From: Rozella allomycis CSF55
Taxonomy: Eukaryota
Length of the DNA: 52,017 bases
Direction of reading: 5' to 3'
Assembly: GCA_000442015.1 (NCBI GenBank)
Contig: KE561021.1
Location: forward strand, 1-52,017
Shown: positions 1 to 52,017 of the stretch, piece by piece
Layout of the letters: each line of letters begins with the position of its first letter
Position numbering within the stretch: position 1 is the stretch's first letter
Made by a program: the position numbers and the translations under genes
The notes under the pieces: model-generated
Database searches by the model: none
What the model saw: the letters and a program-made list of their open reading frames with translations, nothing else
Told to the model about the DNA's origin: nothing

Positions 1-351
1 TTCATGTATGAACGAATTAACTAACTGTTTTTCTCTGTCACTTAGAGCCTGCCCTTGCAAGTCAATATTTTTTCATAAGTTCTCGATAAATGCTTGTGTT
101 AACAACCAAATTTTGAACAAATTTATGCACCAGGGTCATCGCGCCTATTTTTCGTAAAAGTGATTTGCATTAAGTCTCTTAACCAACTAATTAAATCATT
201 TCCAGATAATTCTGTTGCCTTAAAGACACTCTCATACAAACTTAAGGCTTCATGAACAGTCTTAGGAGCATTATCACGTAAGAAAACCATATTGTTTTCA
301 GTCTCTCGAAAACAATACTTCAACAAAGAGAAGGCTTTTTCTTTCTCGCAT

Positions 352-1850
352 ATGGTTTCTATTCGCATGCGTCTTCCGATCGCAGCAAACCAAGATCTTG
401 AAATTCATCAACTTGACGTGAAAACGGCTTTTCGTCTTGCACCTTTAGACAAGCCCGTGTAAATGATCGTCCCAGATGGTAAGGGAATTACTTTAGGCAA
501 TAGCAAGGTTTGTCTTTTGAAGAAATCCCTTTATAGTTTAAGACAAGCGCAGCATCTTTGGAACTGTGAGATTGACAAATTTTTACAGAGTGAAGGTTAA
601 TCTCCAGCTAGTTCTGATCCGTGAATCTATATTAAACGTAGTTCTCATAAAATAATTGTTGGATTTATTAGTTTATATGTTGATGACTTGATTATTGCAG
701 GGAAGAAAGAAACAATAAATTAAATAATTGATTCCACTTGAAATGTCTGATTTGGGTGAATTCAAATATGTTTTGGGGTTAAAGTTATGTCGAAATAGAA
801 ACAATAACACTATTATACTGTATCAGCAAAGTTATGTTTCAAATCTATTAAAGAGAACAAATATGAGTGATTGTATTCCAACTGTTTCACCTTTTGATCC
901 AAGTATAAATCAAGTATGCTTTATAAAAATGCAAGTTCTGAATAAGATGATGGTATTTGAAAGTCATTATGTGAATCANAAATAATTGATTCCACTTGAA
1001 ATGTCTGATTTGGGTGAATTCAAATATGTTTTGGGGTTAAAGTTATGTCGAAATAGAAACAATAACACTATTATACTGTATCAGCAAAGTTATGTTTCAA
1101 ATCTTTTAAAGAGAACAAGATTGTATTCCAGCTGTTTCACCTTTTGATTTAAGTATAAATCAAGTATGCTTTATAAATATGCAAGTTCTGAATAAGATGA
1201 TGGTATTTGAAAGTCATTATGTGAATCATTTCGAACAATCATTGGATGTAATCTCACTTTCTTTTAAGTTTTATTGAGTTTATCTTAATCAATTGAATAA
1301 GAATAAAAATAATAAGAAATCGATCAATGCTACGAAACCCAAATTTATTACTCGTAAGAGGCCTGATTTATGTTTTGCACTTAATCTACTTTCTCGTTTC
1401 CACGGTTCTTCAAGACATATTCACTGGTTATGTCTCAAGCGTCTACGCCGTTATTTGAAGGGAACTCCTGATGTTGGAATTTGTTTGGGTGGTTAAGCNG
1501 AAATATTCATTGGTTATGTCTAAAGCGAGTACTACGTTACTTGAAGGGAACTCCTGATGTTGGAATTTGTTTGGGTGGTTAAGCGGATCAATTTTTATCT
1601 TGTTACTCGAGTGCCGGCTTTGGTGGACGTGATTTTGTTGGAAGTCAGCAGAATACTGCTAAATCTAGTACTGAAGCGTATAATACATTTTTTGTGCGAA
1701 ACTACACATGAACGGCTATGCATAAAACGAATAGCGGATGAATTAGGTTGTTTGATTTCTGAACCGATTGTTATGAATGTTGTCATAATTATCGAACCTG
1801 TTACGCATCAGGCGGTATGAAAATCGAACAATAGATGTAAGTCAAAGAAT
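352..1850 (+). mobile_element. Degenerate Ty1/copia LTR-retrotransposon pol fragment (RT + RNase H), pseudogenised
   Basis: Manual translation gives copia motifs SIRMRLPIAANQDLEIHQLDVKTAF, VCLLKKSLYSLRQAQHLWN, LYVDDLII (YVDD at 676-687), MSDLGEFKYVLG, RPDLCFALNLLSRF..HWLCLKRLRRYLKGT and KSSTEA. There are several stops and frameshifts, and segments are duplicated across the Ns at 979 and 1499. Confidence 0.93.
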
Positions 1851-2100
1851 TATCACCGATTTTTATACCGACGATATTCAACAAGGGTTTTTATCTTTTC
1901 AAAGGCCATATTTCCTGTGCACATTTCGACAATTGCGAATGGCTATCTAGTTTACAAAATGGAACTCAAATTCAAACAACAACTTTCTATACACCTCCAC
2001 AACATGGAATAACTGAAAGGGTGATAATGGAGCTATTCCGACTTTACGAGCACGACAAACAGTTCACACTGTCCAAGATCGTAAAAAAGTTGTTCGCTGG

Positions 2101-3635
2101 ATGACAAAGCGCTTCGATGAAAAGGGACACGAGAAGAATTTGATTCCAGAGGCCGTCAACCACTTTCACGATATTTTTAGGGGTGCATATCAAGCCAACT
2201 ATATGACGGCAAAGCGATGGTGGCAATCTAGAGCCAATTATCAAGGGACGAGGAAGCTCATTGGCCCAACGAAAATAACGCGCATTGTGCAAGGCATGCG
2301 CAAAGTCTTTAACGTCAAAGCAAAGCGCGGAAGAGGGAGGGCAACTGCGGCTTGGGTGTGGTGGCTTTACCGTAAGCTGCTAACAGAATTTATTCGACTT
2401 AGAAAATTAGGGTTTAAATTCACACATCCGCTTATGATGACGACCCTGGCTAAACAAATTTTGAATGAATCATCACATAAACGTTTTAACGCCCAATACC
2501 AAGTAAAATTAAGTTTACTCAAATGACAAAGTACAAGGATGTTCTCGTAATCGACAAGTTTAATCATGGATGGATTCAGCGGTTTTGCGACAAACACAGG
2601 ATTGTGTTGAGAACAAGGACTGGCAAGGGTCAAATTGGCCAGGAAAAGCGCGACGAAATTGATCGATCTGTCGCCTACCACCTTGGACAGGTAAGTGGGA
2701 TCTTTTAAATGTTTGTAGGTTAAAAGGGGTTTTGACTCCGGTTAGTTGAATGAGAACTACATCGACAATATGGATGACACGCATTTTATTATCGAGTTTG
2801 ACAATGGAAAGACGTTAGGATTTGTTGGAGAGGAGGATGCCGAACATAGATTAAGTACGCTGACGTTGTGTCAGGCGGAGAAGGAATGACGATGGTTGTT
2901 AGAATCACCGGAGTGCCAAATGCAAAAATCATGCCACCAATGATGATTTTCACCAACGCGCACTGTTCGCATCCTATCAAAGGTGTACCGGTGGACATTG
3001 ACGGTGCATGCTACAGAAGCGGGAAGAAAGATTGGATGGATAAGAGAGGTAAGATTAATCGTTGGATTGTTTGTTGGGTTTCAGGAATGGCTAGAAGAGC
3101 CAAAGGCGTACAAAAAGGCACCTAATGGAACTAAGTGAACAATCGTTCTGGACAATTGTGGAGGCCACATGGAACCAAGCGAATGTGACGATGTGCTAAA
3201 GAAACTCAACACGACCTTGCGATTTCTTCCGCCGAACGCAACAGACTTGGGCCAGCCTGCTGACTACTTTGTAATTCAAAAACTCAAGGACATTTGGAGA
3301 ACACATTGGAACTGAAATAAATCACGTTGATTGAAAACATGGAATGGAAAAACCAGAGAAGCAAAAAAGGACAATTCTCCGGAAAATTAAAAACCCAGGG
3401 AAGGAGTACTTTCTCAACTTGCCGCCAGAGTTGTCAGGAAGCTAATAAAGTGGTTGACAATAATGGCATGATTTGGTGTGGCTTATCTCTTAATTTTAAC
3501 GGCAAATGGGAAAAAGAGCAACTCTATCGTCATGTTCAAGCCATCATTGATAAGTATCCTGAAAATTTTATGGGTAGCAAGACTGGACTTCCCTATCTTC
3601 CAGAGTACTCAGACAATGAATCCGAATCAGAATAA
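2101..3635 (+). mobile_element. pogo/Tc5-like (CENP-B HTH + DDE_1) DNA transposase pseudogene with mini-introns
   Basis: HTH-like GWIQRFCDKHRIVLR and DDE_1-type motifs NMDDTHF, IVLDNCGGH and FLPPNATDLGQPAD. GT-AG introns at 2503-2531 and 2691-2718 join the frames. Several in-frame stops remain. No TIRs were identified and the 5' boundary is uncertain. Confidence 0.85.
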
Positions 3636-4129
3636 ATATCAATTTATTTTAATTATTGCGCTGTCACGATGAATCTTCATAACGATGCCTGACATCAAAT
3701 CCCAGTTGATGTGTAAGGCTAAATTTTTTTTGCAAACGTTTCCAACAATGCATCTTTCTAAAAACACACACAATTCTGTCATTATACCTAAATTGGATTT
3801 TGATGCTTGAACGCCTTCCGCGGTCACCTTATGAGACCCAAAGTAGAACGCAATCACTTTTTTGGTGAAAATAATACTGTCACCAACTTTCAGTATCAAC
3901 CCACACTTCTTATGCCTCTTGCAGCTTNACTGTATACTGGAAAAACAAAGTTTGACAAGAAGCCGAACAAGTCGCTTTGGCTGAATTTCACCCATCATAT
4001 GGCCATTAGAGTCATTTCTGCACCTCCTGACGCCCTTTACGACTACTCGCAGTCTACANACTTCTTGGAGCTGTCCGTAATTAGTGATATTTGTAAAAAA
4101 TTTTCTTCAAAGTTTTCCCTTCTAATTTT

Positions 4130-4400
4130 TATGGTGCAAAGAGTTCGTTCAGGTGATGAATATGAAAGTGACACCCCCAAACCAAAAAATGCATGGACTG
4201 ACGAACAACTTTAACTTCTTTTGCATTTAACGATTGGAGAAATATTGCGATGAGGTTTTAGACTTTAAAGATCGCAAAAAGGTTCAAAAGACGTGGTATA
4301 ATATGGTGGAAGAATGTAACAAATCATTTATTCCTCTGCAACCGTCAAACAAATGAAAACAGTTTTCTGATGTTTTTACGAAATTCATGAATCACATGAA
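4130..4400 (+). pseudogene. Degenerate Myb/SANT-like ORF, possibly a PIF/Harbinger accessory gene remnant
   Basis: KNAWTDEQL*LLL followed by KKVQKTWYNMVEECNK resembles a SANT/trihelix domain. It is interrupted by stops and frameshifts. Confidence 0.35.
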
Positions 4401-5553
4401 TAAAAACGTCTAGTTTCAATGCCTAAATAAGTATTTTTCAAAAAATCATTTTTTTCGACTGAGGTTCAGGGTCAAGTATAGGGCTCAGANATGGCTGCGC
4501 TACTACAACACACTTCCCCAGTGCTACTTTGAGCCTATGCTGGAACTTGGCGACTTGGTTACTCCAGAAATCGATCCCGCAAGCTGTTTATGAAGACTGT
4601 CAATGCCCAGTAACATGTAGAGGCAAATAAAGAAACTTACAAAAGCAACATTATATATTTAATGTCGAGCCACTTTTAGCTACTGAGACGTCATGTAAAG
4701 AGAGACTTTATATTTATTACTGAAATATTAGATGCATATAAAATCGATTCTCTTGAATTCTTCGTTACGTTTCCAAAAATCAGCCGTTTATTATTACAAC
4801 TATAGTTTGTGAAGAAAAGATGGTATAAAAGAGTGGGACGTTTGTAAAAAGTGGGATGTTGATTATCTTTCTGAAAGGCTACCTGATTCTGATAATTGCA
4901 GTAACACCTTTCGGCAATGCAGACAGTGCGGTTGGAGAGTATTTACTATTTTGTTTTACCAGAGGAGAAAAAATGTCATTTGGTGATTTCATTCTCAATC
5001 TTGAGACAAACAATGACCACGTGCATTATTTGCAGTCACAAAATGATAATTTAAGTCAAGATGGATTTGCTGCGATAAGAAAGGATGTTCCTGAGAGCAT
5101 TGAATTCGCTAGCGAAGCGCTTGATGCAAAACCAGATGCAGTGAATTTGTGGATCGGAAACGAAAAGTCTACGACAAGCATGCATAAAGACCACTATGAA
5201 AATCTGTATGCTGTTGTTAGAGGATGCAAGATATTTACACTTTATCCTCCCAATTATTATCCATTTTTAAAAGGTAGAGGATTTTTAACTAAAAGAAAGA
5301 AAAGGTATTGAATGTGGGGAGATATAAATATAATGGAGAGTGGGAAATTATTCCTGAAATAAACGATGGACAGCCAATGACGCTACCATGGATTACAGCT
5401 GATCCTGAGAATTTACAAAGAGATCTTCCCCCGCCATTAATTGCTGTTGTTGAAGAAGGCGATCTCTTTTACTTGCCATCGTTGTGGTATCATAAAGTAG
5501 AACAAGATGGATTTACTGTTGCAGTGAACTATTGGTATGACATGCATTTTGGN

Positions 5554-5960
5554 TGTTAAAATGATAAAAATAAAAGAAAAGAATGAAAATAAAGAAGAAA
5601 CAAATGGAAGAAATGATGTTGTAAAAGAAGCAAATTTATTGGAAGCGTGCATTGAAAGGTCTCCAAGTTGTGAACTTGGAGACCTTTAAACTTTGTCAAA
5701 CCCTGCTTACGTTTTATGCAAACTCCACCATATTTCGCCCTGATGGGATTTCTAGTGTGAAAATGAAGTGCGACAAAGCTTATCTGATGGTATCTAGGGA
5801 AGAATCAGGGTATAAGAAGGGATCGGAAAATAAATAGAAAATACGTTACTACTCAACTCTTTTCTAAGTTTTTAATTAGTTTTCTTTATTAATTGAATAA
5901 TAATAATAAGAAAAATCAAATCAATCAATCCTAAAGAAACTACATTTATTAATTTTAAGA
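5554..5960. mobile_element. Solo-LTR-like / short-TIR insertion (407 bp)
   Basis: Starts TGTTAAAAT and ends ATTTTAAGA (8/9 inverted match). It is flanked by the repeated JMJD7 sequence ctattggtatgacatgcattttgg (5529-5552 and 5961-5984). Its 3' ~100 bp resembles 1250-1350 inside the copia element. Confidence 0.55.
5655..5687. repeat. Perfect 15-bp inverted repeat with a 3-nt loop
   Basis: AAAGGTCTCCAAGTT-GTG-AACTTGGAGACCTTT. Confidence 0.95.
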
Positions 5961-7329
5961 CTATTGGTATGACATGCATTTTGGGATCAACTATCATTAN
6001 CGCTTCACTCACATCAATAGATTTACATATATCCGGGTTCGCGCGCTAGTTAGCACATACAGCCTCGGGTTCGAACGACTTACGACATTGTCCATAGTTA
6101 GGGTTTGTACTCACTTCACTCGCTTTCATATTGAAAACAATGCTTTTTATAGACTATTGCGTTGAAGCAAAGGCGACACTAACAAACAAAATATTGTGTA
6201 TTTACGCATTCCATACTAAGAGCCAGGCAAAAACGTATAAGCATTCAAAATAGAAAATACTACTCATTATTGGCATCATGGNTCTATTACATTTAGTTCT
6301 ATTTATTGATATCTCCTTGTAGTCTTATATGGTGGTTCTTTCTATAAGTATCAGAATAGAGATCTGTCAGGATTAAGAGATCCTTTGAGAATTATGANTT
6401 CACAAGTCCACACCCTTCTTTCCTTTTAAATGTCTGATCTTTGTTGAATTTCTTCTTTATGCCGTTGAATTTCTGCTTTATTCAACAAACCCCTGCCTAA
6501 TCTTTGAGAAAGTTGAAGTTGGAATAGTCTTGACTGAATTTGTTAGATATCGAAACTTTTGGGAAATGCTGTACATATTAGACTTGCTAGAGAGAACATG
6601 ATAGTTGCTTAGTAAGTGACAATACAAAAATAGAACAATGGATAATGCAGGCATACGGCTTCTGTGGAGTTTTTCCCGGTTAATAACAGTCTAAAGCCAA
6701 TAGCGCACATCCTCAGAGGATCCTCTATAGCCACAGACAAAATGAGACTAGAGAATATTAGAAATTTAAAAGGAAGGGAGAATGTGGACTTATGAATCCC
6801 GGAAAGTATTTAAGTAAATCTTCTCCCCAACTTCCATAATTTGACTGAGTCTTTGTATTTAAGAAGTTGACAAATTCTTTTTGCAGTAAGAAAACACAAT
6901 TTACGTAGGAATGCGAAGCATGATGAGGATAAAAAGCTAAAAAAACCCTTGATACGTGTTTTCTATCGAAAAGAAATTTAAACTTTTTAAATACCAAGAC
7001 TTTGTCAAATTTTGAAAGTTGGGGAGGACTTCCGCGTGATTTTCTTCATTCGGGTAATATTAATGAATTGGTGTCACAATATTCTATAGACAAGTATATG
7101 ACCTTTTATCAATGGAAAATTGTGCTTGTCTCTCATGATGTTACCCTCAACAATTCAACAATCTAAACCATGGTACGTGGAACTTTTCAAGTGAGCACCA
7201 TTCAACGATTTACGATATGGTAACACGTGACCACGTCAATGTCTAGTCTGAGAACTTTGGTTCAGTGCCAAAAGATTAATACACAGTAAACATGTGTATT
7301 CATAATTTCATATTTCGAAATACTAAATA

Positions 7330-8480
7330 TTGAAATTTGAATCATTCATGAATGAAGTTTCGCGAATTTTCCTCATGCGTGAAGTGGACAATGGAAACCT
7401 TTGCAGATCCATTTGCACTGTCTACTCTGTGAAAAGACTTTTAAAAAATATAGATTTTGAGTTGAACCCATTGAACATAGACCAGTATGAAACCCTTTTC
7501 AACTTGCTGAAAAATGATACCAAGGTGGAAGATATTATACATTTTTGGACCGAATACAATTTTCCAATCGATTATATAGTAAGATTAATGTATTATTTCG
7601 ATAGTATAAATGTGTGAAAACAGTGAATTTCTATTATGAACTGTGTGACGGTAATAATTTACGTGAAGAATTGATAGAATTAAAAAATATGCTTGAATCT
7701 GAAGGATCGCTAGTAAATAAAAAAGCCGACTTTTAATAGCTCAAATGGTCTTTGTTTGGGTACTTGTCAAGATCGGTAATAAGCGAGATTTCGTCAAAAA
7801 CTTTTGAAGAGATGTGCGCATTGACCAAAAGCATGCAAAATTATCTTGATGGAGAGTTGAATGAAGGCATGGTGAACAATGATGGCGATTTTGAAGAGTA
7901 AAACATGCAGCGTAATAATAGTTAGCATTATTAATGGTATTTATGTGATGAATGAGTCAGTATTCCTTGATCAAATACACCGTTATTATGATTATAATAT
8001 ATCTTTNAGAACAATGATGGTGATTTTGAAGAGTAAAACATGCAGCGTGAAAATAGTTAGCATTATTAATGGTATTTATGTGATGAATGATTCAGTATTC
8101 CTTGATCAAATACACCGTTATTATGATTATAACATATCTTTAGCCAGAAAAAAGTAATATTCATCGGAGAAGATCTTGTAGTATCTCATTATTACATCCA
8201 CTAGAAGCACTTGATGAATATAAACAATTCAAATCTCAAAATGCAGATGATTTAGTATATCTACTTTTAATCCTCAATATAGGCCATTCATGAAGCAATA
8301 AGACTTTGTGAACGTCATAATCTAAACACAGAGCATAAAGAATGGCTCAAAAAATTGAACAAGGATAATAAACGTGCTAAATTGTATGAAATTAGAAGAG
8401 AATTGGCCGGTAATGAAACCAGAGCAACAAGNAATGGTCCAAACTAAGTAATTGAATAAATCAAACTAAATAATGTAGAT
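7330..8480 (+). pseudogene. Fragmented ORFs of unknown family, probably a decayed gene
   Basis: Successive short protein-like + strand ORFs broken by stops and N joins. No recognisable motif. Confidence 0.25.
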
Positions 8481-8595
8481 ATGGTAGAACATGAGAAAGA
8501 TGACGAGGAACTGCAATTCAGAAAAATGATGTCTTTTAAGCCAACAAATGACAGATTTATTGAATATTCGACATCAATTTTAATTCAATGATGGT

Positions 8596-10504
8596 TTATT
8601 TAATGTAATTTAACATAAAAGTATCGTTTTGCCTAATAATAAATGTATTATTCAAGTTACTCTTCCACATTTATATCTTCGTCGGTGCAAAGTGTGTCAA
8701 TTTTTAACAATTCGATTTCAGCGAATTTTTCACCTTGAATATTGGCCTCAATCAAAGAAGATATATCAGTTTCTGTAGCCCTTGGTATAAAGTTGATTAA
8801 TTTATNTTCTGTAGCCCTTGGTATAAAGTTTATTAATTTATCGTTATCATTTGGAACATAATTATTGAAATGATTCTTAAATGACTTTTTAAACTGTACC
8901 TTTTGAAGTTCTTTTTTATCCTTGCTGATATCGTCTGAAACTTTTTTCTCTGAAATAAAGCTTGATTTTTTAGCCTCAACGTAATCCTTTTTGGTGTGAA
9001 GAGCGTTAAGGTCTTTCAAATTCGATACAAATTGTGCTTTCGAAGCATCAATAATCCTGGAGCGTATTGGCGCGTATTTATCATCTTTTTTAATATTATC
9101 AGTGTTATTTTCAATTGTTGTCGGCTCGGATTCAATTATCTTCGTTCCTTCTAGTTCGGTAACTTTGGCAATCTCATGAGACGAGCTGTCCTTTGGCACT
9201 GAATCTTCAGTAATAGTCCTTGAAGTTTCTTGGTCTGGCTTGCCTTCAACATCTTCAATTTCTATCAATTCTGGCTGCATAGACTCCTCCGGGCTTACAT
9301 TTATGTTTGCTTCATGGCTTCTTTTGATCATGCACAGCCTGTTCATTAGCCTGTTTTGAATTATTATTCTTTTTATGGCGGTTGACCATTTCCGTGAATA
9401 AAAAAGCTAACAATTAAAAATAGCAACATCTACTTACCTTTACTCTCCATTCAAGAGGAGTTTCAGAATTTTTATTAGATAAGAGCCGATGCAAAGGTAC
9501 CAAATGTAAAGCACTTCTTGATTCATTTTCCATAACAGCTTCTAAATCAGCTTTATCATCATTTCCCTTTTTATTGGTATTTTTGGGTTTTTTCTGTTGA
9601 TGAACTCTTTCAACTTTGGGTTCATAACCTTTTTTAATTTCCTTTTGTGGTTCAATCACTTTAACTTGCTTCATTTCCTTTGGCTGGCAGGCTCCTTGTA
9701 GCTGCACTTTAAAAGTGCTTGGACCAAGTCCAGTTGACACATCCACATAAATATTATGCAGAGAAGTGACGAACCTTGTTGGAATATACTTTACATCTAT
9801 AACAGACTCACATTTCGCTTTCAGAATACCTTTTGAAGTCAAGCCGTGTTGTTACCGTATTTTGGTTCAACAATGAAGACATTGCATTCGTCGCATTCCT
9901 TGACCTTGTATTCAAATGATATATCTGAATTATTCTGTAGCTTGATGCATTTTAGCGTTTCAGTGTTTGCGAATTGGCAGCCAAAGTCGATTATCGATGG
10001 CGTCTTCATTACGACATTTGCTGGAAATGCATGAATCGGCACACATATAAAATCACCCAGACTTGTGCGTATTTTCAATCTTTCATAGAAATATCGTATT
10101 TCATCTGCTTCAAAGAACACTTCTACCGTCTCACTCAACCCGGGCATTATTTTTCCCTATTAGCTTGCAATGCATAAACTATACTTTTCGATCAACTTTA
10201 ATTTTAAATGCGTTATCATTGTTTTCGAGAGAATATGAGAGAGTAATTGGAGAGGATGATCTGTTAATGATTCTAATTTTCTTTGTAATGATATCATTTT
10301 TTTCAAAGGAATCAAATTTTACAGATTTAGGAATGATGGAAACAGAATCGTTGTCTGAGGGAAATGTATAAACTAGAAATAGTAGCATTCATCGTTGTTA
10401 CTTTTGTAGGGCTCTTTACGTTTGTATATAATTGATTCTCTGCTTATAGTTTTGGTTTCATCGAATAAAGATTTAGGGACTTTAAGAGTTTGAATTACAT
10501 TCAT
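8596..10504 (-). CDS. CFAP221: Cilia- and flagella-associated protein 221 (PCDP1)-like, multi-exon
   Basis: PGLSETVEVFFEADEIRYFYERLKIR..VPIHAFP..IDFG..ISFEY matches the CFAP221 N-terminal ASH domains as I recall them (PGLS..V.F.PDEWRYYYD.I...VPIHAYP). ATG at 10504, ORFs joined by ~28-nt introns, inferred stop at 8596. Confidence 0.75.
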
Positions 10505-10616
10505 GAATTGCCTTGGTAACTAACCGCGAGAATTATTAAAGGCGAGAAACAATTTTAGAATTTAGAAATGATAAAACATAAAGATTTCAAAGCAATTAAG
10601 TAAATTTATTTATTGT

Positions 10617-12885
10617 TCAAAATTTTGAGCGTTTGAGCTCCAACAGTTCATCAATTATAGCATCAAGTTCTTCTTTATAGTTGTAGATTGTTTTAATGTT
10701 TTGATTGATCTGGCTGTAATAATAATCAGAAAGTTCTTTGATCTTTTTCTCGTGTTTTGCTTTTAAAGAATCGATGGTGTTTGAAAATTCTATTGATTCA
10801 ATGGATCTTTGTTCTTCAACTTTTCTCAACTTTTTAATTAATTCAGAGATTGTTTCTGATGGTTGATCTAATTGCATTTTCAATTTCTCGTTTGTCTCTT
10901 TTAATGATGCAATTTGATGAATTAATTGAGACACTTCTGAATCAGACAAGGAAGATGAATTCGTTAAATCTTTGTTGACAATTGGGAATGATATTGATTT
11001 GTTTAATTTTTCTTGAAGGATTTCATTTCTGGACAAAAGCTCCTGTTTTTCTTGTGCGAGGGTAGAAATCTTATCATTCAAATATTTAATTTCATTTAAA
11101 AGACGATTTGCTTCTGAATTGTTCAAATCTAGAATTGCTTGTTTTGTTTCTGAAGAGAACCATTTCAATGATCTTTCATGTTGTTCAATGACGAGTTTAT
11201 TAGTGTCTGAATGTGTTTGTTTCAAATGGTTTATAGTGTTTTCATAAATAGCTAATTCTTTTTGACCCATTAATACTTCTGTTTCTTTTAATTTCAAATC
11301 ATTCAAAAGTTTCTCATTTTCTTTTTGTAAATTTCGTAAATCATTCTGAAAATCTTCTTTCATTTTAACTTTAATTGATTCAATTTCTTTGTCTTTTTGT
11401 TGCAATTCAATTTTCTTGTTCTTTAATTCTTCTTTTATTTCATCCAATGTTTCTAAATCTTTTCCCAACTGTTGAATCTTTCCTGTTAACAGATTTATTT
11501 GATTTAAAAAAAAGAAATTTTTATTTTGATGTTTATTTAAAGTTAAATTTATAGATTGAATTCTGGCGATGAAATTGGAAATCAAAATAAGAAATTTGTT
11601 CTGGAAATTTACAATTTTGGATTCGATGGATCTTATTCTTTCAGCAGTCGTAGATAAGGATTTTAAATTTGCTTTCTTAAGTTTTATTTCATTTTCTTTT
11701 TCAATGAGTTTATTCTCTTTTTCAATCAAACTTTTTTCTTTTTCTATTAACGATTCAATTGAAGGATTTGGAACTATTGGAGATCCAATTAAAGATCTTC
11801 GATTCAATTCTTCTTCTGTTTCTTTGAGAATCGATTCTTTATCATTTATGATTCTCTCTCTTTCTATTACACGCTTTTCTTTCTCTTGTAAGATTTTCTC
11901 CCTTTCTTCAATATTTTCCAGCTCCTTTGCCTTTACTTTCATATTCAATTCATTTAATATTAAATCTTTTTCTTTTCGCTCAATAACCATCTCTTTAGCT
12001 TTTAAATTATTTTCTCTTTCTTTCAAAATTTCTTCTTTTCCTTTTAACTCTTTCAATTTCTCTTCAAGAATGACTTTTGATTTTGCCGACATTTCAGCTT
12101 CCCTCTCCTTTACCATTACATCCAACTTTGCTTTAAATTCATTTTCTTTTTCAATTAATTTTAAATTTAAAGCATTCTTTTCATTTACCATTTGTTGGTT
12201 CAATTGCGTTTTTTGAATCAATAGCTCCCTCTGTTCTACCTCGCGTTGCTTCAACCACTCTTTTCTTTCAGTTTCTATTTCTTTCATTTTAAGAACCAAC
12301 TTTTCATTCTCTTTCTGGAATCCTTTTATTAAATTTTCTTGTTCTTCCAACTCTCGCTCCAAAGTATGAATGTTTGGTTTAACCATTGACCTATCAAACC
12401 TCCTGGGAGATGAATTTCTCGATCCCTTGGAAGACTTTATTGACGGCAATTCCTTGTATTCTGTCTTTGGCTCTGGTGATTCTTCAAGAAACGGATTGGA
12501 AATGAAAGTCTTGCTTGGCGATCCCTTGGTGGAATTGATTTCAATAGGCTTCAATATTGGAGACTCATTTATCAAAGATTGATCAATTATCTTCATGGAC
12601 GATTCTACTCTGTTGGACAGATCCTTAACTTGCTCATCTAAAATTTGATTATCTAAANTGTTGGATTTTGTATTCGATATATCATCTTCTGTATTTTCTT
12701 TATTTGTCTCACTTTCAAAAGTATCTTGGTAAACGGCAGATGATTGTAGCTCTTCTACCAGACTATCTTGGACAACAAAAGGAACTTCTTCCTCTGTTAC
12801 GGGTGAACTCTAAATATCAAAAGTCAAAATAAAATACTTCTTCTAAATATATATCTGGCGTTGGGGATTGAAGTGGCCCGTCCAT
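10617..12885 (-). CDS. CEP162: Long coiled-coil protein, CEP162-like centriole distal-end protein
   Basis: ELEEQENLIKGFQKENEKL and C-terminal YKEELDAIIDELLEL resemble the conserved CEP162 blocks. ATG at 12885, intron 12810-12837, N at 12658. Confidence 0.6.
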
Positions 12886-13561
12886 TCTGCAAATTGATTT
12901 GCGAAAATTCTTAATTTAATTGTGTCATTCTCTTGTTCAATAGAACTGAATAGTAATTAGTAGCACATTCTCGGATAACTTGACTCAGATACTTTCAATG
13001 TTTTTGATATTTATGACGTCGTTCATCAACCAACGGTGAAGGCTTAAATGCTACTATCAACAATTCAAATTTCAACTATGATGAATGACATACAATAATC
13101 AAATTAATAATTATCATTCAATATAATGTATTCGATCAATCTCTGCTAAACTATATTCAAAGTACCGACTTGTAATTTTGAGAATTTGATTTAAGCGTAA
13201 AAACGCGATAAAGTCCAATGATTTCATCAAACGGGGAATTGAAAAAAATATATGTGACATTTGGTAAAAGACAAAAATTTGTCAAGCGAAAAAGTCTTTT
13301 ACTACTATCGTAGAAAACAAGTATGTGAGAAATAAAATCTTAATGCATCTAATTATAACATCTTTGTCATTCCGTTCAATGATGTTTAAAGATGTTTAAT
13401 ATATTGAAGACTCAATAAAAACTTCTATTTGTAACTCGTAAGCTCCGTATTCTGCCCAATTCAGATTGAAGTGGATGCCATATCCAATAACCTAATATCT
13501 TCTGAACTTATTTAAGCCTATATTATTATTTGCCTTTATGTAATAATGAAATTTTCTGAAT

Positions 13562-13610
13562 CACGTGTTTCCTAAACACGTGTATATGCCACATGCCAAT
13601 GCTAAGCCTC
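13562..13610 (+). promoter_or_regulatory. Paired CACGTG E-boxes (inverted repeat) plus GCCAC/AAGCCTC upstream of ATG 13616
   Basis: cacgtgttt-cct-aaacacgtg, tgccacatg and aagcctc. Confidence 0.5.
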
Positions 13611-13615
13611 ACAAA

Positions 13616-14447
13616 ATGAAATTCGGTTGCCTTCTTGCGTTTACTGCACTTGTTTTCGGTTCCAAGTACAAGCCAGTGGACACTCTGTTCAGTGCTGTCG
13701 AGCCAACTTTCGGTAATCCCGTATTTTACCGTGAAACAAGACAAACTATCTGAGCAATCTGTTTGGCACGGATGGAGAGAAAAGACTCTCGCTTTCGAAA
13801 AAGATTTTGATAAGCTGCATTTGAATAATCTCGAGGTTAAGGACATAGAAAGTCTTCAAACCTATTTCGAGTCCATCAGGACCCTATTCGATAAGAAGCT
13901 CGTTCCTGCAGTTGAAAATCACATCAACTCTATACTAGTTCCAACTTTAGGAAAATGTAAATAGTATTGCTTTTTTGGATTAGTTATCATGGTCTTGCTT
14001 GACGAATACGAAATGGACTTCAAAGTAACTCCTTTAACACAGCAAGAATATGACCGAATTTGCCTCTTGCTCTCCAAAAATCTCAAGAAAATCATAAATC
14101 TAACATCGCATCTTTATTTCGGCGCATCAGGCGTTGAAAGGCTGGCACACAAAGTTTCAATCGAATATGCCCAAAAGCATCTTCAAGTGCGCAGGAGCAT
14201 TCCAGTTTATATGAAATTGATGAAGAATGCAAGATTGAAGCGCCTTGGCTCCCAATGGCAACACGTCAGGGACTTTGAAAGCGCACTTGGAGAATTTAAA
14301 AACGCAATGGCCGCCTCCACGAGCCTATTTTCCAAGATTAATAGAATGAAAACAATGCCACACCATAATGTCAAAAGCATGGTTGACTTTCTTCAAAGTG
14401 TCAGGCAATCACTGGTCACTTTTCAAATGTTTATTTACTCGCTGTAA
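13616..14447 (+). CDS. Secreted helical family member 1 (single domain)
   Basis: Signal peptide MKFGCLLAFTALVFG. Two phase-1 introns (~13713-13740 and 13957-13983). Motifs WHGW, LVPAVENHI and C-terminal MVDFLQSVRQSLVTFQMF. Confidence 0.8.
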
Positions 14448-14569
14448 ATAAAATGACTATATAGAATAAATAGAATAAATAGAGTTAATATTAAATTTAT
14501 GCCCGATTTTTTTCGAAAATTAACAAAATTAATGGCATGTGTCGAGCTAATCCACAAGCCACCGGAAAA

Positions 14570-15546
14570 ATGAAATTACCAGGCTTCTTGAACGCTTTAT
14601 CTCTCCTGTTCTATACCTCCAAAATAGAGCAAGATGTGCGCCCGACTGAGCAAATCCAAGCCTTTCCGCCGACAAGTCACGAAATGTATCAGCCAAACGA
14701 CCAAATCTGGCTGGAGCCGCAAACATTTCAAGTCTACCGTAACTTGCTCTAATAATTCGTCAAATAGAAAACTTTGAGCAAGAATCGTTTGTAAATTTGT
14801 GGAAATCTGCGTTTTACGGGTTTGAAGAGTATTTGAAGCAAGGTGCTATTGGTTTTCCGGATCTTGCGCCTGACTTTGGGGATTTAGCTGCTGAATTTCG
14901 CGAGTATAGAGAGCTTGTTGGAACGATGAAAAAGCTGGTTGTTGAAGAGTCGGTGGATGTACTTGATAGACTTGATGGAAGTAAGGGGATTTTGATTGAT
15001 GGAGTAGCTATTGAAATCTTGCAACATCATCGCAATGAAAAGCTTCCGATGGGGCAAGCGTATTTTGAGGGTGAGCATTGGATAGCGAATAGATACATGG
15101 CAGTGATGGAGTTTGCTGCCGGAGGATTGAGAGGCATGGCTGAGAATAGTGTATTTCCTCAACTGTCAAAGTCTTTGAAGCAGCAAGCAATGTTGATTGT
15201 TAGAATAAAGTATCGTTTAGATGCATCAAAGGTAAAACTAATTAACATTGCTAATGTAAGGACAATAATGCTGGGTAAAAAAATAAAATTTTGTTTAGGT
15301 AGAAAAAGTGAGATGATTAATAATGTTATAGAAACTTTGAAACAAGTGGAAGAGATTCATAACATTGCGTATAAAGCATATGAAGAGACGATTGAAACAT
15401 TGAGCGTGCTGGCGGGAGATGAAAAGTTTGATTCAGCTGTTGACTTGTATAGCGTAGAGAAGATTGAATCTGCAATTGATATGCTTGCTGGTTTGAGAAG
15501 AGTTGTCGATACTTTTACCAACTTTGTCATTGCAATTACTGAATAA
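14570..15546 (+). CDS. Secreted helical family member 2 (single domain)
   Basis: MKLPGFLNALSLLF (weaker signal peptide). Intron 14739-14767 and a probable in-frame 27-nt phase-1 intron at 14981-15007. Motifs LWKSAF and C-terminal IDMLAGLRRVVDTFTNF. Confidence 0.75.
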
Positions 15547-15598
15547 AATAGACATTTTACTTCATTTAATTTATTTGAATAGATAATGATTTAAATAA

Positions 15599-15652
15599 GT
15601 TTATTTGAATTAGTTTATTTGAATTAGTTTATTTAAGTTAGTTTATTTGAAT
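15599..15652. repeat. 14-bp minisatellite (~4 copies, GTTTATTTGAATTA) overlapping the Nup133 stop codon
   Basis: gtttatttgaatta gtttatttgaatta gtttatttaagtta gtttatttgaat. Confidence 0.85.
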
Positions 15653-18600
15653 AGATCAGAAATGATGGTATTCTCAAACAAGTGCATAATTTGACTATTT
15701 TCATTTTCTAATACTTGAATAACATTTTCATGAAAATATTTTGAGAATAATTGAACATCCTTCTCTGACAAATAAATGTCAGTCAATATCATGTGACTTG
15801 AATTATCTAAGATTGAAATTGAATAAACAGATTACTTGAATTAAGAAAATTCATAGCTTTTAGAAGAGATGAATTATTTAAAATACTTTCTTTAGTTTCA
15901 TCAGAAGAATGAGAAATAGTTTTTGTAATTTCAGTCCAATTGTCAGCTAGAATGATTCTGCGCCATAATAGTTTTAAAAGAGATTCGAGTGATTCATCAG
16001 TTGTAGAATTCAACAAAGGAAAACATTCAAAAGATTTTTCAGAACAAGAAAGAAGATTAATTAGATCTACAAGGGTTATTTGTTTGTTATTTAAAAGATC
16101 TGAAATATTTTTTTCAAGAAAAGTATAATTTTTAAAAGATTTTAAAAGAAAATCATAGAGAATATTTTCAGTTGAATCTTTTTTAGATTTGAATAAAATT
16201 GAAAGATCATTTTGACAATTTACAAAATCTAATCTATTTTCATAATCTAAATAAAAAAATAGAATAAGAGGTACCTTTAATCTGAGAGTCTGGACAATCA
16301 AAAGAAAGAGATAATAATTTACTTAGAGAAATAAAAAATTTGCTTTCATTTAAATCTTTAAAAGATGAATTGATCTTTGAAAGTGCCATTGGAAAATTAT
16401 TTGTGTTGATAAAATGAATCCAGGAATGTGGAACTTGATCATTTTCTCTTAAATAATCATCCAAATAATGAGCATATTCATCTGAAATAGAATAAAGTTC
16501 AAACAATTTGTTATTAGAAAGATAAAAATCAAATAAAGAAAATGAAAATTGTTTTCCATAAATGTTTAAATATTCTTCAATAGATTTACAATTTAAATCA
16601 AAATTAAACCTTTGATTAATCATCAAATCAAAATAATGAAATTTCTCAAATATTTCAAATACTTTTTCTTGTCGATTGTATTTATTTAAAAAGAATAAAA
16701 TTCTCAAACACAATTCTTTATCTTTTACTATTGAACAACATTCCAAATAGTTTAAAAGAAATGAAATGCTATTCTTTAATAAAATAGATCTTAATTGAAC
16801 AAGAGATGTGGCGTATGCATTTGTCACGTGTTCAACATGTGAATTTTCTTCAATAACTTTAATTGATAGAAAAATAGATTCTAAAATATCCAAAATGTTT
16901 AATGAAATAGTTTTGAAATTTTGATTATTCCAAAATGATTCAAAATCTAATGGAATGTTTAATTTACTACAAAGATTTAATCTATGAGAAGAAATAGATT
17001 CAATTAGATTTGAAAAGATTAAAATAAATTCATTCAAGAGGGCAATCTGATCTGGCTCATTTAAACTACTTCTTCTAGTTGAAAATGAATTGAATAGAAT
17101 TGGCAAAAGATCATTTAAACTGCCAGTCATAAATCTAAAGAAATGGCGTGTTGAATCTCTTGACATTACAGATTTAGATTCTAATAAATTAAAAATAGAT
17201 TCTCCCAAGAAATTCAAATGAAAATCTTTAAATCCTTTTTCTTGCAAACTAAAAATAGAATTCTGAAATTTCCAAAGTTTCAAAGAAGCAAAAGAAATTT
17301 CTAAAGATTTTAAAATAATCAATTTAGATTCAATTGGCAATTCAAGCAATTTCAACAATTTTGAATATTTTTCTTCTAAAAGTAATCCAACCCCTGCAGC
17401 CAATGAAAATCTCTTACTTTTCGCTTCTAAAATCTGTTCACAAATTGATTCAACTGCCATTTCAATTTCTTCCTTTGAATATTCACAAATCGCAAAGTTT
17501 ATTCCATCAAACAAAAAACTTTCAATTTCATATTGCAATATTTCTATTGGAAGTTTCTTCACTTTAACTCCCCCAATATTCTTCAACGTTAAATTAAACG
17601 CTTTTCCTGTCGTCAACACCAAAATTGAAGACTTTGACGTAAAACTACAACAAGTCAAATTCCCCAACGAAAGTGGAATCGAAAAATCAAAATTACCAAA
17701 ATTTCCTTTTAAAAATAAAACTAAAATCTACCTGGCATCAAATTTATCAACGAAATTTGATTCAAAAATGAAACAAGCATCAACGGCTCCGTCGGGTGAA
17801 TTTCAATTCCAATAAAACTCTCAACATCCAACATCGCATTCAAACTATTACAACAAATAAACTTTATTTCTTCCTCCACCGCAAACGAAAACATTAAATA
17901 TTTCTCTTTAAAATAAATCAAAACGCCAAGAAACTCTCTAGACCCAGAAACACCCAAAATCGTAAATTCCAAACTGCCAATTTGCTTCTTCACAAGATTC
18001 GTTATATCAAAATCATTCTCAATCTTTTCACTCTCCATACTCCACTGCTGCAATATATTCCTCTCCTTTAACAAATACAATCTATTCTCAGTTCCACAAC
18101 TACAAACATTCATAAAACTACACCATCCACCAAACAATGACGTCACTTTCTGCAATACACCAGAATGTCCATCAACAACCCTGCACGCCAGTCCATGAAT
18201 CCCCTGCTCCTTCATCACAAATATCCTCTTATTAGACACATACACAAACACACCCTATCCCCACATAATTAATTCTTTACCCTCACAAAATGCAGTCCAA
18301 TTCCATATTCACTACTATCAAACCCCAAATCTATTCTCTGCGGCTTATCTAGCCAAAACACAGTCGGCCAATAAACCACACTCCCACTCTCAGTAGCAGC
18401 AACAACAGCCATCTGCTTCGCTTCCTTCCTGCTAGTGCTCAGCATACTCAACGGCTGCACATCGCTCTTCAGCCTCTTAAACGGAAAATGTCCCTATATT
18501 AACCCAACACGATCTTCTTACTCCCCACACAAACACAGTGTCGCCAGAAAGAGTAAACGATAGGCCTGTTGCTTGGTCGACTTGCACACAGTACGCTTCT

Positions 18601-18800
18601 ATCATACATCTCCAAGTATTTTCTTACCATCCTCAGACATGACCTCTACTAGTGTTTGCGGTAAATGGTTCAGCTCTTTTAAATGGAAATATGGATGATC
18701 TATTTCGCTACACTTGTAAAATGAGTAGCACTCTTACTTTTTGCCCAACATCATACCCCTGCCTTTAAAGGATTGAATAGTATTTGTGAATGAGAAAACA
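15643..18800 (-). CDS. NUP133: Nucleoporin Nup133, multi-exon (start approximate)
   Basis: Propeller-like N-terminus (VVAATESGSVVYW). C-terminal SWIHFI..FFISLSKL and LLWRRIILADNW are typical of Nup133. ORFs are joined by mini-introns. Confidence 0.8.
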
Positions 18801-19057
18801 TGAATCCATATTATTTCATTACGAATAACATTCGTTTAAAATATAGTAATTTAGTACCATGATAATGTGTTTGACTGAGATCAAAACAATCGCATAAAAT
18901 CAAAGTTTATTTGTGAATTTCTGCATTACAATACATACATACTAAAAAGTATATAGCATGAATCACTTAATGTTGGTTTCTCCAAGTTGCAAGACAGTGG
19001 CTTGGAACAGTTCAAAAAATNAGTTGCAGGACAGTGGCTTGGAACAGTTCAAAAAAT

Positions 19058-20514
19058 ATGACTTCAGAAATGCAAGAAATAATCGAAGGCCAAGCAAAAA
19101 TGACTCTAGAAAAATCAGTATTTTACAATCCAGTCCAAGAATTCAACAGAGACATAAGTATTGCTTGTATAACGCAATACCAAAAAACTCTGAACAAGGA
19201 CATCCACATCTTTGAAGGACTATCAGCTACCGGCCTGCGCTCCATTAGATACGCAAAGGAAATCCCAAACGTTTCCAAAATAACCACCAATGATCTCGAC
19301 AAGGATGCGTTCAAGACAATCCAGGAAAATGTTGTAAAGAATAACGTGCAAGATATCATTACGCCGTCGCTGAATGACGCTAATGTGGCCATGCTGCAGA
19401 ATAAGAATATGTTTGATGTCATCGATCTTGATCCGTATGGCTCGGTGATTCCGTTTGTCGATGCAGCTATCCAGTCTATCAAGAATGGGGGACTGCTTTG
19501 CGTCACTTGCACGGATATGACTGTGCTTGGTGGATCGTATTTGGAAACTAGCTATGCAAAGTACGGCGGGACAACACTCAAAGGCAAGTTCTGCCATGAA
19601 ATGGCTTTGCGTCTGGTTTTGCATGCGCTCGAGTCTTCCGCTACAAGATACAAGCGAGTTATCGTTCCTCTAATGTCATGCAGCATTGATTTCTACGTTC
19701 GAGTGTTTGTGATTGTCAAGGAATCGCCCAAAGACACTAAACTCTCCTGCACTAAAACTTCAATGGTAGGGCTCTGCAGTGGATGCCATTACTATCGCTT
19801 GCAGCCACTGGGTGTTGTTAACGAAAACAGAACGAAATTTAGCAACTCCAGATGCGTTCTTCCAAGCAAATGCACTTTTTGTGATTTTCCTTTGCATATT
19901 GGCGGCCCAATTTATTCAGCAGATATTCATAACCAAGAATTCGTTGTGAATCTATTAGATGCTCTGAAAGATGAATCATCGGCGCAAAGGTTTAAAACGC
20001 ATAAGAGAATGTTGGGAATGGTCTCTGTCATTTCGGAAGAGTTGAATCAACCACTTTACTATGACTTGTCGCAACTTTCCTCGACCATTAAAGTATCTAC
20101 AATTCCCGTTATGCTATTCAAGTAACTACGTTTTGTTTCTCTTATAGTTCTGCTTTGTTGAACGAGGGTTACAAAGTTTCTTCGACTCATTGCAGCAAAA
20201 CTGGGTTCAAAACAGACGCACCCATGGATTTAATTTGGTACGTTTTAAAATCATGGGTAAAAGATGTTACTTTAATAATAAAGGCATTAAAGCAACCGAA
20301 TTATGATATTAAAAAGTTTGAAGAACAAAAGTCATCTCCCGGAAAGAATATCATGAACTTCAATTTTATCTATGACTCGGAAGTTAATTTCGAGAAACAT
20401 GAACTTGCTAATCCATCCTCGAGAATTAAGGGTCTAACAAGGTATCAAATGAATCCAACAAAGAACTGGGGACCAGGAGCAAAACCAACTAAGAAACTTA
20501 AAAAAGATGAATAA
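19058..20514 (+). CDS. TRM1: tRNA (guanine26-N2)-dimethyltransferase
   Basis: VFYNPVQEFNRDIS, EGLSATGLRSIRYAKE, DVIDLDPYGS, GGLLCVTCTD, SIDFYVRVF, KTDAP and NWGP. Intron at ~20122-20147. Confidence 0.97.
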
Positions 20515-20942
20515 ATTGTAGTTTTTTTCAATCGTTTAGAATTTTTCTTGACTTGACTTTGTCACATTAAAAGTGATCTAAATTTTCTTTCTTGAGTCCA
20601 ATTATATGTACCCAAAACATAAAGACTGTTTAAAGGATTTATTTCGCAATATGCAGTAATAACCCAATATGAGCAATTTAAATTTAGATGGAGGAATCTT
20701 TGGCTTTCCTTAAAAGTATCGCGCATACAGTGTCCAATCTGCAAAATATTGAAACTAATGTGGTATATCACAGGCTCAGATTAAAAATTAGTTTCACATT
20801 AGCAAAAAGGAATGCATCCATGATTCTGAGAAGACTGGCATAAANATGACGGAAAGAAAGTAGCCAATAAAGATGACATAAATAGCAGGAAATTGGCTAC
20901 ATTAAGGTGCTTTAGAGCAACCAGGGCGTTGGAATTTTTAGT

Positions 20943-20964
20943 CACATGTGGATGGCTGCGCCAC
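20943..20964 (+). promoter_or_regulatory. CACATGTG + TGCGCCAC motif pair upstream of ATG 20977
   Basis: Same arrangement as 25631-25652. Confidence 0.5.
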
Positions 20965-20976
20965 TTAAGGAAAAAA

Positions 20977-22625
20977 ATGAGATTCCTAGCAATCCTATTT
21001 TTTATATGTCTTGTTGCGTCTGGCCCTTTAAACCTAAAAGGTTCCCATCATGATAATACTTTTAGATATCTTGAAAAGAACATCTTTTTATTGGATACAA
21101 CAAAATTTTGTAAGCACCTTTTGAGGTTTCAAAGTAGATGAACTTATGAGTAAACCGAACTGGAGAAACCTGAAATATGGGTTATACATTATGAATTCTA
21201 GACTTAAAAGTTTGGGAGTTCCTCGTGCACATCAGGAATTTTTTGATTTACTGGTTCCCTACGTTCAATGTTTCATGATCATGTGGGAAAAGGAATTGGT
21301 TCCTGCGGTCAATAATCATATTATTGGAAAAATGCAATATTGGCGTTTAAGTACTTTCTTTTTGTTGAATTCATTCAGATTTAGAATCAATGCAAGACGC
21401 CGAGGAATTAGAACGTCAAAATATATTCAAGGAAACAATCAAAAACATGACGATGGAAATTTCACCAGTGTTAGAAAGTCTTGACGAGTTTTTGATCGGC
21501 TTGGATAATATCAAGGATGTTTTAACCAAATGGAAGACTGAAGATGATTTAACGATCAGAGATCATGAAAATTTCATTCAAACCTCTAGTGCTGAAATAT
21601 TATTTCCCATAATTAAAAATGATATAAAAAAGGCTGAATATCATCGTGAAATACTTGATCGATATGTGAATATTTCAGAGTCCCTTATCAGCATTATTGA
21701 TAGTGCCTATATGACTCTTGAGAATCTTCCAAATCACTACGATCACTTCCTTTATGAAAATGAGTCTGAAAGGCATAATCAAATGGCCTTTTTAGAGCGA
21801 ATGATTAATACACTGGCAAATTTTCAGCATTTTGTACATTTTTTTAATGAACCGATGCTTAAAAAGACTGGTCTCAAAGATTTCCCTTCTTTTGGTAATA
21901 CTCACACTTAATCATAATTAGATTCGCTTTTGAATATGAGACATAAGGGATCATGGAAAAATTCTTTTGAGAATCTAGATAAAATTTCAAGAATTATAGA
22001 TTCTTCAGTTGGAAACACCTTCTTTCATACATTCTGTGAGTATTTGGAAAGATCATCGATTTCTATACTCGATGCCACTACATCTGGTAATTTGCATTAC
22101 TTTTCATGATAATTAGTATTGAAACAAGTACAGCCAGGGATGGTTATTGATTTGGAAGTTGTTGAGAAAATGGTATCCAAAACCGTTGAAAATTTGCATA
22201 AAGTGTCCAATCACATGAAATCAGGTTACGATCATACAGGCAAAATCCTGAATGATGCGTGTGAAACAATAGAGAAAATCGTGGCTGAAAAAACCGAGGC
22301 TAAGCCCGCCTTTTTTAAGAAACTTGCTTGTTATAGGGAGATATGCAATATTAGGAAACTCAAGATGGGAGAAAAAAGTTTATATTTTAAGAAACAAGAG
22401 TTGGATAATTTCATGACTCTTTCCACATGTCACCAACAATTTCCAGTGGCCCTTATTAGGGAACAAGTTCAGTATTTCCAAACTTCGATAGAGATGGCTA
22501 TTCAAAAATCAAAAACATTTCAATGGAAAAATCCAAAGCAAATGTTTAAGCTCCAAGAAGTCGTTGATTATGTAGTTAGCGCAGAACAAATTGCAAAAGC
22601 TTTGAAAAACCTAGTCACTGAATAA
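20977..22625 (+). CDS. Secreted helical family member 3 (two tandem domains)
   Basis: Signal peptide MRFLAILFFICLVASGP and four phase-1 mini-introns. Domain 1 has ELVPAVNNHI..WRL and MAFLERMINTLANFQHF. Domain 2 runs from SWKNSFENL to VVSAEQIAKALKNL. Confidence 0.8.
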
Positions 22626-22653
22626 ACTATTTAAAAAATATTTAATGATTTTA

Positions 22654-25302
22654 TTATAAAGTATTTAGTTTATTTTGAATGTTTGTTCTGATGGTAGAAT
22701 TAGTGGTGAGTTGAAAGAGGGATTCAAGAAGGTCTCTATTTTTGTGTTTGAATGCTAAATCAACAGAGTCTGATATGTATCCGGGATCATTAATGCAAAT
22801 TTTTAATATATTTTTTGCAAAGTGTGGAGTACGCAGTTTTGAGGAATAATGAAAGGCGAGATCGTAACGTTTGGCCCCCATGAGATCATTTACAGCACCC
22901 TAATCGAAGCATGGAATAATAATTACATGTTGAATGAATAAATTCTTAGATTTTGATTGAAGTAGAATTTCAAGTTCATCAAACTTTTGAAATTTTATAA
23001 AGTAGCTAACTTTAATCCTTTGAAACCTAAATAATACGAAAGAATTGAATTTACCTTTTATCATCAACGTTAAAATCATTCTTTAAACGATTAGCTCTTG
23101 AATGAAGACCCATTTCAAACAACTTGACTAATGTGTCGTGTAATGAAAGACCTACAATGGAGGCATGGTTGAAATCAGCATCGATCTGATTTTGAAATAA
23201 TAATAATTTAATAAAATTGTTTATAATCTTTGTTTGAAATGAAATCGACTTGTCTTGGCGAATTATGGAAAGGGCGGACTTTAATTTTGCTATTCTTTCT
23301 TTAACTTCGGCACAATTATAAGATTCTTCTATTAATAACATTGCGCTATTCCATCTTTGATCGTCTTGATAGTAATAATCCTTTAGCAAGTCATAATCCG
23401 TCTCTTTGTAAAAGTTCTCAAGTAATCTTCCAGCAAGTGGCAAGGAGTTAATGATATTTAAAAAATTTGATAGAGAATTGTTAATTTTTGCGTGGAATAT
23501 CACCAAATATATAAGATCTGCGTCTAGACTATTCAATGCTTTTTCAAGGGCTAATTTATCTTTATTCATTGATAAAAGTAATGGTATTTGTTCACAGAGA
23601 TTGCTTTCGTGATCAAGAAGCAAAACTGCCAAATTTACCTTCCCTTTGCTAAATGCGATTTTAGCGATTTCAGAGTATGAAATTCCAGAAAGCGGAGTTT
23701 GACTTAATTTGGAAACAATTGTATTATAAACTTGATGATCCTCGTCATTACAATTTATTTTCTGACAAGCCCAATCCATTACAATTTTATCGACTGGATG
23801 TTTTATGAATTGAGAAATTTTGATAGCCATCAAATGAAGATTTCTTTCAATTAATCTTTCAATGATGTTTCCAAACCCACAACTATCGTACTGAGTAAAA
23901 GTCATAAACATTCCAACATCTTCGTTTCTTAAATTGTGTAAAATTCTTATAACTTGACAAGCTTTTACAAACTTTGAATGATTGTATGTTTCTAAATATG
24001 ATTTTCCAAAGGAAGCAGACTTTAGAAGCTTTGCTTGTGAGTCAACGTCCATGTCATGGAGAGCTGCTTCAATGCATTCATCAACTGCTTCTGTCAAATT
24101 TGGAAGTATCGTTCTAATTATTTCATCTGTTTTGCCTAACTGTTTTTCAAAGTTTTCATACGCATCACAAAGCAAAGCGCTCGGCTTAGTTGAACCTGGC
24201 TTTAATACATTGATAATAGAATCTGGAATTTTCTTTATCATATGACAGGATAAAGAATCAATTAATACTATCGAATCTAATTGATGCATTAAAAATGACT
24301 TTTCATCTAACGAAAATCATATTATGAATCAAATGAAATGTTTACTTGATAAAATTGCCAGTTGGGCCAATCAGATAAAAATAATCGTCCCAGGAAATAA
24401 CAACTGCATCAGAGCCACACCTTTATATTCTAAAGTATTTTTTAACATACCACATCATCTGATTAGGAAAATTATCGTATTCAACTTCAACTGACATTAC
24501 TTCATTAAACGACATATCATACACAATAAGCATCTTTTTCATATCCAATGCAGCTATAAGGTTATTATCAGATGACACGCAAAGAAAGCCAAAACTTTTA
24601 TTCGAAATAGTTATGTTCCCTTTATCGGTTAATCCTAATCTAATCATTCTCTCTTGGCATGCTATTAACACATCTGGAACATGGTTCTCTTCAATTAAAC
24701 ACCACGAATGCGGGTATTCAAATAGATCAGTATTGCAATATACGGTTGGGATCCGGCTATTGAACTCCATTAATATAAACTTGTAATCTCTGGTCATTGC
24801 AACCAACCCATATTTATAGAATTTGCACTCTAATATTCCTGCTTCTTTTGCCTCTTTGCCAAGTGAGAATATGTCATGATTATTTCTCAAATCAATCATG
24901 TGCACAAATCCGGATTCAATTACCACCACAAGAACATCCAATAAAGTCCAGTTCATTGACACAATTTTTGAATGATCATTCCACTTTGAAAAAAAACTTG
25001 AAAGCAATACCTGAACTTGATGTAATAGCCTTCCACTCATGTTATAGATTATGATGTCCGTCTTTAAGGATTTATTTTTGATGCCTAAATGGTTCTTTTC
25101 ATTCCTAATAACGGCTTATTAATTAAATTGTACGCGATTACCGATAGGACCACCATTTTTTGCAACAGAGAGATGAACATTTTGCAAACTGTCAATATTC
25201 CAATCCATGTGATATAAAAATGTCTTTTAAATTAATTGAATAAAATTTTAAGCGTACTTTGTGGTAATATTGATCATCCAAGACCTTCCAATCAAAAAGC
25301 AT
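22654..25302 (-). CDS. VPS16: Vacuolar protein sorting 16 (HOPS/CORVET core), multi-exon
   Basis: MLFDWKVLDDQYYHK, GGPI, AVDECIEAA..QAKLLKSASFGK, WACQKI, GISYSEIAKIA, EQIPLLLSM, DADLIYLV and DYYYQDD. Confidence 0.95.
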
Positions 25303-25630
25303 GATTTTTGAGAAATATAGATTTCAAAATTTCTGATTGGAATCATTGAAGAAACATCAGGATTCTTTGAAAAACGACATCAAAAAGGACCACAATAAAT
25401 CGGTTGCGAACAATCAGGCGTTATAAAGTATAAAGTACTTTCAATCTCAATTTTAAATAGGNCGATAGCGAAGAAAACATTATAGAGAAAATCCACTGTT
25501 GGCAAAATATTCAGAACTAATTATTTATAAGACAAACCTAAAGAAAAAAGATAAGTTTGAAAGAGATTATTAATTTTAGATGTTGAATTTTGAAATATTT
25601 TGGAGGAAGTGGCCTTAATCTTAACCTTGT

Positions 25631-25652
25631 CACATGTGCTTGTGTAAGCCAC
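25631..25652 (+). promoter_or_regulatory. CACATGTG + AAGCCAC motif pair upstream of ATG 25663
   Basis: Same spacing between the two motifs as in the 20977 promoter. Confidence 0.5.
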
Positions 25653-25662
25653 TGAGAAAAAA

Positions 25663-26404
25663 ATGAAAGTAGCGATTATAATATTATTTTTCCTTTCTTT
25701 TATACTTTCTGCTCCCCTAGAGTTTTATGAAAAGCAATGGGAAACGAATTTATTTAAGTTCTGTAACACATATGCTATACCCAAAAGTAGATAATATTGC
25801 CGATGATGCAAAATGGATAAAGTGGAAAAATGACTTTAATAACATGGAAAAAGCCTTGGAAAACAATGGAATCTGTTCATTGTATGAAGATAAATGTTTA
25901 GAGTTAATGGATAATGTGGAATTGTATAGAAAAGCATTTCAGAATGTTCTTATGAAAGTCATAGAGACGCGTTTAATTAAATCGAATAGACATAAACTTT
26001 GGTATTCTAGTAAGATTTTTCTTTTTGATGAAAGAAGCGATTGAAAAATTGAATGATAAGAGTGCACCAGAAGATTTGTGCACCACTCGCGCTTCTTACA
26101 ATAAACTCATGAAAAGTATGTCAAAACCATTAAATTTACTCGCTGAAGCATTGAAGACAGTTGGTCATTTTATGACCGAGATCGAAGAATCCACATTGAA
26201 GATCCAACATGATTTGAGTGTAGCGATTGAAAATCAAGAAAAAGAATCAAATGAAGATGATAAAAGCACATTGAAAGACTTGGAAGATAAATGGAATTTG
26301 ATGATTGAATATCAATTGCAGATTTCGGATTACATCGAATTAATTCATAGCGCCGAATTTATTTTAAGAGATGTTGCACGTCGCCAAGATTATGAAGAAA
26401 ATAA
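25663..26404 (+). CDS. Secreted helical family member 4, 5' part (split by scaffold joins)
   Basis: Signal peptide MKVAIIILFFLSFILSAP, two phase-1 introns and KWIKWKNDF. Ends at N26405 in ELIHSAEFILRDVARRQDYEEN, which recurs after N28608. Confidence 0.75.
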
Positions 26405-26405
26405 N

Positions 26406-28458
26406 GAGTCAATCCAGTGGTAACGATCAAATTAAACAACGCAATATTATCCTCCTTGAGACTAAGGATTTCATTCTTAAATATATACCAGTTCAAGTAA
26501 TATTTTCTTAAATTATATGATCGAGAGCAACGACATTGGCCAGCTAGTAATCGGCTCATTGCGTTTAAGGTTGTATTTGCGTTCTCTGGCTTTTTAGCTT
26601 CATTAAATATAATAGAAGCAGATATATCAAAAGAAAAACATTGAGATATTAAATGTTTAGTGCCAAGATAGTTTGCCAGAGGTGGATGAAGAATGGAAGG
26701 ATCTTTGTGAGCACATCTTTGCAGAGCTTCGTAATTCTCAGAGGAAAAAATATATAAAAATACTACTCCATTCTCAACATAGTAACAACCTGATAGCATT
26801 CTTCTTGATAACTCTACATTTCTAGTTTGCACCACGAGGCGCTCTAAACCTTCCAGGATCTTCTTGTCCTTTAGTGAAATGAAAAAATCTAATTCACGGA
26901 GACTTGGGTTTATTTGGTTTTCAATCATGAAATCGATTGCCAAGGCGTAATATTTTTGCTCCCAAAGAATATCTAAAATAGCGGTTAAATCGATTTGAGG
27001 GTTATAATTATAGCTATTTCTGGAAATCCCGATAGTGTATTCATTAAACTTTTTCCAATCTTCAACACTGGGAAATTTTGACACAAAAATTGAACTTTTC
27101 CATTTCAGAAAATTATGAATTGAAACGATGACATTCAAAACACCCTGATCAAACTTCATCTCGGTTGGAATATTAATCGCCTTTTTATTAATAAAAAATT
27201 TAATTGAATTTTTTCTCTCAAGTGAAAACTCAAAGTGTTTTGCAAGGGTCAACGCAAAGTCATACTTTTCGTCCCTCAATGCCAACTCAAGTTCATATTT
27301 GGCACTTTGGTAAACTAATGGTTCGTATTTATGGTTGTCTGTAGAATCAAAAACTTCTCTTATTGCTTTGATCCAATTCATCCCTTGATTCACTGGAAAC
27401 CTCTTAATGGCTTTTAAAACATCTTTCTTTCCCAGATAATGAAACGATCGATCGCAAAGAAAATTTAAAAGTTCAGAATCTTTCTCTTTAAATGCATTTT
27501 CAAGTAACAGTTTTAAACAAATAGATCCACATTGTACAATCTGAGATAAGATCTTGGGTTCTCCAAGTTTAACAACAGGAATAGCCTCTTTTCTCTTGAT
27601 AAACAATTCTTTCAAAGCCAAATGCATATTTTGGTGTGTCGCTAGAACATCGAACCAGTAAACAACTCTAGATTTGTCGACTGAAGAAAACACTCCAGAG
27701 CTTGCCAAACGAGCAAAGAAATCTGTATGATTTATTTTACAATCAGCAGCGAGATCCCATTTGTTCATTATTTTCACCACCAATTCAAATATATTCTTCT
27801 TCAAGGCTTCCATTAAAAATTCAACATCTTTTAAAGGAGTTCCAAATGGTTTAAAGTTGTTTATCATCTCTATTTTATAGTCATTGTATCCATTAACATC
27901 AAATATCATCGCTTCAACTACCAATCTTTTTCCTGTCGTTAATGCGTAATTGTATACATTCGTAACGTAGTATTTTGCATCTCTCAGTAAATACTTTAGC
28001 ACATATATCAATTGCTTTTCTATAGCGTCAATCAACACCTCTTCAAATCCTAGCCCTTTCGGGCTAATTACATGTTGGAAAAAATTGTCGCACATGACTT
28101 TGCTAGTTTCCAAATCGCCAAATTCATAGTCTACGAAAGGATCTGTTGGAATAATCTTTCTTGACTTGGAAAGTGCTTCGTTGCAAATGTCCAGGGGATC
28201 TACATTGTACTTGTTGAAATAATCATAATATTCAGTTTCATGACCCGATTTTCCATATTTTATGATAGACTCAAAAAGCCTAATAATATCAGCACTACTT
28301 TTTCTTTTGAAAGCATATTCCACCATCTCACGGTCAGATAACAATGTTTCTAGCGTTGAATACAGAAGCTTGCTGTCAGGCGTATATTGAGTATTAGTGC
28401 AAAGAATAATATTGAGTGTAAAAACACAAAACAGCACCAGGCGTGTTACGATCCACAT
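26406..28458 (-). CDS. Intronless secreted protein of unknown function (>680 aa, 3' end cut by N)
   Basis: Long ORF with hydrophobic N-terminus MWIVTRLVLFCVFTLNIILC. No recognised domain. The apparent stop lies across an N join. Confidence 0.75.
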
Positions 28459-28544
28459 TTACCAGGGATATAACATGTGCAGAAAGAAAATTGTTCGATG
28501 GATTATGTTAATCTTTGAGTAACATTTGTAAATAAGTATACTAT

Positions 28545-28607
28545 GGGCTCATAGCTCAGTTGGTAGAGCGCACGCTTTGCATGTGTGAGGTCCCGTGTTC
28601 AAACCCC
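28545..28607 (+). tRNA. tRNA-Ala(TGC), 3' end truncated by N (possibly a pseudogene)
   Basis: GGGCTCA-TA-GCTC AGTTGGTA GAGC-G-CACGC TTTGCAT GTGTG-AGGTC-CCGTG TTCAAAC CC.. The T-stem appears to contain a mismatch. Confidence 0.75.
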
Positions 28608-28608
28608 N

Positions 28609-29660
28609 GTTGAATTAATTCAAAGTGCTGAATTTATTTTAAGAGATGTTGCACGTCGCCAAGATTATGAAGAAAATAATATTGATTTTATTAACGAAAT
28701 ATACATCGCTATGACGCGGATTATAAAGTTTTTCGAATTTTGGAATTCCCCAATTAATGAAACTGAATCCAATGAAATCATCAAAAATGACATTTTCATT
28801 AAAAATTATGTATATTTTAGTAATAGATTTTTCTGTTTACAATAAAGGTCAAATTCAACATGCTAAGAATGTTAATAACTGGACACGAAGATTCGATAAT
28901 GTTGAAGATTCATTGGCACAAATACAAATAGAAAATATCGATTATAGAGAATTATTTCAAGCTTATAGAAACTTCAGGGGCGTTCAGATTAATAATTTTA
29001 GAAAATCTTTCAATGATGAATCTGATAAAATCTCAAACACAATCTCTGCAGGTAACTGGATATACTTTATAACATGTAGCCCTCTATGATTATATTAATT
29101 TAAAAGAAAATAATATGGTTGATTATTTCAACATTGATTTCTCCAACCTAACAATCTCTCTTAATGAAATCTGTAAAAAATTGGAGAGTTTGCTTGATTC
29201 TTTAGCAACCATGATGACTTACAATAAGGTTGCTTATGGAAAAGATTTGAAAAATAGACTTGAAGAACTAAACGAAGCCAACATCAAAGCTAAAATGGAA
29301 TATAAAGACGATGGCAAAAAGAAGTCAAAGTTTAAAAATATTTCCAAGTTTATCGACAAATTAAAAAACAAGAAGAAAAAACCAATCGATATTACAAAGT
29401 CAATAGATGAACAAATTGTTCAAATTGAAATAAATGATTTGACTGCCAAAATAGAATCCACTAACAAAGGCTTTTATCATATAGAACAATTTCTCAAAGA
29501 CTTAATGGGTTTGTTAAATGATGTGGTCTTGAGCTTTAAGGATGCTTTACAGCATGGTAACAACATTGCCAATCTTAACGCTGACGATAAAGCCCTTCTT
29601 CTCGCCTGTGTTAAGAAGAATGTCTTGGTTCTGAAATACTTTATAAACTCAATAAACTAA
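28609..29660 (+). CDS. Secreted helical family member 4, 3' part (end of domain 1 plus domain 2)
   Basis: Overlaps the end of the 25663 gene in sequence. Two more phase-1 introns, NNWTRRFDNV, a Lys-rich segment and C-terminal LLACVKKNVLVLKYFINSIN. Confidence 0.75.
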
Positions 29661-29734
29661 ATTAGATATTATTTTTATAGTCACATTTTATAGGCGCAAG
29701 CAAAAATTCTACCCTGGTAGATCCGCGAAAAAAA

Positions 29735-30654
29735 ATGAATTGGAAAATTACCACCCTCTTATTCACACTGGCGGTTTCTTTGGTGACTGGTACGGTATAC
29801 ACCCCGAATGAGGATCTTTTCTTGACTCAGAGTAACTCAACTTAAATTTGTACAACTAGTCGATCTCACTGACGAAGGCAGAATAATGCGCTGGAAAATG
29901 GATTTTGATGTCATCAATCAGTTCTTTGAACCACATCCAAGCCCTGACTTTCCAACTTCTGATCAGGAAAATGTTGTTCACCATTTTTTCGGTGACCTTC
30001 TAGATTATATCCATTCAAATTCACGAGCCCTAGAAACGATTGATCACAGTATTTTTATTCATGTATTTATATGTAGCGTTGTTGGACATCAAAACTTTTC
30101 TAGAAGCCAATAGCGATATCGACATGGAACTGAGGCAAAAATGTCGGTTTTCTTCAGCAATTATCATTTCTTTCTTGCACGGATTTGATTTGGAATTCGA
30201 TAAGATTCTTAATGATTTCCAGGATTTGCAAGATTCTATTATAGAAGCCCGAAACATAGAAGGTGCTGAATACGTTCACCTGCTAGAAAAGATTTGCGCC
30301 AAAAGAAATAACAAAGCTTCCTGCATGAAAAAATTGAAAGGCTTTATTAACTCTCTTCTTAATAAACGCAAAGTAATACATGAAAACACTGTACTATACT
30401 TGTCAGTGAATGAAATGAAAGAGATAAAGGATATTGAAAATAATAGAAAAAATTTAGATCGCTTTGAAAATGTTTGTAAAGAATTCATACAAGTGATTGA
30501 AATGATCGGCTTTAGACTCAATGAATCTACTACTTATTGGACTATTAATATAACACTAGATACATTAAATGACCTGCATGTCTATATGGATTTTCTGGCG
30601 AGTGTTAGAAAAATGGTGAACACTCTTGAGGGCTTTATTAATAGAATAAATTAA
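29735..30654 (+). CDS. Secreted helical family member 5 (single domain)
   Basis: Signal peptide MNWKITTLLFTLAVSLVTG. Introns at 29832-29859 and 30049-30076 (28 nt, phase 1). Motifs MRWKMDF and C-terminal MDFLASVRKMVNTLEGFINRIN. Confidence 0.8.
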
Positions 30655-30899
30655 ACTTTAACATTTCTTTATCAAACACGTATTAGATTCATAGTTTTTA
30701 TCGAGATGAATTGAGTTTTTTATAACACACTCCTTTTAAGGGATGGCGAGTTTTACATGTTCTTGCCACTTAAGAAATCCAACATCACCCATAGTAGTTG
30801 TATTTATAGCATAAACTTAATTTATGCTATAATGAAGGACCGTGGGAATGCATTGCCAAAACAATCTTATCCCATTCGTCTGACCAAGCCACACAAAAA

Positions 30900-32604
30900 A
30901 TGTGGATCCCTGCAATTTGTGTTTTCATATGTTTTGTTGTTTCAAGCCCCGTGCAAGAGACCCAAAAGGAAATTTTTGATTTCGATAACTTTCTTGGACA
31001 GTGCAACAGTATTTCTGCAAGTAACTAGCTGTCTTTTTATGCATCAGATCTTGCCGACCATCACAAGTGGAACCAGTGGAGATCAAATCTTTGTCCTCTA
31101 CCAATGGTTATAAGTTCAACCATAAAGCTTCCACTTAGAGATGCTGATATTGTCTCGGAACACGTTGCCGGACTTATCAACATGATCGAACAGGACTTGG
31201 TGCCAGTTGTAGATGAGAACATCACTAAAAACTTACAGGAATGGAGACTTGGTAACTAATTTTCAAGTCGATAAATAGCTGCTGCAAAGTTGAGAAGCGA
31301 AAGGGACGCTGTCAAGCAGACTCAGATTTTCGCAGAGACAATTAAAAGTTTGAAAGAACACCTGTCTCCAGTTCTTGAAAAGCTCGAATATATCTCCAAC
31401 CAAAGACAAGAGACTAACAAAGTCATGGAGAGATTTGAAAGAGACATGCACGCCAAGTACATTGATGATGCTAAAAAGGCAACCGCTCCAAAGACCCGTT
31501 TTGACATTGAAAGTTTGTTTCTTCAGCCTACTCTTGACGAAAGTATGATTTATTCAATGTGTTGATAAGATGATGAACGTAGAGTAAGCAAATTGCTGAG
31601 CTATACAGAAACTGATGTCGAAGATAATGAAAACCACTTTTTAAGTGAAATTCACAAAGAAGATGATGAAAACCTATTTGTAAGTGAAAGACACAAAAAG
31701 AATACACTCTTTTTGCGTGATTTAAATGAAAGAACTTTTATACTCTACGAGATTACTGATGAGGCATCTGTTATTTTTGCTGAATTGTGTAAAACCGTAA
31801 TTGAATTCGATAACAATCAACAACGTGTTGCTTTCCTTGATAGGGTTCATCAATTGACTGCCGATGTTCAAAAGTTTGCGTATTTTGCAAGTCAGCCGCA
31901 ACTCATGCCGGGAAGAGATGATTTGTATTTGCGAGGTACAGAGTTTGGTAAAATTTATAATTTTTGCGACATAGAAAAGCTTGAGGATCCACTAGTCATG
32001 GAAGAATGGCGTTTAAAAGTGAAGAAGATTGAAAGATTTGTGAAAAGACTCGACGATGAATCTTCTATTATAGACTTCAACTCTTTCACTGCTTATAAGG
32101 AGAACATGAGAATTATTATCAGGGAGCTTTATGAAGATTTTGAATTCGGTAATTAAATTAACCATTCTTGTAATTCCAGATAAAGTATCTATCAACAAAT
32201 TAAAATTAAATCTTCGTGTCTTTAGAAAAATAAACTTTAGAACAAAGAGTTGCAAAATAGCGGACCATTTAAAAGACATTGCTTCAACCACCTTTAATAT
32301 GAAATGGAATTCACGGCTAAAAGATCGTTATTTGGAAATGCGATACAATGAAAGTAAATTTGGAAAGTTAAAAAGAAAATTGTTGCGTGGAACTCAAAAA
32401 GAAGAAGAATCTTTGGATGACATTAAACGATACATCAAAGAGTATGCAGATCTTATTATTACTGTTTTCAATAAGGCTGGAAATCAGCATGGTAAACCTG
32501 TTGGAGATGAGATTGAGGTGAATTTCTTGCAAAGACATCTTGATCAATTGAAAAGTGCTGAAAGAATTACAAAGATTTTCAAAGACCTGTTATTTCCGCA
32601 ATAA
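30900..32604 (+). CDS. Secreted helical family member 6 (two tandem domains)
   Basis: Signal peptide MWIPAICVFICFVVSSP. Motifs KWNQWR, DLVPVVDENI..WRL, LSPVLEKL and VAFLDRVHQLTADVQKF. Ends LKSAERITKIFKDL. Several phase-1 introns. Closest relative is the 20977 gene. Confidence 0.8.
31620..31697 (+). repeat. 39-bp coding tandem duplication
   Basis: EDNENHFLSEIHK / EDDENLFVSERHK. Confidence 0.85.
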
Positions 32605-32680
32605 AAATACTTGATCGTTATTTTTTACTTGTTGTGCTTAAATTTTTTATCTTACATTTTAACTACATTTCGTGAAGAAA

Positions 32681-32708
32681 CACGTGTACAAAGTACTCTA
32701 CCAGCCAC
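32681..32708 (+). promoter_or_regulatory. CACGTG + CAGCCAC upstream of ATG 32721
   Basis: Recurrent motif pair. Confidence 0.5.
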
Positions 32709-32720
32709 CAATATTAAGCA

Positions 32721-33805
32721 ATGTTTTTCATACTTTTCCAGTTTCTCCTTTTACAAATCATTTGTGCACCAAAAAGAGAGCGTAGTATTAACAATGGAAT
32801 CATATCTTCAATATTTCCAGGCTATGGTAAGATTTCCAGTGTATTGTCACAGAAAACGTATTAACGCCACAAAGAATGTTGGTTCAAAAAGAATCTCTGA
32901 AACAAGTGCAGAGTGATCTAAACTTTAAGTTGATTAGAGGACGTGTTTCTAACATAGTGATGGTTGCACGTGTGATGCATATGGAGATTAGACTGAAGCA
33001 ACTGTTAGAAAAGATAGATGGGTTATGGAGTATGGGAAGCGACAAGCTGACTATCAGTGTGAATAATCTTGAGAATAGTAAGTGTTTAATCGGTGTGATA
33101 TTAGTTGTGGACGATATGAAAAATCATTACTATTATGGAGAGATATCTGCAAAAAATATGCAGAATACTTTTAACGAGCTTTTTTTAATGATGAGGGAGC
33201 ATTTGAATGATTTGTTTAATGAGATTGTAGTGATTAGGGCGAATGCGAGAAAATTGAAGACGAATATGGTTGATGTTGTAGAGTATTTGGAGAAGAGTGT
33301 GTCGAGGAATATGGAGAAGAAGAGGATTGTGGTTAAAAAGGAAAAGAGGAGGAGTGTTGTAGTGAATAAGGAGAAAAAGAGTTTGAAGAGTCGAATGACT
33401 GTTATGAGTTTAATGAATAAAGTTTTTAGGAAAAAGAAGAGAGAGAACAACAGAGAATTTTTGGAAGAAAATAACGAGTTGACAATAGATGAAAAACGAG
33501 AGTTGGAATCGGAAGAAAGACGAGAGTTGGAATCGGATGAAAATCGAGAAGAAATTGACGGTTCCAATAAGAGCAAAAATGAGACTATAGACAATGAAGT
33601 CTTAAAAGAAATAGAAGCAATTAAAACAGGAATTGAAACTTTAAAGGAATTTGTGTGGTATCTTGGCTATATAATTAAAGTGTTAATCAATGTGATAGAT
33701 GATTGGATATATTTTGTCGATGTAGAAAGAGGTGCATGGGCGATGGACGTGATGGCTAGCATGAAATTTATGTTACAAAATATATTCACTTCAATTCAAC
33801 TATAA
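32721..33805 (+). CDS. Secreted helical family member 7 (tandem paralog of the 34245 gene)
   Basis: Signal peptide MFFILFQFLLLQIICAP. A 26-nt intron plus an in-frame 27-nt intron, both phase 1. C-terminal MDVMASMKFMLQNIFTSIQL. Confidence 0.8.
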
Positions 33806-34187
33806 AGCGATTCATAGAATTACGAAAATAACAAAATCTATTAAGAATTTGAAAAGAAAGCAATAATAAATATGTTATTACAACTCGAACCCTCCACTTT
33901 AATAATTGGCTATTTTGTTTTCGATTTGCCTAATCTATTCAATGATGAATTTACATCAGAAGATTACCATAAAGAATAAATTCCATGGCAGACCAAGACC
34001 CCTGAAACTCTGTGTACAGTACTGGATTGTGCGCGCGCCTCTGCTGTAGCGCCTTGAGCAATATACTCCTTTCAGATTGTCATGCCTGTTGTTTCCAATA
34101 AGACTTTTGATATTCATATTACGAATAAAGGCAATAAAAATACTTGACTTGATCTTATAAACATTTAAACTAGTTTTCCTCAATAAA

Positions 34188-34229
34188 CACGTGTGGCACT
34201 CGCCTTGACAATGTGCTCCACCAAGCCAC
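34188..34229 (+). promoter_or_regulatory. CACGTG + AAGCCAC upstream of ATG 34245
   Basis: Recurrent motif pair. Confidence 0.5.
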
Positions 34230-34244
34230 CCAAAAAGATAGAAA

Positions 34245-35256
34245 ATGTTTTTCATACTTTTCGCTTTCCTCCTTTTGCAAATCCTGTGTACTCCCAACAG
34301 CGAGCATACCATAAACAACGCTTTAATATCATCAATATTTACAAACTATGGTAAGATATCTGGTGTGAATTTACAGAAAATGTGTTATCGCCACAGCGAA
34401 TGTTGGTTCAAAAAGAGTCTCTGAAAAATTTGCAGAGTGATCTGAATTTCAAGTCGATTAGAGGCCATGTGTCGAGTATAGTGATGGTATCGCGTGTTGT
34501 GCAAACGGAGATTGGATTGAAGCAGCTGTTGGATAAGATGGATGCGATGTGGAGTATAGGAAGTTCCAAGCTGACGATAAGTGTGCTTAATCTTGAGAAT
34601 AGTAAATGGTTGATGAGTGTGAGACACTAGTTGCGGATGCTATGAAAAATCATTATTATTATGGAGATGTTTCTGTCAAGGAAGTGGATGACACGTTTAT
34701 AGAGTTTTTTGGGATGACGAGGGACCATTTGAATGATCTGGCGAGTGAGATTGTAGAGGTTAGGACGAGTGCGAGTAGATTGAAGAAGAATATGGTTAGT
34801 GTTGTGGAGGATTTGGAGAAGAGTTTGTCTGGGAATAAGGAGAAGAGTAGTTTTAAGGGGCTTGTGGATAAAATGAGTGCAATGAGGTTGATGGATAGAT
34901 GTTTTAAAAAGAAGCATGAGAGTAGAGATGTGGCTAGAGAGTTTATGGAAAATAATGGTGGGCTGACAATGCGCGAATATAACGAGTTGGCTTTAGATGA
35001 AAATAGTGGTTCTAAAAACAAGAAGAATAAGAGTATAAATAATGAAGGGGTTTTGAAAGAAATAGAAGCGATGAAAACAGGGATTCAAACTATAAATGAA
35101 TTTGCCGAGTATCTTGGTTATATAGTTAGAGTGTTGACTAATGTGATTGATGACTGGATAGATTTTTTTAATCTAGAGGATGTTGAGTTGATGATTGATG
35201 TGATGGCTAGTATGAAATTTATGCTACAAAAGATATTCACATCACTTCAACTATAA
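34245..35256 (+). CDS. Secreted helical family member 8 (tandem paralog of the 32721 gene)
   Basis: Signal peptide MFFILFAFLLLQILCTP, the same two intron positions, and near-colinear protein (MKNHYYYG, VIDDWI, DVMASMKFMLQ). Confidence 0.82.
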
Positions 35257-35546
35257 AGGAGATAGAAAAATAAAAGAACTATAAAAAACAAATAGAAAAT
35301 AATAAATAAATAATTCAATATAAAACTTTAAACTAAGTACTTTAAACTATTTCACTTTAAACTATAAACTTGTCATTTTCTTTAATTGTTTATTTTGTTT
35401 TCAATTTGCCNTTCACTTCAACTATAGAGTCATAGAATAACTATAAAAAACAAATAGAAAATAATAAATAAATAATCAACATAAAACTTTAAACTAAATA
35501 CTTAAAAATTATTACTAAAACTTATACTATAAACTTGTCATTTTCT

Positions 35547-38500
35547 TTAATTGTTTATTTTGTTTTCAATTTGCCTAAACCTGTTCATCAACGGCTGATT
35601 ATTAATAGAAGACAGAGCAACAATAAACTTTGACAGATCAACAGCTGAATTTTCTTGGAGATGATTTTCGAGCAAGAATAGAATTTCCTGTAATAAAAAG
35701 AGCAAACCATTTGGCGTGTTCCATGGATGTGATTTGTTAACAAAGAGAGAATTTAGTTCGTTGAATAGAATTTGGAATGGAATTGGAATTTTCAAGAGAC
35801 AATTAACGCACCAGCCGGATTGGTTTAGAGAGAATGAAAATTTGAGAATGAGATTTAAGAGATCGGATAGAGGGAATACTATTGAAGGATAGAATTGTTT
35901 ACCCAAAGAAACCAACTTTGATTCTAGTGATATTAGAGAATTAGTAGTAATAGAAGTATTAGAAGTATTAGAAGGGTTATAACCATTAGAACCATTACTA
36001 TTAGACATATTACAACTAGAAATGATGTCGTTGTACATTGAAATGATTAAAGACTTGTCAGAATAGTTTGAACATTTAAGAATAGAAAAACAAGAGAAAT
36101 AGAGATTTAAAGGTTTAGCATAATAATTGAATAGATGAGATAAATCTAATAGTTTGAATTTTAGAATTTCATTTGGGACTAGATTCTGTTGATCCATTTC
36201 ATTTAATAGATTTAACTGAATCAAAGCAACATCCAATTGATCTTGAATCAAATCAATTGAAATAATTTTTATTAAAGAACAACTTTTAGCATTAGCTAAT
36301 GAAAGTGTTAAATATTCAATTCTCTTTTCTATTGGAATTTGAATTCTAAATTAAAACATTAAATAGAAATTACTCTTCGTTTGTTCCAATTGAATAGCAA
36401 GTTAAAGAAGCTTTATCAAATATTTCATTGTGAACGTAATACTTCCACAACAAATCATAATCTTCAGCTATTTTGGGATTGTTCATTCTATTCTTTAATA
36501 CTTCTTCAACAAACAAACTTTTCATTTGAATAATCAAATTGAATTTCTTTACAAAAGCAAAATAGTCAATCAATCTCTCATGAAACAATTTATCATTTGA
36601 TTTCATAGCAATCTGCAAGCAAGTCATCAGTAGAGAGTCAAGTGATTCACTAGTTAAACTATGCAGTTGACCCTCTACACTACTCAAAGCACTACTTTCA
36701 CCTCTAACCCCATTATCACCTCTAACTCCTTTGTCAACTTTGTCACCTTTATCACATTCAAAATCACCTTCAAAGAGGGAAATACAAATTTCATAAATTT
36801 CATTCCTCTCAATTTGATTTAATTCAACATTCTCCAAACTCAACAAGATCAATTTAATCGCATATTGATGACATTTCAATCTCTTGTATTCTTCACAAAT
36901 TAATTTCAATCTATTAATAGAAATAGACTTAGCCACTTTAACAAACAATTTAAATGAATCTATAATAGAATTCTTATTTAAAGATTCAGAAGCCTTGTAC
37001 ATTAAATAATCATCTGTTGTGAAATACAATGAACAATTCTCTCTCAATGTTTCTAATAATGATTCAATGTTTATTTCTTGTTTAATATGTTTATTTATTA
37101 AATTTCCAATCAATTCTTTCATCAAATCTATTTTTCCAATTAAATCTAAAATCAAAATCTTTTCATTAAAATTCTTCATCAATTCTTTCAAATTAAAATC
37201 TAATAAAATTATTATCAAATTTATTATTTCTATAAAATAATTTACAAAACTTTTAATCTCTTTCATCTTTATTAATTCTCTCTTTATTGCTTCTTCAATC
37301 TCTGCATCTATAAATTGAATTGATTTCATATTCTCCATTTCATATCTCTTCACTATCTCAGACTCTTCAATAAAGTTTTTAATCTGAATCATATTCTGTT
37401 TAATCACTTGCAACAATACAAAATTATCTTCTCTTTCATTCAACAAACTCAAATCTTTCAATGTTTTATCATTCAATGGTTTTATTATTCTCCCAACCAA
37501 CAAATTCAATCCATTAAACAATCCTGAATAAACTATAGAAGTATTATAAGGATTTAAAGGGTTTGAAATAGTATTAAAAGAAGGGTTAAACGTTGTAGAA
37601 GGGTTGAAAGTAGACGTAGACGGGTTAAACGTTGTAGAAGTATTTGTTGCACTAGAAGTCTCATTCTTTACAAGGGTTGGAATGCCAGAATATTTATACA
37701 AACAATACAAACTCGCTTGCTTTATATTACTCTCTAATTGACTCAAAATCATTTCTTGATTAAATGACTGGAATGGACTAGACGATAATATCAAACTAGT
37801 ACACGCTATTTCATCCCTCTCGAAACTCTCATAAAATATTTTTAATTGTTCTGTCTCTTTCCCATTACTTTCCCTCAATATCTTTATCATCAAATCAACT
37901 GGTCTATTCTTTTCTATTATTTGAATCCCTTTCAATGTGATGTGAATTTATTTACCTAATTCAAAACTTTTACTTTTTAATTACCTGAATTGGACATTAC
38001 TAAAAATCTTCTCCTTTTGCTTCTAAATTGATTCAAAAATTCATTATTTCTATTCTCCTCCCTCTTCTCTTTTCTATTCTTCAACTCACAAACACTCCAC
38101 GTCTTTCCCTGCAAATTATTAATCATAGACTTTTCAATTCCCACACTCCCATTCTCCTTCACTACACCTCCCTTGCCTCTACTCAACAAATTGCTATTCG
38201 GGCAAACCATCCACATCAAATCTTCACTCTCAATTCCACTCCCACTAGCTGCTAGAAAACACCCCTCTGAATAGAAACTCAAATGATACGAATTCCTCAA
38301 CACCGGCGATACCATCAAATTATTCATCCTAAACTCATTGCCTATCCTCACATGAATCATCTTCACTTGCATATTATTATCAACCCCAAAATACATCCTT
38401 ATCCCATTGCTCAAACAAACAAAAAAATTAACCCTCTCACTCTCACTTCTCTTAATCCCATGCACCCCGATCACCTGCAAATTCTCTCCTTCAAACACAC

Positions 38501-39447
38501 TCCCATTCCTTCCTACCATCATCTTCCCCTGGTAAACCATAAAACTAAAATCTATCGTCTCCAAATGCTTAAAATCTCTTCCATCCAATCCCATATAATA
38601 CACACTCACATTAGACTTTTCACTCAACGTATACACCATATTCCTCGTATCATCAACAACCACACTCATCAACGCATCTATACTCCCAAACGGATTCAAT
38701 ATCGACGCATACTGGCTAATAATCCCTCTACTCTTCACCACCTTCGAACACCGTCTCTTAAACCATCCCTCTTTACTCTATCTACACAAACCAACCCCCT
38801 TACCTGGTAATTCAACTCGTACAAATTTCCATCACTCCCACTCATAAACACCCTCCCCTCCTCACTCGCTCCAATACTCAATATCCTCACATCATCCGTA
38901 GGCACACTCAGCCCAGTATTATAAAACACCACATCCCCACCACTCACTGCTATCCCCAACACACTCACCTCGACTGCTGTAGCAACAACCATTATATACT
39001 CAATCTGCTTCACAAACACACCCTTCTTTGGTCGCGCCAGCCCTACACATCCAATAATCTGGTCAAACTCATCATAACTCACAAACGACCTATATCACCC
39101 ACACAAATACATTACCCATCCTCATAGTTCCAGATAAACAACCTATTATCTATAGTCAACCACGCTCGATTCAACTCTTCAAACAACCCCATAAAACACT
39201 TGCTCTCAATCGTATCATACAACTGGAATAAACTATCAGGCAACGGTATAAATTTTTTCAACGTATAAATTCCCTGCTCATTCACATACTCGCTACTACT
39301 AGGACCTGTCACACTTGGCATCGTATTTTTACTCGAAAATAGATCCCATAAATCAGGATACTCAATCTCCCGCTGCCGGCAGTAGCTCAGAATATTGTTC
39401 ACCGTTTGCTCATTCGTTGCTGAAATGTTTCTTGCTTCTCCTAACAT
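35547..39447 (-). CDS. NUP170: Nucleoporin Nup170/Nup155, multi-exon
   Basis: MGLFEELNRAWLTIDNRLFIWNYEDG, VGLARPKKGVF, GRVFMSGSDGNLYELNYQ, DDTRNMVYTLS, DLLWKYY and LFNYYAKP. Confidence 0.93.
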
Positions 39448-39555
39448 TCCCAAATTTACAAACCAGGGTCTACAAAACAAGATAGTTCATGAAACAGTTA
39501 CATAAGAAATATAATGATAAAATTGATTTCTACATAATTTTATAGTATATCAAGT

Positions 39556-42500
39556 TTATTTTAATCCCTTAATCACAAAAGCAACAGGCTTATCCTTGAT
39601 CTCAGCAGCCGGCAAATAAGCACCCAAACACGACACAACCAACGAAAACAATATCAAAACTACAAACAACGGCACATTCATATAAAACGCAAACGGCATT
39701 TCAGTAAACAAATTAAACTGCAGCGTCAATGCAATCGCAGTCACACATCCAATAACAAAGCCCTGGATAATACATGAAATAACTATAGTCACAGCCTCAT
39801 AAATATACAACTTCATCACCTGCCATCCATACAATCAGCCAAATTGATTATCATTACTTGTAAACCAATCGCTCGCAAAACACCAAATTCCCACACATTC
39901 TCACGAATATTCGCTGTAAACGACAGCCAAAGCACAAAAAAACAAAATATCATGCCGATAAACGAGACTAGTATGGAAAAGGATTAAATTTTACCAACGT
40001 AAAAGAACATCATTATTAAATCACTGGCAGTCTTTGTTGCTGCTATATCGGCTTTCAGGTTTACCACATTGAATGCATCGCTGTTGACTATCCCGTTAAT
40101 GTCATTCACAAGCCCTTCAATTTGGAAATCTGACACAGATTGCTTGACCTTTATAAACAAACGCGAATATGATATTTTTGTAGGCTTTTCGGGCATCATC
40201 AATCGGTCAGAGTACTCTAAAATCTTTTTATACATGTCCAGAGAAATAAATAACGGTGTTCTGTTTCTCACCAAACGTGAAATTGAGGGAAACCCAGATA
40301 ACTTTTTCAACAAGATTATTGGCAACGAGGGGATCTCATGGGTTATGTATTGACGATTCATGTCGCGAAAATAAAATATTAGGCGAACCATTGAATCTAC
40401 ACCAAAGTAATAGTTTTCATATAATGAATTTGAAATGGCTATTGGAACACCTGATAAATATGCCTTTGATGTGTTAGAAGGTAATCTGTTTTCATCATAA
40501 GGCGCGTATTGGCCAGAATATACGAGAGATGGCGGCTCTGTAAGTTCCAAGCTGAGATTGGTGTTGAGTGATGGCAAGAAATTTATCTTTCCAGAGCCAG
40601 TTGTTTGGAAATTTAGTTCAGGGCGTACCTTTTCAACCATGTAATACGAATTGAAACTTACATCCAAATAGTTTTCTTCCAAGGCCATGACTGAAACGGT
40701 CACTTCATTAAAGTATAGATTATCAATGATGGTAAGATCATCAAGGTTCTTTAAAGAGTTTAATGGGACTGTGGCAAAACTATAGTCTTCAACAATACAC
40801 CTTGAAGAATTGTTATATTTGACTAGAACAGTATTTAAATAGGATCTCAAAGCAGTATCAGGCAGGGGATTATTCATGGTCCCTCCAGTAACAACAATAT
40901 CTGCCCCAGCAAACCAAGATTGGTTATCTGATAGGGAATTCGCTTGCATAGTAAACATGGTAGCAGCAAATAAGACATATGCCAAACAGATGACAAACAT
41001 AAGAGATGTTTTTCTATTCCTAGGCCGATGGCTCTGTAAATTTTTCAAGACAACATCCTTGAGGATTCTATCGGATCCCCAATATAAAATAACTGAGAGT
41101 ATGCTTCTCTCTAAAAATGGTTGTATTGATGAAACCATTAAAATTTGGCCAATGACAAGACACAATAGAATTATGGTAAGAACTCTGAAAAACATGGACA
41201 GTAGGTTAAAAATAAATGACAGAGGTACAACATAGTATACCAGAATACCTATAACCACAAGAAACAAAGCGAATAATGTTTGTATTATAGAAACCCCAAT
41301 GTCTTGTAGGCGTTTAATGGATACAGTTGTGTCAAATACTACATTATGATATATGTCGAGAGCATCTCTCAGCGTTTTTGTTAAAGCACGCCTGACTGGA
41401 ATAATTGAGCCAACAAAAGGGAGAATTATACCCAAAGAAACACCAAGTATTAATGCGCCAAAAGTCAAGTATGGTCTTATCTCTGTAAATGTCATGTTGG
41501 ATAAAACATAACTTAGTGGTACATAAATTACATAGCAAATGTATATTCCTGTCAGAATGGCCGGCAGGGAAAAATAGAAAGATTGAATGGTTAAAAGACG
41601 AAGAAGATTATTTTTGTTCAGACCAAGAGTCCGTAACATTCCAAACTCAAAGGTCTTTTCTTGAATGTCGGCCAGCAATAGAGAATATATTAGTATTACT
41701 GCTAGCATTGACAAAACCACTACAACTGCGAATAGCACCTATTTAAATTATGCAAGGATCATACTTCATCTAAAAGAATGCTAATGAAGCTAGAGGTTTG
41801 GAGCGCGGTGTTTAAAGGAAGTGAAAATGTGGCATCAAAATCATCCCCAAGGCTTCCCACTATAGAGTTTGTTAATAAAATAAAGTCCTTTTTTCTCTCA
41901 GTAGTAGATTTCATATATGCAGATAGCCTGTCTTTGAATATAACGCATACAGACATTGCAAATTGCTACGAATTTGTTTATAAGCAGCCTTTTACGTCGA
42001 TTTCTAAGTTCTTAATTTCTGTATATAAGTTATTTAATATAGGTTCTAACAAGTTATTGCTTGAAAGAGATGATATAAACGAAATCATTATTTTCTTAAG
42101 AACAATTTTCTCAAACACAGCATAATTGCCTAGAGCAGTAGGAACCTTACTGTATGTTCCATCTAATGAACCGACCACTATCACAATTTTGTACGTTATT
42201 TACCAGTGAATGTGGAATTTACAATTAGTAGCCAAGGGTTTTCATCAATAGTTTGCAACAAATTTTGAATCAAAACCTTTGAATTAACAGTAACATTGAA
42301 TCTAGCTTAACTATACAATGAAATGGATAATTACATTGCGTGGAATTATCGATACCGATAATTCTTGTCAAGTTGGGAAACAAGCGTGTCGCATCAATCA
42401 AGTCACTAGCATCAATTGTTCGAGTGATATTTTGTTCAGGGATTATTGAATTCAAAAAGGAATCAAGATTATTTCTGGAATTGTTGGTAGAATTTGATAA

Positions 42501-43326
42501 AGGACCGGTTTGAATCCCATTATCCTTTGATTTATTATTTGTGATTAAATTTACCTGGAAGAGAGAATTCAGATCCACTGACATCTTGACCCTTTGCCCC
42601 ACATTTGGCTGAAGGTCAATTGCCCTCAAAGACGAGGATGACACCAAAATTTCGTCCTCTCCCAAAGTTTCAAAGGGCCATTCAACACCCAGACCGGCTT
42701 GGCGCTCTTTTTCACTATCCATAAATAGAAAAGCCATTGACACTCGATCAATTTTCATCTCTTTGGTTGGATTTGTTGACCTTTCGACGAAGTTATTATC
42801 TTTCTCAATTTCGCCATACAGAACCCATCTTGGACTAGAACCTTGCGCTCGTAACTTTGTAGCTTCTTCAATAAACGTAAAGTTTAAAAATGTTGAGAGG
42901 TCACTCGGAGTCATTAACTAGTATATTAGTGGGTCAACAATTTACCATATCTATTTGACCAACCGTTTGTTCTGCAATGTGCAAAAATATTATTGATGTA
43001 TTTGATAGGGCATTTTGTAAAAGTGTCAAAAATGTGACAACAAGTAGAACAGTTACGAACCCTATGGAAAAGGAGCTCTTGTCTTTTCTGTTAGAAGAGG
43101 CCGCATAGTTAAAAGGAAGCTTCCATTTTGCCCAGAATAGAGATATGGAGTTATAACAAAATGTTAAAATATTTGGCCAATCCTCCTTTTCAGAATAATT
43201 ATTGTTTAATTCAATCCTATATCTTTGTGGGCTTTCAGATTCCCTTGACGCAACTATTTTGTAATTTTCAGTGGAGGCGTCGACTTTGAGCTCTTTGGTA
43301 GGCATGCAAATTGGTGGCGTTGACAT
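39556..43326 (-). CDS. Large FtsX/MacB-family ABC permease-domain membrane protein (two FtsX modules), multi-exon
   Basis: Two FtsX-type signatures, QEKTFEFGMLRTLGL and ENVWEFGVLRAIGL. Each follows a TM helix and a large soluble loop, and each is followed by ~3 TM helices. KNLQSHRPRNRKT opens the second half. Start is 43326 or 43305. Confidence 0.8.
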
Positions 43327-43378
43327 CAAAGTTCAGTCCGTCTATTTTTACAAAGTACTTGATGATTACAATTACAAC

Positions 43379-43394
43379 GGGGATGTAGCTCAGA

Positions 43395-43427
<33 letters not shown>

Positions 43428-43451
43428 GGGGATCGATACCCCGCATCTCCA
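43379..43451 (+). tRNA. tRNA-Ala(AGC)
   Basis: Full cloverleaf GGGGATG..CATCTCC-A with G3:U70. Anticodon arm CGCGC TTAGCAT GCGCG. T-loop ATCGATA (A54, typical of eukaryotic tRNA-Ala). Followed by TTTT. Confidence 0.97.
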
Positions 43452-43585
43452 TTTTCTTTGTTTTTTGCATCATAACATTGAAATTGGCAAATATTATATT
43501 CTTTTTGATTCATTTTGGTTTTAATGCTCATTTTTGCATTTATAGTTGGCTAATCATACTGCGCCACATATAGTAACTACACGAA

Positions 43586-44266
43586 ATGGGACGAAAGAGC
43601 AAGAATAAACCTCTTCCATTACATAGAGTGGTGATGGTCGGTTCTGGAGGAGTCGGAAAATCTGCGTTAACTTTAAATTTTGTCTGCAATCAGTTTTTTG
43701 AAGAATACGATCCAACAAAGGTTGACGCTTACAGGAAAAAGGTTTCACTTGATGGTGTTGATTGTGAGATTGATATTCTAGATACTGCTGGTCAAGAAGA
43801 ATATGCTCCGGTATGAACTATGTCAATACGATAAAGTCAGATTAGAGACAATTACTTTAGATGTGGTGAAGGATTTATTTGTGTTTTTGATATTTGTGAA
43901 AGATCTACATTTGAAAATACAAAAGAGTTTCGTGAGCAGATCTGTAGAGTATTAGGGCATGACAACGTAATGCGTTTAGCCAATGATAATGTTTAGGCCC
44001 CTTTTATTTTGGTGGGAAATAAAATTGATTTGGAGCATATGAGAAAAGTAAGCAAGTCAGAAGCCGAAGCTAGGGCAAGAGAGTGGAATTGTAAGTACAT
44101 TGAAACTACTGCCAAAATAAAGGAAGATGAGAAAGAAGAAGATAGAAGCGTCTTCCAACTTTATATTACAGTCGCAAGAATGATCCGAGATTATAAACAG
44201 ACCCACCCTAAAAATGATTCATCAAAGTCATTGCTTTCATGTTTTAGAAGCTGTTTTGGTAAATAA
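43586..44266 (+). CDS. RAL: Ral-subfamily Ras GTPase, two 30-nt introns
   Basis: [19 protein letters not shown], effector loop [13 protein letters not shown] (Ral-type PTK-D), [29 protein letters not shown] and ETTAK. Confidence 0.85.
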
Positions 44267-44304
44267 ATTAAAAATGATCAGGATATGGAGTACTTTTTGT
44301 ATTT

Positions 44305-45128
44305 TTATTCATCATCAAAATCTTCTGTGTATTTGGTCGGCCTAAAAATTTCAGCGGTGTGATCCAAAGATTGCAAATTGGGATAATGCCTTTTTTCTTT
44401 GTGAAAATAATCTTTTTTTATGGGGTTTCTTAATATGTTGGGATACTCAATACTATTTTTTCTAAAAACAGTTTTCGGTACATTCTCATAGGCTCCCACT
44501 GATTCATCATCCTTATCTTGACTATTTTCATTCTTTGGTAGACTACGGGTACATTTTTTGTTCAAATATTTCTTTTCCTTATGTTTAATTGTGTTTATCG
44601 GCAAGCCTGAATACTCCGTCATGTATTCAGTGGTGAAATTTGGTAAATATTTATCAATCATTTTTTCAGCATATATTTTTTCCATCGGAGAGAGAAAAAT
44701 GCTAGTTCTTTGCAACTTTCTTTGTGCTTCTATCAACTTCTCCCGTATTCGTTCTTTTCTTTCTTTCTAAGCTTCTTAAATATGTAGATTACCATTTCAT
44801 CAGTCTTATCTTTTTCAGTTTCATTCGATTGAGTTTCTTTATGGTGTCTTGAAGACAAAAGTAATCGGTCGTTTAGATATTTTTCTTCCCTTTCCTCATC
44901 ATAGTCTTTGGTACCAATACATTCATCAAAAAACATCGGCTTTGTCTTAACCTCTTCTATTAGCAAAGTTTGGCATTCTTCATTTTTCAATTTTGTTCGA
45001 ATAATTTGTTCCCGATTATTTAGCTCTGCATTTTTTCGTATCTCATCTTTTTTTCTAGGGAATTTCCACGAAAAAGATCTCATATATTCGGTAGTATATC
45101 CAGGGACTGGCTTTATAAAGTCATCCAT
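44305..45128 (-). CDS. Hypothetical protein with TEY-type short repeats, MDM1/SAXO-like microtubule inner protein candidate
   Basis: YTTEYMRSFSWK, FTTEYMTEY and TKYTEDF. Two overlapping ORFs joined by a mini-intron. Confidence 0.45.
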
Positions 45129-45203
45129 AATGATCCTAGGTAACGTGGTAACGACTATTAGTCCGGCTATCCATAAAAAAATTCAAACTTTGAAATTTGA
45201 AAA

Positions 45204-46522
45204 TTAGGAAAATTTATTCAAAGTTGTTTCCAGTTGTGTTAAAAATGATTCTTGATGTAAAATCTGCTGTTGAGTGTACTCCAAAATCGCAGTTTTTAAA
45301 TCCAAATGCTTTTGCTTTTCATAGCGCACCAATTCTTTATTTAATGAATCTTGAATATCTTGAAACTTTTTCTGTGACGCCAAATACTTTTCTTCAGCCT
45401 AATACTATCTGGATTTAATTTGGCATTACATTTTTTAGCCCGATACTAACATTTTTGAGTTCTTTTTCAATTACAGGATTTTTGTGCTGTATATTTTCAC
45501 ACTTGCTTTTCATTTGTTTAAACTCTTTGAGGCGATTCATATATTCAACCAAGTAGTTTGTTCTGGTATTCAGGAGATCCTAGTAGACATCCCCTAAAAC
45601 TTTACTTTAATCAACGGAATTGTACGGCAGTAATCATGAATAACATCACCGAATACCATAGTTTCTTGAAAAGCCTATTTATTTGGGATTTGAACGAAGA
45701 ATATTACCTGATCATTCAGCAGGGACACCTGAGATTCAATGTAAAAGTTAAAAATGTCAATTTGACCTTCAAATCTAACTAGTTCTTTTGTGATTCTTTC
45801 AGCATCGCCAATGACTTGTTGTGACGATGCCACGGTTTGTATTTGTGGCAATAGCGTACTATAAAGTTGTGAAAATTCGATTGAAGATAAACTGTAATAT
45901 CTTACCTGCTTTTTGTTTCTCCATGATGTTGAATTGATCATGTAATGTTGCTAGCAAACTCTCCAGGTTCAAAACATAATTACACCTTTGTTGGAACTCG
46001 TCTTGAAAAATATCACTTTCACTATCCGGAGGCCTATATATTCTCAATCCCCTTTCATAATTTGATTTTATAAAACCATCTAGCATTGACAATGAAAAAT
46101 GATCTTTGAATTGCATGTCAAGGCTCGTAGAGGAACTCGATAAAAATGTTTTCACACAATCTAGAGTGTATATTCTTTTTCTACTAAATAATTTGTTTAA
46201 AAATCTTTCCATCTCTGCCCTTTTCCTTTCTAAAAACCCATTTTTCTTTAGATTGTGAGTATCAATAGGATCTGGTAATTGAAAGAGAATCCATTCACAT
46301 TGAGCTTTAAGTATTTCATGATGTAACCACTTTATTTGCTCGTATGTTCTTAAATACTCCTCATTGACAAACTTGACTTGGTACTCTGCGAATCCTATGT
46401 TTTTCATATTCATGATTATGCCATATTAAAAATATTACATTTCTTTGAAATAATAATCTATAGGTTATGCCTTTAGAATTTGATGTAGGGCCACAATCTG
46501 GAACTTTCACAACAGAAATCAT
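45204..46522 (-). CDS. Sorting nexin (PX + BAR-like), multi-exon
   Basis: PX pattern LRTYEQIKWLHHEI..LPDP..FLERKRAEMERFLNKL..TFL followed by a helical C-terminus. ATG at 46522, stop at 45204. Confidence 0.75.
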
Positions 46523-46548
46523 TTTTTGAAAATTCGCTTTACAATTTC

Positions 46549-48366
46549 ATGCTATTAAAACGATACTTTTCAAGTTTAGGCAGGTTTAAATTACCGGTAC
46601 CTCTTAATGAGCCATTGGTAACATTGTAGCATAACTTTTACTAGAAAACATTCTCTCCTGGTAGTCTTGAGAGAGAAAACCTAACAAGTGCGATCAAGGA
46701 ATTAAAAGCCAGTGAAAAATGTGTACCGGTGATAATTAATGGGGAAAGAATATTTTCAGGGAATATTTCTGATCAAGTTATTGGTGGAGACCATCAAAAG
46801 AGAATCTGTCAATTTCATGAGGCGGACGAAACACTTACAAGGCGTGCAATAGAGGAAGGATTGAAGGCTAAAAAACTTTGGCAAAGAATGCCTTTGGAAC
46901 ATCGAGCTTCTGTATTTTTAAAAGCGGCAGATTTATTGACCACAAAGTACAGGTATCAAATGATGGCTGCCACAATGTTGGGACAAGGGAAAAATATTTA
47001 TCAAGCTGAAATTGATTGCATTACGGAATTGGCAGATTTTTGGAGATTTAACTGTCATTTTGCTGAGAAAATTTATGAAGATCAGCCATTAAGAAACAAT
47101 GTTGGAAATTGGAATAGAGTTGAATACCGTCCACTTGATGGATTTGTCGCAGCAATTTCCCCATTTAATTTTACCGCCATTGGTGGAAATCTTTGTTCTG
47201 CGCCAGCATTGATGGGAAACTCTGTGGTTTGGAAACCTTCATCCGCTGCTGTTTACAGCAATTATCTTGTTTATAAGATTTTAGAAGAGGCTGGTTTACC
47301 ACCCGGTGTGATACAGTTCCTACCTGGCTCACCCCAACCGATTGTGAACGTAAGAAGAGAAAAACATCATTAGTTTAGGAAATGTTATCGCATAAAGCTC
47401 TATCGGGAATTCACTTTACTGGCAGCACATTTGTGTTTAGGGAGATTTGGAAACAAGTTGGAAATAGGATCGAAAGTTATTCTTCGTATCCTAGATTAGT
47501 TGGAGAAACTGGAGGGAAAAATCTTCATTTTATTCACGAAAGCGCTGATTTATTGAATGCCGCGGCAAATACAATCCGTTCAGCGTTTGAATATCAAGGT
47601 CAAAAATGTTCAGCTTGTTCACGATTGTATGTTCCAGATAGTGTTTGGCCAAAGTTTAAACAACATTTATTGACAATGCATAGTTCTATTAAAGTTGGCC
47701 CAGTGGATGGTACCGTCGTTAAATGTTTCAAAATAGATTTTACCAATTTTTGTACAAATGTTATAAATAAGCAAGCATTTGATAAGATTAAATCATATAT
47801 CGACTATGCAAGATCTTCTTCTGAGGCCAGAATAATTGCAGGTGGTGAATGTAACAAATTTAAGTTGAATCAAGTAGGCAACGATGAAAAAGGTTATTTT
47901 ATCCACCCTACGATCATTGAAACTTCTGATATTCATTTCAAAACAATGAAAGAGGAAATCTTTGGCCCCGTCCTAACAGTGTTTGTTTATCCCGCCAAGG
48001 AGTATGAAAAATATGTAAAAGACTAATTATTTTTTGAAAAGGCCGAGATAGCAGCAAATTCATCAGAATATGCATTGACTGCTGGAATGTAATTCACTTT
48101 ATATTTTGAGTAATAGATTTGCGAGTGAAAGATCAATTATACAAAACTTGGAGGAAAAAATGCTTTACGCGTCTGGAAACTTATACATAAATGACAAAAG
48201 CACCGGTGCCATTGTTGGTCAACAACCTTTTGGGGGCTCAAAGGCATCCGGAACAAACGATAAAGCAGGTGCCCTCATGAATTTACTAAGATGGACATCA
48301 GCTAGGGCCATCAAAGAAAATTTCATCCATATTTCAGACTATATTTATCCTTCAAATCTTAAATAA
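46549..48366 (+). CDS. PUT2: Mitochondrial delta-1-pyrroline-5-carboxylate dehydrogenase (ALDH4), multi-exon
   Basis: Presequence-like MLLKRYFSS, ATMLGQGKNIYQAEID, ISPFNFTAIGGN, HFTGST, GETGGKN, FEYQGQKCSACSR, EEIFGP and GQQPFGG. Confidence 0.97.
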
Positions 48367-48545
48367 AGTAGCTTGCGTCGTCCTGTTTCGTTATATCCTT
48401 TTTTCATCTTTTTTACACAAGATGTCCATTGATTAATTTTTGGAAATAATGTAACATAAATATCATCTTAATCATTTTAAAAAGCATGGAAACAAAGTTG
48501 AACACCCGTGGCGCTGTTAGAGCAATTGTAGATGGAGTGGCTTAG

Positions 48546-49859
48546 ATGCAAGTGATATCATTTTTGTATGTTCTCTTTTTTTCATGCTGTATTATAGCTT
48601 ATGATATAAGTCACCTTCCAAGATGTTTAGATTCTGATTATTATACAGTTTCCAATTTAGGAACTGGGGGACTTGGCACNACAGTGGAAAAACTGAGGCG
48701 TAAGTCTGATGGAAAATACTTTGCAAGAAAGACCTCATACGCCCACTATAGCTTTTATTACCGTGAAATACGTGCATTGGATATGCTAGCTTTTTCAAAA
48801 ATGTTTCCAAATTTAATTTGTATATATGAAGAGCCAGGTGTCTCCCAACCCGATGAAAAGAAATACAAACATTCCTTTATAATGGATTATCTTCCGGGAG
48901 AAGAGTTCCTAAAGGCTTTCGATAGCTGCAGATACAAGAATTTATCTCCAAGCGACATTGACTCTATAATTAAATGCCAGAAATTCATTCCCAGCGATTT
49001 GGAAATAAGAAGCTTTATGGAACAATCTGTCATGGCGCTCAATGATTTACAAAAAGTATCACTGGCAATTGTTGATATAAAACCGAGCAATATAATGTAT
49101 TACAAGGGAGAATTAAAGTTTTTTGATATGAATGGCTCTTCTCATTCTACCGATAAGAACTTGTATGTTGTTAGTACAAAATTTTTTGCTGCACCGGAAA
49201 CAAAAAACAGTCACATTTTCGGTATAAATGTGCCAGAAACTGACATATTCTCTTTGGGTATCATTTTTCATATGATGGTGGGATATAAATCTCTCCATAG
49301 AGGTCTTTCTGCTTCCGAAGCTTACAAGAAAATATATCCGTATTCATATGGCTATACTTTGAAGATGCTGCGTAATGATAACTGCGCGCATATTGACTCT
49401 CCACCTCTTTTCAATGATATTAAGCTTGGAACTCAAAATGGAATTGCCTTTGATCTCGCATATAAAATGCTCAATTTTCATACTTACGAGAGAATAACAT
49501 TAGATGAGATTAAGAAGCACAAGTATTTTGAAGGAACTAATTGGGACAATCTTGAAGAACGATTTGGTTCACAATCATATATGCCAAACCTTGTAGGTGT
49601 AAAATTAACCTTGGATATTAATTACCAAAATTATGACAAGAATAATTTCGATACGATCTATAGCTTTAGGGCCACAAACAATTACCAATGCGACGATAGA
49701 AGAAAACCTAGACCTCTTCCAGTTTTAGCTATAGTATACATATCTATTGCCTCTGTAGCCTGTGTTTCAGTTGCCGCTTTTATGATTTGGAAGAAAGTTA
49801 AACATGGTACTTTAAGTACCAAGATGTCCGTTGTTACAACAAGCCCAATTACTTTGTAG
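48546..49859 (+). CDS. Signal-peptide Ser/Thr kinase with C-terminal TM helix (atypical, AGC-derived)
   Basis: Signal MQVISFLYVLFFSCCIIA, LGTGGLG, FARK, REIRAL, IVDIKPSN, FFDMNG, AAPE, DIFSLG and KHKYFEGTNW. TM segment VLAIVYISIASVACVSVAAFMIW followed by KKVK. Intronless; N at 48680. Confidence 0.88.
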   Translation: MQVISFLYVLFFSCCIIAYDISHLPRCLDSDYYTVSNLGTGGLGXTVEKLRRKSDGKYFARKTSYAHYSFYYREIRALDMLAFSKMFPNLICIYEEPGVSQPDEKKYKHSFIMDYLPGEEFLKAFDSCRYKNLSPSDIDSIIKCQKFIPSDLEIRSFMEQSVMALNDLQKVSLAIVDIKPSNIMYYKGELKFFDMNGSSHSTDKNLYVVSTKFFAAPETKNSHIFGINVPETDIFSLGIIFHMMVGYKSLHRGLSASEAYKKIYPYSYGYTLKMLRNDNCAHIDSPPLFNDIKLGTQNGIAFDLAYKMLNFHTYERITLDEIKKHKYFEGTNWDNLEERFGSQSYMPNLVGVKLTLDINYQNYDKNNFDTIYSFRATNNYQCDDRRKPRPLPVLAIVYISIASVACVSVAAFMIWKKVKHGTLSTKMSVVTTSPITL

Positions 49860-50004
49860 TTTATCAACTTAATGATAACATGAATTATGCAATATTCTTA
49901 TAAACCAAATTTGTAAGTTGTAACTATTTTCATTTTTTGACATTTTTGATTGTCGCATAATTTTCTATTTTTGCTTCAATCCACGCCACCCTTGAAGCCA
50001 CCCG

Positions 50005-51192
50005 ATGAATTTTCTCTGCTTTATTTTTCTGTGTGGTGCTAGTTTGGCAGCGTGCCAGTTTTTGTATGACATGTCTGCTATTCCCCGTTGCGTGGATGGC
50101 GAGTTTGAAGTTCTTGAAAAGCTTGGTCATGGTAGTTTTGGAACAGTTGAAAAGGTTCGAAGACTATCAGATGGCAAAATATTTGCTTTAAAGTCTACGC
50201 AAAACCCTTACATGAGTCCTTTATTGCTAAAATGGTCATATTACAGTGAAATCCGTGGTCTTGATCGTTTAAAGTTTTCCAGTATGTTTCCCAAATTGAT
50301 ATGCATTTTCAATGAGCAGGATTTGACAAATATAGCTACTCTTCCAACCGCTTATAGGTTTGTTATGGAATATTTACCTGGACAGCTGCTCCAGTCGCAG
50401 TATACGAAATGCTTAGGGGAGAATATTGGTGCAAATTTTTATGATCATCTTCAAGAGTGCAAAAAGCATTTGCCAGATGAAGAAGAAATGAAATCTGTTA
50501 TAGCGCAATGTTTGCTAGCCCTTGAAGATGCCGAATTCGCTGGATTGTCATTGACTGATGTGAAACCAGAAAATATGATGTATAATCAAGGCAGAATAAC
50601 ATTTTTTGATTTGAATGGAGCTTTGCACAAGAGTGATTTATCGCTTGTAAAGTTTATGACACCGATTCGCGGACCACCAGAGGTGCTTAAGACGCCGATA
50701 AAGATTGACCATACAAAAAATGCATTATACTCTGTGGGAACTATTCTTGGATCCTACTATGGTATTCGCTCAATTAAAGTTGATAAGATGGCACATAATG
50801 ATTTCCACAATGTTATTTATCCATTGAAAGTGTTTCCTATTACAATGAATATGTTTGAGTTAGATAATAATTTGAAGGGATATGAAGATTTCAAGAAGAT
50901 GACTGGTTCTGATGTGATATCCGACTTTATATCTAGACTGGTTACATTAGAACCTGAAGGTCGCATGTCTATAAGTGAAACCAAGAAGCATCAGTATTTT
51001 GAAGGATTTGATTGGGATGCATTGATAAAGAGAATTGGTTATGTTAAACCAGTGAATGTAAAGCTTGAAGCTAAATTGTGGAAAAATGCGCCGACATTGA
51101 CTACAAAGGCAGAAGCATTAGAGTTACTTAAATCATTTGAATCAGAATCAGGAGAAAAAGTGTTGACAAAGAAGCAAGTAAGGAATGAATAA
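50005..51192 (+). CDS. Signal-peptide Ser/Thr kinase, soluble paralog (atypical, AGC-derived)
   Basis: Signal MNFLCFIFLCGASLAA, LGHGSFGTV, FALK, SEIRGL, LTDVKPEN, FFDLNG, GPPE and KHQYFEGFDW. No TM segment; intronless. Confidence 0.88.
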   Translation: MNFLCFIFLCGASLAACQFLYDMSAIPRCVDGEFEVLEKLGHGSFGTVEKVRRLSDGKIFALKSTQNPYMSPLLLKWSYYSEIRGLDRLKFSSMFPKLICIFNEQDLTNIATLPTAYRFVMEYLPGQLLQSQYTKCLGENIGANFYDHLQECKKHLPDEEEMKSVIAQCLLALEDAEFAGLSLTDVKPENMMYNQGRITFFDLNGALHKSDLSLVKFMTPIRGPPEVLKTPIKIDHTKNALYSVGTILGSYYGIRSIKVDKMAHNDFHNVIYPLKVFPITMNMFELDNNLKGYEDFKKMTGSDVISDFISRLVTLEPEGRMSISETKKHQYFEGFDWDALIKRIGYVKPVNVKLEAKLWKNAPTLTTKAEALELLKSFESESGEKVLTKKQVRNE

Positions 51193-51299
51193 TCAATAAA
51201 CTGCAATTGCTTATAAGTAATTATCCAAGTTCATTAGTTTAAATGTTCAGATTACTATTTTAAATTATTCCTTTAAACGAGTGATTGACATTCGATGCT

Positions 51300-52017
51300 T
51301 TAAAACTTTTCGTAATTTCCCATTTCGATTTCTATAAAGAAAAGATTTAAAGTGTTACTCTTTAGCGCAATAAATGATCCAAGCGTGTAAATATTTCCGT
51401 TCAAGATGACTTTTTTTCCAAGCGTCAATGAAAACCTTTTAATGAATGAATGTAAAGGTACCTTTTTTCTAATTTGATCGAAATTTGTATTTTGGAAGTT
51501 TGTGATCCAGATGATGAGAAATCTTTTGAGTAGAGATTGATTGTTGAAATGAATAGCCTTGTTATGAAATTCTAGATTCAGATCTCTCGAAAGGGATTTA
51601 TTTCTAATTAGTGAATGTGTGTTATTTCTATTAACAGGTGCATTGACAATTGATTCACTACTAGTTGTAAGTAATTTACTATTTCCATTAGAACCACTTC
51701 CAATCAATGATTTACTATTGCCATTAGATCGTTTAATGATATCATTAACACTAACTTCATTTATGTTAGATGATCTATTTTTAAAGTTGACGCTTTTAAC
51801 ATTATCAATTCTTTTAAGATTCCATATTTTCCACATNCGCTTTTAACATTATCAATTCTTTTAAGATTCCATCTTTTCCACATTGATTGAATTAAAAACT
51901 TTTCATGTAATTGCAGGGGCTTTGAACAAAATTTCTTAGATAAACAAAATTTGAATTTGAATAATCTTTTAGAAATATTTTTCGATTTTTTCAAAGCCAA
52001 ATATTTTCTAAATTTAA
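51300..52017 (-). CDS. 3' part of a gene extending beyond the window, possibly with Sfi1-like W-containing repeats
   Basis: KFLIQSMWKRW and SLLKRFLIIW. Disrupted by a duplicated N join at 51837. Confidence 0.35.

Follow-up and report, generated by a model that had tools for sequence, protein, structure and literature searches.

The window analysed here, a 52-kb contig, comes from Rozella allomycis CSF55, which lives inside the cells of the water mould Allomyces and is a parasite, as the preliminary description had supposed. Eight neighbouring spliced gene models (g1-g8; Table 1), all on the + strand, were found at the locus. Each of the eight gene starts proposed earlier was found to be an ATG with a hydrophobic stretch behind it, and removal of the GT..AG introns of 25-31 nt left predicted + strand frames that stay open over 235-530 codons. 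The 11 domain copies were reproduced, with two each in g3, g4 and g6, and the local clustering among housekeeping genes was confirmed, with TRM1, Vps16 and a Nup155-like nucleoporin as neighbours.

Table 1. Features of the locus. All introns listed are in phase 1.
Feature	Position	Strand	Description	Introns
CACRTG sites, g1	13562-13595	+	three E-box-like sites, 26-54 nt ahead of the ATG	
g1	13616-14447	+	258 aa, one domain	13713-13740, 13957-13983
g2	14570-15546	+	315 aa in the spliced model	14739-14767
g3	20977-22625	+	511 aa, two domains	21110-21137, 21351-21378, 21895-21921, 22087-22116
g4a	25663-26423	+	5′ part of the interrupted two-domain gene, 235 codons	25763-25790, 26010-26034
Direct repeats	26337-26404, 28612-28679		68 nt, 96% identical	
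Insertion in g4	26405-28611		2.2 kb	
Insertion ORF	28458 down to 26359	-	699 codons, hydrophobic N-terminus	none
tRNA-Ala(TGC) gene	28546-28617		right edge of the insertion	
g4b	28609-29660	+	3′ part of g4, 331 codons; tail of domain 1 and entire second domain	28820-28847, 29052-29079
g5	29735-30654	+	287 aa, one domain	29832-29859, 30049-30076
g6	30900-32604	+	530 aa, two domains	31021-31047, 31252-31278, 31543-31569, 32149-32179; probable further in-frame intron 31948-31974
g7	32721-33805	+	343 aa	32827-32852, 33078-33104
g8	34245-35256	+	318 aa	34351-34376, 34602-34630
Single CACRTG sites	14536 (g2), 20943 (g3), 25631 (g4a), 32681 (g7), 34188 (g8)		upstream of the gene named	

All 21 modelled introns were found to be in phase 1 and at equivalent positions. 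In a mechanical scan, the donor sites of the family were in phase 1 in 19/19 cases versus 5/33 for the other candidates of the window (Fisher 5.6e-10). The introns delimit a module of ~210-330 aa that was seen 11 times. It opens with a short N-terminal D/N-x-hydrophobic-aromatic motif, the aromatic residue of which lies at the first phase-1 intron, followed by a W-motif exon with a W..W/F helix at its start. Behind a second phase-1 intron comes a long final exon that terminates in a helix-loop-helix, in which a short loop joins a helix of ~45-50 residues to the terminal, amphipathic one. The spacing from intron 1 to intron 2, which is the length of the W-motif exon, was 55-75 aa in 10 of the 11 units. 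The second domains were found to repeat this order in full, from the aromatic residue through the intron to the W motif, and since the conserved N-terminal motif also precedes these internal domains, it looks structural and not like a targeting signal.

The motifs named in the preliminary description were all found. WHGW, LWKSAF, KWIKWKNDF, MRWKMDF and KWNQW were located 5-10 aa past intron 1, and their counterparts in the second domains were SWKNSF, NWTRRF and EEWRLKV; the probable further intron of g6 lies directly before its second W motif. The W motif was absent from g7 and g8. An LVPxV motif (LVPAV or LVPVV) was present ahead of intron 2 in g1, g3 and g6, and a helix of the D-F-L-x-S-V...F type was found to close every gene or domain. 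In g1, these elements were VWHGW, LVPAV and a C-terminal MVDFLQSV..F.

The reading of positions 25663 to 29660 as one intact gene did not hold, as the gene was found to be interrupted by the 2.2-kb insertion, which is bordered by the direct repeats. The frame of g4a stops 5 codons inside the insertion and g4b contains neither a start codon nor a signal peptide of its own. For the intronless 699-codon ORF of the insertion, no Pfam family and no homologue were found.

Where the public and the spliced models overlap, the junctions agree with 0 mismatches, and the differences consist of alternative intron choices, N-terminal truncations and one fusion. In GenBank, g2 is O9G_003465 (294 aa), from which two more small in-frame introns near 15231-15310 have been removed, whereas O9G_003472 (627 aa) joins g4b with g5, its g5 part being identical to the spliced model. 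O9G_003468 (g3; 366 aa) is missing both exon 2 and the exon of the signal peptide, O9G_003473 (g6; 458 aa) lacks the signal peptide and the first W motif, and O9G_003474 (g8; 247 aa) lacks the signal peptide, since all three models start at internal methionines. No record of g1 was retrieved from the public protein collections, so that this gene is probably unannotated, and the same probably applies to g7 on this contig since the locus tags of g6 and g8 are consecutive. The public annotation therefore masks the family, and secretome surveys built on those models would overlook most of its members.

The stretches upstream of the genes were found to contain a CACRTG box in six of eight cases, with 8 sites in the eight 80-nt stretches versus 0.34 expected. 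The CACGTG plus AGCCAC arrangement upstream of g7 and g8 was the same as that of g2, g3 and g4. The box common to 6/8 genes suggests co-regulation.

As to the proposed secretion, a short, hydrophobic, signal-peptide-like N-terminus was found in 8/8 genes by a hydropathy heuristic, that of g2 being weak. The Kyte-Doolittle 10-residue mean was at least 2.66 in seven genes and 1.79 in g2, and of the 256 first-Met ORFs of the window, 21 scored as signal-peptide-like when a strict heuristic was applied. The hydrophobic cores of ~11-14 residues are followed by G/S/A/T and then by P or a polar residue, giving putative cleavage-site contexts such as ..VASG/P, ..ILSA/P, ..VVSS/P and ..IICA/P. No further membrane-like segment was found (no 19-residue window with a KD above 1.6 in the mature parts), and no ER-retention signal of the K/HDEL type was present at the C-termini. 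Read from the sequences, the h-region, the small residues and the freedom from transmembrane segments and ER retention are in line with classical secretion. The helical proteins are Lys/Glu-rich and contain 0-6 cysteines each.

A profile search of 1.84 billion representative proteins gave no homologue outside R. allomycis. All six proteins at E <=0.001 came from R. allomycis CSF55 assemblies and were either encoded at the locus or variants, allelic or due to assembly, of proteins encoded there. The earlier statement that no known domain is recognisable was borne out by Pfam and PDB profile searches: among 12 exon translations searched against Pfam-A at E <=1, none reached the gathering threshold (best 18.1 bits versus a cut-off of 27.8), and the PDB search found no solved relative. 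The proposed helical nature was in agreement with two AlphaFold models, both all-helical but of low confidence (mean pLDDT 49.8 and 49.4), and in these low-confidence models the same terminal helix-loop-helix was seen in g4b, g5 and g7. Long antiparallel helices, as in the alpha-pore-forming toxins (ClyA/HBL/Nhe) and BAR bundles that the preliminary description had suggested for comparison, are predicted for the Rozella proteins by these low-confidence models. No Pfam or PDB profile hit was obtained for the toxins, and the Atlas feature score of 0.77, for a cluster with Bacillus_HBL in 19% of its members, is at noise level. The BAR domain of BIN2 was non-significant in the PDB profile search (E 0.14), as were F-BAR and endophilin in Foldseek with a low-confidence model as query (E 6.7-8). 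The Foldseek/VIA lists contained generic helical bundles only (Z <=12.9, from models with pLDDT ~49).

The locus is best explained, with somewhat more weight for this reading than against it, as a cluster of eight tandem paralogues with 11 domain copies that belong to an R. allomycis-specific, putatively secreted helical family. What is shown comprises the consistency of the models with the public ones, the common gene architecture, the partial kinship described below, the lack of known domains and the restriction to one species. The family would have grown by local gene duplication together with internal duplication of the three-part module. A short cleavable signal peptide and no other membrane segment would lead to entry into the ER and to secretion. 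Rozella lives wall-less within the host cytoplasm, and secreted proteins of a wall-less parasite growing there would end at the parasite-host interface or inside the host. The proteins, probably secreted and all-helical, are therefore candidates for contact with the host; if folded as elongated helical bundles and brought there, they would most plausibly serve as adaptors or binding partners of host proteins or membranes.

The family could also be real and secreted but serve extracellular structures of the parasite itself, such as the wall of the zoospore cyst or germ tube, the resting-spore wall, the sporangial matrix or the cargo of secretory vesicles, in place of host manipulation. This is possible but clearly less likely than the reading just given. 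Signal-peptide-like N-termini without other transmembrane segments would fit it, a Lys/Glu-rich, helical, cysteine-poor composition suits a matrix or coat as well as an effector, and the common promoter box would suit a developmental stage programme. The claim of rapid divergence was confirmed in part only, as the dN/dS of 0.34 between g7 and g8 indicates relaxed purifying and not positive selection, which is also what a structural role would suit. However, structural wall proteins are frequently shared by related lineages, and no relative was found among the 1.84 billion representatives. Divergence between paralogues as extreme as that seen here is moreover more typical of host-facing families, as described for the microsporidia (PMC5423893).

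The kinship of the members was found to be solid for g1/g3/g5/g6 and for g7/g8 only. In BLASTP, g3 matched g6 at 8.9e-11 and g7 was 57% identical to g8, and Smith-Waterman comparison of g5 with domain 1 of g3 gave z = 6.0. Only 5 of 55 Smith-Waterman pairs (g1-g3a, g2-g3a, g3a-g5, g3a-g6a and g7-g8) scored better than all 200 local shuffles, the divergence of most paralogue pairs being so extreme that their similarity sits at noise level. In phmmer comparisons of each unit with 1,066 six-frame ORFs from the window, 12 non-self matches reached E<0.05 (leaving out g7-g8 and the g4 repeat), of which 10 were to the family and colinear, and g2 and g8 matched reciprocally over two colinear segments (E 0.03-0.04). 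One spurious ORF on an antisense strand reached E 0.0017, on a par with genuine members, so that isolated weak matches mean little. Leave-one-out profiles, ranked against ~1,050 non-member six-frame ORFs, placed 8 of 11 units at ranks 1, 1, 1, 2, 2, 7, 9 and 11 for exon 2 and failed for g5 (193), g8 (159) and g7 (69). For the C-terminal module, 6 of 11 units were placed at 1, 1, 1, 2, 3 and 4, with g8 first, and failures were g7 (641), g6b (57), the g4 tail (56), g6a (20) and g3b (15). Whole-domain profiles placed 6/11 units above all 300 shuffles, and the remaining units were g3a (29/300), g6a (109/300), g6b (12/300), g7 (144/300) and g3b (1/300). Profile-profile alignment by hhalign, chosen beforehand as a test that could refute the family, was non-significant from one subgroup to another (the core, g2, g7/g8 and the second domains; probability <=2.9%, P 0.015-0.32), although the alignments beat reversed controls. 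The one-family status of g7/g8 and of the three second domains must therefore be drawn from other evidence, and the promoter motifs, the architecture of the genes and weak colinear hits suggest their membership. The ties of the remaining members come from gene structure and the upstream box, together with leave-one-out ranks and weak colinear hits.

These results bear on a rather improbable alternative, in which the locus would hold not one family but helical orphan genes of two or three sets unrelated to each other (g1/g3/g5/g6, perhaps with g2 and g4; g7/g8; and the C-terminal extensions of g3, g4 and g6), alike in generic features such as amphipathic helices and a phase-1 intron behind the signal peptide. 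Introns right behind signal peptides tend to be in phase 1, and this bias would favour separate sets, as do the non-significant hhalign results, the few pairs above all shuffles, and g7 and g8 with their missing W motif and low exon-2 ranks. It is opposed by phase 1 in every intron and not in the first alone, at a rate far from that of the other contig candidates, by the regular spacing of the second intron, and by the whole recurrence of aromatic residue, intron and W motif in the second domains. The first rank of g8 for the C-terminal module, the reciprocal g2/g8 match, the common strand and neighbourhood, and the upstream CACGTG/AGCCAC arrangement also speak against it. Least probable is that the N-terminal segments are uncleaved signal anchors holding a helical coat on the parasite plasma membrane facing the host cytoplasm, which a single hydrophobic segment at the extreme N-terminus and the host-exposed, membrane-tethered families that microsporidia have beside secreted ones (PMC5423893) would allow, but the cores are just ~11-14 residues long and the small and then Pro/polar residues resemble a cleavage site more than an anchor of at least 19 residues.

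For the preferred cluster of tandem secreted paralogues, a bolder version is tentative and rather doubtful: the family would be the first in the Rozellomycota to be recognisable as effectors directed at the host, with a new elongated helical fold made from a duplicating phase-1/phase-1 exon module, a bHLH-type CACRTG regulon switched on during infection and release straight into the Allomyces cytoplasm. If true, it would represent modular evolution in the style of exon shuffling within a tiny-intron genome. The Rozellomycota are the sister group of the microsporidia, and within the lineage linking these with the fungi, Rozella has been studied best. The corrected models yield a defined list of candidates for the interface of parasite and host, a candidate co-regulation motif and a clear case of domain duplication via symmetric phase-1 exons. 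A literature search gave no paper describing a secreted effector family in Rozella or mentioning these locus tags.

The PHIST/PRESAN proteins of Plasmodium are exported, all-helical, lineage-specific expansions with conserved tryptophans and a signal exon followed by an intron. The Rozella family resembles them in its lineage-specific all-helical character, its tryptophans and its signal-sequence first exon with an intron, whereas it contains no Pfam match at curated thresholds and no recognised export motif, and its N-terminal motif recurs before internal domains. The WY/LWY RxLR effectors of oomycetes are secreted tandem arrays of small helical modules, marked by W/aromatic residues and diverging very fast. 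The Rozella proteins share the tandem helical modules, predicted secretion, W/aromatic marks and extreme divergence, but they gave no Pfam RxLR/WY hit at E <=1, contain no RxLR-like motif, have far longer modules and belong to a different lineage.

Reinke et al. (2017, PMC5423893) describe large gene families specific to a species or genus, among them the Nematocida families NemLGF1 and NemLGF5; these are defined by at least 10 homologous members per species, and microsporidian large families consist of signal-peptide paralogues that are often adjacent and thought to be locally duplicated. The Rozella family shares with them the signal-peptide-bearing and often adjacent paralogues, the lack of a known domain and the restriction to a species or genus, and both occur in obligate intracellular parasites, Rozella being close to the microsporidia. 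Signal peptides were indicated by the hydropathy heuristic (seven strong, g2 weak) and clade specificity by the origin of 6/6 proteins from R. allomycis CSF55, whereas eight genes, against the at least 10 of that definition, were found in the contig and the protein databases. The Rozella genes also differ from the NemLGF families described there in their many introns, in the repetition of a phase-1 module and in having members with two domains, and no protein similar to theirs was detected. For Nematocida, experiments have demonstrated host exposure (PMC5423893), whereas for the Rozella family it is a prediction from sequence. A lineage-specific secreted paralogue cluster is expected in a parasite, with candidate effector as its putative function so far, and the family looks new, though of a familiar kind, namely the lineage-specific secreted paralogue clusters of intracellular parasites.

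The eight family genes (g1-g8) were modelled by hand and by script, and 8/8 of the start coordinates proposed in the preliminary description were found to be ATG codons with a hydrophobic stretch downstream of them. The models were found to contain 21 introns of 25-31 nt, which agrees with the tiny introns claimed there, and all of them (21/21) were in phase 1. The quoted motifs were recovered at their places, with W..W/F after intron 1, LVPxV ahead of intron 2 in g1, g3 and g6, and the helix pattern at the C-terminus. The pattern was found again in the second half of each of g3, g4 and g6, as expected of the 11 domain copies (units) counted earlier; a and b denote domains 1 and 2 of g3 and g6, and the 5′ and 3′ parts of the interrupted g4. 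A further conserved block, [ND]-x-[ILA]-[FWYI], was found 8-14 residues ahead of intron 1 and again in the linkers preceding the second domains. An aromatic residue (F or Y) preceded intron 1 in 9/11 units (g1, g2, g3a, g3b, g4a, g4b, g6b, g7 and g8), followed by the presence of a 55-75 aa exon between introns 1 and 2, and a second phase-1 intron was found in 10/11 units, g2 being without it. A 27-nt in-frame GTAAAA..ATAG stretch of g6 (31948-31974), located before the second W motif, would provide the 'intron 1' absent at that place. Only three records of the sequencing run compared with the window matched it, over 17-26 nt, and the run was uninformative on splicing and expression.

Coordinates of the family genes, their public models and other features of the window
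Feature	Coordinates	Strand	Description	Public model
g1	13616-14447	+	258 aa, spliced model	
g2	14570-15546	+	315 aa, spliced model	O9G_003465, essentially complete
g3	20977-22625	+	511 aa, spliced model	O9G_003468, 366 aa; internal-Met start, without signal-peptide exon
g4a	25663-26423	+	5′ part of split g4, spliced model	
g4b	28609-29660	+	3′ part of split g4, spliced model	O9G_003472, 627 aa; g4b and g5 fused
g5	29735-30654	+	287 aa, spliced model	O9G_003472
g6	30900-32604	+	530 aa, spliced model	O9G_003473, 458 aa; internal-Met start, without signal-peptide exon
g7	32721-33805	+	343 aa, spliced model	
g8	34245-35256	+	318 aa, spliced model	O9G_003474, 247 aa; internal-Met start, without signal-peptide exon
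FtsX-like gene	39984-41738	-	permease C-terminal domain, E 1.2e-11	
Tandem kinase genes	48546-49859; 50005-51192	+	Pkinase, E about 1e-20	
GCCAC examples	14558; 25648; 30888; 32704; 34225; 43563; 49985-49997		upstream of start codons	

A mechanical scan of both strands for GTA[AT]..AG stretches of 24-32 nt joining two open frames was found to yield 19 distinct family donors, 19/19 in phase 1. The tiny introns outside the family were mostly in phase 0 (23/33 candidates, with 5 in phase 1 and 5 in phase 2; Fisher 5.6e-10), and these 33 include one inside g6 but outside its model and one antisense to Vps16, some possibly being spurious. As 19/19 family donors and 5/33 other candidates were in phase 1, the phase-1/phase-1 module is a trait of the family and not of the genome. 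The gene architecture is the strongest evidence for the family.

Pairwise comparison by BLASTP matched g3 with g6 (8.9e-11, 30% over 159 aa) and g7 with g8 (57% identity), and all remaining pairs gave E of at least 0.004 in a tiny database. Smith-Waterman scores exceeded all 200 window-shuffled controls in 5/55 unit pairs; the z values were 37 for g7-g8, 9.7 for g3a-g6a, 6.0 for g3a-g5, 4.1 for g1-g3a and 3.3 for g2-g3a. In a phmmer search of each unit against the window's 1,066 six-frame ORFs, 12 non-self matches were found at E<0.05, with the g7-g8 pair and the g4 repeat left out of the count. Ten of them were other family members at colinear positions, and g2 and g8 matched each other reciprocally over two segments. 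The remaining matches were to an antisense ORF (E 0.0017) and to an ORF on the minus strand (0.019), and lone phmmer matches at such E values are therefore not to be trusted.

Whole-domain leave-one-out profiles exceeded all 300 shuffles in 6/11 units; these profiles were noisy, giving low scores even for the clearly related g3a and g6a, and tests were therefore made module by module. Profiles of the W-motif exon between introns 1 and 2 ranked eight left-out units at 1, 1, 1, 2, 2, 7, 9 and 11, followed by g7, g8 and g5 at 69, 159 and 193, respectively. Profiles of the C-terminal 75 residues ranked six units at 1, 1, 1, 2, 3 and 4 and the other five at 15, 20, 56, 57 and 641. In one module or more, a rank of 11 or better was reached by all units but g7, which is 57% identical to g8. 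Significant profile-profile alignment between the four subgroups was not obtained, since hhalign gave probabilities of 0.2-2.9% (P 0.015-0.32), scoring above reversed controls (0.2-0.82) yet non-significantly. On these comparisons the kinship of the 11 units appears real but patchy, and it is likely that all of them form one family; the membership of g7, g8 and the second domains rests mainly on gene architecture. A minus-strand gene at about 15.65-18.6 kb was the recurrent best non-member match and contained a CACRTG..GCCAC pair inside its ORF, and it was rejected as a ninth member, its translation being without a signal peptide and without the family motifs.

The claim that the family carries no recognised domain held, as none of 12 exon translations matched Pfam at curated thresholds and the best hit of a PDB sequence-profile search (E 0.061) lay among noise-level helical look-alikes. 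A C-terminal-exon profile searched against 1.84 billion representative proteins matched six proteins at E <= 0.001, and 6/6 were from R. allomycis CSF55, in two assemblies, leaving no outside relative; g1 was not recovered, though its exon formed part of the profile. Word-index homologue searches returned only its own GenBank entry for g2 and no match for g1. Where they overlap, the public models and ours were found to have identical junctions with 0 mismatches. The description of the family as hidden was also justified, the public models of g3, g6 and g8 starting internally and those of g4b and g5 being fused. The tags _003473 and _003474 are consecutive, and g7 sits between them; both g1 and g7 appear to be without a public gene model on the contig. 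No description of the family or its locus tags was found in the literature searched, which excluded the genome paper of R. allomycis and every supplement; tables supplementary to it or to PMC5423893 may contain secreted proteins or orthogroups of Rozella.

In the second public assembly, labelled with the same strain, roughly 0.3-1.5% of residues differed from the window over the proteins compared (P0002-P0007 and P0012), as in 1/294, 5/347, 4/458 and 3/247 residues. A separate 1,432-nt contig was found to contain a variant of the g7 tail (3/80 residues differing) adjoining an identical g8 head. These differences suggest allelic variation or duplicated assembly pieces.

The gene g4 was found to be broken at 26405-28611 by a 2.2-kb segment flanked by 68-nt direct repeats (26337-28679), which are g4 coding sequence and 96% identical. 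The segment contained an intronless minus-strand ORF of 699 codons with a signal-peptide-like start, which matched no Pfam family and gave no match in a word-index homologue search. The segment terminated in a gene for tRNA-Ala(TGC); by eye, the 3′ acceptor strand of this tRNA was unpaired with the 5′ end, and it looks replaced at the junction. The g4a frame would stop 5 codons into the insert, and g4b contained 331 open codons without a start of its own. The segment could be mobile or captured, or an assembly artefact.

Hydrophobic N-termini were present as claimed, with 10-residue hydropathy maxima of 2.66-3.45 in seven genes and 1.79 in g2. The cores were found to span about 11-14 residues, followed first by small residues and then by Pro or polar ones, as at putative signal-peptidase sites. 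The mature parts contained 0-6 cysteines, scarce Pro and Gly and no TM-like window, and the central stretches were Lys-rich in several proteins. Between g7 and g8, dS was 0.66 and dN 0.23 (dN/dS 0.34, block values 0.17-0.67); on these rates both are constrained, fast-evolving coding genes, with positive selection undetected.

AlphaFold gave all-helical models of low confidence for P0002, the public g4b and g5 fusion (mean pLDDT 49.8, pTM 0.24), and for the g7 ORF (mean pLDDT 49.4, pTM 0.35). Each of the modelled units (3/3) ended in a 44-50-residue helix, a 5-9-residue loop and a 19-30-residue terminal helix, in agreement with the aligned C-terminal block. Against the PDB these low-confidence models gave 0 Foldseek matches at E <= 0.001 (best E 0.43), and a wide VIA-align search returned generic helical bundles only (MukF, STAT coiled coil, syntaxin, FlgN and exocyst parts) at Z <= 12.9, below the noise level that the tool states where models are helical (about 13). 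The best ESM Atlas feature scores, 0.89 for g2 (SctW/HrpJ) and 0.80 for g5, were under the lead level of 0.9, and the structural neighbours were generic coiled-coil hairpins. The alpha-pore-forming-toxin and BAR folds proposed for checking gained no support, from models too weak to assign a fold or to test these two properly.

The 80 nt ahead of the ATG contained a CACGTG or CACATG box in 6/8 genes, g5 and g6 being without it, and CACRTG sites upstream of the eight genes numbered 8 against 0.34 expected (28 in the window; Poisson 3.6e-9). The window contained six occurrences of the bipartite CAYRTG-N(5-70)-[AC]GCCAC motif, and in five of them the motif stopped 12-21 nt short of the ATG of g2, g3, g4a, g7 or g8. 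The family genes could be co-regulated through the upstream box. In 7/8 family genes GCCAC stood 12-28 nt ahead of the ATG, and it was ruled out as a family-specific motif, as a Ras-like GTPase gene and a kinase gene have it upstream too. In many family and non-family genes the element, often AAGCCAC(C), was observed 8-28 nt ahead of the start codon, and it is therefore probably a general core-promoter or start-site element of the genome.

The window is AT-rich (GC 26-42% per 2 kb), with 21 isolated N letters dispersed over it. Its housekeeping genes (TRM1, E 2.8e-114; Vps16; a Nup133/155-type nucleoporin; an aldehyde dehydrogenase; two protein kinases) were found to be interrupted by GTAA..TAG introns of 28-39 nt. 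Both tandem kinases contained a signal-peptide-like hydrophobic N-terminus followed by a common ..(H/A)(L/I)PRC.. motif, and they may be secreted or membrane kinases. The FtsX-like permease domain has been described mostly in bacteria and is unusual for a fungal-lineage genome. A parasite source had been guessed from the sequence, and the guess was right, the long exon of g2 retrieving O9G_003465 [Rozella allomycis CSF55]; this species lives as an obligate intracellular parasite in the water mould Allomyces.

The best-supported reading is that of a family of secreted helical proteins specific to Rozella, with tandem as well as internal duplication. Rozella is wall-less inside its host, so secreted proteins should face or enter the host cytoplasm, where they could act in host binding or as effectors; such a role is the most likely single function, held tentatively. 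The original observation is confirmed and its interpretation as a secreted effector family partly supported: the clustered genes with signal-peptide-like N-termini stood, and one-family status was not supported by profile-profile alignment. PHIST-like and WY-domain effectors we take to be functional analogies, not memberships. The family itself is new, its members unannotated or misannotated, and its kind is already known. Microsporidian 'large gene families' (PMC5423893) are species-specific, signal-peptide-bearing and locally duplicated, with many members shown to be host-exposed. The Rozella family has 8 genes in contrast to the 10 or more of the size criterion in that paper, and it has no detectable common sequence with the families described there; these microsporidian families are the closest described kind to it.

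Follow-up and report, generated by a model that had tools for sequence, protein, structure and literature searches.

Internal domain duplications and tandem arrays of paralogues can retain ancestral intron positions, and the WY-domain is the helical module of oomycete RXLR effectors. Phase-1 introns are enriched close to the cleavage sites of signal peptides, and introns of the same phase bound extracellular modules (Tordai & Patthy; Vibranovski et al., as summarised in an extract of PMC1626468). Families of host-exposed proteins that evolve rapidly and are lineage-specific have been described in microsporidia (extract of PMC5423893). In Plasmodium the genes of exported proteins encode the signal sequence in their first exon, with the export motif opening exon 2, and their introns are predominantly of phase 0 (extract of PMC1431722).

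We analysed a window of 52,017 nucleotides, the whole stretch taken from contig KE561021.1 of Rozella allomycis CSF55, in which a tandem gene array was found. Like other tandem paralogue arrays, it consists of repeats with matching intron places and phases, on one strand and with common promoter motifs; it differs from them in that the copies are extremely divergent (pairwise identity 13-31%) and the introns ultra-short, three of them being in frame and stop-free. The genes resemble the pattern summarised in the PMC1626468 extract in having a signal-peptide-like exon, a phase-1 intron at codon 32-56 and more phase-1 introns, whereas the statistics given there concern animals and plants, the fungal data being called too few in that text. 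They also differ from a class 1-1 module, as the Rozella domain ends at a stop codon or a plain exon and only its first third is a 1-1 exon. No such module was obtained in unrelated proteins, the four and three matches of two profile searches all coming from the locus. Two ancestral introns, passed on by descent, account for the phase pattern.

By analogy with the families of the PMC5423893 extract, Rozella, an obligate intracellular parasite allied to microsporidia, would possess an expanded family of fast-diverging signal-peptide proteins with no known domains; there is, however, no sequence relation, and the Rozella proteins are known from sequence alone. With the Plasmodium genes of the PMC1431722 extract they share a conserved intron between signal sequence and body in secreted families of a parasite, but the phase is mostly 0 there and 1 in Rozella, and a PEXEL-like pattern occurs in only two of the six core genes. 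Current ideas are not overturned by this locus, intron inheritance by duplicates and the phase-1 bias of secreted proteins being well known; the mechanism of duplication and fusion is ordinary, and the orphan family is new. The cluster offers a small, clean example of gene structure outlasting sequence similarity.

Gene models and exon layout

The gene models were built from the raw sequence, and their introns are predicted. The core set comprised six same-strand genes (13616, 14570, 20977, 25663/28680, 29735 and 30900), which between them encode an all-helical domain nine times over (about 220-260 aa each), and a six-frame scan of the window with four family profiles revealed no further members. 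The array runs on one strand with spacers of 74-439 nt, which supports the tandem duplication proposed in an earlier, sequence-only reading of this DNA.

Three of the genes (all on the + strand) carry a single domain. In g13616 (13616..14447, 258 aa; exons 13616-13712, 13741-13956 and 13984-14447), intron A (13713-13740, 28 nt) and intron B (13957-13983, 27 nt) are both phase 1; no database protein for this gene was among the matches of the profile searches (1.84 billion representatives; W-exon profile). The adjacent g14570 (14570..15546) encodes 315 aa, or 306 aa if a candidate intron is spliced, with intron A at 14739-14767 (29 nt, phase 1) and the candidate intron B at 14981-15007 (27 nt, phase 1, in frame and stop-free), 71 codons past intron A. 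Both genes had been thought to mirror the two-domain layout; g13616 does so with its two introns, but g14570 only if the optional in-frame intron is counted. The third gene, g29735 (29735..30654, 287 aa), begins 74 nt past the stop codon of g25663 and has two phase-1 introns of 28 nt each (29832-29859 and 30049-30076); it lies within the interval covered by the earlier reading and was absent from it.

The two-domain gene g20977 (20977..22625, +, 512 aa) contains four introns, all phase 1, at 21110-21134 (25 nt), 21351-21378 (28 nt), 21895-21921 (27 nt) and 22087-22116 (30 nt). The third had been quoted as an example, and the quotation was exact: TTT G, then GTAAT..TTAG, then AT at 21895-21921, leading to DSLLNMRHKGSWKNSF. 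In g30900 (30900..32604, +, 521 aa with five introns), phase-1 introns were placed at 31021-31047, 31252-31278, 31543-31569, 31948-31974 and 32149-32179. The one at 31543-31569 is an extra, fifth intron within domain 1, and that at 31948-31974, which precedes the W motif of the second domain, is 27 nt long, in frame, stop-free and optional for the reading frame. The 5' part of g25663 (25663..26404, +) holds the signal-peptide exon, the W exon and the start of exon 3, with two phase-1 introns of 25 nt (25763-25787 and 26010-26034), while its 3' part (28612..29660, +) holds the end of exon 3, resuming at 28680, and then domain 2, with two phase-1 introns of 28 nt (28820-28847 and 29052-29079). 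The joined protein, also labelled 25663/28609 or 25663/28680, is 538 aa long. The two-intron pattern claimed to occur twice in each of these genes was thus present, with the reservations that 31948-31974 is optional and g30900 has a fifth intron, and that g25663 is split by the assembly.

The block that splits g25663 (26405..28611, no strand) is a foreign piece, 26406-28607, with a single N at either end (26405 and 28608). A 68-nt direct repeat spans the joins, 26337-26404 recurring at 28612-28679, and the gene is interrupted from 26405 to 28679. The piece carries a minus-strand ORF from 28458 that is cut at the N, and a tRNA-Ala(TGC) call at 28546-28617 has its 3' end across the other N (28608). 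Of the 21 single N's in the window, 5 are followed on the right by a second copy of their left flank (91-98% identity); the N's therefore look like contig joins, which may split genes. The two-domain reading of g25663 needs the removal of piece 26406-28607.

Two more genes on the same strand have the layout and promoter motifs of the core genes but not the W motif. g32721 (32721..33805, +, 343 aa if spliced) follows the same exon plan (106/225/701 nt), with phase-1 introns at 32827-32852 (26 nt) and, as a candidate, at 33078-33104 (27 nt, in frame); its close paralogue g34245 (34245..35256, +, 318 aa) has phase-1 introns at 34351-34376 (26 nt) and 34602-34630 (29 nt, required by the frame). 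As full members both were rejected on sequence, their reciprocal best non-self matches reaching only E 0.019 and 0.046 (within the window). The family HMM gave -2.4 bits for g32721 and 10.7 bits for the exon of its paralogue. By architecture, adjacency and promoter motifs they are possible remote members.

Five database proteins of R. allomycis CSF55 (P0001-P0005), which come from independent predicted gene models, were ~99% identical to our models over the common stretches; they place 10 introns at identical junctions and another 2 with a variant boundary. The two sets differ at four places. P0001 (ROZALSC1DRAFT_31807; g20977) shares the donor at 21895 but splices to an acceptor further on and omits 26 residues, which would make its intron ~105 nt; its 22087-22116 intron is as in our model. 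P0004 (ROZALSC1DRAFT_30681; g30900) confirms the second, third and fifth introns and differs in the donor of the fourth, a 39-nt variant (~31936-31974) by which four more residues are omitted. P0003 (O9G_003465; g14570) confirms intron A, reads through candidate 14981-15007 and adds unverified introns at ~15228-15256 (phase 0) and 15271-15304 (phase 2) around a 14-nt exon. P0002 (ROZALSC1DRAFT_30680) uses both domain-2 introns of g25663 and both introns of g29735, and joins the two genes by a predicted splice, a fusion that was judged wrong. Candidate 33078-33104 in g32721 is supported by P0005 (ROZALSC1DRAFT_31676), since the latter splices g34245 identically to our model (34602-34630) at the same place. 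Splicing of the in-frame candidate introns is putative.

All introns modelled in the window were 25-31 nt long, save one 56- or 71-nt candidate in a nucleoporin gene. Pfam coordinates (Aldedh, Nucleoporin_N, Nucleoporin_C) become continuous once four introns of 26-29 nt are removed, and therefore such tiny introns are real in the Rozella allomycis genome. For its annotation this means introns of 25-31 nt, with in-frame, stop-free candidates that existing models miss or place inconsistently. No description of Rozella intron size or of this secreted family was found in a literature search that included a term search of PMC5701793 and covered sources other than the original genome paper.

Intron phase, the W motif and similarity between domains

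It was claimed earlier that a phase-1 intron stands just before the W motif, and this held in nine of nine copies: intron A lies 10-13 codons upstream of W[K/R/T], the distance being 12 codons in 7/9. Intron B is also phase 1, and the exon between A and B measures 72, 71, 72, 55, 74, 68, 63, 68 and 58 codons, so that the proposed spacing of 60-80 codons fits most copies and was slightly generous for the two at 55 and 58. Sixteen of the 18 core A/B introns are needed for the frame, the exceptions being the 27-nt, in-frame, stop-free candidates 14981-15007 and 31948-31974. Both introns are phase 1 in 3/3 first and 3/3 second domains (31948-31974 being the in-frame candidate among the six second-domain introns). 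The place of intron B is shifted by ~10 alignment columns between the first-domain types and the rest; for this intron 'same position' would mean approximately the same only.

Phase 1 was predicted for 23/23 introns of the eight genes and for 3/10 introns of the other genes in the window; among the latter, the four validated via continuous Pfam coordinates included none of phase 1. This excess gave a one-sided Fisher p of ~3e-5 (calculated by hand), a value that treats related copies as independent; as the copies are related, only two or three intron origins are independent and p is roughly 0.03-0.1.

Apart from the motif itself, W[K/R/T] occurs 6 times in 2422 residues of these proteins, a chance of ~0.01 per given 4-codon window. 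An aromatic residue directly precedes the first intron in 9/11 copies, including 3/3 second domains; before the domain-2 intron it is F in 3/3, the residue that also precedes the first intron of most copies. A conserved aromatic lies ~37 residues past the W, and a C-terminal helix motif was recognised by eye in all nine copies.

The N-terminal halves of g20977 and g30900 matched at a BLAST E of 4e-11, and Smith-Waterman Z ranged from 4 to 14 among first domains and was 5.6 between two second domains. g13616 resembles the first domains, with Z of 4.1-4.8 against those of g20977 and g25663 and of only 2.1 against the one in g30900, and g29735 bridged the two types (Z 5.5 to domain 1 of g20977 and 5.8 to domain 2 of g25663). 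When the halves of each two-domain gene were compared with each other, Z was -0.2, 1.4 and 0.3; intron place and phase together with short motifs thus persist where the protein similarity of the halves is nil, just as the sequence-only reading had suggested. Domain 2 of g20977 reached no pairwise Z >1.9 to any other copy, and its WKNSFENLDK resembles WKNDFNNMEK in domain 1 of g25663. In hhalign, the profiles of first and second domains aligned in register at P 0.008-0.04, with a probability of only 1-5% (reversed controls, P 0.42-0.67). A rank enrichment between first and second domains was also obtained, much of which is composition, because reversed and column-shuffled controls reproduced part of it. 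AlphaFold2 was run on the intron-free g14570 domain alone (mean pLDDT 44) and on P0004 with a 12-row family alignment (mean pLDDT 52, pTM 0.25); both models were all-helical, at a confidence too low for comparing the halves.

Proposed duplication and fusion, and competing histories

We consider it probable that these genes, six clearly and two possibly related, form a lineage-restricted tandem array for secreted helical proteins, in which a three-exon gene was duplicated in place, fused once in frame and then duplicated further. In the ancestor, one phase-1 intron would have separated the signal-peptide exon from a 'W exon' of ~70 codons, and a second one the W exon from an exon for the helical body. 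This gene would have been duplicated repeatedly in situ, promoter included, until two adjacent copies fused in frame via a small deletion that took out the stop codon of the upstream copy, the spacer, and the promoter and signal peptide of the downstream copy. Duplication of the resulting two-domain gene would have produced 20977, 25663 and 30900, and the introns with their phase would have been passed on to each copy as the protein sequence diverged almost beyond recognition. In the tree the three second domains cluster, and the first domains group with the single-domain genes. Of the 'fusion or fission' envisaged before, this would fit one fusion before the two-domain gene multiplied, but support is weak, only 73/75, and the terminal branches, of 1.2-3 changes per site, are saturated.

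The duplication with fusion or fission had also been supposed to be aided by symmetric-phase exons, and no evidence for this part was found. Because an aromatic precedes the first intron in so many copies, the repeated unit starts upstream of that intron, in the exon; the sequence upstream of the domain-2 intron belongs to the repeated unit, and the fusion junction therefore lies outside the introns. In no copy was a 1-1 exon skipped, doubled or moved alone. The phases look inherited, not enabling.

Phase compatibility would be enabling if mobile symmetric 1-1 exons had been strictly shuffled, or if transcription had read through to the next gene and a new phase-1 donor had been spliced to the downstream first-intron acceptor, skipping the signal-peptide exon. 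Such a history would suit introns that are all phase 1, a symmetric W exon, spacers down to 74 nt and the P0002 model, which joins g25663 to g29735 by a predicted splice; it would also suit the known link, described in the PMC1626468 extract, between phase-1 introns and both signal peptides and extracellular modules. However, the F before the domain-2 intron in all three genes places the junction within an exon, the W exon is never gained, lost or placed alone in another protein, and the domain appeared in no other protein context in the profile searches. Read-through would further require a long transitional intron, unusual in a window where the single 56-/71-nt candidate is the only one beyond 31 nt. 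We regard this route as unlikely.

Fission, by which 13616, 14570 and 29735 would have split from a two-domain ancestor, appears quite improbable. It could account for the resemblance of g13616 to first domains and of g29735 to domain 2 of g25663 (Z 5.8), as well as for the position of g29735 directly after a two-domain gene. Yet a second domain that split off would have needed to acquire three things, a promoter, an exon for the signal peptide and an intron at the exact family place, and g29735 has them all; the tree also puts g29735, weakly, with the first-domain and single-domain group, outside the second-domain group. That the second halves are non-homologous helical tails, with introns and W motif matching by coincidence or parallel intron gain, is very improbable, for while within-gene Z of about 0, the low hhalign probability and a rank signal partly due to composition alone would be expected, it must explain together a phase-1 intron, W[K/R/T] 12 codons later (~0.01), the preceding aromatic, a second phase-1 intron 55-68 codons on, the aromatic ~37 past the W, the C-terminal helix motif and profiles that align in register.

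Predicted secretion, relatives and possible function

An N-terminal hydrophobic segment was present in 8/8 genes (11-residue hydropathy 1.6-3.4 within the first 25 residues), and no later 19-residue segment above 1.43 was found in any of them. Judged by hydropathy only, the N-termini are signal-peptide-like. The first intron falls at codon 32-56 in phase 1 in all eight genes, and none of the three other window ORFs with a hydrophobic N-terminus (28458 minus, 48546 and 49996-51192) has such an intron.

Two short motifs recur upstream of the start codons on the + strand, each in 5/8 genes. AGCCAC (14557, 25647, 30887, 32703 and 34224) stands 8-21 nt upstream of the ATG, and CACRTGT (13562/13577, 20943, 25631, 32681 and 34188) stands 32-57 nt upstream. 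Window-wide, 18 matches were counted for each, against 9.2 and 7.5 expected from shuffles.

To look for relatives beyond the locus, a profile search was carried out against 1.84 billion representatives; it returned four matches, all from the locus, and a search with the W-exon profile returned three, which were the same locus proteins. Within the window, leave-one-out family profiles gave scores of only 0 to 32 bits for the members omitted, so the library negatives leave room for very distant relatives. The family appears restricted to the locus in the sense that it was detected nowhere else in this library or in the window. No Pfam family was matched at cut-off by the exon translations of the eight genes or by P0001-P0005, and when two profiles and two proteins were searched against the PDB, the matches were at chance level or to coiled coils only. 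In the ESM Atlas, the best score of P0003 was to bacterial type III secretion gatekeeper clusters (0.89, 144 shared features), which is too low to be more than a lead, and the resemblance was rejected.

Rozella is a wall-less endoparasite inside Allomyces cells, and because of this way of life a role at the host interface suggests itself: most likely the parasite releases these proteins at its boundary with the host, or across it, as fast-evolving factors directed at the host. This assignment draws on the hydropathy-judged signal peptide, the biology of the parasite and analogy. Rozella allomycis is a key outgroup for microsporidia and fungi. A secreted family that is unannotated and restricted to one of its loci would supply candidates for how a wall-less endoparasite handles its host.

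A possible resemblance to WY-domain effectors also emerged. In one PDB search, the conserved W and Y of the W-exon profile were aligned to a W and a Y of 8jnt_A ('RxLR19781'; E 0.38, domain E 1.6), and both groups would be secreted, helical and modular, the Rozella side as predicted. The match is non-significant and was absent with three other queries, no WY-domain Pfam match was obtained at E up to 1, and an RxLR motif (R.LR, first 100 residues) occurred in 0/8 genes; a WY-like kinship is a lead only. It is a long shot that the family represents Rozella-specific host-directed effectors built of a helical W...Y module distantly akin to oomycete WY units, growing by doubling of whole modules, and that the three in-frame, stop-free 27-nt introns, which occupy homologous places in three paralogues, are optionally retained to yield isoforms with nine-residue insertions. 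If that were true, a genome of ultra-short introns would have in the optional 27-nt introns a cheap means of varying a protein that is exposed.

Intron pattern of the clustered genes

Each ATG on the plus strand served as the start of a gene model, in which GT..AG introns of 20-60 nt were permitted. With genes named by their start coordinate, the core of the cluster consisted of the one-domain genes g13616 (258 aa, 2 introns), g14570 (315 aa, 1 obligatory intron) and g29735 (287 aa, 2 introns), the last of which had been missed by the sequence-only reading, and the two-domain genes g20977 (512 aa, 4 introns), g25663 (538 aa with 26405-28679 left out, 4 introns) and g30900 (530 aa, 4 obligatory introns); g32721 (352 aa, 1 obligatory intron) and its tandem paralogue g34245 were two possible remote members. 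Inter-gene spacers measured 74-439 nt. Across these eight genes, the final set held 23 modelled introns of 25-31 nt, every one of them in phase 1 (23/23); the length was divisible by three in 9/23, and 3 of those 9 were stop-free.

The sequence-only reading had claimed that each domain carries a phase-1 intron just before the W motif (intron A) and another 60-80 codons later (intron B). Intron A was observed in 9/9 core domain copies, with W[K/R/T] located 10-13 codons downstream (12 codons in 7/9 copies), and the junction quoted for the second domain of g20977 matched the sequence exactly. Intron B was also found, in one copy (g14570) as a candidate only, but the W exon between the two introns spanned 55-74 codons and not the proposed 60-80. 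The same reading had the two-intron pattern occurring twice in g30900, which held only when an optional intron at 31948-31974 was counted, a fifth intron (31543-31569) being present besides; likewise g14570 mirrored the layout in its first intron, its second being the optional candidate. No intron followed the hydrophobic N-terminus in three other such ORFs of the window, so the pattern is not general for secreted-protein genes here. The intron pattern holds up, and is a little wider than had been stated.

Optional introns came from a splice-site weight matrix, trained on 26 introns and used to scan the exons for hidden ones, which picked out three candidates (14981-15007, 31948-31974 and 33078-33104), each 27 nt long, in phase 1, in frame and free of stops; their retention would keep the reading frame. 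The candidate at 33078-33104 is backed by g34245, where a 29-nt intron at the same place (34602-34630) is required by the frame and is also spliced in P0005, one of five automatic database predictions from this strain that overlap the cluster. In these five proteins, 10 junctions were exactly as modelled here and 2 more used another donor or acceptor. P0001 skipped 26 modelled residues after the 21895 donor, P0004 skipped four residues more than the modelled intron 31948-31974, resulting in a 39-nt intron, P0003 (O9G_003465) left 14981-15007 unspliced and flanked a 14-nt exon with two extra introns (phases 0 and 2), and P0002 fused g25663 and g29735 into one model. The stop-free candidates were thus handled inconsistently (one unspliced, one with a different donor), and no database model was seen over 33078-33104. 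P0001, P0002 and P0004, predicted in another assembly of this strain, differed from the window translation at 15/1373 aligned residues (P0003 left out), which may reflect allelic variants or errors of amplification.

Relation between the domains and history of the array

When the copies were compared by BLAST, only the N-terminal halves of g20977 and g30900 matched (E 4e-11), the remaining pairs being marginal or absent. Shuffle-based Z scores of first domains against each other and g13616 were 4.1-13.8, apart from two lower pairs (2.1 and 3.2); domain 2 of g25663 scored 5.6 with that of g30900, and g29735 was linked to both domain types (5.5 and 5.8). The two halves within one gene scored -0.2 to 1.4, and domain 2 of g20977 matched no copy by this measure. 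Profile-profile alignment placed first and second domains in register (P 0.008-0.04 versus 0.42-0.67 reversed), with a probability of only 1-5%. A second-domain HMM run on 204 ORFs ranked first- or single-domain exons 1, 2, 4, 5, 6 and 9; reversed and column-shuffled HMM controls were enriched too, so the effect is partly one of composition. The remaining convincing sign of relatedness is positional: an aromatic residue precedes the first intron in 9/11 copies, the helix start W[K/R]xxF is common to the halves (e.g. WKNSFENLDK versus WKNDFNNMEK), a second aromatic lies ~37 residues on, past this motif, and each copy has a C-terminal amphipathic helix motif. Between first-domain types and the remaining copies, the place of intron B shifted by ~10 alignment columns.

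In a maximum-likelihood tree of the nine domain copies, domain 1 of g20977 paired with domain 1 of g30900 (82/88). The three second domains grouped apart from all other copies, consistent with the fusion proposed earlier, but at a support of 73/75 and with long terminal branches (1.2-3 changes per site). This fits, and does not prove, one fusion followed by multiplication of the two-domain gene. The fusion junction would lie within exon sequence, because a conserved aromatic precedes the domain-2 intron; the suggestion that symmetric-phase exons aided the duplication is therefore not upheld, the phases probably being inherited and not enabling. AGCCAC was located 8-21 nt upstream of the ATG in 5/8 genes (14557, 25647, 30887, 32703 and 34224) and the E-box-like CACRTGT 32-57 nt upstream, also in 5/8 (13562-13583, 20943, 25631, 32681 and 34188), and these common motifs argue that promoters were duplicated together with the genes. 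Their recurrence also suggests a co-regulated set. The best reading of the pattern is an ordinary one, in which genes were duplicated and kept their introns, and a single fusion took place.

The encoded proteins

A hydrophobic N-terminal segment was present in 8/8 proteins, with no membrane-like segment further on, and two AlphaFold models were all-helical at low confidence. No Pfam family reached the cut-off, PDB searches returned no significant match, and an Atlas search gave sub-threshold scores only. When 1.84 billion representatives were searched with a profile, 4 proteins were recovered, all of this locus, and a W-exon profile recovered 3 of the same four. No relatives outside this locus were detected by profile, at leave-one-out scores of 0-32 bits with which distant kin could be missed, and the literature searched held no description of this secreted-protein family. 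The family is new, unannotated and without detectable relatives. Rozella is an obligate wall-less endoparasite of Allomyces, and from this life we infer that the cluster proteins may be host-interface or host-directed.

PMC1626468 reports that phase-1 introns are in excess close to signal-peptide cleavage sites, and describes modules with phase-1 introns at both bounds; the Rozella genes fit the former pattern and fail the latter. Plasmodium exported-protein genes (PMC1431722) have the plan of a signal exon and then an intron in common with the Rozella cluster, whereas their introns are mostly phase 0 and those of the cluster phase 1. Fast-evolving host-exposed families of microsporidia (PMC5423893) offer an analogue for the proposed role. 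Elsewhere in the window, two tandem intronless plus-strand ORFs with hydrophobic N-termini (48546-49859 and 49996-51192) contain, by eye, the protein-kinase catalytic-loop motifs DIKPSN and DVKPEN, and may be secreted or membrane kinases.

Tiny introns and assembly joins in the window

Exon translations of the window were ~99% identical to 'hypothetical protein' entries of Rozella allomycis CSF55, and the window is AT-rich (26-42% G+C in 2-kb windows). In its conserved genes, Pfam coordinates become continuous only once four introns (GTAA...AG, 26-29 nt) are removed; the coordinates run 16-194/200-380 for Aldedh, 2-55/64-166/168-427 for Nucleoporin_N and 1-412/417-641 for Nucleoporin_C. The phases of these four were 0, 2, 0 and 2, and those of six further introns in other window genes, based on ORF joining only, were 0, 1, 0, 0, 1 and 1. 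Modelled spliceosomal introns, housekeeping genes included, measured 25-31 nt and started with GTAA, GTAT or GTAC (e.g. 47350-47378, 39090-39115, 38778-38803 and 36346-36373), the one exception being a candidate of 56 or 71 nt in the nucleoporin gene. To our knowledge, 25-31 nt is among the shortest intron sizes known; no account of Rozella intron size was found in the literature searched. Introns of multiple-of-three length and ultra-short ciliate introns are the subjects of PMC1950532 and PMC5014332.

Single N's in the assembly are contig joins, and at 5/21 of those in the window the sequence to the left of the N recurs to its right. The N's at 1499, 8007, 8806, 19021 and 51837 mark uncollapsed overlaps of 35-134 nt (91-98% identity), which create false short duplications within ORFs, e.g. 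7876-8157 and 8657-9406. Inside g25663, a 2.2-kb piece is bracketed by N's at 26405 and 28608. The minus-strand ORF starting at 28458 meets no stop before the N and is cut at the piece end, a tRNA-Ala call spans the N at the other end, and the 68 nt preceding the first N reappear past the second (65/68 identical). The simplest reading is that the piece is a misplaced contig and g25663 is continuous in the real genome. The cut ORF itself (26406-28458, minus strand) is intronless, ~680 codons long, begins like a signal peptide and has no Pfam match; CACATGT stands 15-21 nt upstream of its ATG.

The segment 2017-4214 is richer in G+C (0.42) and holds several ORFs, on either strand, that look unlike the sequence around them; it may be a mobile element. 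Over the minus-strand nucleoporin gene (36001-40000), 2-kb windows show a very strongly negative GC skew of -0.26 to -0.57, far outside what the remainder of the window shows.

Follow-up and report, generated by a model that had tools for sequence, protein, structure and literature searches.

Kinases of the ePK fold that carry N-terminal export signals are known from intracellular parasites as the ROP kinases of Toxoplasma and the FIKK kinases of Plasmodium, lineage-specific and fast-evolving families in which active kinases are mixed with pseudokinases (many members of the secreted kinase families of Toxoplasma being pseudokinases). In metazoans, Fam20C/Four-jointed and VLK/PKDCC hold their kinase domains on the lumenal or extracellular side of the membrane, with disulfides. 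Within the lineage leading to Microsporidia, Rozella has been studied best, and to our knowledge almost nothing is known of how it manipulates its host. In Microsporidia, protein-kinase families enriched in signal peptides or transmembrane segments have been described and are predicted to be host-exposed (Reinke et al., 2017, PMC5423893). Published work describes Rozella allomycis as an intracellular parasite of the fungus Allomyces, sitting inside the cytoplasm of its host in a compartment and growing as an unwalled plasmodium that phagocytoses that cytoplasm.

Here we characterize two neighboring R. allomycis genes, for which the best explanation is a small, Rozella-specific family that arose from AGC-type kinases and was re-routed to the secretory pathway. 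Secreted parasite kinases are already known as a kind and what is new is the Rozella kinase family; a search of PMC Creative Commons full text and bioRxiv found no paper on secreted or signal-peptide Rozella kinases. If the reading is correct, a Rozella-only kinase family with export signals provides concrete candidate effectors.

The tandem genes and their kinase domains

The window (the whole stretch of DNA that was analyzed, 52,017 nucleotides of contig KE561021.1 from strain CSF55) contains two tandem ORFs on the same strand, K1 (48546..49859, + strand, 437 aa, stop TAG) and K2 (50005..51192, + strand, 395 aa, stop TAA), each uninterrupted and with exact coordinates in a check of the window's ORFs. 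An earlier note, made from the window's letters, had read them as divergent ePK-fold kinases, intronless in an intron-dense region, with signal-peptide-like starts, rewritten catalytic motifs and four shared cysteines, and these observations hold. The neighboring P5C-dehydrogenase, Vps16 and Nup155-like genes are in several ORF pieces, and the GT..AG gaps read from the sequence between the pieces of adjacent split genes are 27–29 nt long. The 145-bp spacer from the K1 stop to the K2 ATG (49860..50004, + strand) must find room for the K1 3' end, the K2 promoter and the K2 5' UTR. Small ATGs occur upstream of K1. A CACCCG element upstream of both ATGs was set aside as not significant (5 occurrences in the window against 3.8 expected, a count reached in 28 of 100 shuffles), and no contigs of one metatranscriptome with the same species label matched the region 48300–51400.

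Both ORFs match Pfam Pkinase (PF00069) well above its curated gathering cut-off of 31.7 bits. The K1 domain (48645..49529, + strand, residues 34–328) covers positions 3–263 of the 263 in the profile with 72 bits (E = 7e-20), and the K2 domain (50104..51000, + strand, residues 34–332) covers positions 1–263 with 73 bits (E = 3.4e-20); an alignment of the two proteins across 345 aa shows 33% identity (E = 4e-64). AF2 models give a bilobal kinase fold for K2 (mean pLDDT 79.2, pTM 0.80) and for K1 (mean pLDDT 73.6, pTM 0.73), and a Foldseek search with the K2 model returned no fewer than 500 PDB matches with E values of 0.001 or below, all those listed being protein kinases.

The residues needed for catalysis are kept in both proteins, namely (in K2 numbering) the Gly loop G41/G43/G46, the beta3 K63, the alphaC E82, D185-x-K187-x-x-N190 and D202. 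The K1 Gly-rich loop contains a single N at position 48680, where the codon ACN still gives Thr and where the loop is one residue longer than that of K2; since the flanks of this N read "ac N ac", the extra codon may be an artefact of an assembly join. The motifs around these residues have changed, with HRD replaced by I-V-D in K1 (49068–49076) and L-T-D in K2 (50551–50559), and DFG by D-M-N in K1 (49125–49133) and D-L-N in K2 (50608–50616). We compared these columns in an alignment (A3) of the K1/K2 family with 93 other kinases, a control that is biased because these were retrieved with the K1/K2 profile. The HRD His column is H, Y or F in 93/93 of them and never L or I, the HRD Arg column (V in K1, T in K2) is R in 75/93, and the DFG Gly column is G in 78/93 and N in 11/93. 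The alphaF Asp, D in 92/93, is retained in K1 and replaced by Ala240 in K2.

The non-RD character proposed earlier is borne out by the missing HRD Arg and by the position equivalent to PKA Thr197, occupied by Tyr in K1 and by Val in K2 rather than by Ser or Thr. This position was placed by counting back by hand eleven residues from the APE Glu, with Thr197 as the number of the activation-loop phosphosite in PKA. Activity of K1 and K2 may be weak or lost, as the HRD His and DFG Gly are replaced in both and the alphaF Asp is missing from K2. With its D-[LM]-N, non-RD core without the His, the pair offers a natural experiment on which regulatory machinery, and how much, a kinase can do without.

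A Rozella-specific family and its probable AGC ancestry

The family appears to be confined to a single species. In an exhaustive profile search of 1.84 billion representatives, only two matches reached 1e-30 or better, both K1/K2 themselves; the next related matches were Rozella paralogs at 1e-16, and all other relatives bearing the family signatures were R. allomycis proteins. Orthology with a conventional kinase family, which the earlier note had named among the findings that would count against it, was not found, the best non-Rozella single-domain matches scoring about 68 bits or less. BLASTP links the pair to the paralogs P0158 (31.6% identity over 282 aa, E = 3e-28), P0015 (E = 1e-21), P0007 (E = 2e-18) and P0006 (E = 1e-17). 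K1 and K2 are sisters in the tree (SH-aLRT 98), and keeping five family members together in one tree improves on the quick free tree by 70.6 lnL units (p-AU 0.946). Two paralogs are pseudokinase-like, P0007 with D-L-S-E-A-N and P0008 with N for the catalytic D.

Of the 5090 candidates in a word-index protein search with K2, the only match was the public model of K2 itself; a search with the N-terminal 115 residues of P0007 matched P0007 alone among 89, and an ESM Atlas search gave nothing beyond generic kinase clusters. A profile of seven family sequences gave 217 matches among 8000 scored in the word-index search, swamped by generic kinases, and plant AGC-NDR kinases, with E values of about 1e-25 to 1e-27, were its best named eukaryotic matches. 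One apparent outside relative, P0159 (162 bits), was rejected because it is a GC-rich protein in which two kinase domains stand in tandem and the family signature is missing.

The AGC ancestry suggested by the earlier note stands for the kinase domain, to which AGC kinases are closest, but not for the C-terminal tail domain. The best 60 PDB matches listed for the family profile are all AGC kinases (ROCK, PKA, PKC-theta, MRCK, Cbk1), with ROCK2 at E = 1.8e-34 and yeast PKA at E = 1.7e-33, whereas Pkinase_C (PF00433) was not detected in any of the six family proteins scanned, even with E values as high as 5 allowed. The tail motif K-H-x-Y-F-E-G-x-x-W is found in both K1 and K2. The strings N-F-D and Y-S-F in the K1 tail resemble an AGC tail by eye only.

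Hydrophobic termini, start codons and cysteines

In each protein an uncharged hydrophobic segment of 15–16 residues precedes the kinase domain. The signal-peptide-like segment of K1 (48546..48599, + strand, residues 1–18) is MQ followed by VISFLYVLFFSCCIIA, with a maximum 12-residue Kyte-Doolittle mean of 2.68 and flank charges of +1 on the N side and −2 on the C side, and that of K2 (50005..50055, + strand, residues 1–17) is MN followed by FLCFIFLCGASLAAC. We base the signal-peptide call on hydropathy, flank charge and the −3/−1 rule for signal-peptide cleavage sites, the last applied by eye, which suggests that cleavage of K1 likely falls after I-I-A. The C-terminal flanks of the segments are as negative as the N-terminal flanks or more so, which under the positive-inside rule of membrane topology favors translocation of the kinase domain.

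In T-rich DNA hydrophobic residues can arise by chance. Where the N-terminus of a family member is complete (K1, K2 and P0007), a hydrophobic start is present in 3/3, compared with 3/137 of the other kinases retrieved by the search, while the remaining 4/7 family sequences have truncated N-termini that are uninformative on an export signal. All three also share Y-D-x-S-x-x-P-x-C after the hydrophobic start, and in P0007 (EPZ33024) the public model includes the hydrophobic segment.

The earlier note had also asked whether the true start codons lie downstream of the segments, and here the evidence is mixed. The public models do begin past them, at M23 in K2 and M86 in K1, but the short K1 model loses the Gly loop, the beta3 Lys and the alphaC Glu. 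K1 and P0007 contain no Met from after M1 up to the beta3 Lys, so that translation from a downstream Met would cost both proteins their ATP site, and the residues just upstream of K2 M23, Y21-D22, are conserved with K1 and P0007. The shared start of P0007 and the lack of an alternative Met in K1 strengthen the signal-peptide reading. K1 and K2 thus point to an annotation problem in which N-termini are missing from public models, and secretome predictions made from proteomes cannot have flagged either protein because both models lack the N-terminus.

The four shared Cys columns are C29, C100, C136 and C152 in K2, equivalent to C27, C92, C128 and C144 in K1. The beta4 Cys (in L-I-C) is present in 6/6 covering family rows of alignment A2, whose seventh row, P0008, begins with its Cys at or beside this column; in alignment A3 the column has Pro in P0006 and a gap in P0008. 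The P-x-C Cys, which lies ahead of beta1, is present in 4/4 covering family rows. Cys is rare in other kinases at these two columns (4/91 and 3/86). DSSP assigns a beta-bridge in the AF2 models at K2 residues 28–29 and K1 residue 26. The second pair of Cys, in an insert after the hinge, is specific to K1 and K2. Were K2 cleaved after C17, the Cys of its mature chain would be odd in number. We rejected unspliced in-frame introns as the origin of the post-hinge insert, as its conserved residues, including both Cys, are common to K1 and K2.

K1 also has a hydrophobic span of 25 residues near its C-terminus (49716..49790, + strand, residues 391–415, LPVLAIVYISIASVACVSVAAFMIW), a feature absent from the earlier note. 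DDRRKPRP borders the span at one end and KKVKH at the other, and a 22-aa tail follows. It is retained in the K1 allele of a second assembly and overlaps an AF2 helix of low confidence (401–419). The predicted layout of K1 is therefore a signal peptide, the kinase domain, a low-confidence stalk, a membrane span and the 22-aa tail, making it a predicted type I, outward-facing kinase, an unusual kinase topology; that of K2 is predicted to be a signal peptide, the kinase domain and a helical C-terminal tail with no membrane span.

Proposed destination of the kinases and comparison with known systems

The mechanism we propose starts from a full ePK domain with every ATP-binding and phosphotransfer residue and from the hydrophobic N-terminal segment before each. 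If that segment is a cleaved signal peptide, the kinase domain would enter the ER lumen, where the Cys pair of P-x-C and L-I-C, conserved in the family, may form a disulfide, as may the post-hinge pair of K1 and K2. K2, with no membrane span or retention signal, would be released from the wall-less plasmodium, and K1 would be held in the parasite plasma membrane by its C-terminal span, with the kinase domain facing outward on a stalk of about 50 residues. At the host–parasite interface the enzymes could phosphorylate proteins of the host or of the interface with ATP drawn from the host; Rozella NTT transporters are reported to be able to import host ATP (PMC6699826), which means that ATP reaches the parasite surface. 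As non-RD enzymes that lack a phospho-acceptor where the activation loop usually has one, both kinases would be active without an upstream kinase, and such independence would be an advantage beyond the cell that makes them. We lean towards this reading, in which constitutive non-RD kinases are sent via the secretory pathway, K1 to the surface of the wall-less parasite and K2 to the exterior; to judge from the sequences, the destination is probably the parasite surface or out towards the host.

The explanation that survives best beside it, although we consider it unlikely, is that K1 and K2 have real signal peptides and serve Rozella itself, following the logic of metazoan Golgi and secreted kinases rather than that of a host-directed effector, with substrates among its own lumenal, secreted or surface proteins (zoosporangium or resting-spore wall proteins or surface transporters, for example). 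The evidence for ER entry is identical for both, the K1 anchor would hold K1 at the parasite's own membrane, and no host-targeting motif was seen in K1 or K2. Moreover, because the parasite is enclosed in a compartment, a secreted protein is not automatically in the host cytosol. However, the family is restricted to a single obligate intracellular parasite, is fast-evolving and has pseudokinase members, which are traits of host-exposed families in microsporidia. The Pfam scan also gave no Fam20-type or Golgi-kinase family for K1 or K2 at E up to 5, which is not a specific test.

That the proteins are exported but act by binding, as decoys, scaffolds or inhibitors of a host kinase pathway with no phosphotransfer, seems quite unlikely. 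The L or I in place of the HRD His, the N for the DFG Gly, the loss of the alphaF Asp from K2 and the loss of the catalytic Lys or Asp in P0007 and P0008 would all fit such a role. K1 and K2 nevertheless retain the Gly loop, K, E, D-x-K-x-x-N and D for ATP/Mg contact and catalysis, and the N at the DFG Gly also occurs in some of the other kinases of the profile-biased control.

It is improbable that these are ordinary intracellular kinases whose hydrophobic N-terminus is 5' UTR or a mere membrane tether (K1 being tail-anchored with a cytosolic kinase domain and K2 cytosolic from M23): the public models leave the segments out, M23 would keep the whole K2 domain, the ATGs upstream of K1 make the first AUG of its mRNA uncertain and the membrane-associated kinase PKMYT1 ranks first among the single N-lobe PDB matches of K2, but the shorter K1 and P0007 products would have no ATP site, the Y-D before M23 is conserved, the start stays open, hydrophobic and uncharged in all three complete paralogs despite about 30% overall identity, cytosolic kinases do not usually have conserved Cys specific to one family and no orthologs appear among conventional ones.

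A bolder form of the export reading, possible but doubtful in our judgment, has K1 as a type I ecto-kinase on the naked plasma membrane of the parasite and K2 as its soluble secreted sister, both constitutively active non-RD enzymes that would draw on the host ATP pool also tapped by the NTT transporters, phosphorylating host proteins at the interface and invented independently. If true, this would be an AGC-derived host-manipulating system at the base of the fungal tree, independent of ROP/FIKK and of microsporidian kinases, and overlooked by current secretome predictions since the public models have no signal peptides.

Compared with the described systems, the pair is set apart in several ways. 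The metazoan secretory-pathway kinases are atypical or highly divergent and restricted to animals, whereas K1 and K2 match only PF00069 (with an additional weak APH match for K2 in the Pfam scan). The ROP and FIKK kinases belong to another eukaryotic supergroup with another ancestry, and none was among the best 60 PDB matches listed for the family profile or for K2, although this is a weak test. We know of no rhoptries in Rozella, and the C-terminally anchored, outward-facing layout of K1 is not usual for ROP or FIKK. The AGC kinases (ROCK, PKA, PKC, MRCK, NDR/Cbk1) have the closest kinase domains and share with the pair the H-x-[YF]-F-x-x-x-x-W motif after the domain, but unlike them the pair has a signal-peptide-like N-terminus, D-[LM]-N for DFG, extra Cys and a post-hinge insert, and is without RD, an activation-loop phospho-acceptor or a detectable Pkinase_C tail.

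A further parallel is that of the microsporidian kinase families, which likewise belong to obligate intracellular parasites, in Rozella's sister lineage, and are lineage-specific kinase expansions with targeting signals. One microsporidian kinase, P0040 (Nucleospora cyclopteri KAL6121265.1), has a hydrophobic start as in the Rozella family, but it scores like any kinase (E = 1.6e-10) with no specific relationship, keeps HRD, and is without the Y-D-x-S-x-x-P-x-C, IRALD and L-I-C signatures. Relative to the microsporidian kinases, the Rozella family seems to have been invented independently, and would, if exported, be a third independent case of ePK kinase export by intracellular parasites.

The tandem pair and its catalytic core

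The two tandem kinase ORFs that the earlier note had placed at 48546..51192 are confirmed, with K1 (48546-49859, + strand) being an uninterrupted ORF of 437 aa that ends in TAG and K2 (50005-51192, + strand) one of 395 aa that ends in TAA, separated by 145 bp. Each covers the entire Pfam Pkinase profile, at 72 bits (E 7e-20) for K1 and 73 bits (E 3.4e-20) for K2 against a curated cut-off of 31.7 bits. The proteins share 33% identity across 345 residues (E 4e-64), and K1 and K2 are the only copies that tblastn with seven family proteins as queries detects in the window, which is AT-rich (~33% G+C) throughout, the kinase pair included. With a 100-row alignment as input, the kinase core is modelled confidently by AlphaFold2 in both K2 (mean pLDDT 79.2, pTM 0.80) and K1 (mean pLDDT 73.6, pTM 0.73), and Foldseek with the K2 model gave protein-kinase chains exclusively among the matches listed, the top one being AEK1, an AGC kinase from Trypanosoma cruzi (E 3.6e-14).

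Catalytic motifs were compared in an alignment of K1, K2, five relatives and 93 other kinases, the latter chosen from the 150 best matches of the K1+K2 profile search by length alone (250-600 aa) and thus a biased set, since the K1/K2 profile retrieved them. Both proteins keep the Gly loop, the beta3 Lys, the alphaC Glu, D-x-K-x-x-N and the Mg-binding Asp. At the His of HRD, K1 carries I and K2 carries L, where 93/93 controls have H, Y or F; the Arg column holds V and T, against R in 75/93 controls, which makes both of them non-RD kinases. The DFG position reads D-M-N in K1 and D-L-N in K2 (Gly column in controls: G in 78/93, N in 11/93), while the alphaF Asp, D in 92/93 controls, is retained in K1 and replaced by Ala in K2. 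Counting back eleven residues from the APE Glu leads to Tyr in K1 and to Val in K2, at what we take to be Thr197 in PKA numbering.

Four Cys columns are common to K1 and K2. The P-x-C Cys is present in 4/4 family rows covering the column, and the beta4 L-I-C Cys does not vary across the seven rows of the family alignment (in the relative P0008 it lies at or beside the column), with one row shifted in the larger alignment; controls carry Cys at these two columns in 3/86 and 4/91 non-gap rows. The remaining pair lies in the post-hinge insert, where only K1 and K2 have Cys. This pattern would fit disulfides formed in the ER. With the motifs (catalytic residues kept, HRD changed to IVD/LTD, DFG to DMN/DLN) and the four shared Cys positions as claimed, the first description of the pair is therefore accurate.

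A single N at 48680, not mentioned in the earlier note, lies in the K1 Gly loop, in a codon ACN that encodes Thr with any base; here the loop is one residue longer than in K2, with flanks reading 'ac N ac'. Among the nine tandem arrays that TRF reports in the window, five (1417-1585, 7874-8143, 8770-8841, 18985-19058 and 51791-51883) are exact two-copy duplications straddling a single N, at 1499, 8007, 8806, 19021 and 51837 respectively, so that the window's 21 single Ns look like unmerged contig joins rather than ambiguous bases and the short duplications around them look like assembly artefacts. Since the single Ns elsewhere are apparent contig joins, the extra K1 codon may also be an artefact.

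Hydrophobic segments and probable secretory routing

Judged from their sequences, K1 and K2 are likely to be routed into the secretory pathway. The K1 ATG immediately follows an in-frame TAG, and the K2 ATG is the first in frame, three codons past a stop. All three family members whose N-terminus is complete (4/7 family sequences are N-terminally truncated and uninformative here) start with 15-16 uncharged, strongly hydrophobic residues, with maximal 12-residue Kyte-Doolittle means of 2.68, 2.49 and 2.95; just 3/137 other Met-starting kinases reach 2.3. In each of the three, small residues and then Y-D-x-S-x-x-P-x-C follow. By the positive-inside rule, the charges flanking the segment (+1 before it; -2, -1 and 0 after it) favour translocation of the kinase domain.

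Against an export signal stands the fact that the public gene models of both kinases lack the hydrophobic segments, and against the M1 start of K1 that small upstream ATGs precede it. The Y-D of K2, however, sits upstream of its public start M23, and the public K1 model (352 aa) begins at M86, past the N at 48680, without the Gly loop, the Lys and the alphaC Glu. After M1, neither K1 nor its relative P0007 has another Met ahead of the beta3 Lys, so a later start would cost the protein its Gly loop and its ATP-binding Lys. Overall, the interpretation in the earlier note is partly supported: secretory routing is likely, and the two kinases may act as effectors.

One feature absent from that note is a 25-residue hydrophobic span near the K1 C-terminus (residues 391-415), which has basic flanking residues and a 22-residue tail and is separated from the kinase domain by a stretch of ~50 residues that is of low confidence in the AlphaFold2 model.

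The sequence around the pair has further features. An upstream ORF of 19 codons (METKLNTRGAVRAIVDGVA, 48486-48545) is in frame with K1, its TAG abutting the K1 ATG, and a second small ATG, at 48532, lies in a different frame. Two of the window's five CACCCG sites (48503-48508 and 49999-50004) lie at most 45 nt upstream of the kinase ATGs; the motif is not enriched in the window above chance (5 sites vs 3.8 expected, with 28/100 shuffles reaching 5). Directly upstream of the pair is a P5C-dehydrogenase-type aldehyde dehydrogenase gene (46645-48365, + strand) split by GT..AG introns of ~27-29 nt (e.g., 47350-47378), one of which is apparently in frame and stop-free and reads through in a plain ORF scan. 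A 699-aa ORF with a signal-peptide-like start (MWIVTRLVLFCVFTLNIILC; 26362-28458, - strand) may encode another secretory protein; its sole Pfam match is a weak DUF4116 (0.019), with nothing at E 0.001 or better. The window also holds tRNA-Ala genes at 28546-28617 (+ strand, anticodon TGC, with an N inside at 28608) and 43379-43451 (+ strand, anticodon AGC), and a large ORF (39987-41738, - strand) with an FtsX-like permease C-terminal domain (E 1.2e-11), of a type more familiar from bacteria. GC skew is strongly negative (-0.57) at 38001-40000, the 5' part of a Nup155-like gene region, and +0.26 to +0.28 at 32001-36000.

A Rozella family with an AGC-like kinase domain

At 90% identity, the two public models cluster with RKP18297.1 and RKP18298.1, both named as proteins of Rozella allomycis CSF55. 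When the K1+K2 profile was run exhaustively with HMMER against 1.84 billion representatives, 3965 matches reached E 0.001 or better, 36 reached 1e-10 or better and 2 reached 1e-30 or better, these last being the window's own proteins. The next matches with family-specific features come exclusively from R. allomycis: P0007 (EPZ33024, 449 aa), P0006 (EPZ32332, 295 aa), P0008 (EPZ36891, 271 aa), P0015 (RKP16654, a 120-aa fragment) and P0158 (EPZ32095, 505 aa). When 276 proteins were scanned for five signature motifs (IRALD-like, P-x-L-x-C, Y-P-Y/L, P-x-C and K-H-x-[YF]-F), at least three were found in 10, all being these Rozella proteins or allelic copies.

A quick maximum-likelihood tree with 98 rows (fragments P0008 and P0015 excluded) places K1 and K2 as sisters (SH-aLRT 98), with P0158 as the nearest other row. 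The five family rows require two changes on this tree, matched by 0/500 label shuffles. A tree constrained to hold the five together is the better one found, 70.6 log-likelihood units above the free quick tree with a p-AU of 0.946, and a single family origin is therefore not rejected. Catalytic motifs drift across the family: P0158 has S-R-D and D-F-N, P0006 has W-L-D and DFG, P0007 has H-K-D-L-S-E-A-N without the catalytic-loop Lys and a Pfam match limited to the N-lobe, and in P0008 the catalytic Asp is replaced by Asn.

Two public assemblies under the same strain label were compared at the protein level (P0003/P0153, P0004/P0154, P0008/P0157 and P0006/P0156), with identities of 96.0% for K1 (14/352 residues differ), 97.3% for K2 (10/373), 97.4% for P0008 (7/271) and 99.7% for P0006 (1/295); the differences may reflect allelic variation, recent duplication or errors in single-cell assembly.

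The proposed AGC ancestry holds in part. By sequence comparison the kinase domain is AGC-like, as the 60 best PDB rows listed for the family profile are AGC kinases throughout, including ROCK2 (E 1.8e-34), yeast and mammalian PKA, PKC-theta, MRCK and Cbk1, and most of the best rows for K2 alone are AGC kinases too. A scan of six family proteins, by contrast, turned up no AGC tail domain (PF00433), even with E values up to 5 allowed. Because two AGC-defining features, the tail and RD with an activation-loop Thr, both fail in K1 and K2, we do not assign them to the AGC group.

A possible role and known exported kinases

Beyond the domain content and residues observed in K1 and K2, the export, topology, disulfides, activity and substrates that we infer can be combined into a proposal. 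Rozella lives as a plasmodium without a wall and takes up host cytoplasm by phagocytosis, and its NTT transporters are described by Major et al. 2019 (PMC6699826) as able to import host ATP. Such import implies that ATP is available at the outer face of the parasite. K2 would be secreted, K1 would be a type I protein of the parasite's plasma membrane whose kinase domain faces outwards, and the two could act as constitutively active non-RD kinases that phosphorylate proteins at or beyond the host-parasite interface.

Exported kinases of the ePK fold are established in apicomplexans, as ROP and FIKK kinases. For Microsporidia, the sister lineage, Reinke et al. (PMC5423893) describe lineage-specific expansions of kinases with targeting signals, predicted to be exposed to the host. 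Exported parasite kinases are therefore a known kind. The microsporidian kinase P0040 (Nucleospora cyclopteri KAL6121265.1), possibly an exported kinase of a fish parasite, has a hydrophobic N-terminus like the Rozella family but lacks the Rozella signature and scores as any other kinase, and the two have no kinship past the kinase fold; P0040 also has a canonical HRD and a long N-lobe insert. Full-text literature searches returned no description of exported kinases of Rozella, and, as far as we found, what is new relative to these known systems is the Rozella family itself, its apparent AGC-like origin, its D-[LM]-N, non-RD, His-less core and its putative anchored, outward-facing form.
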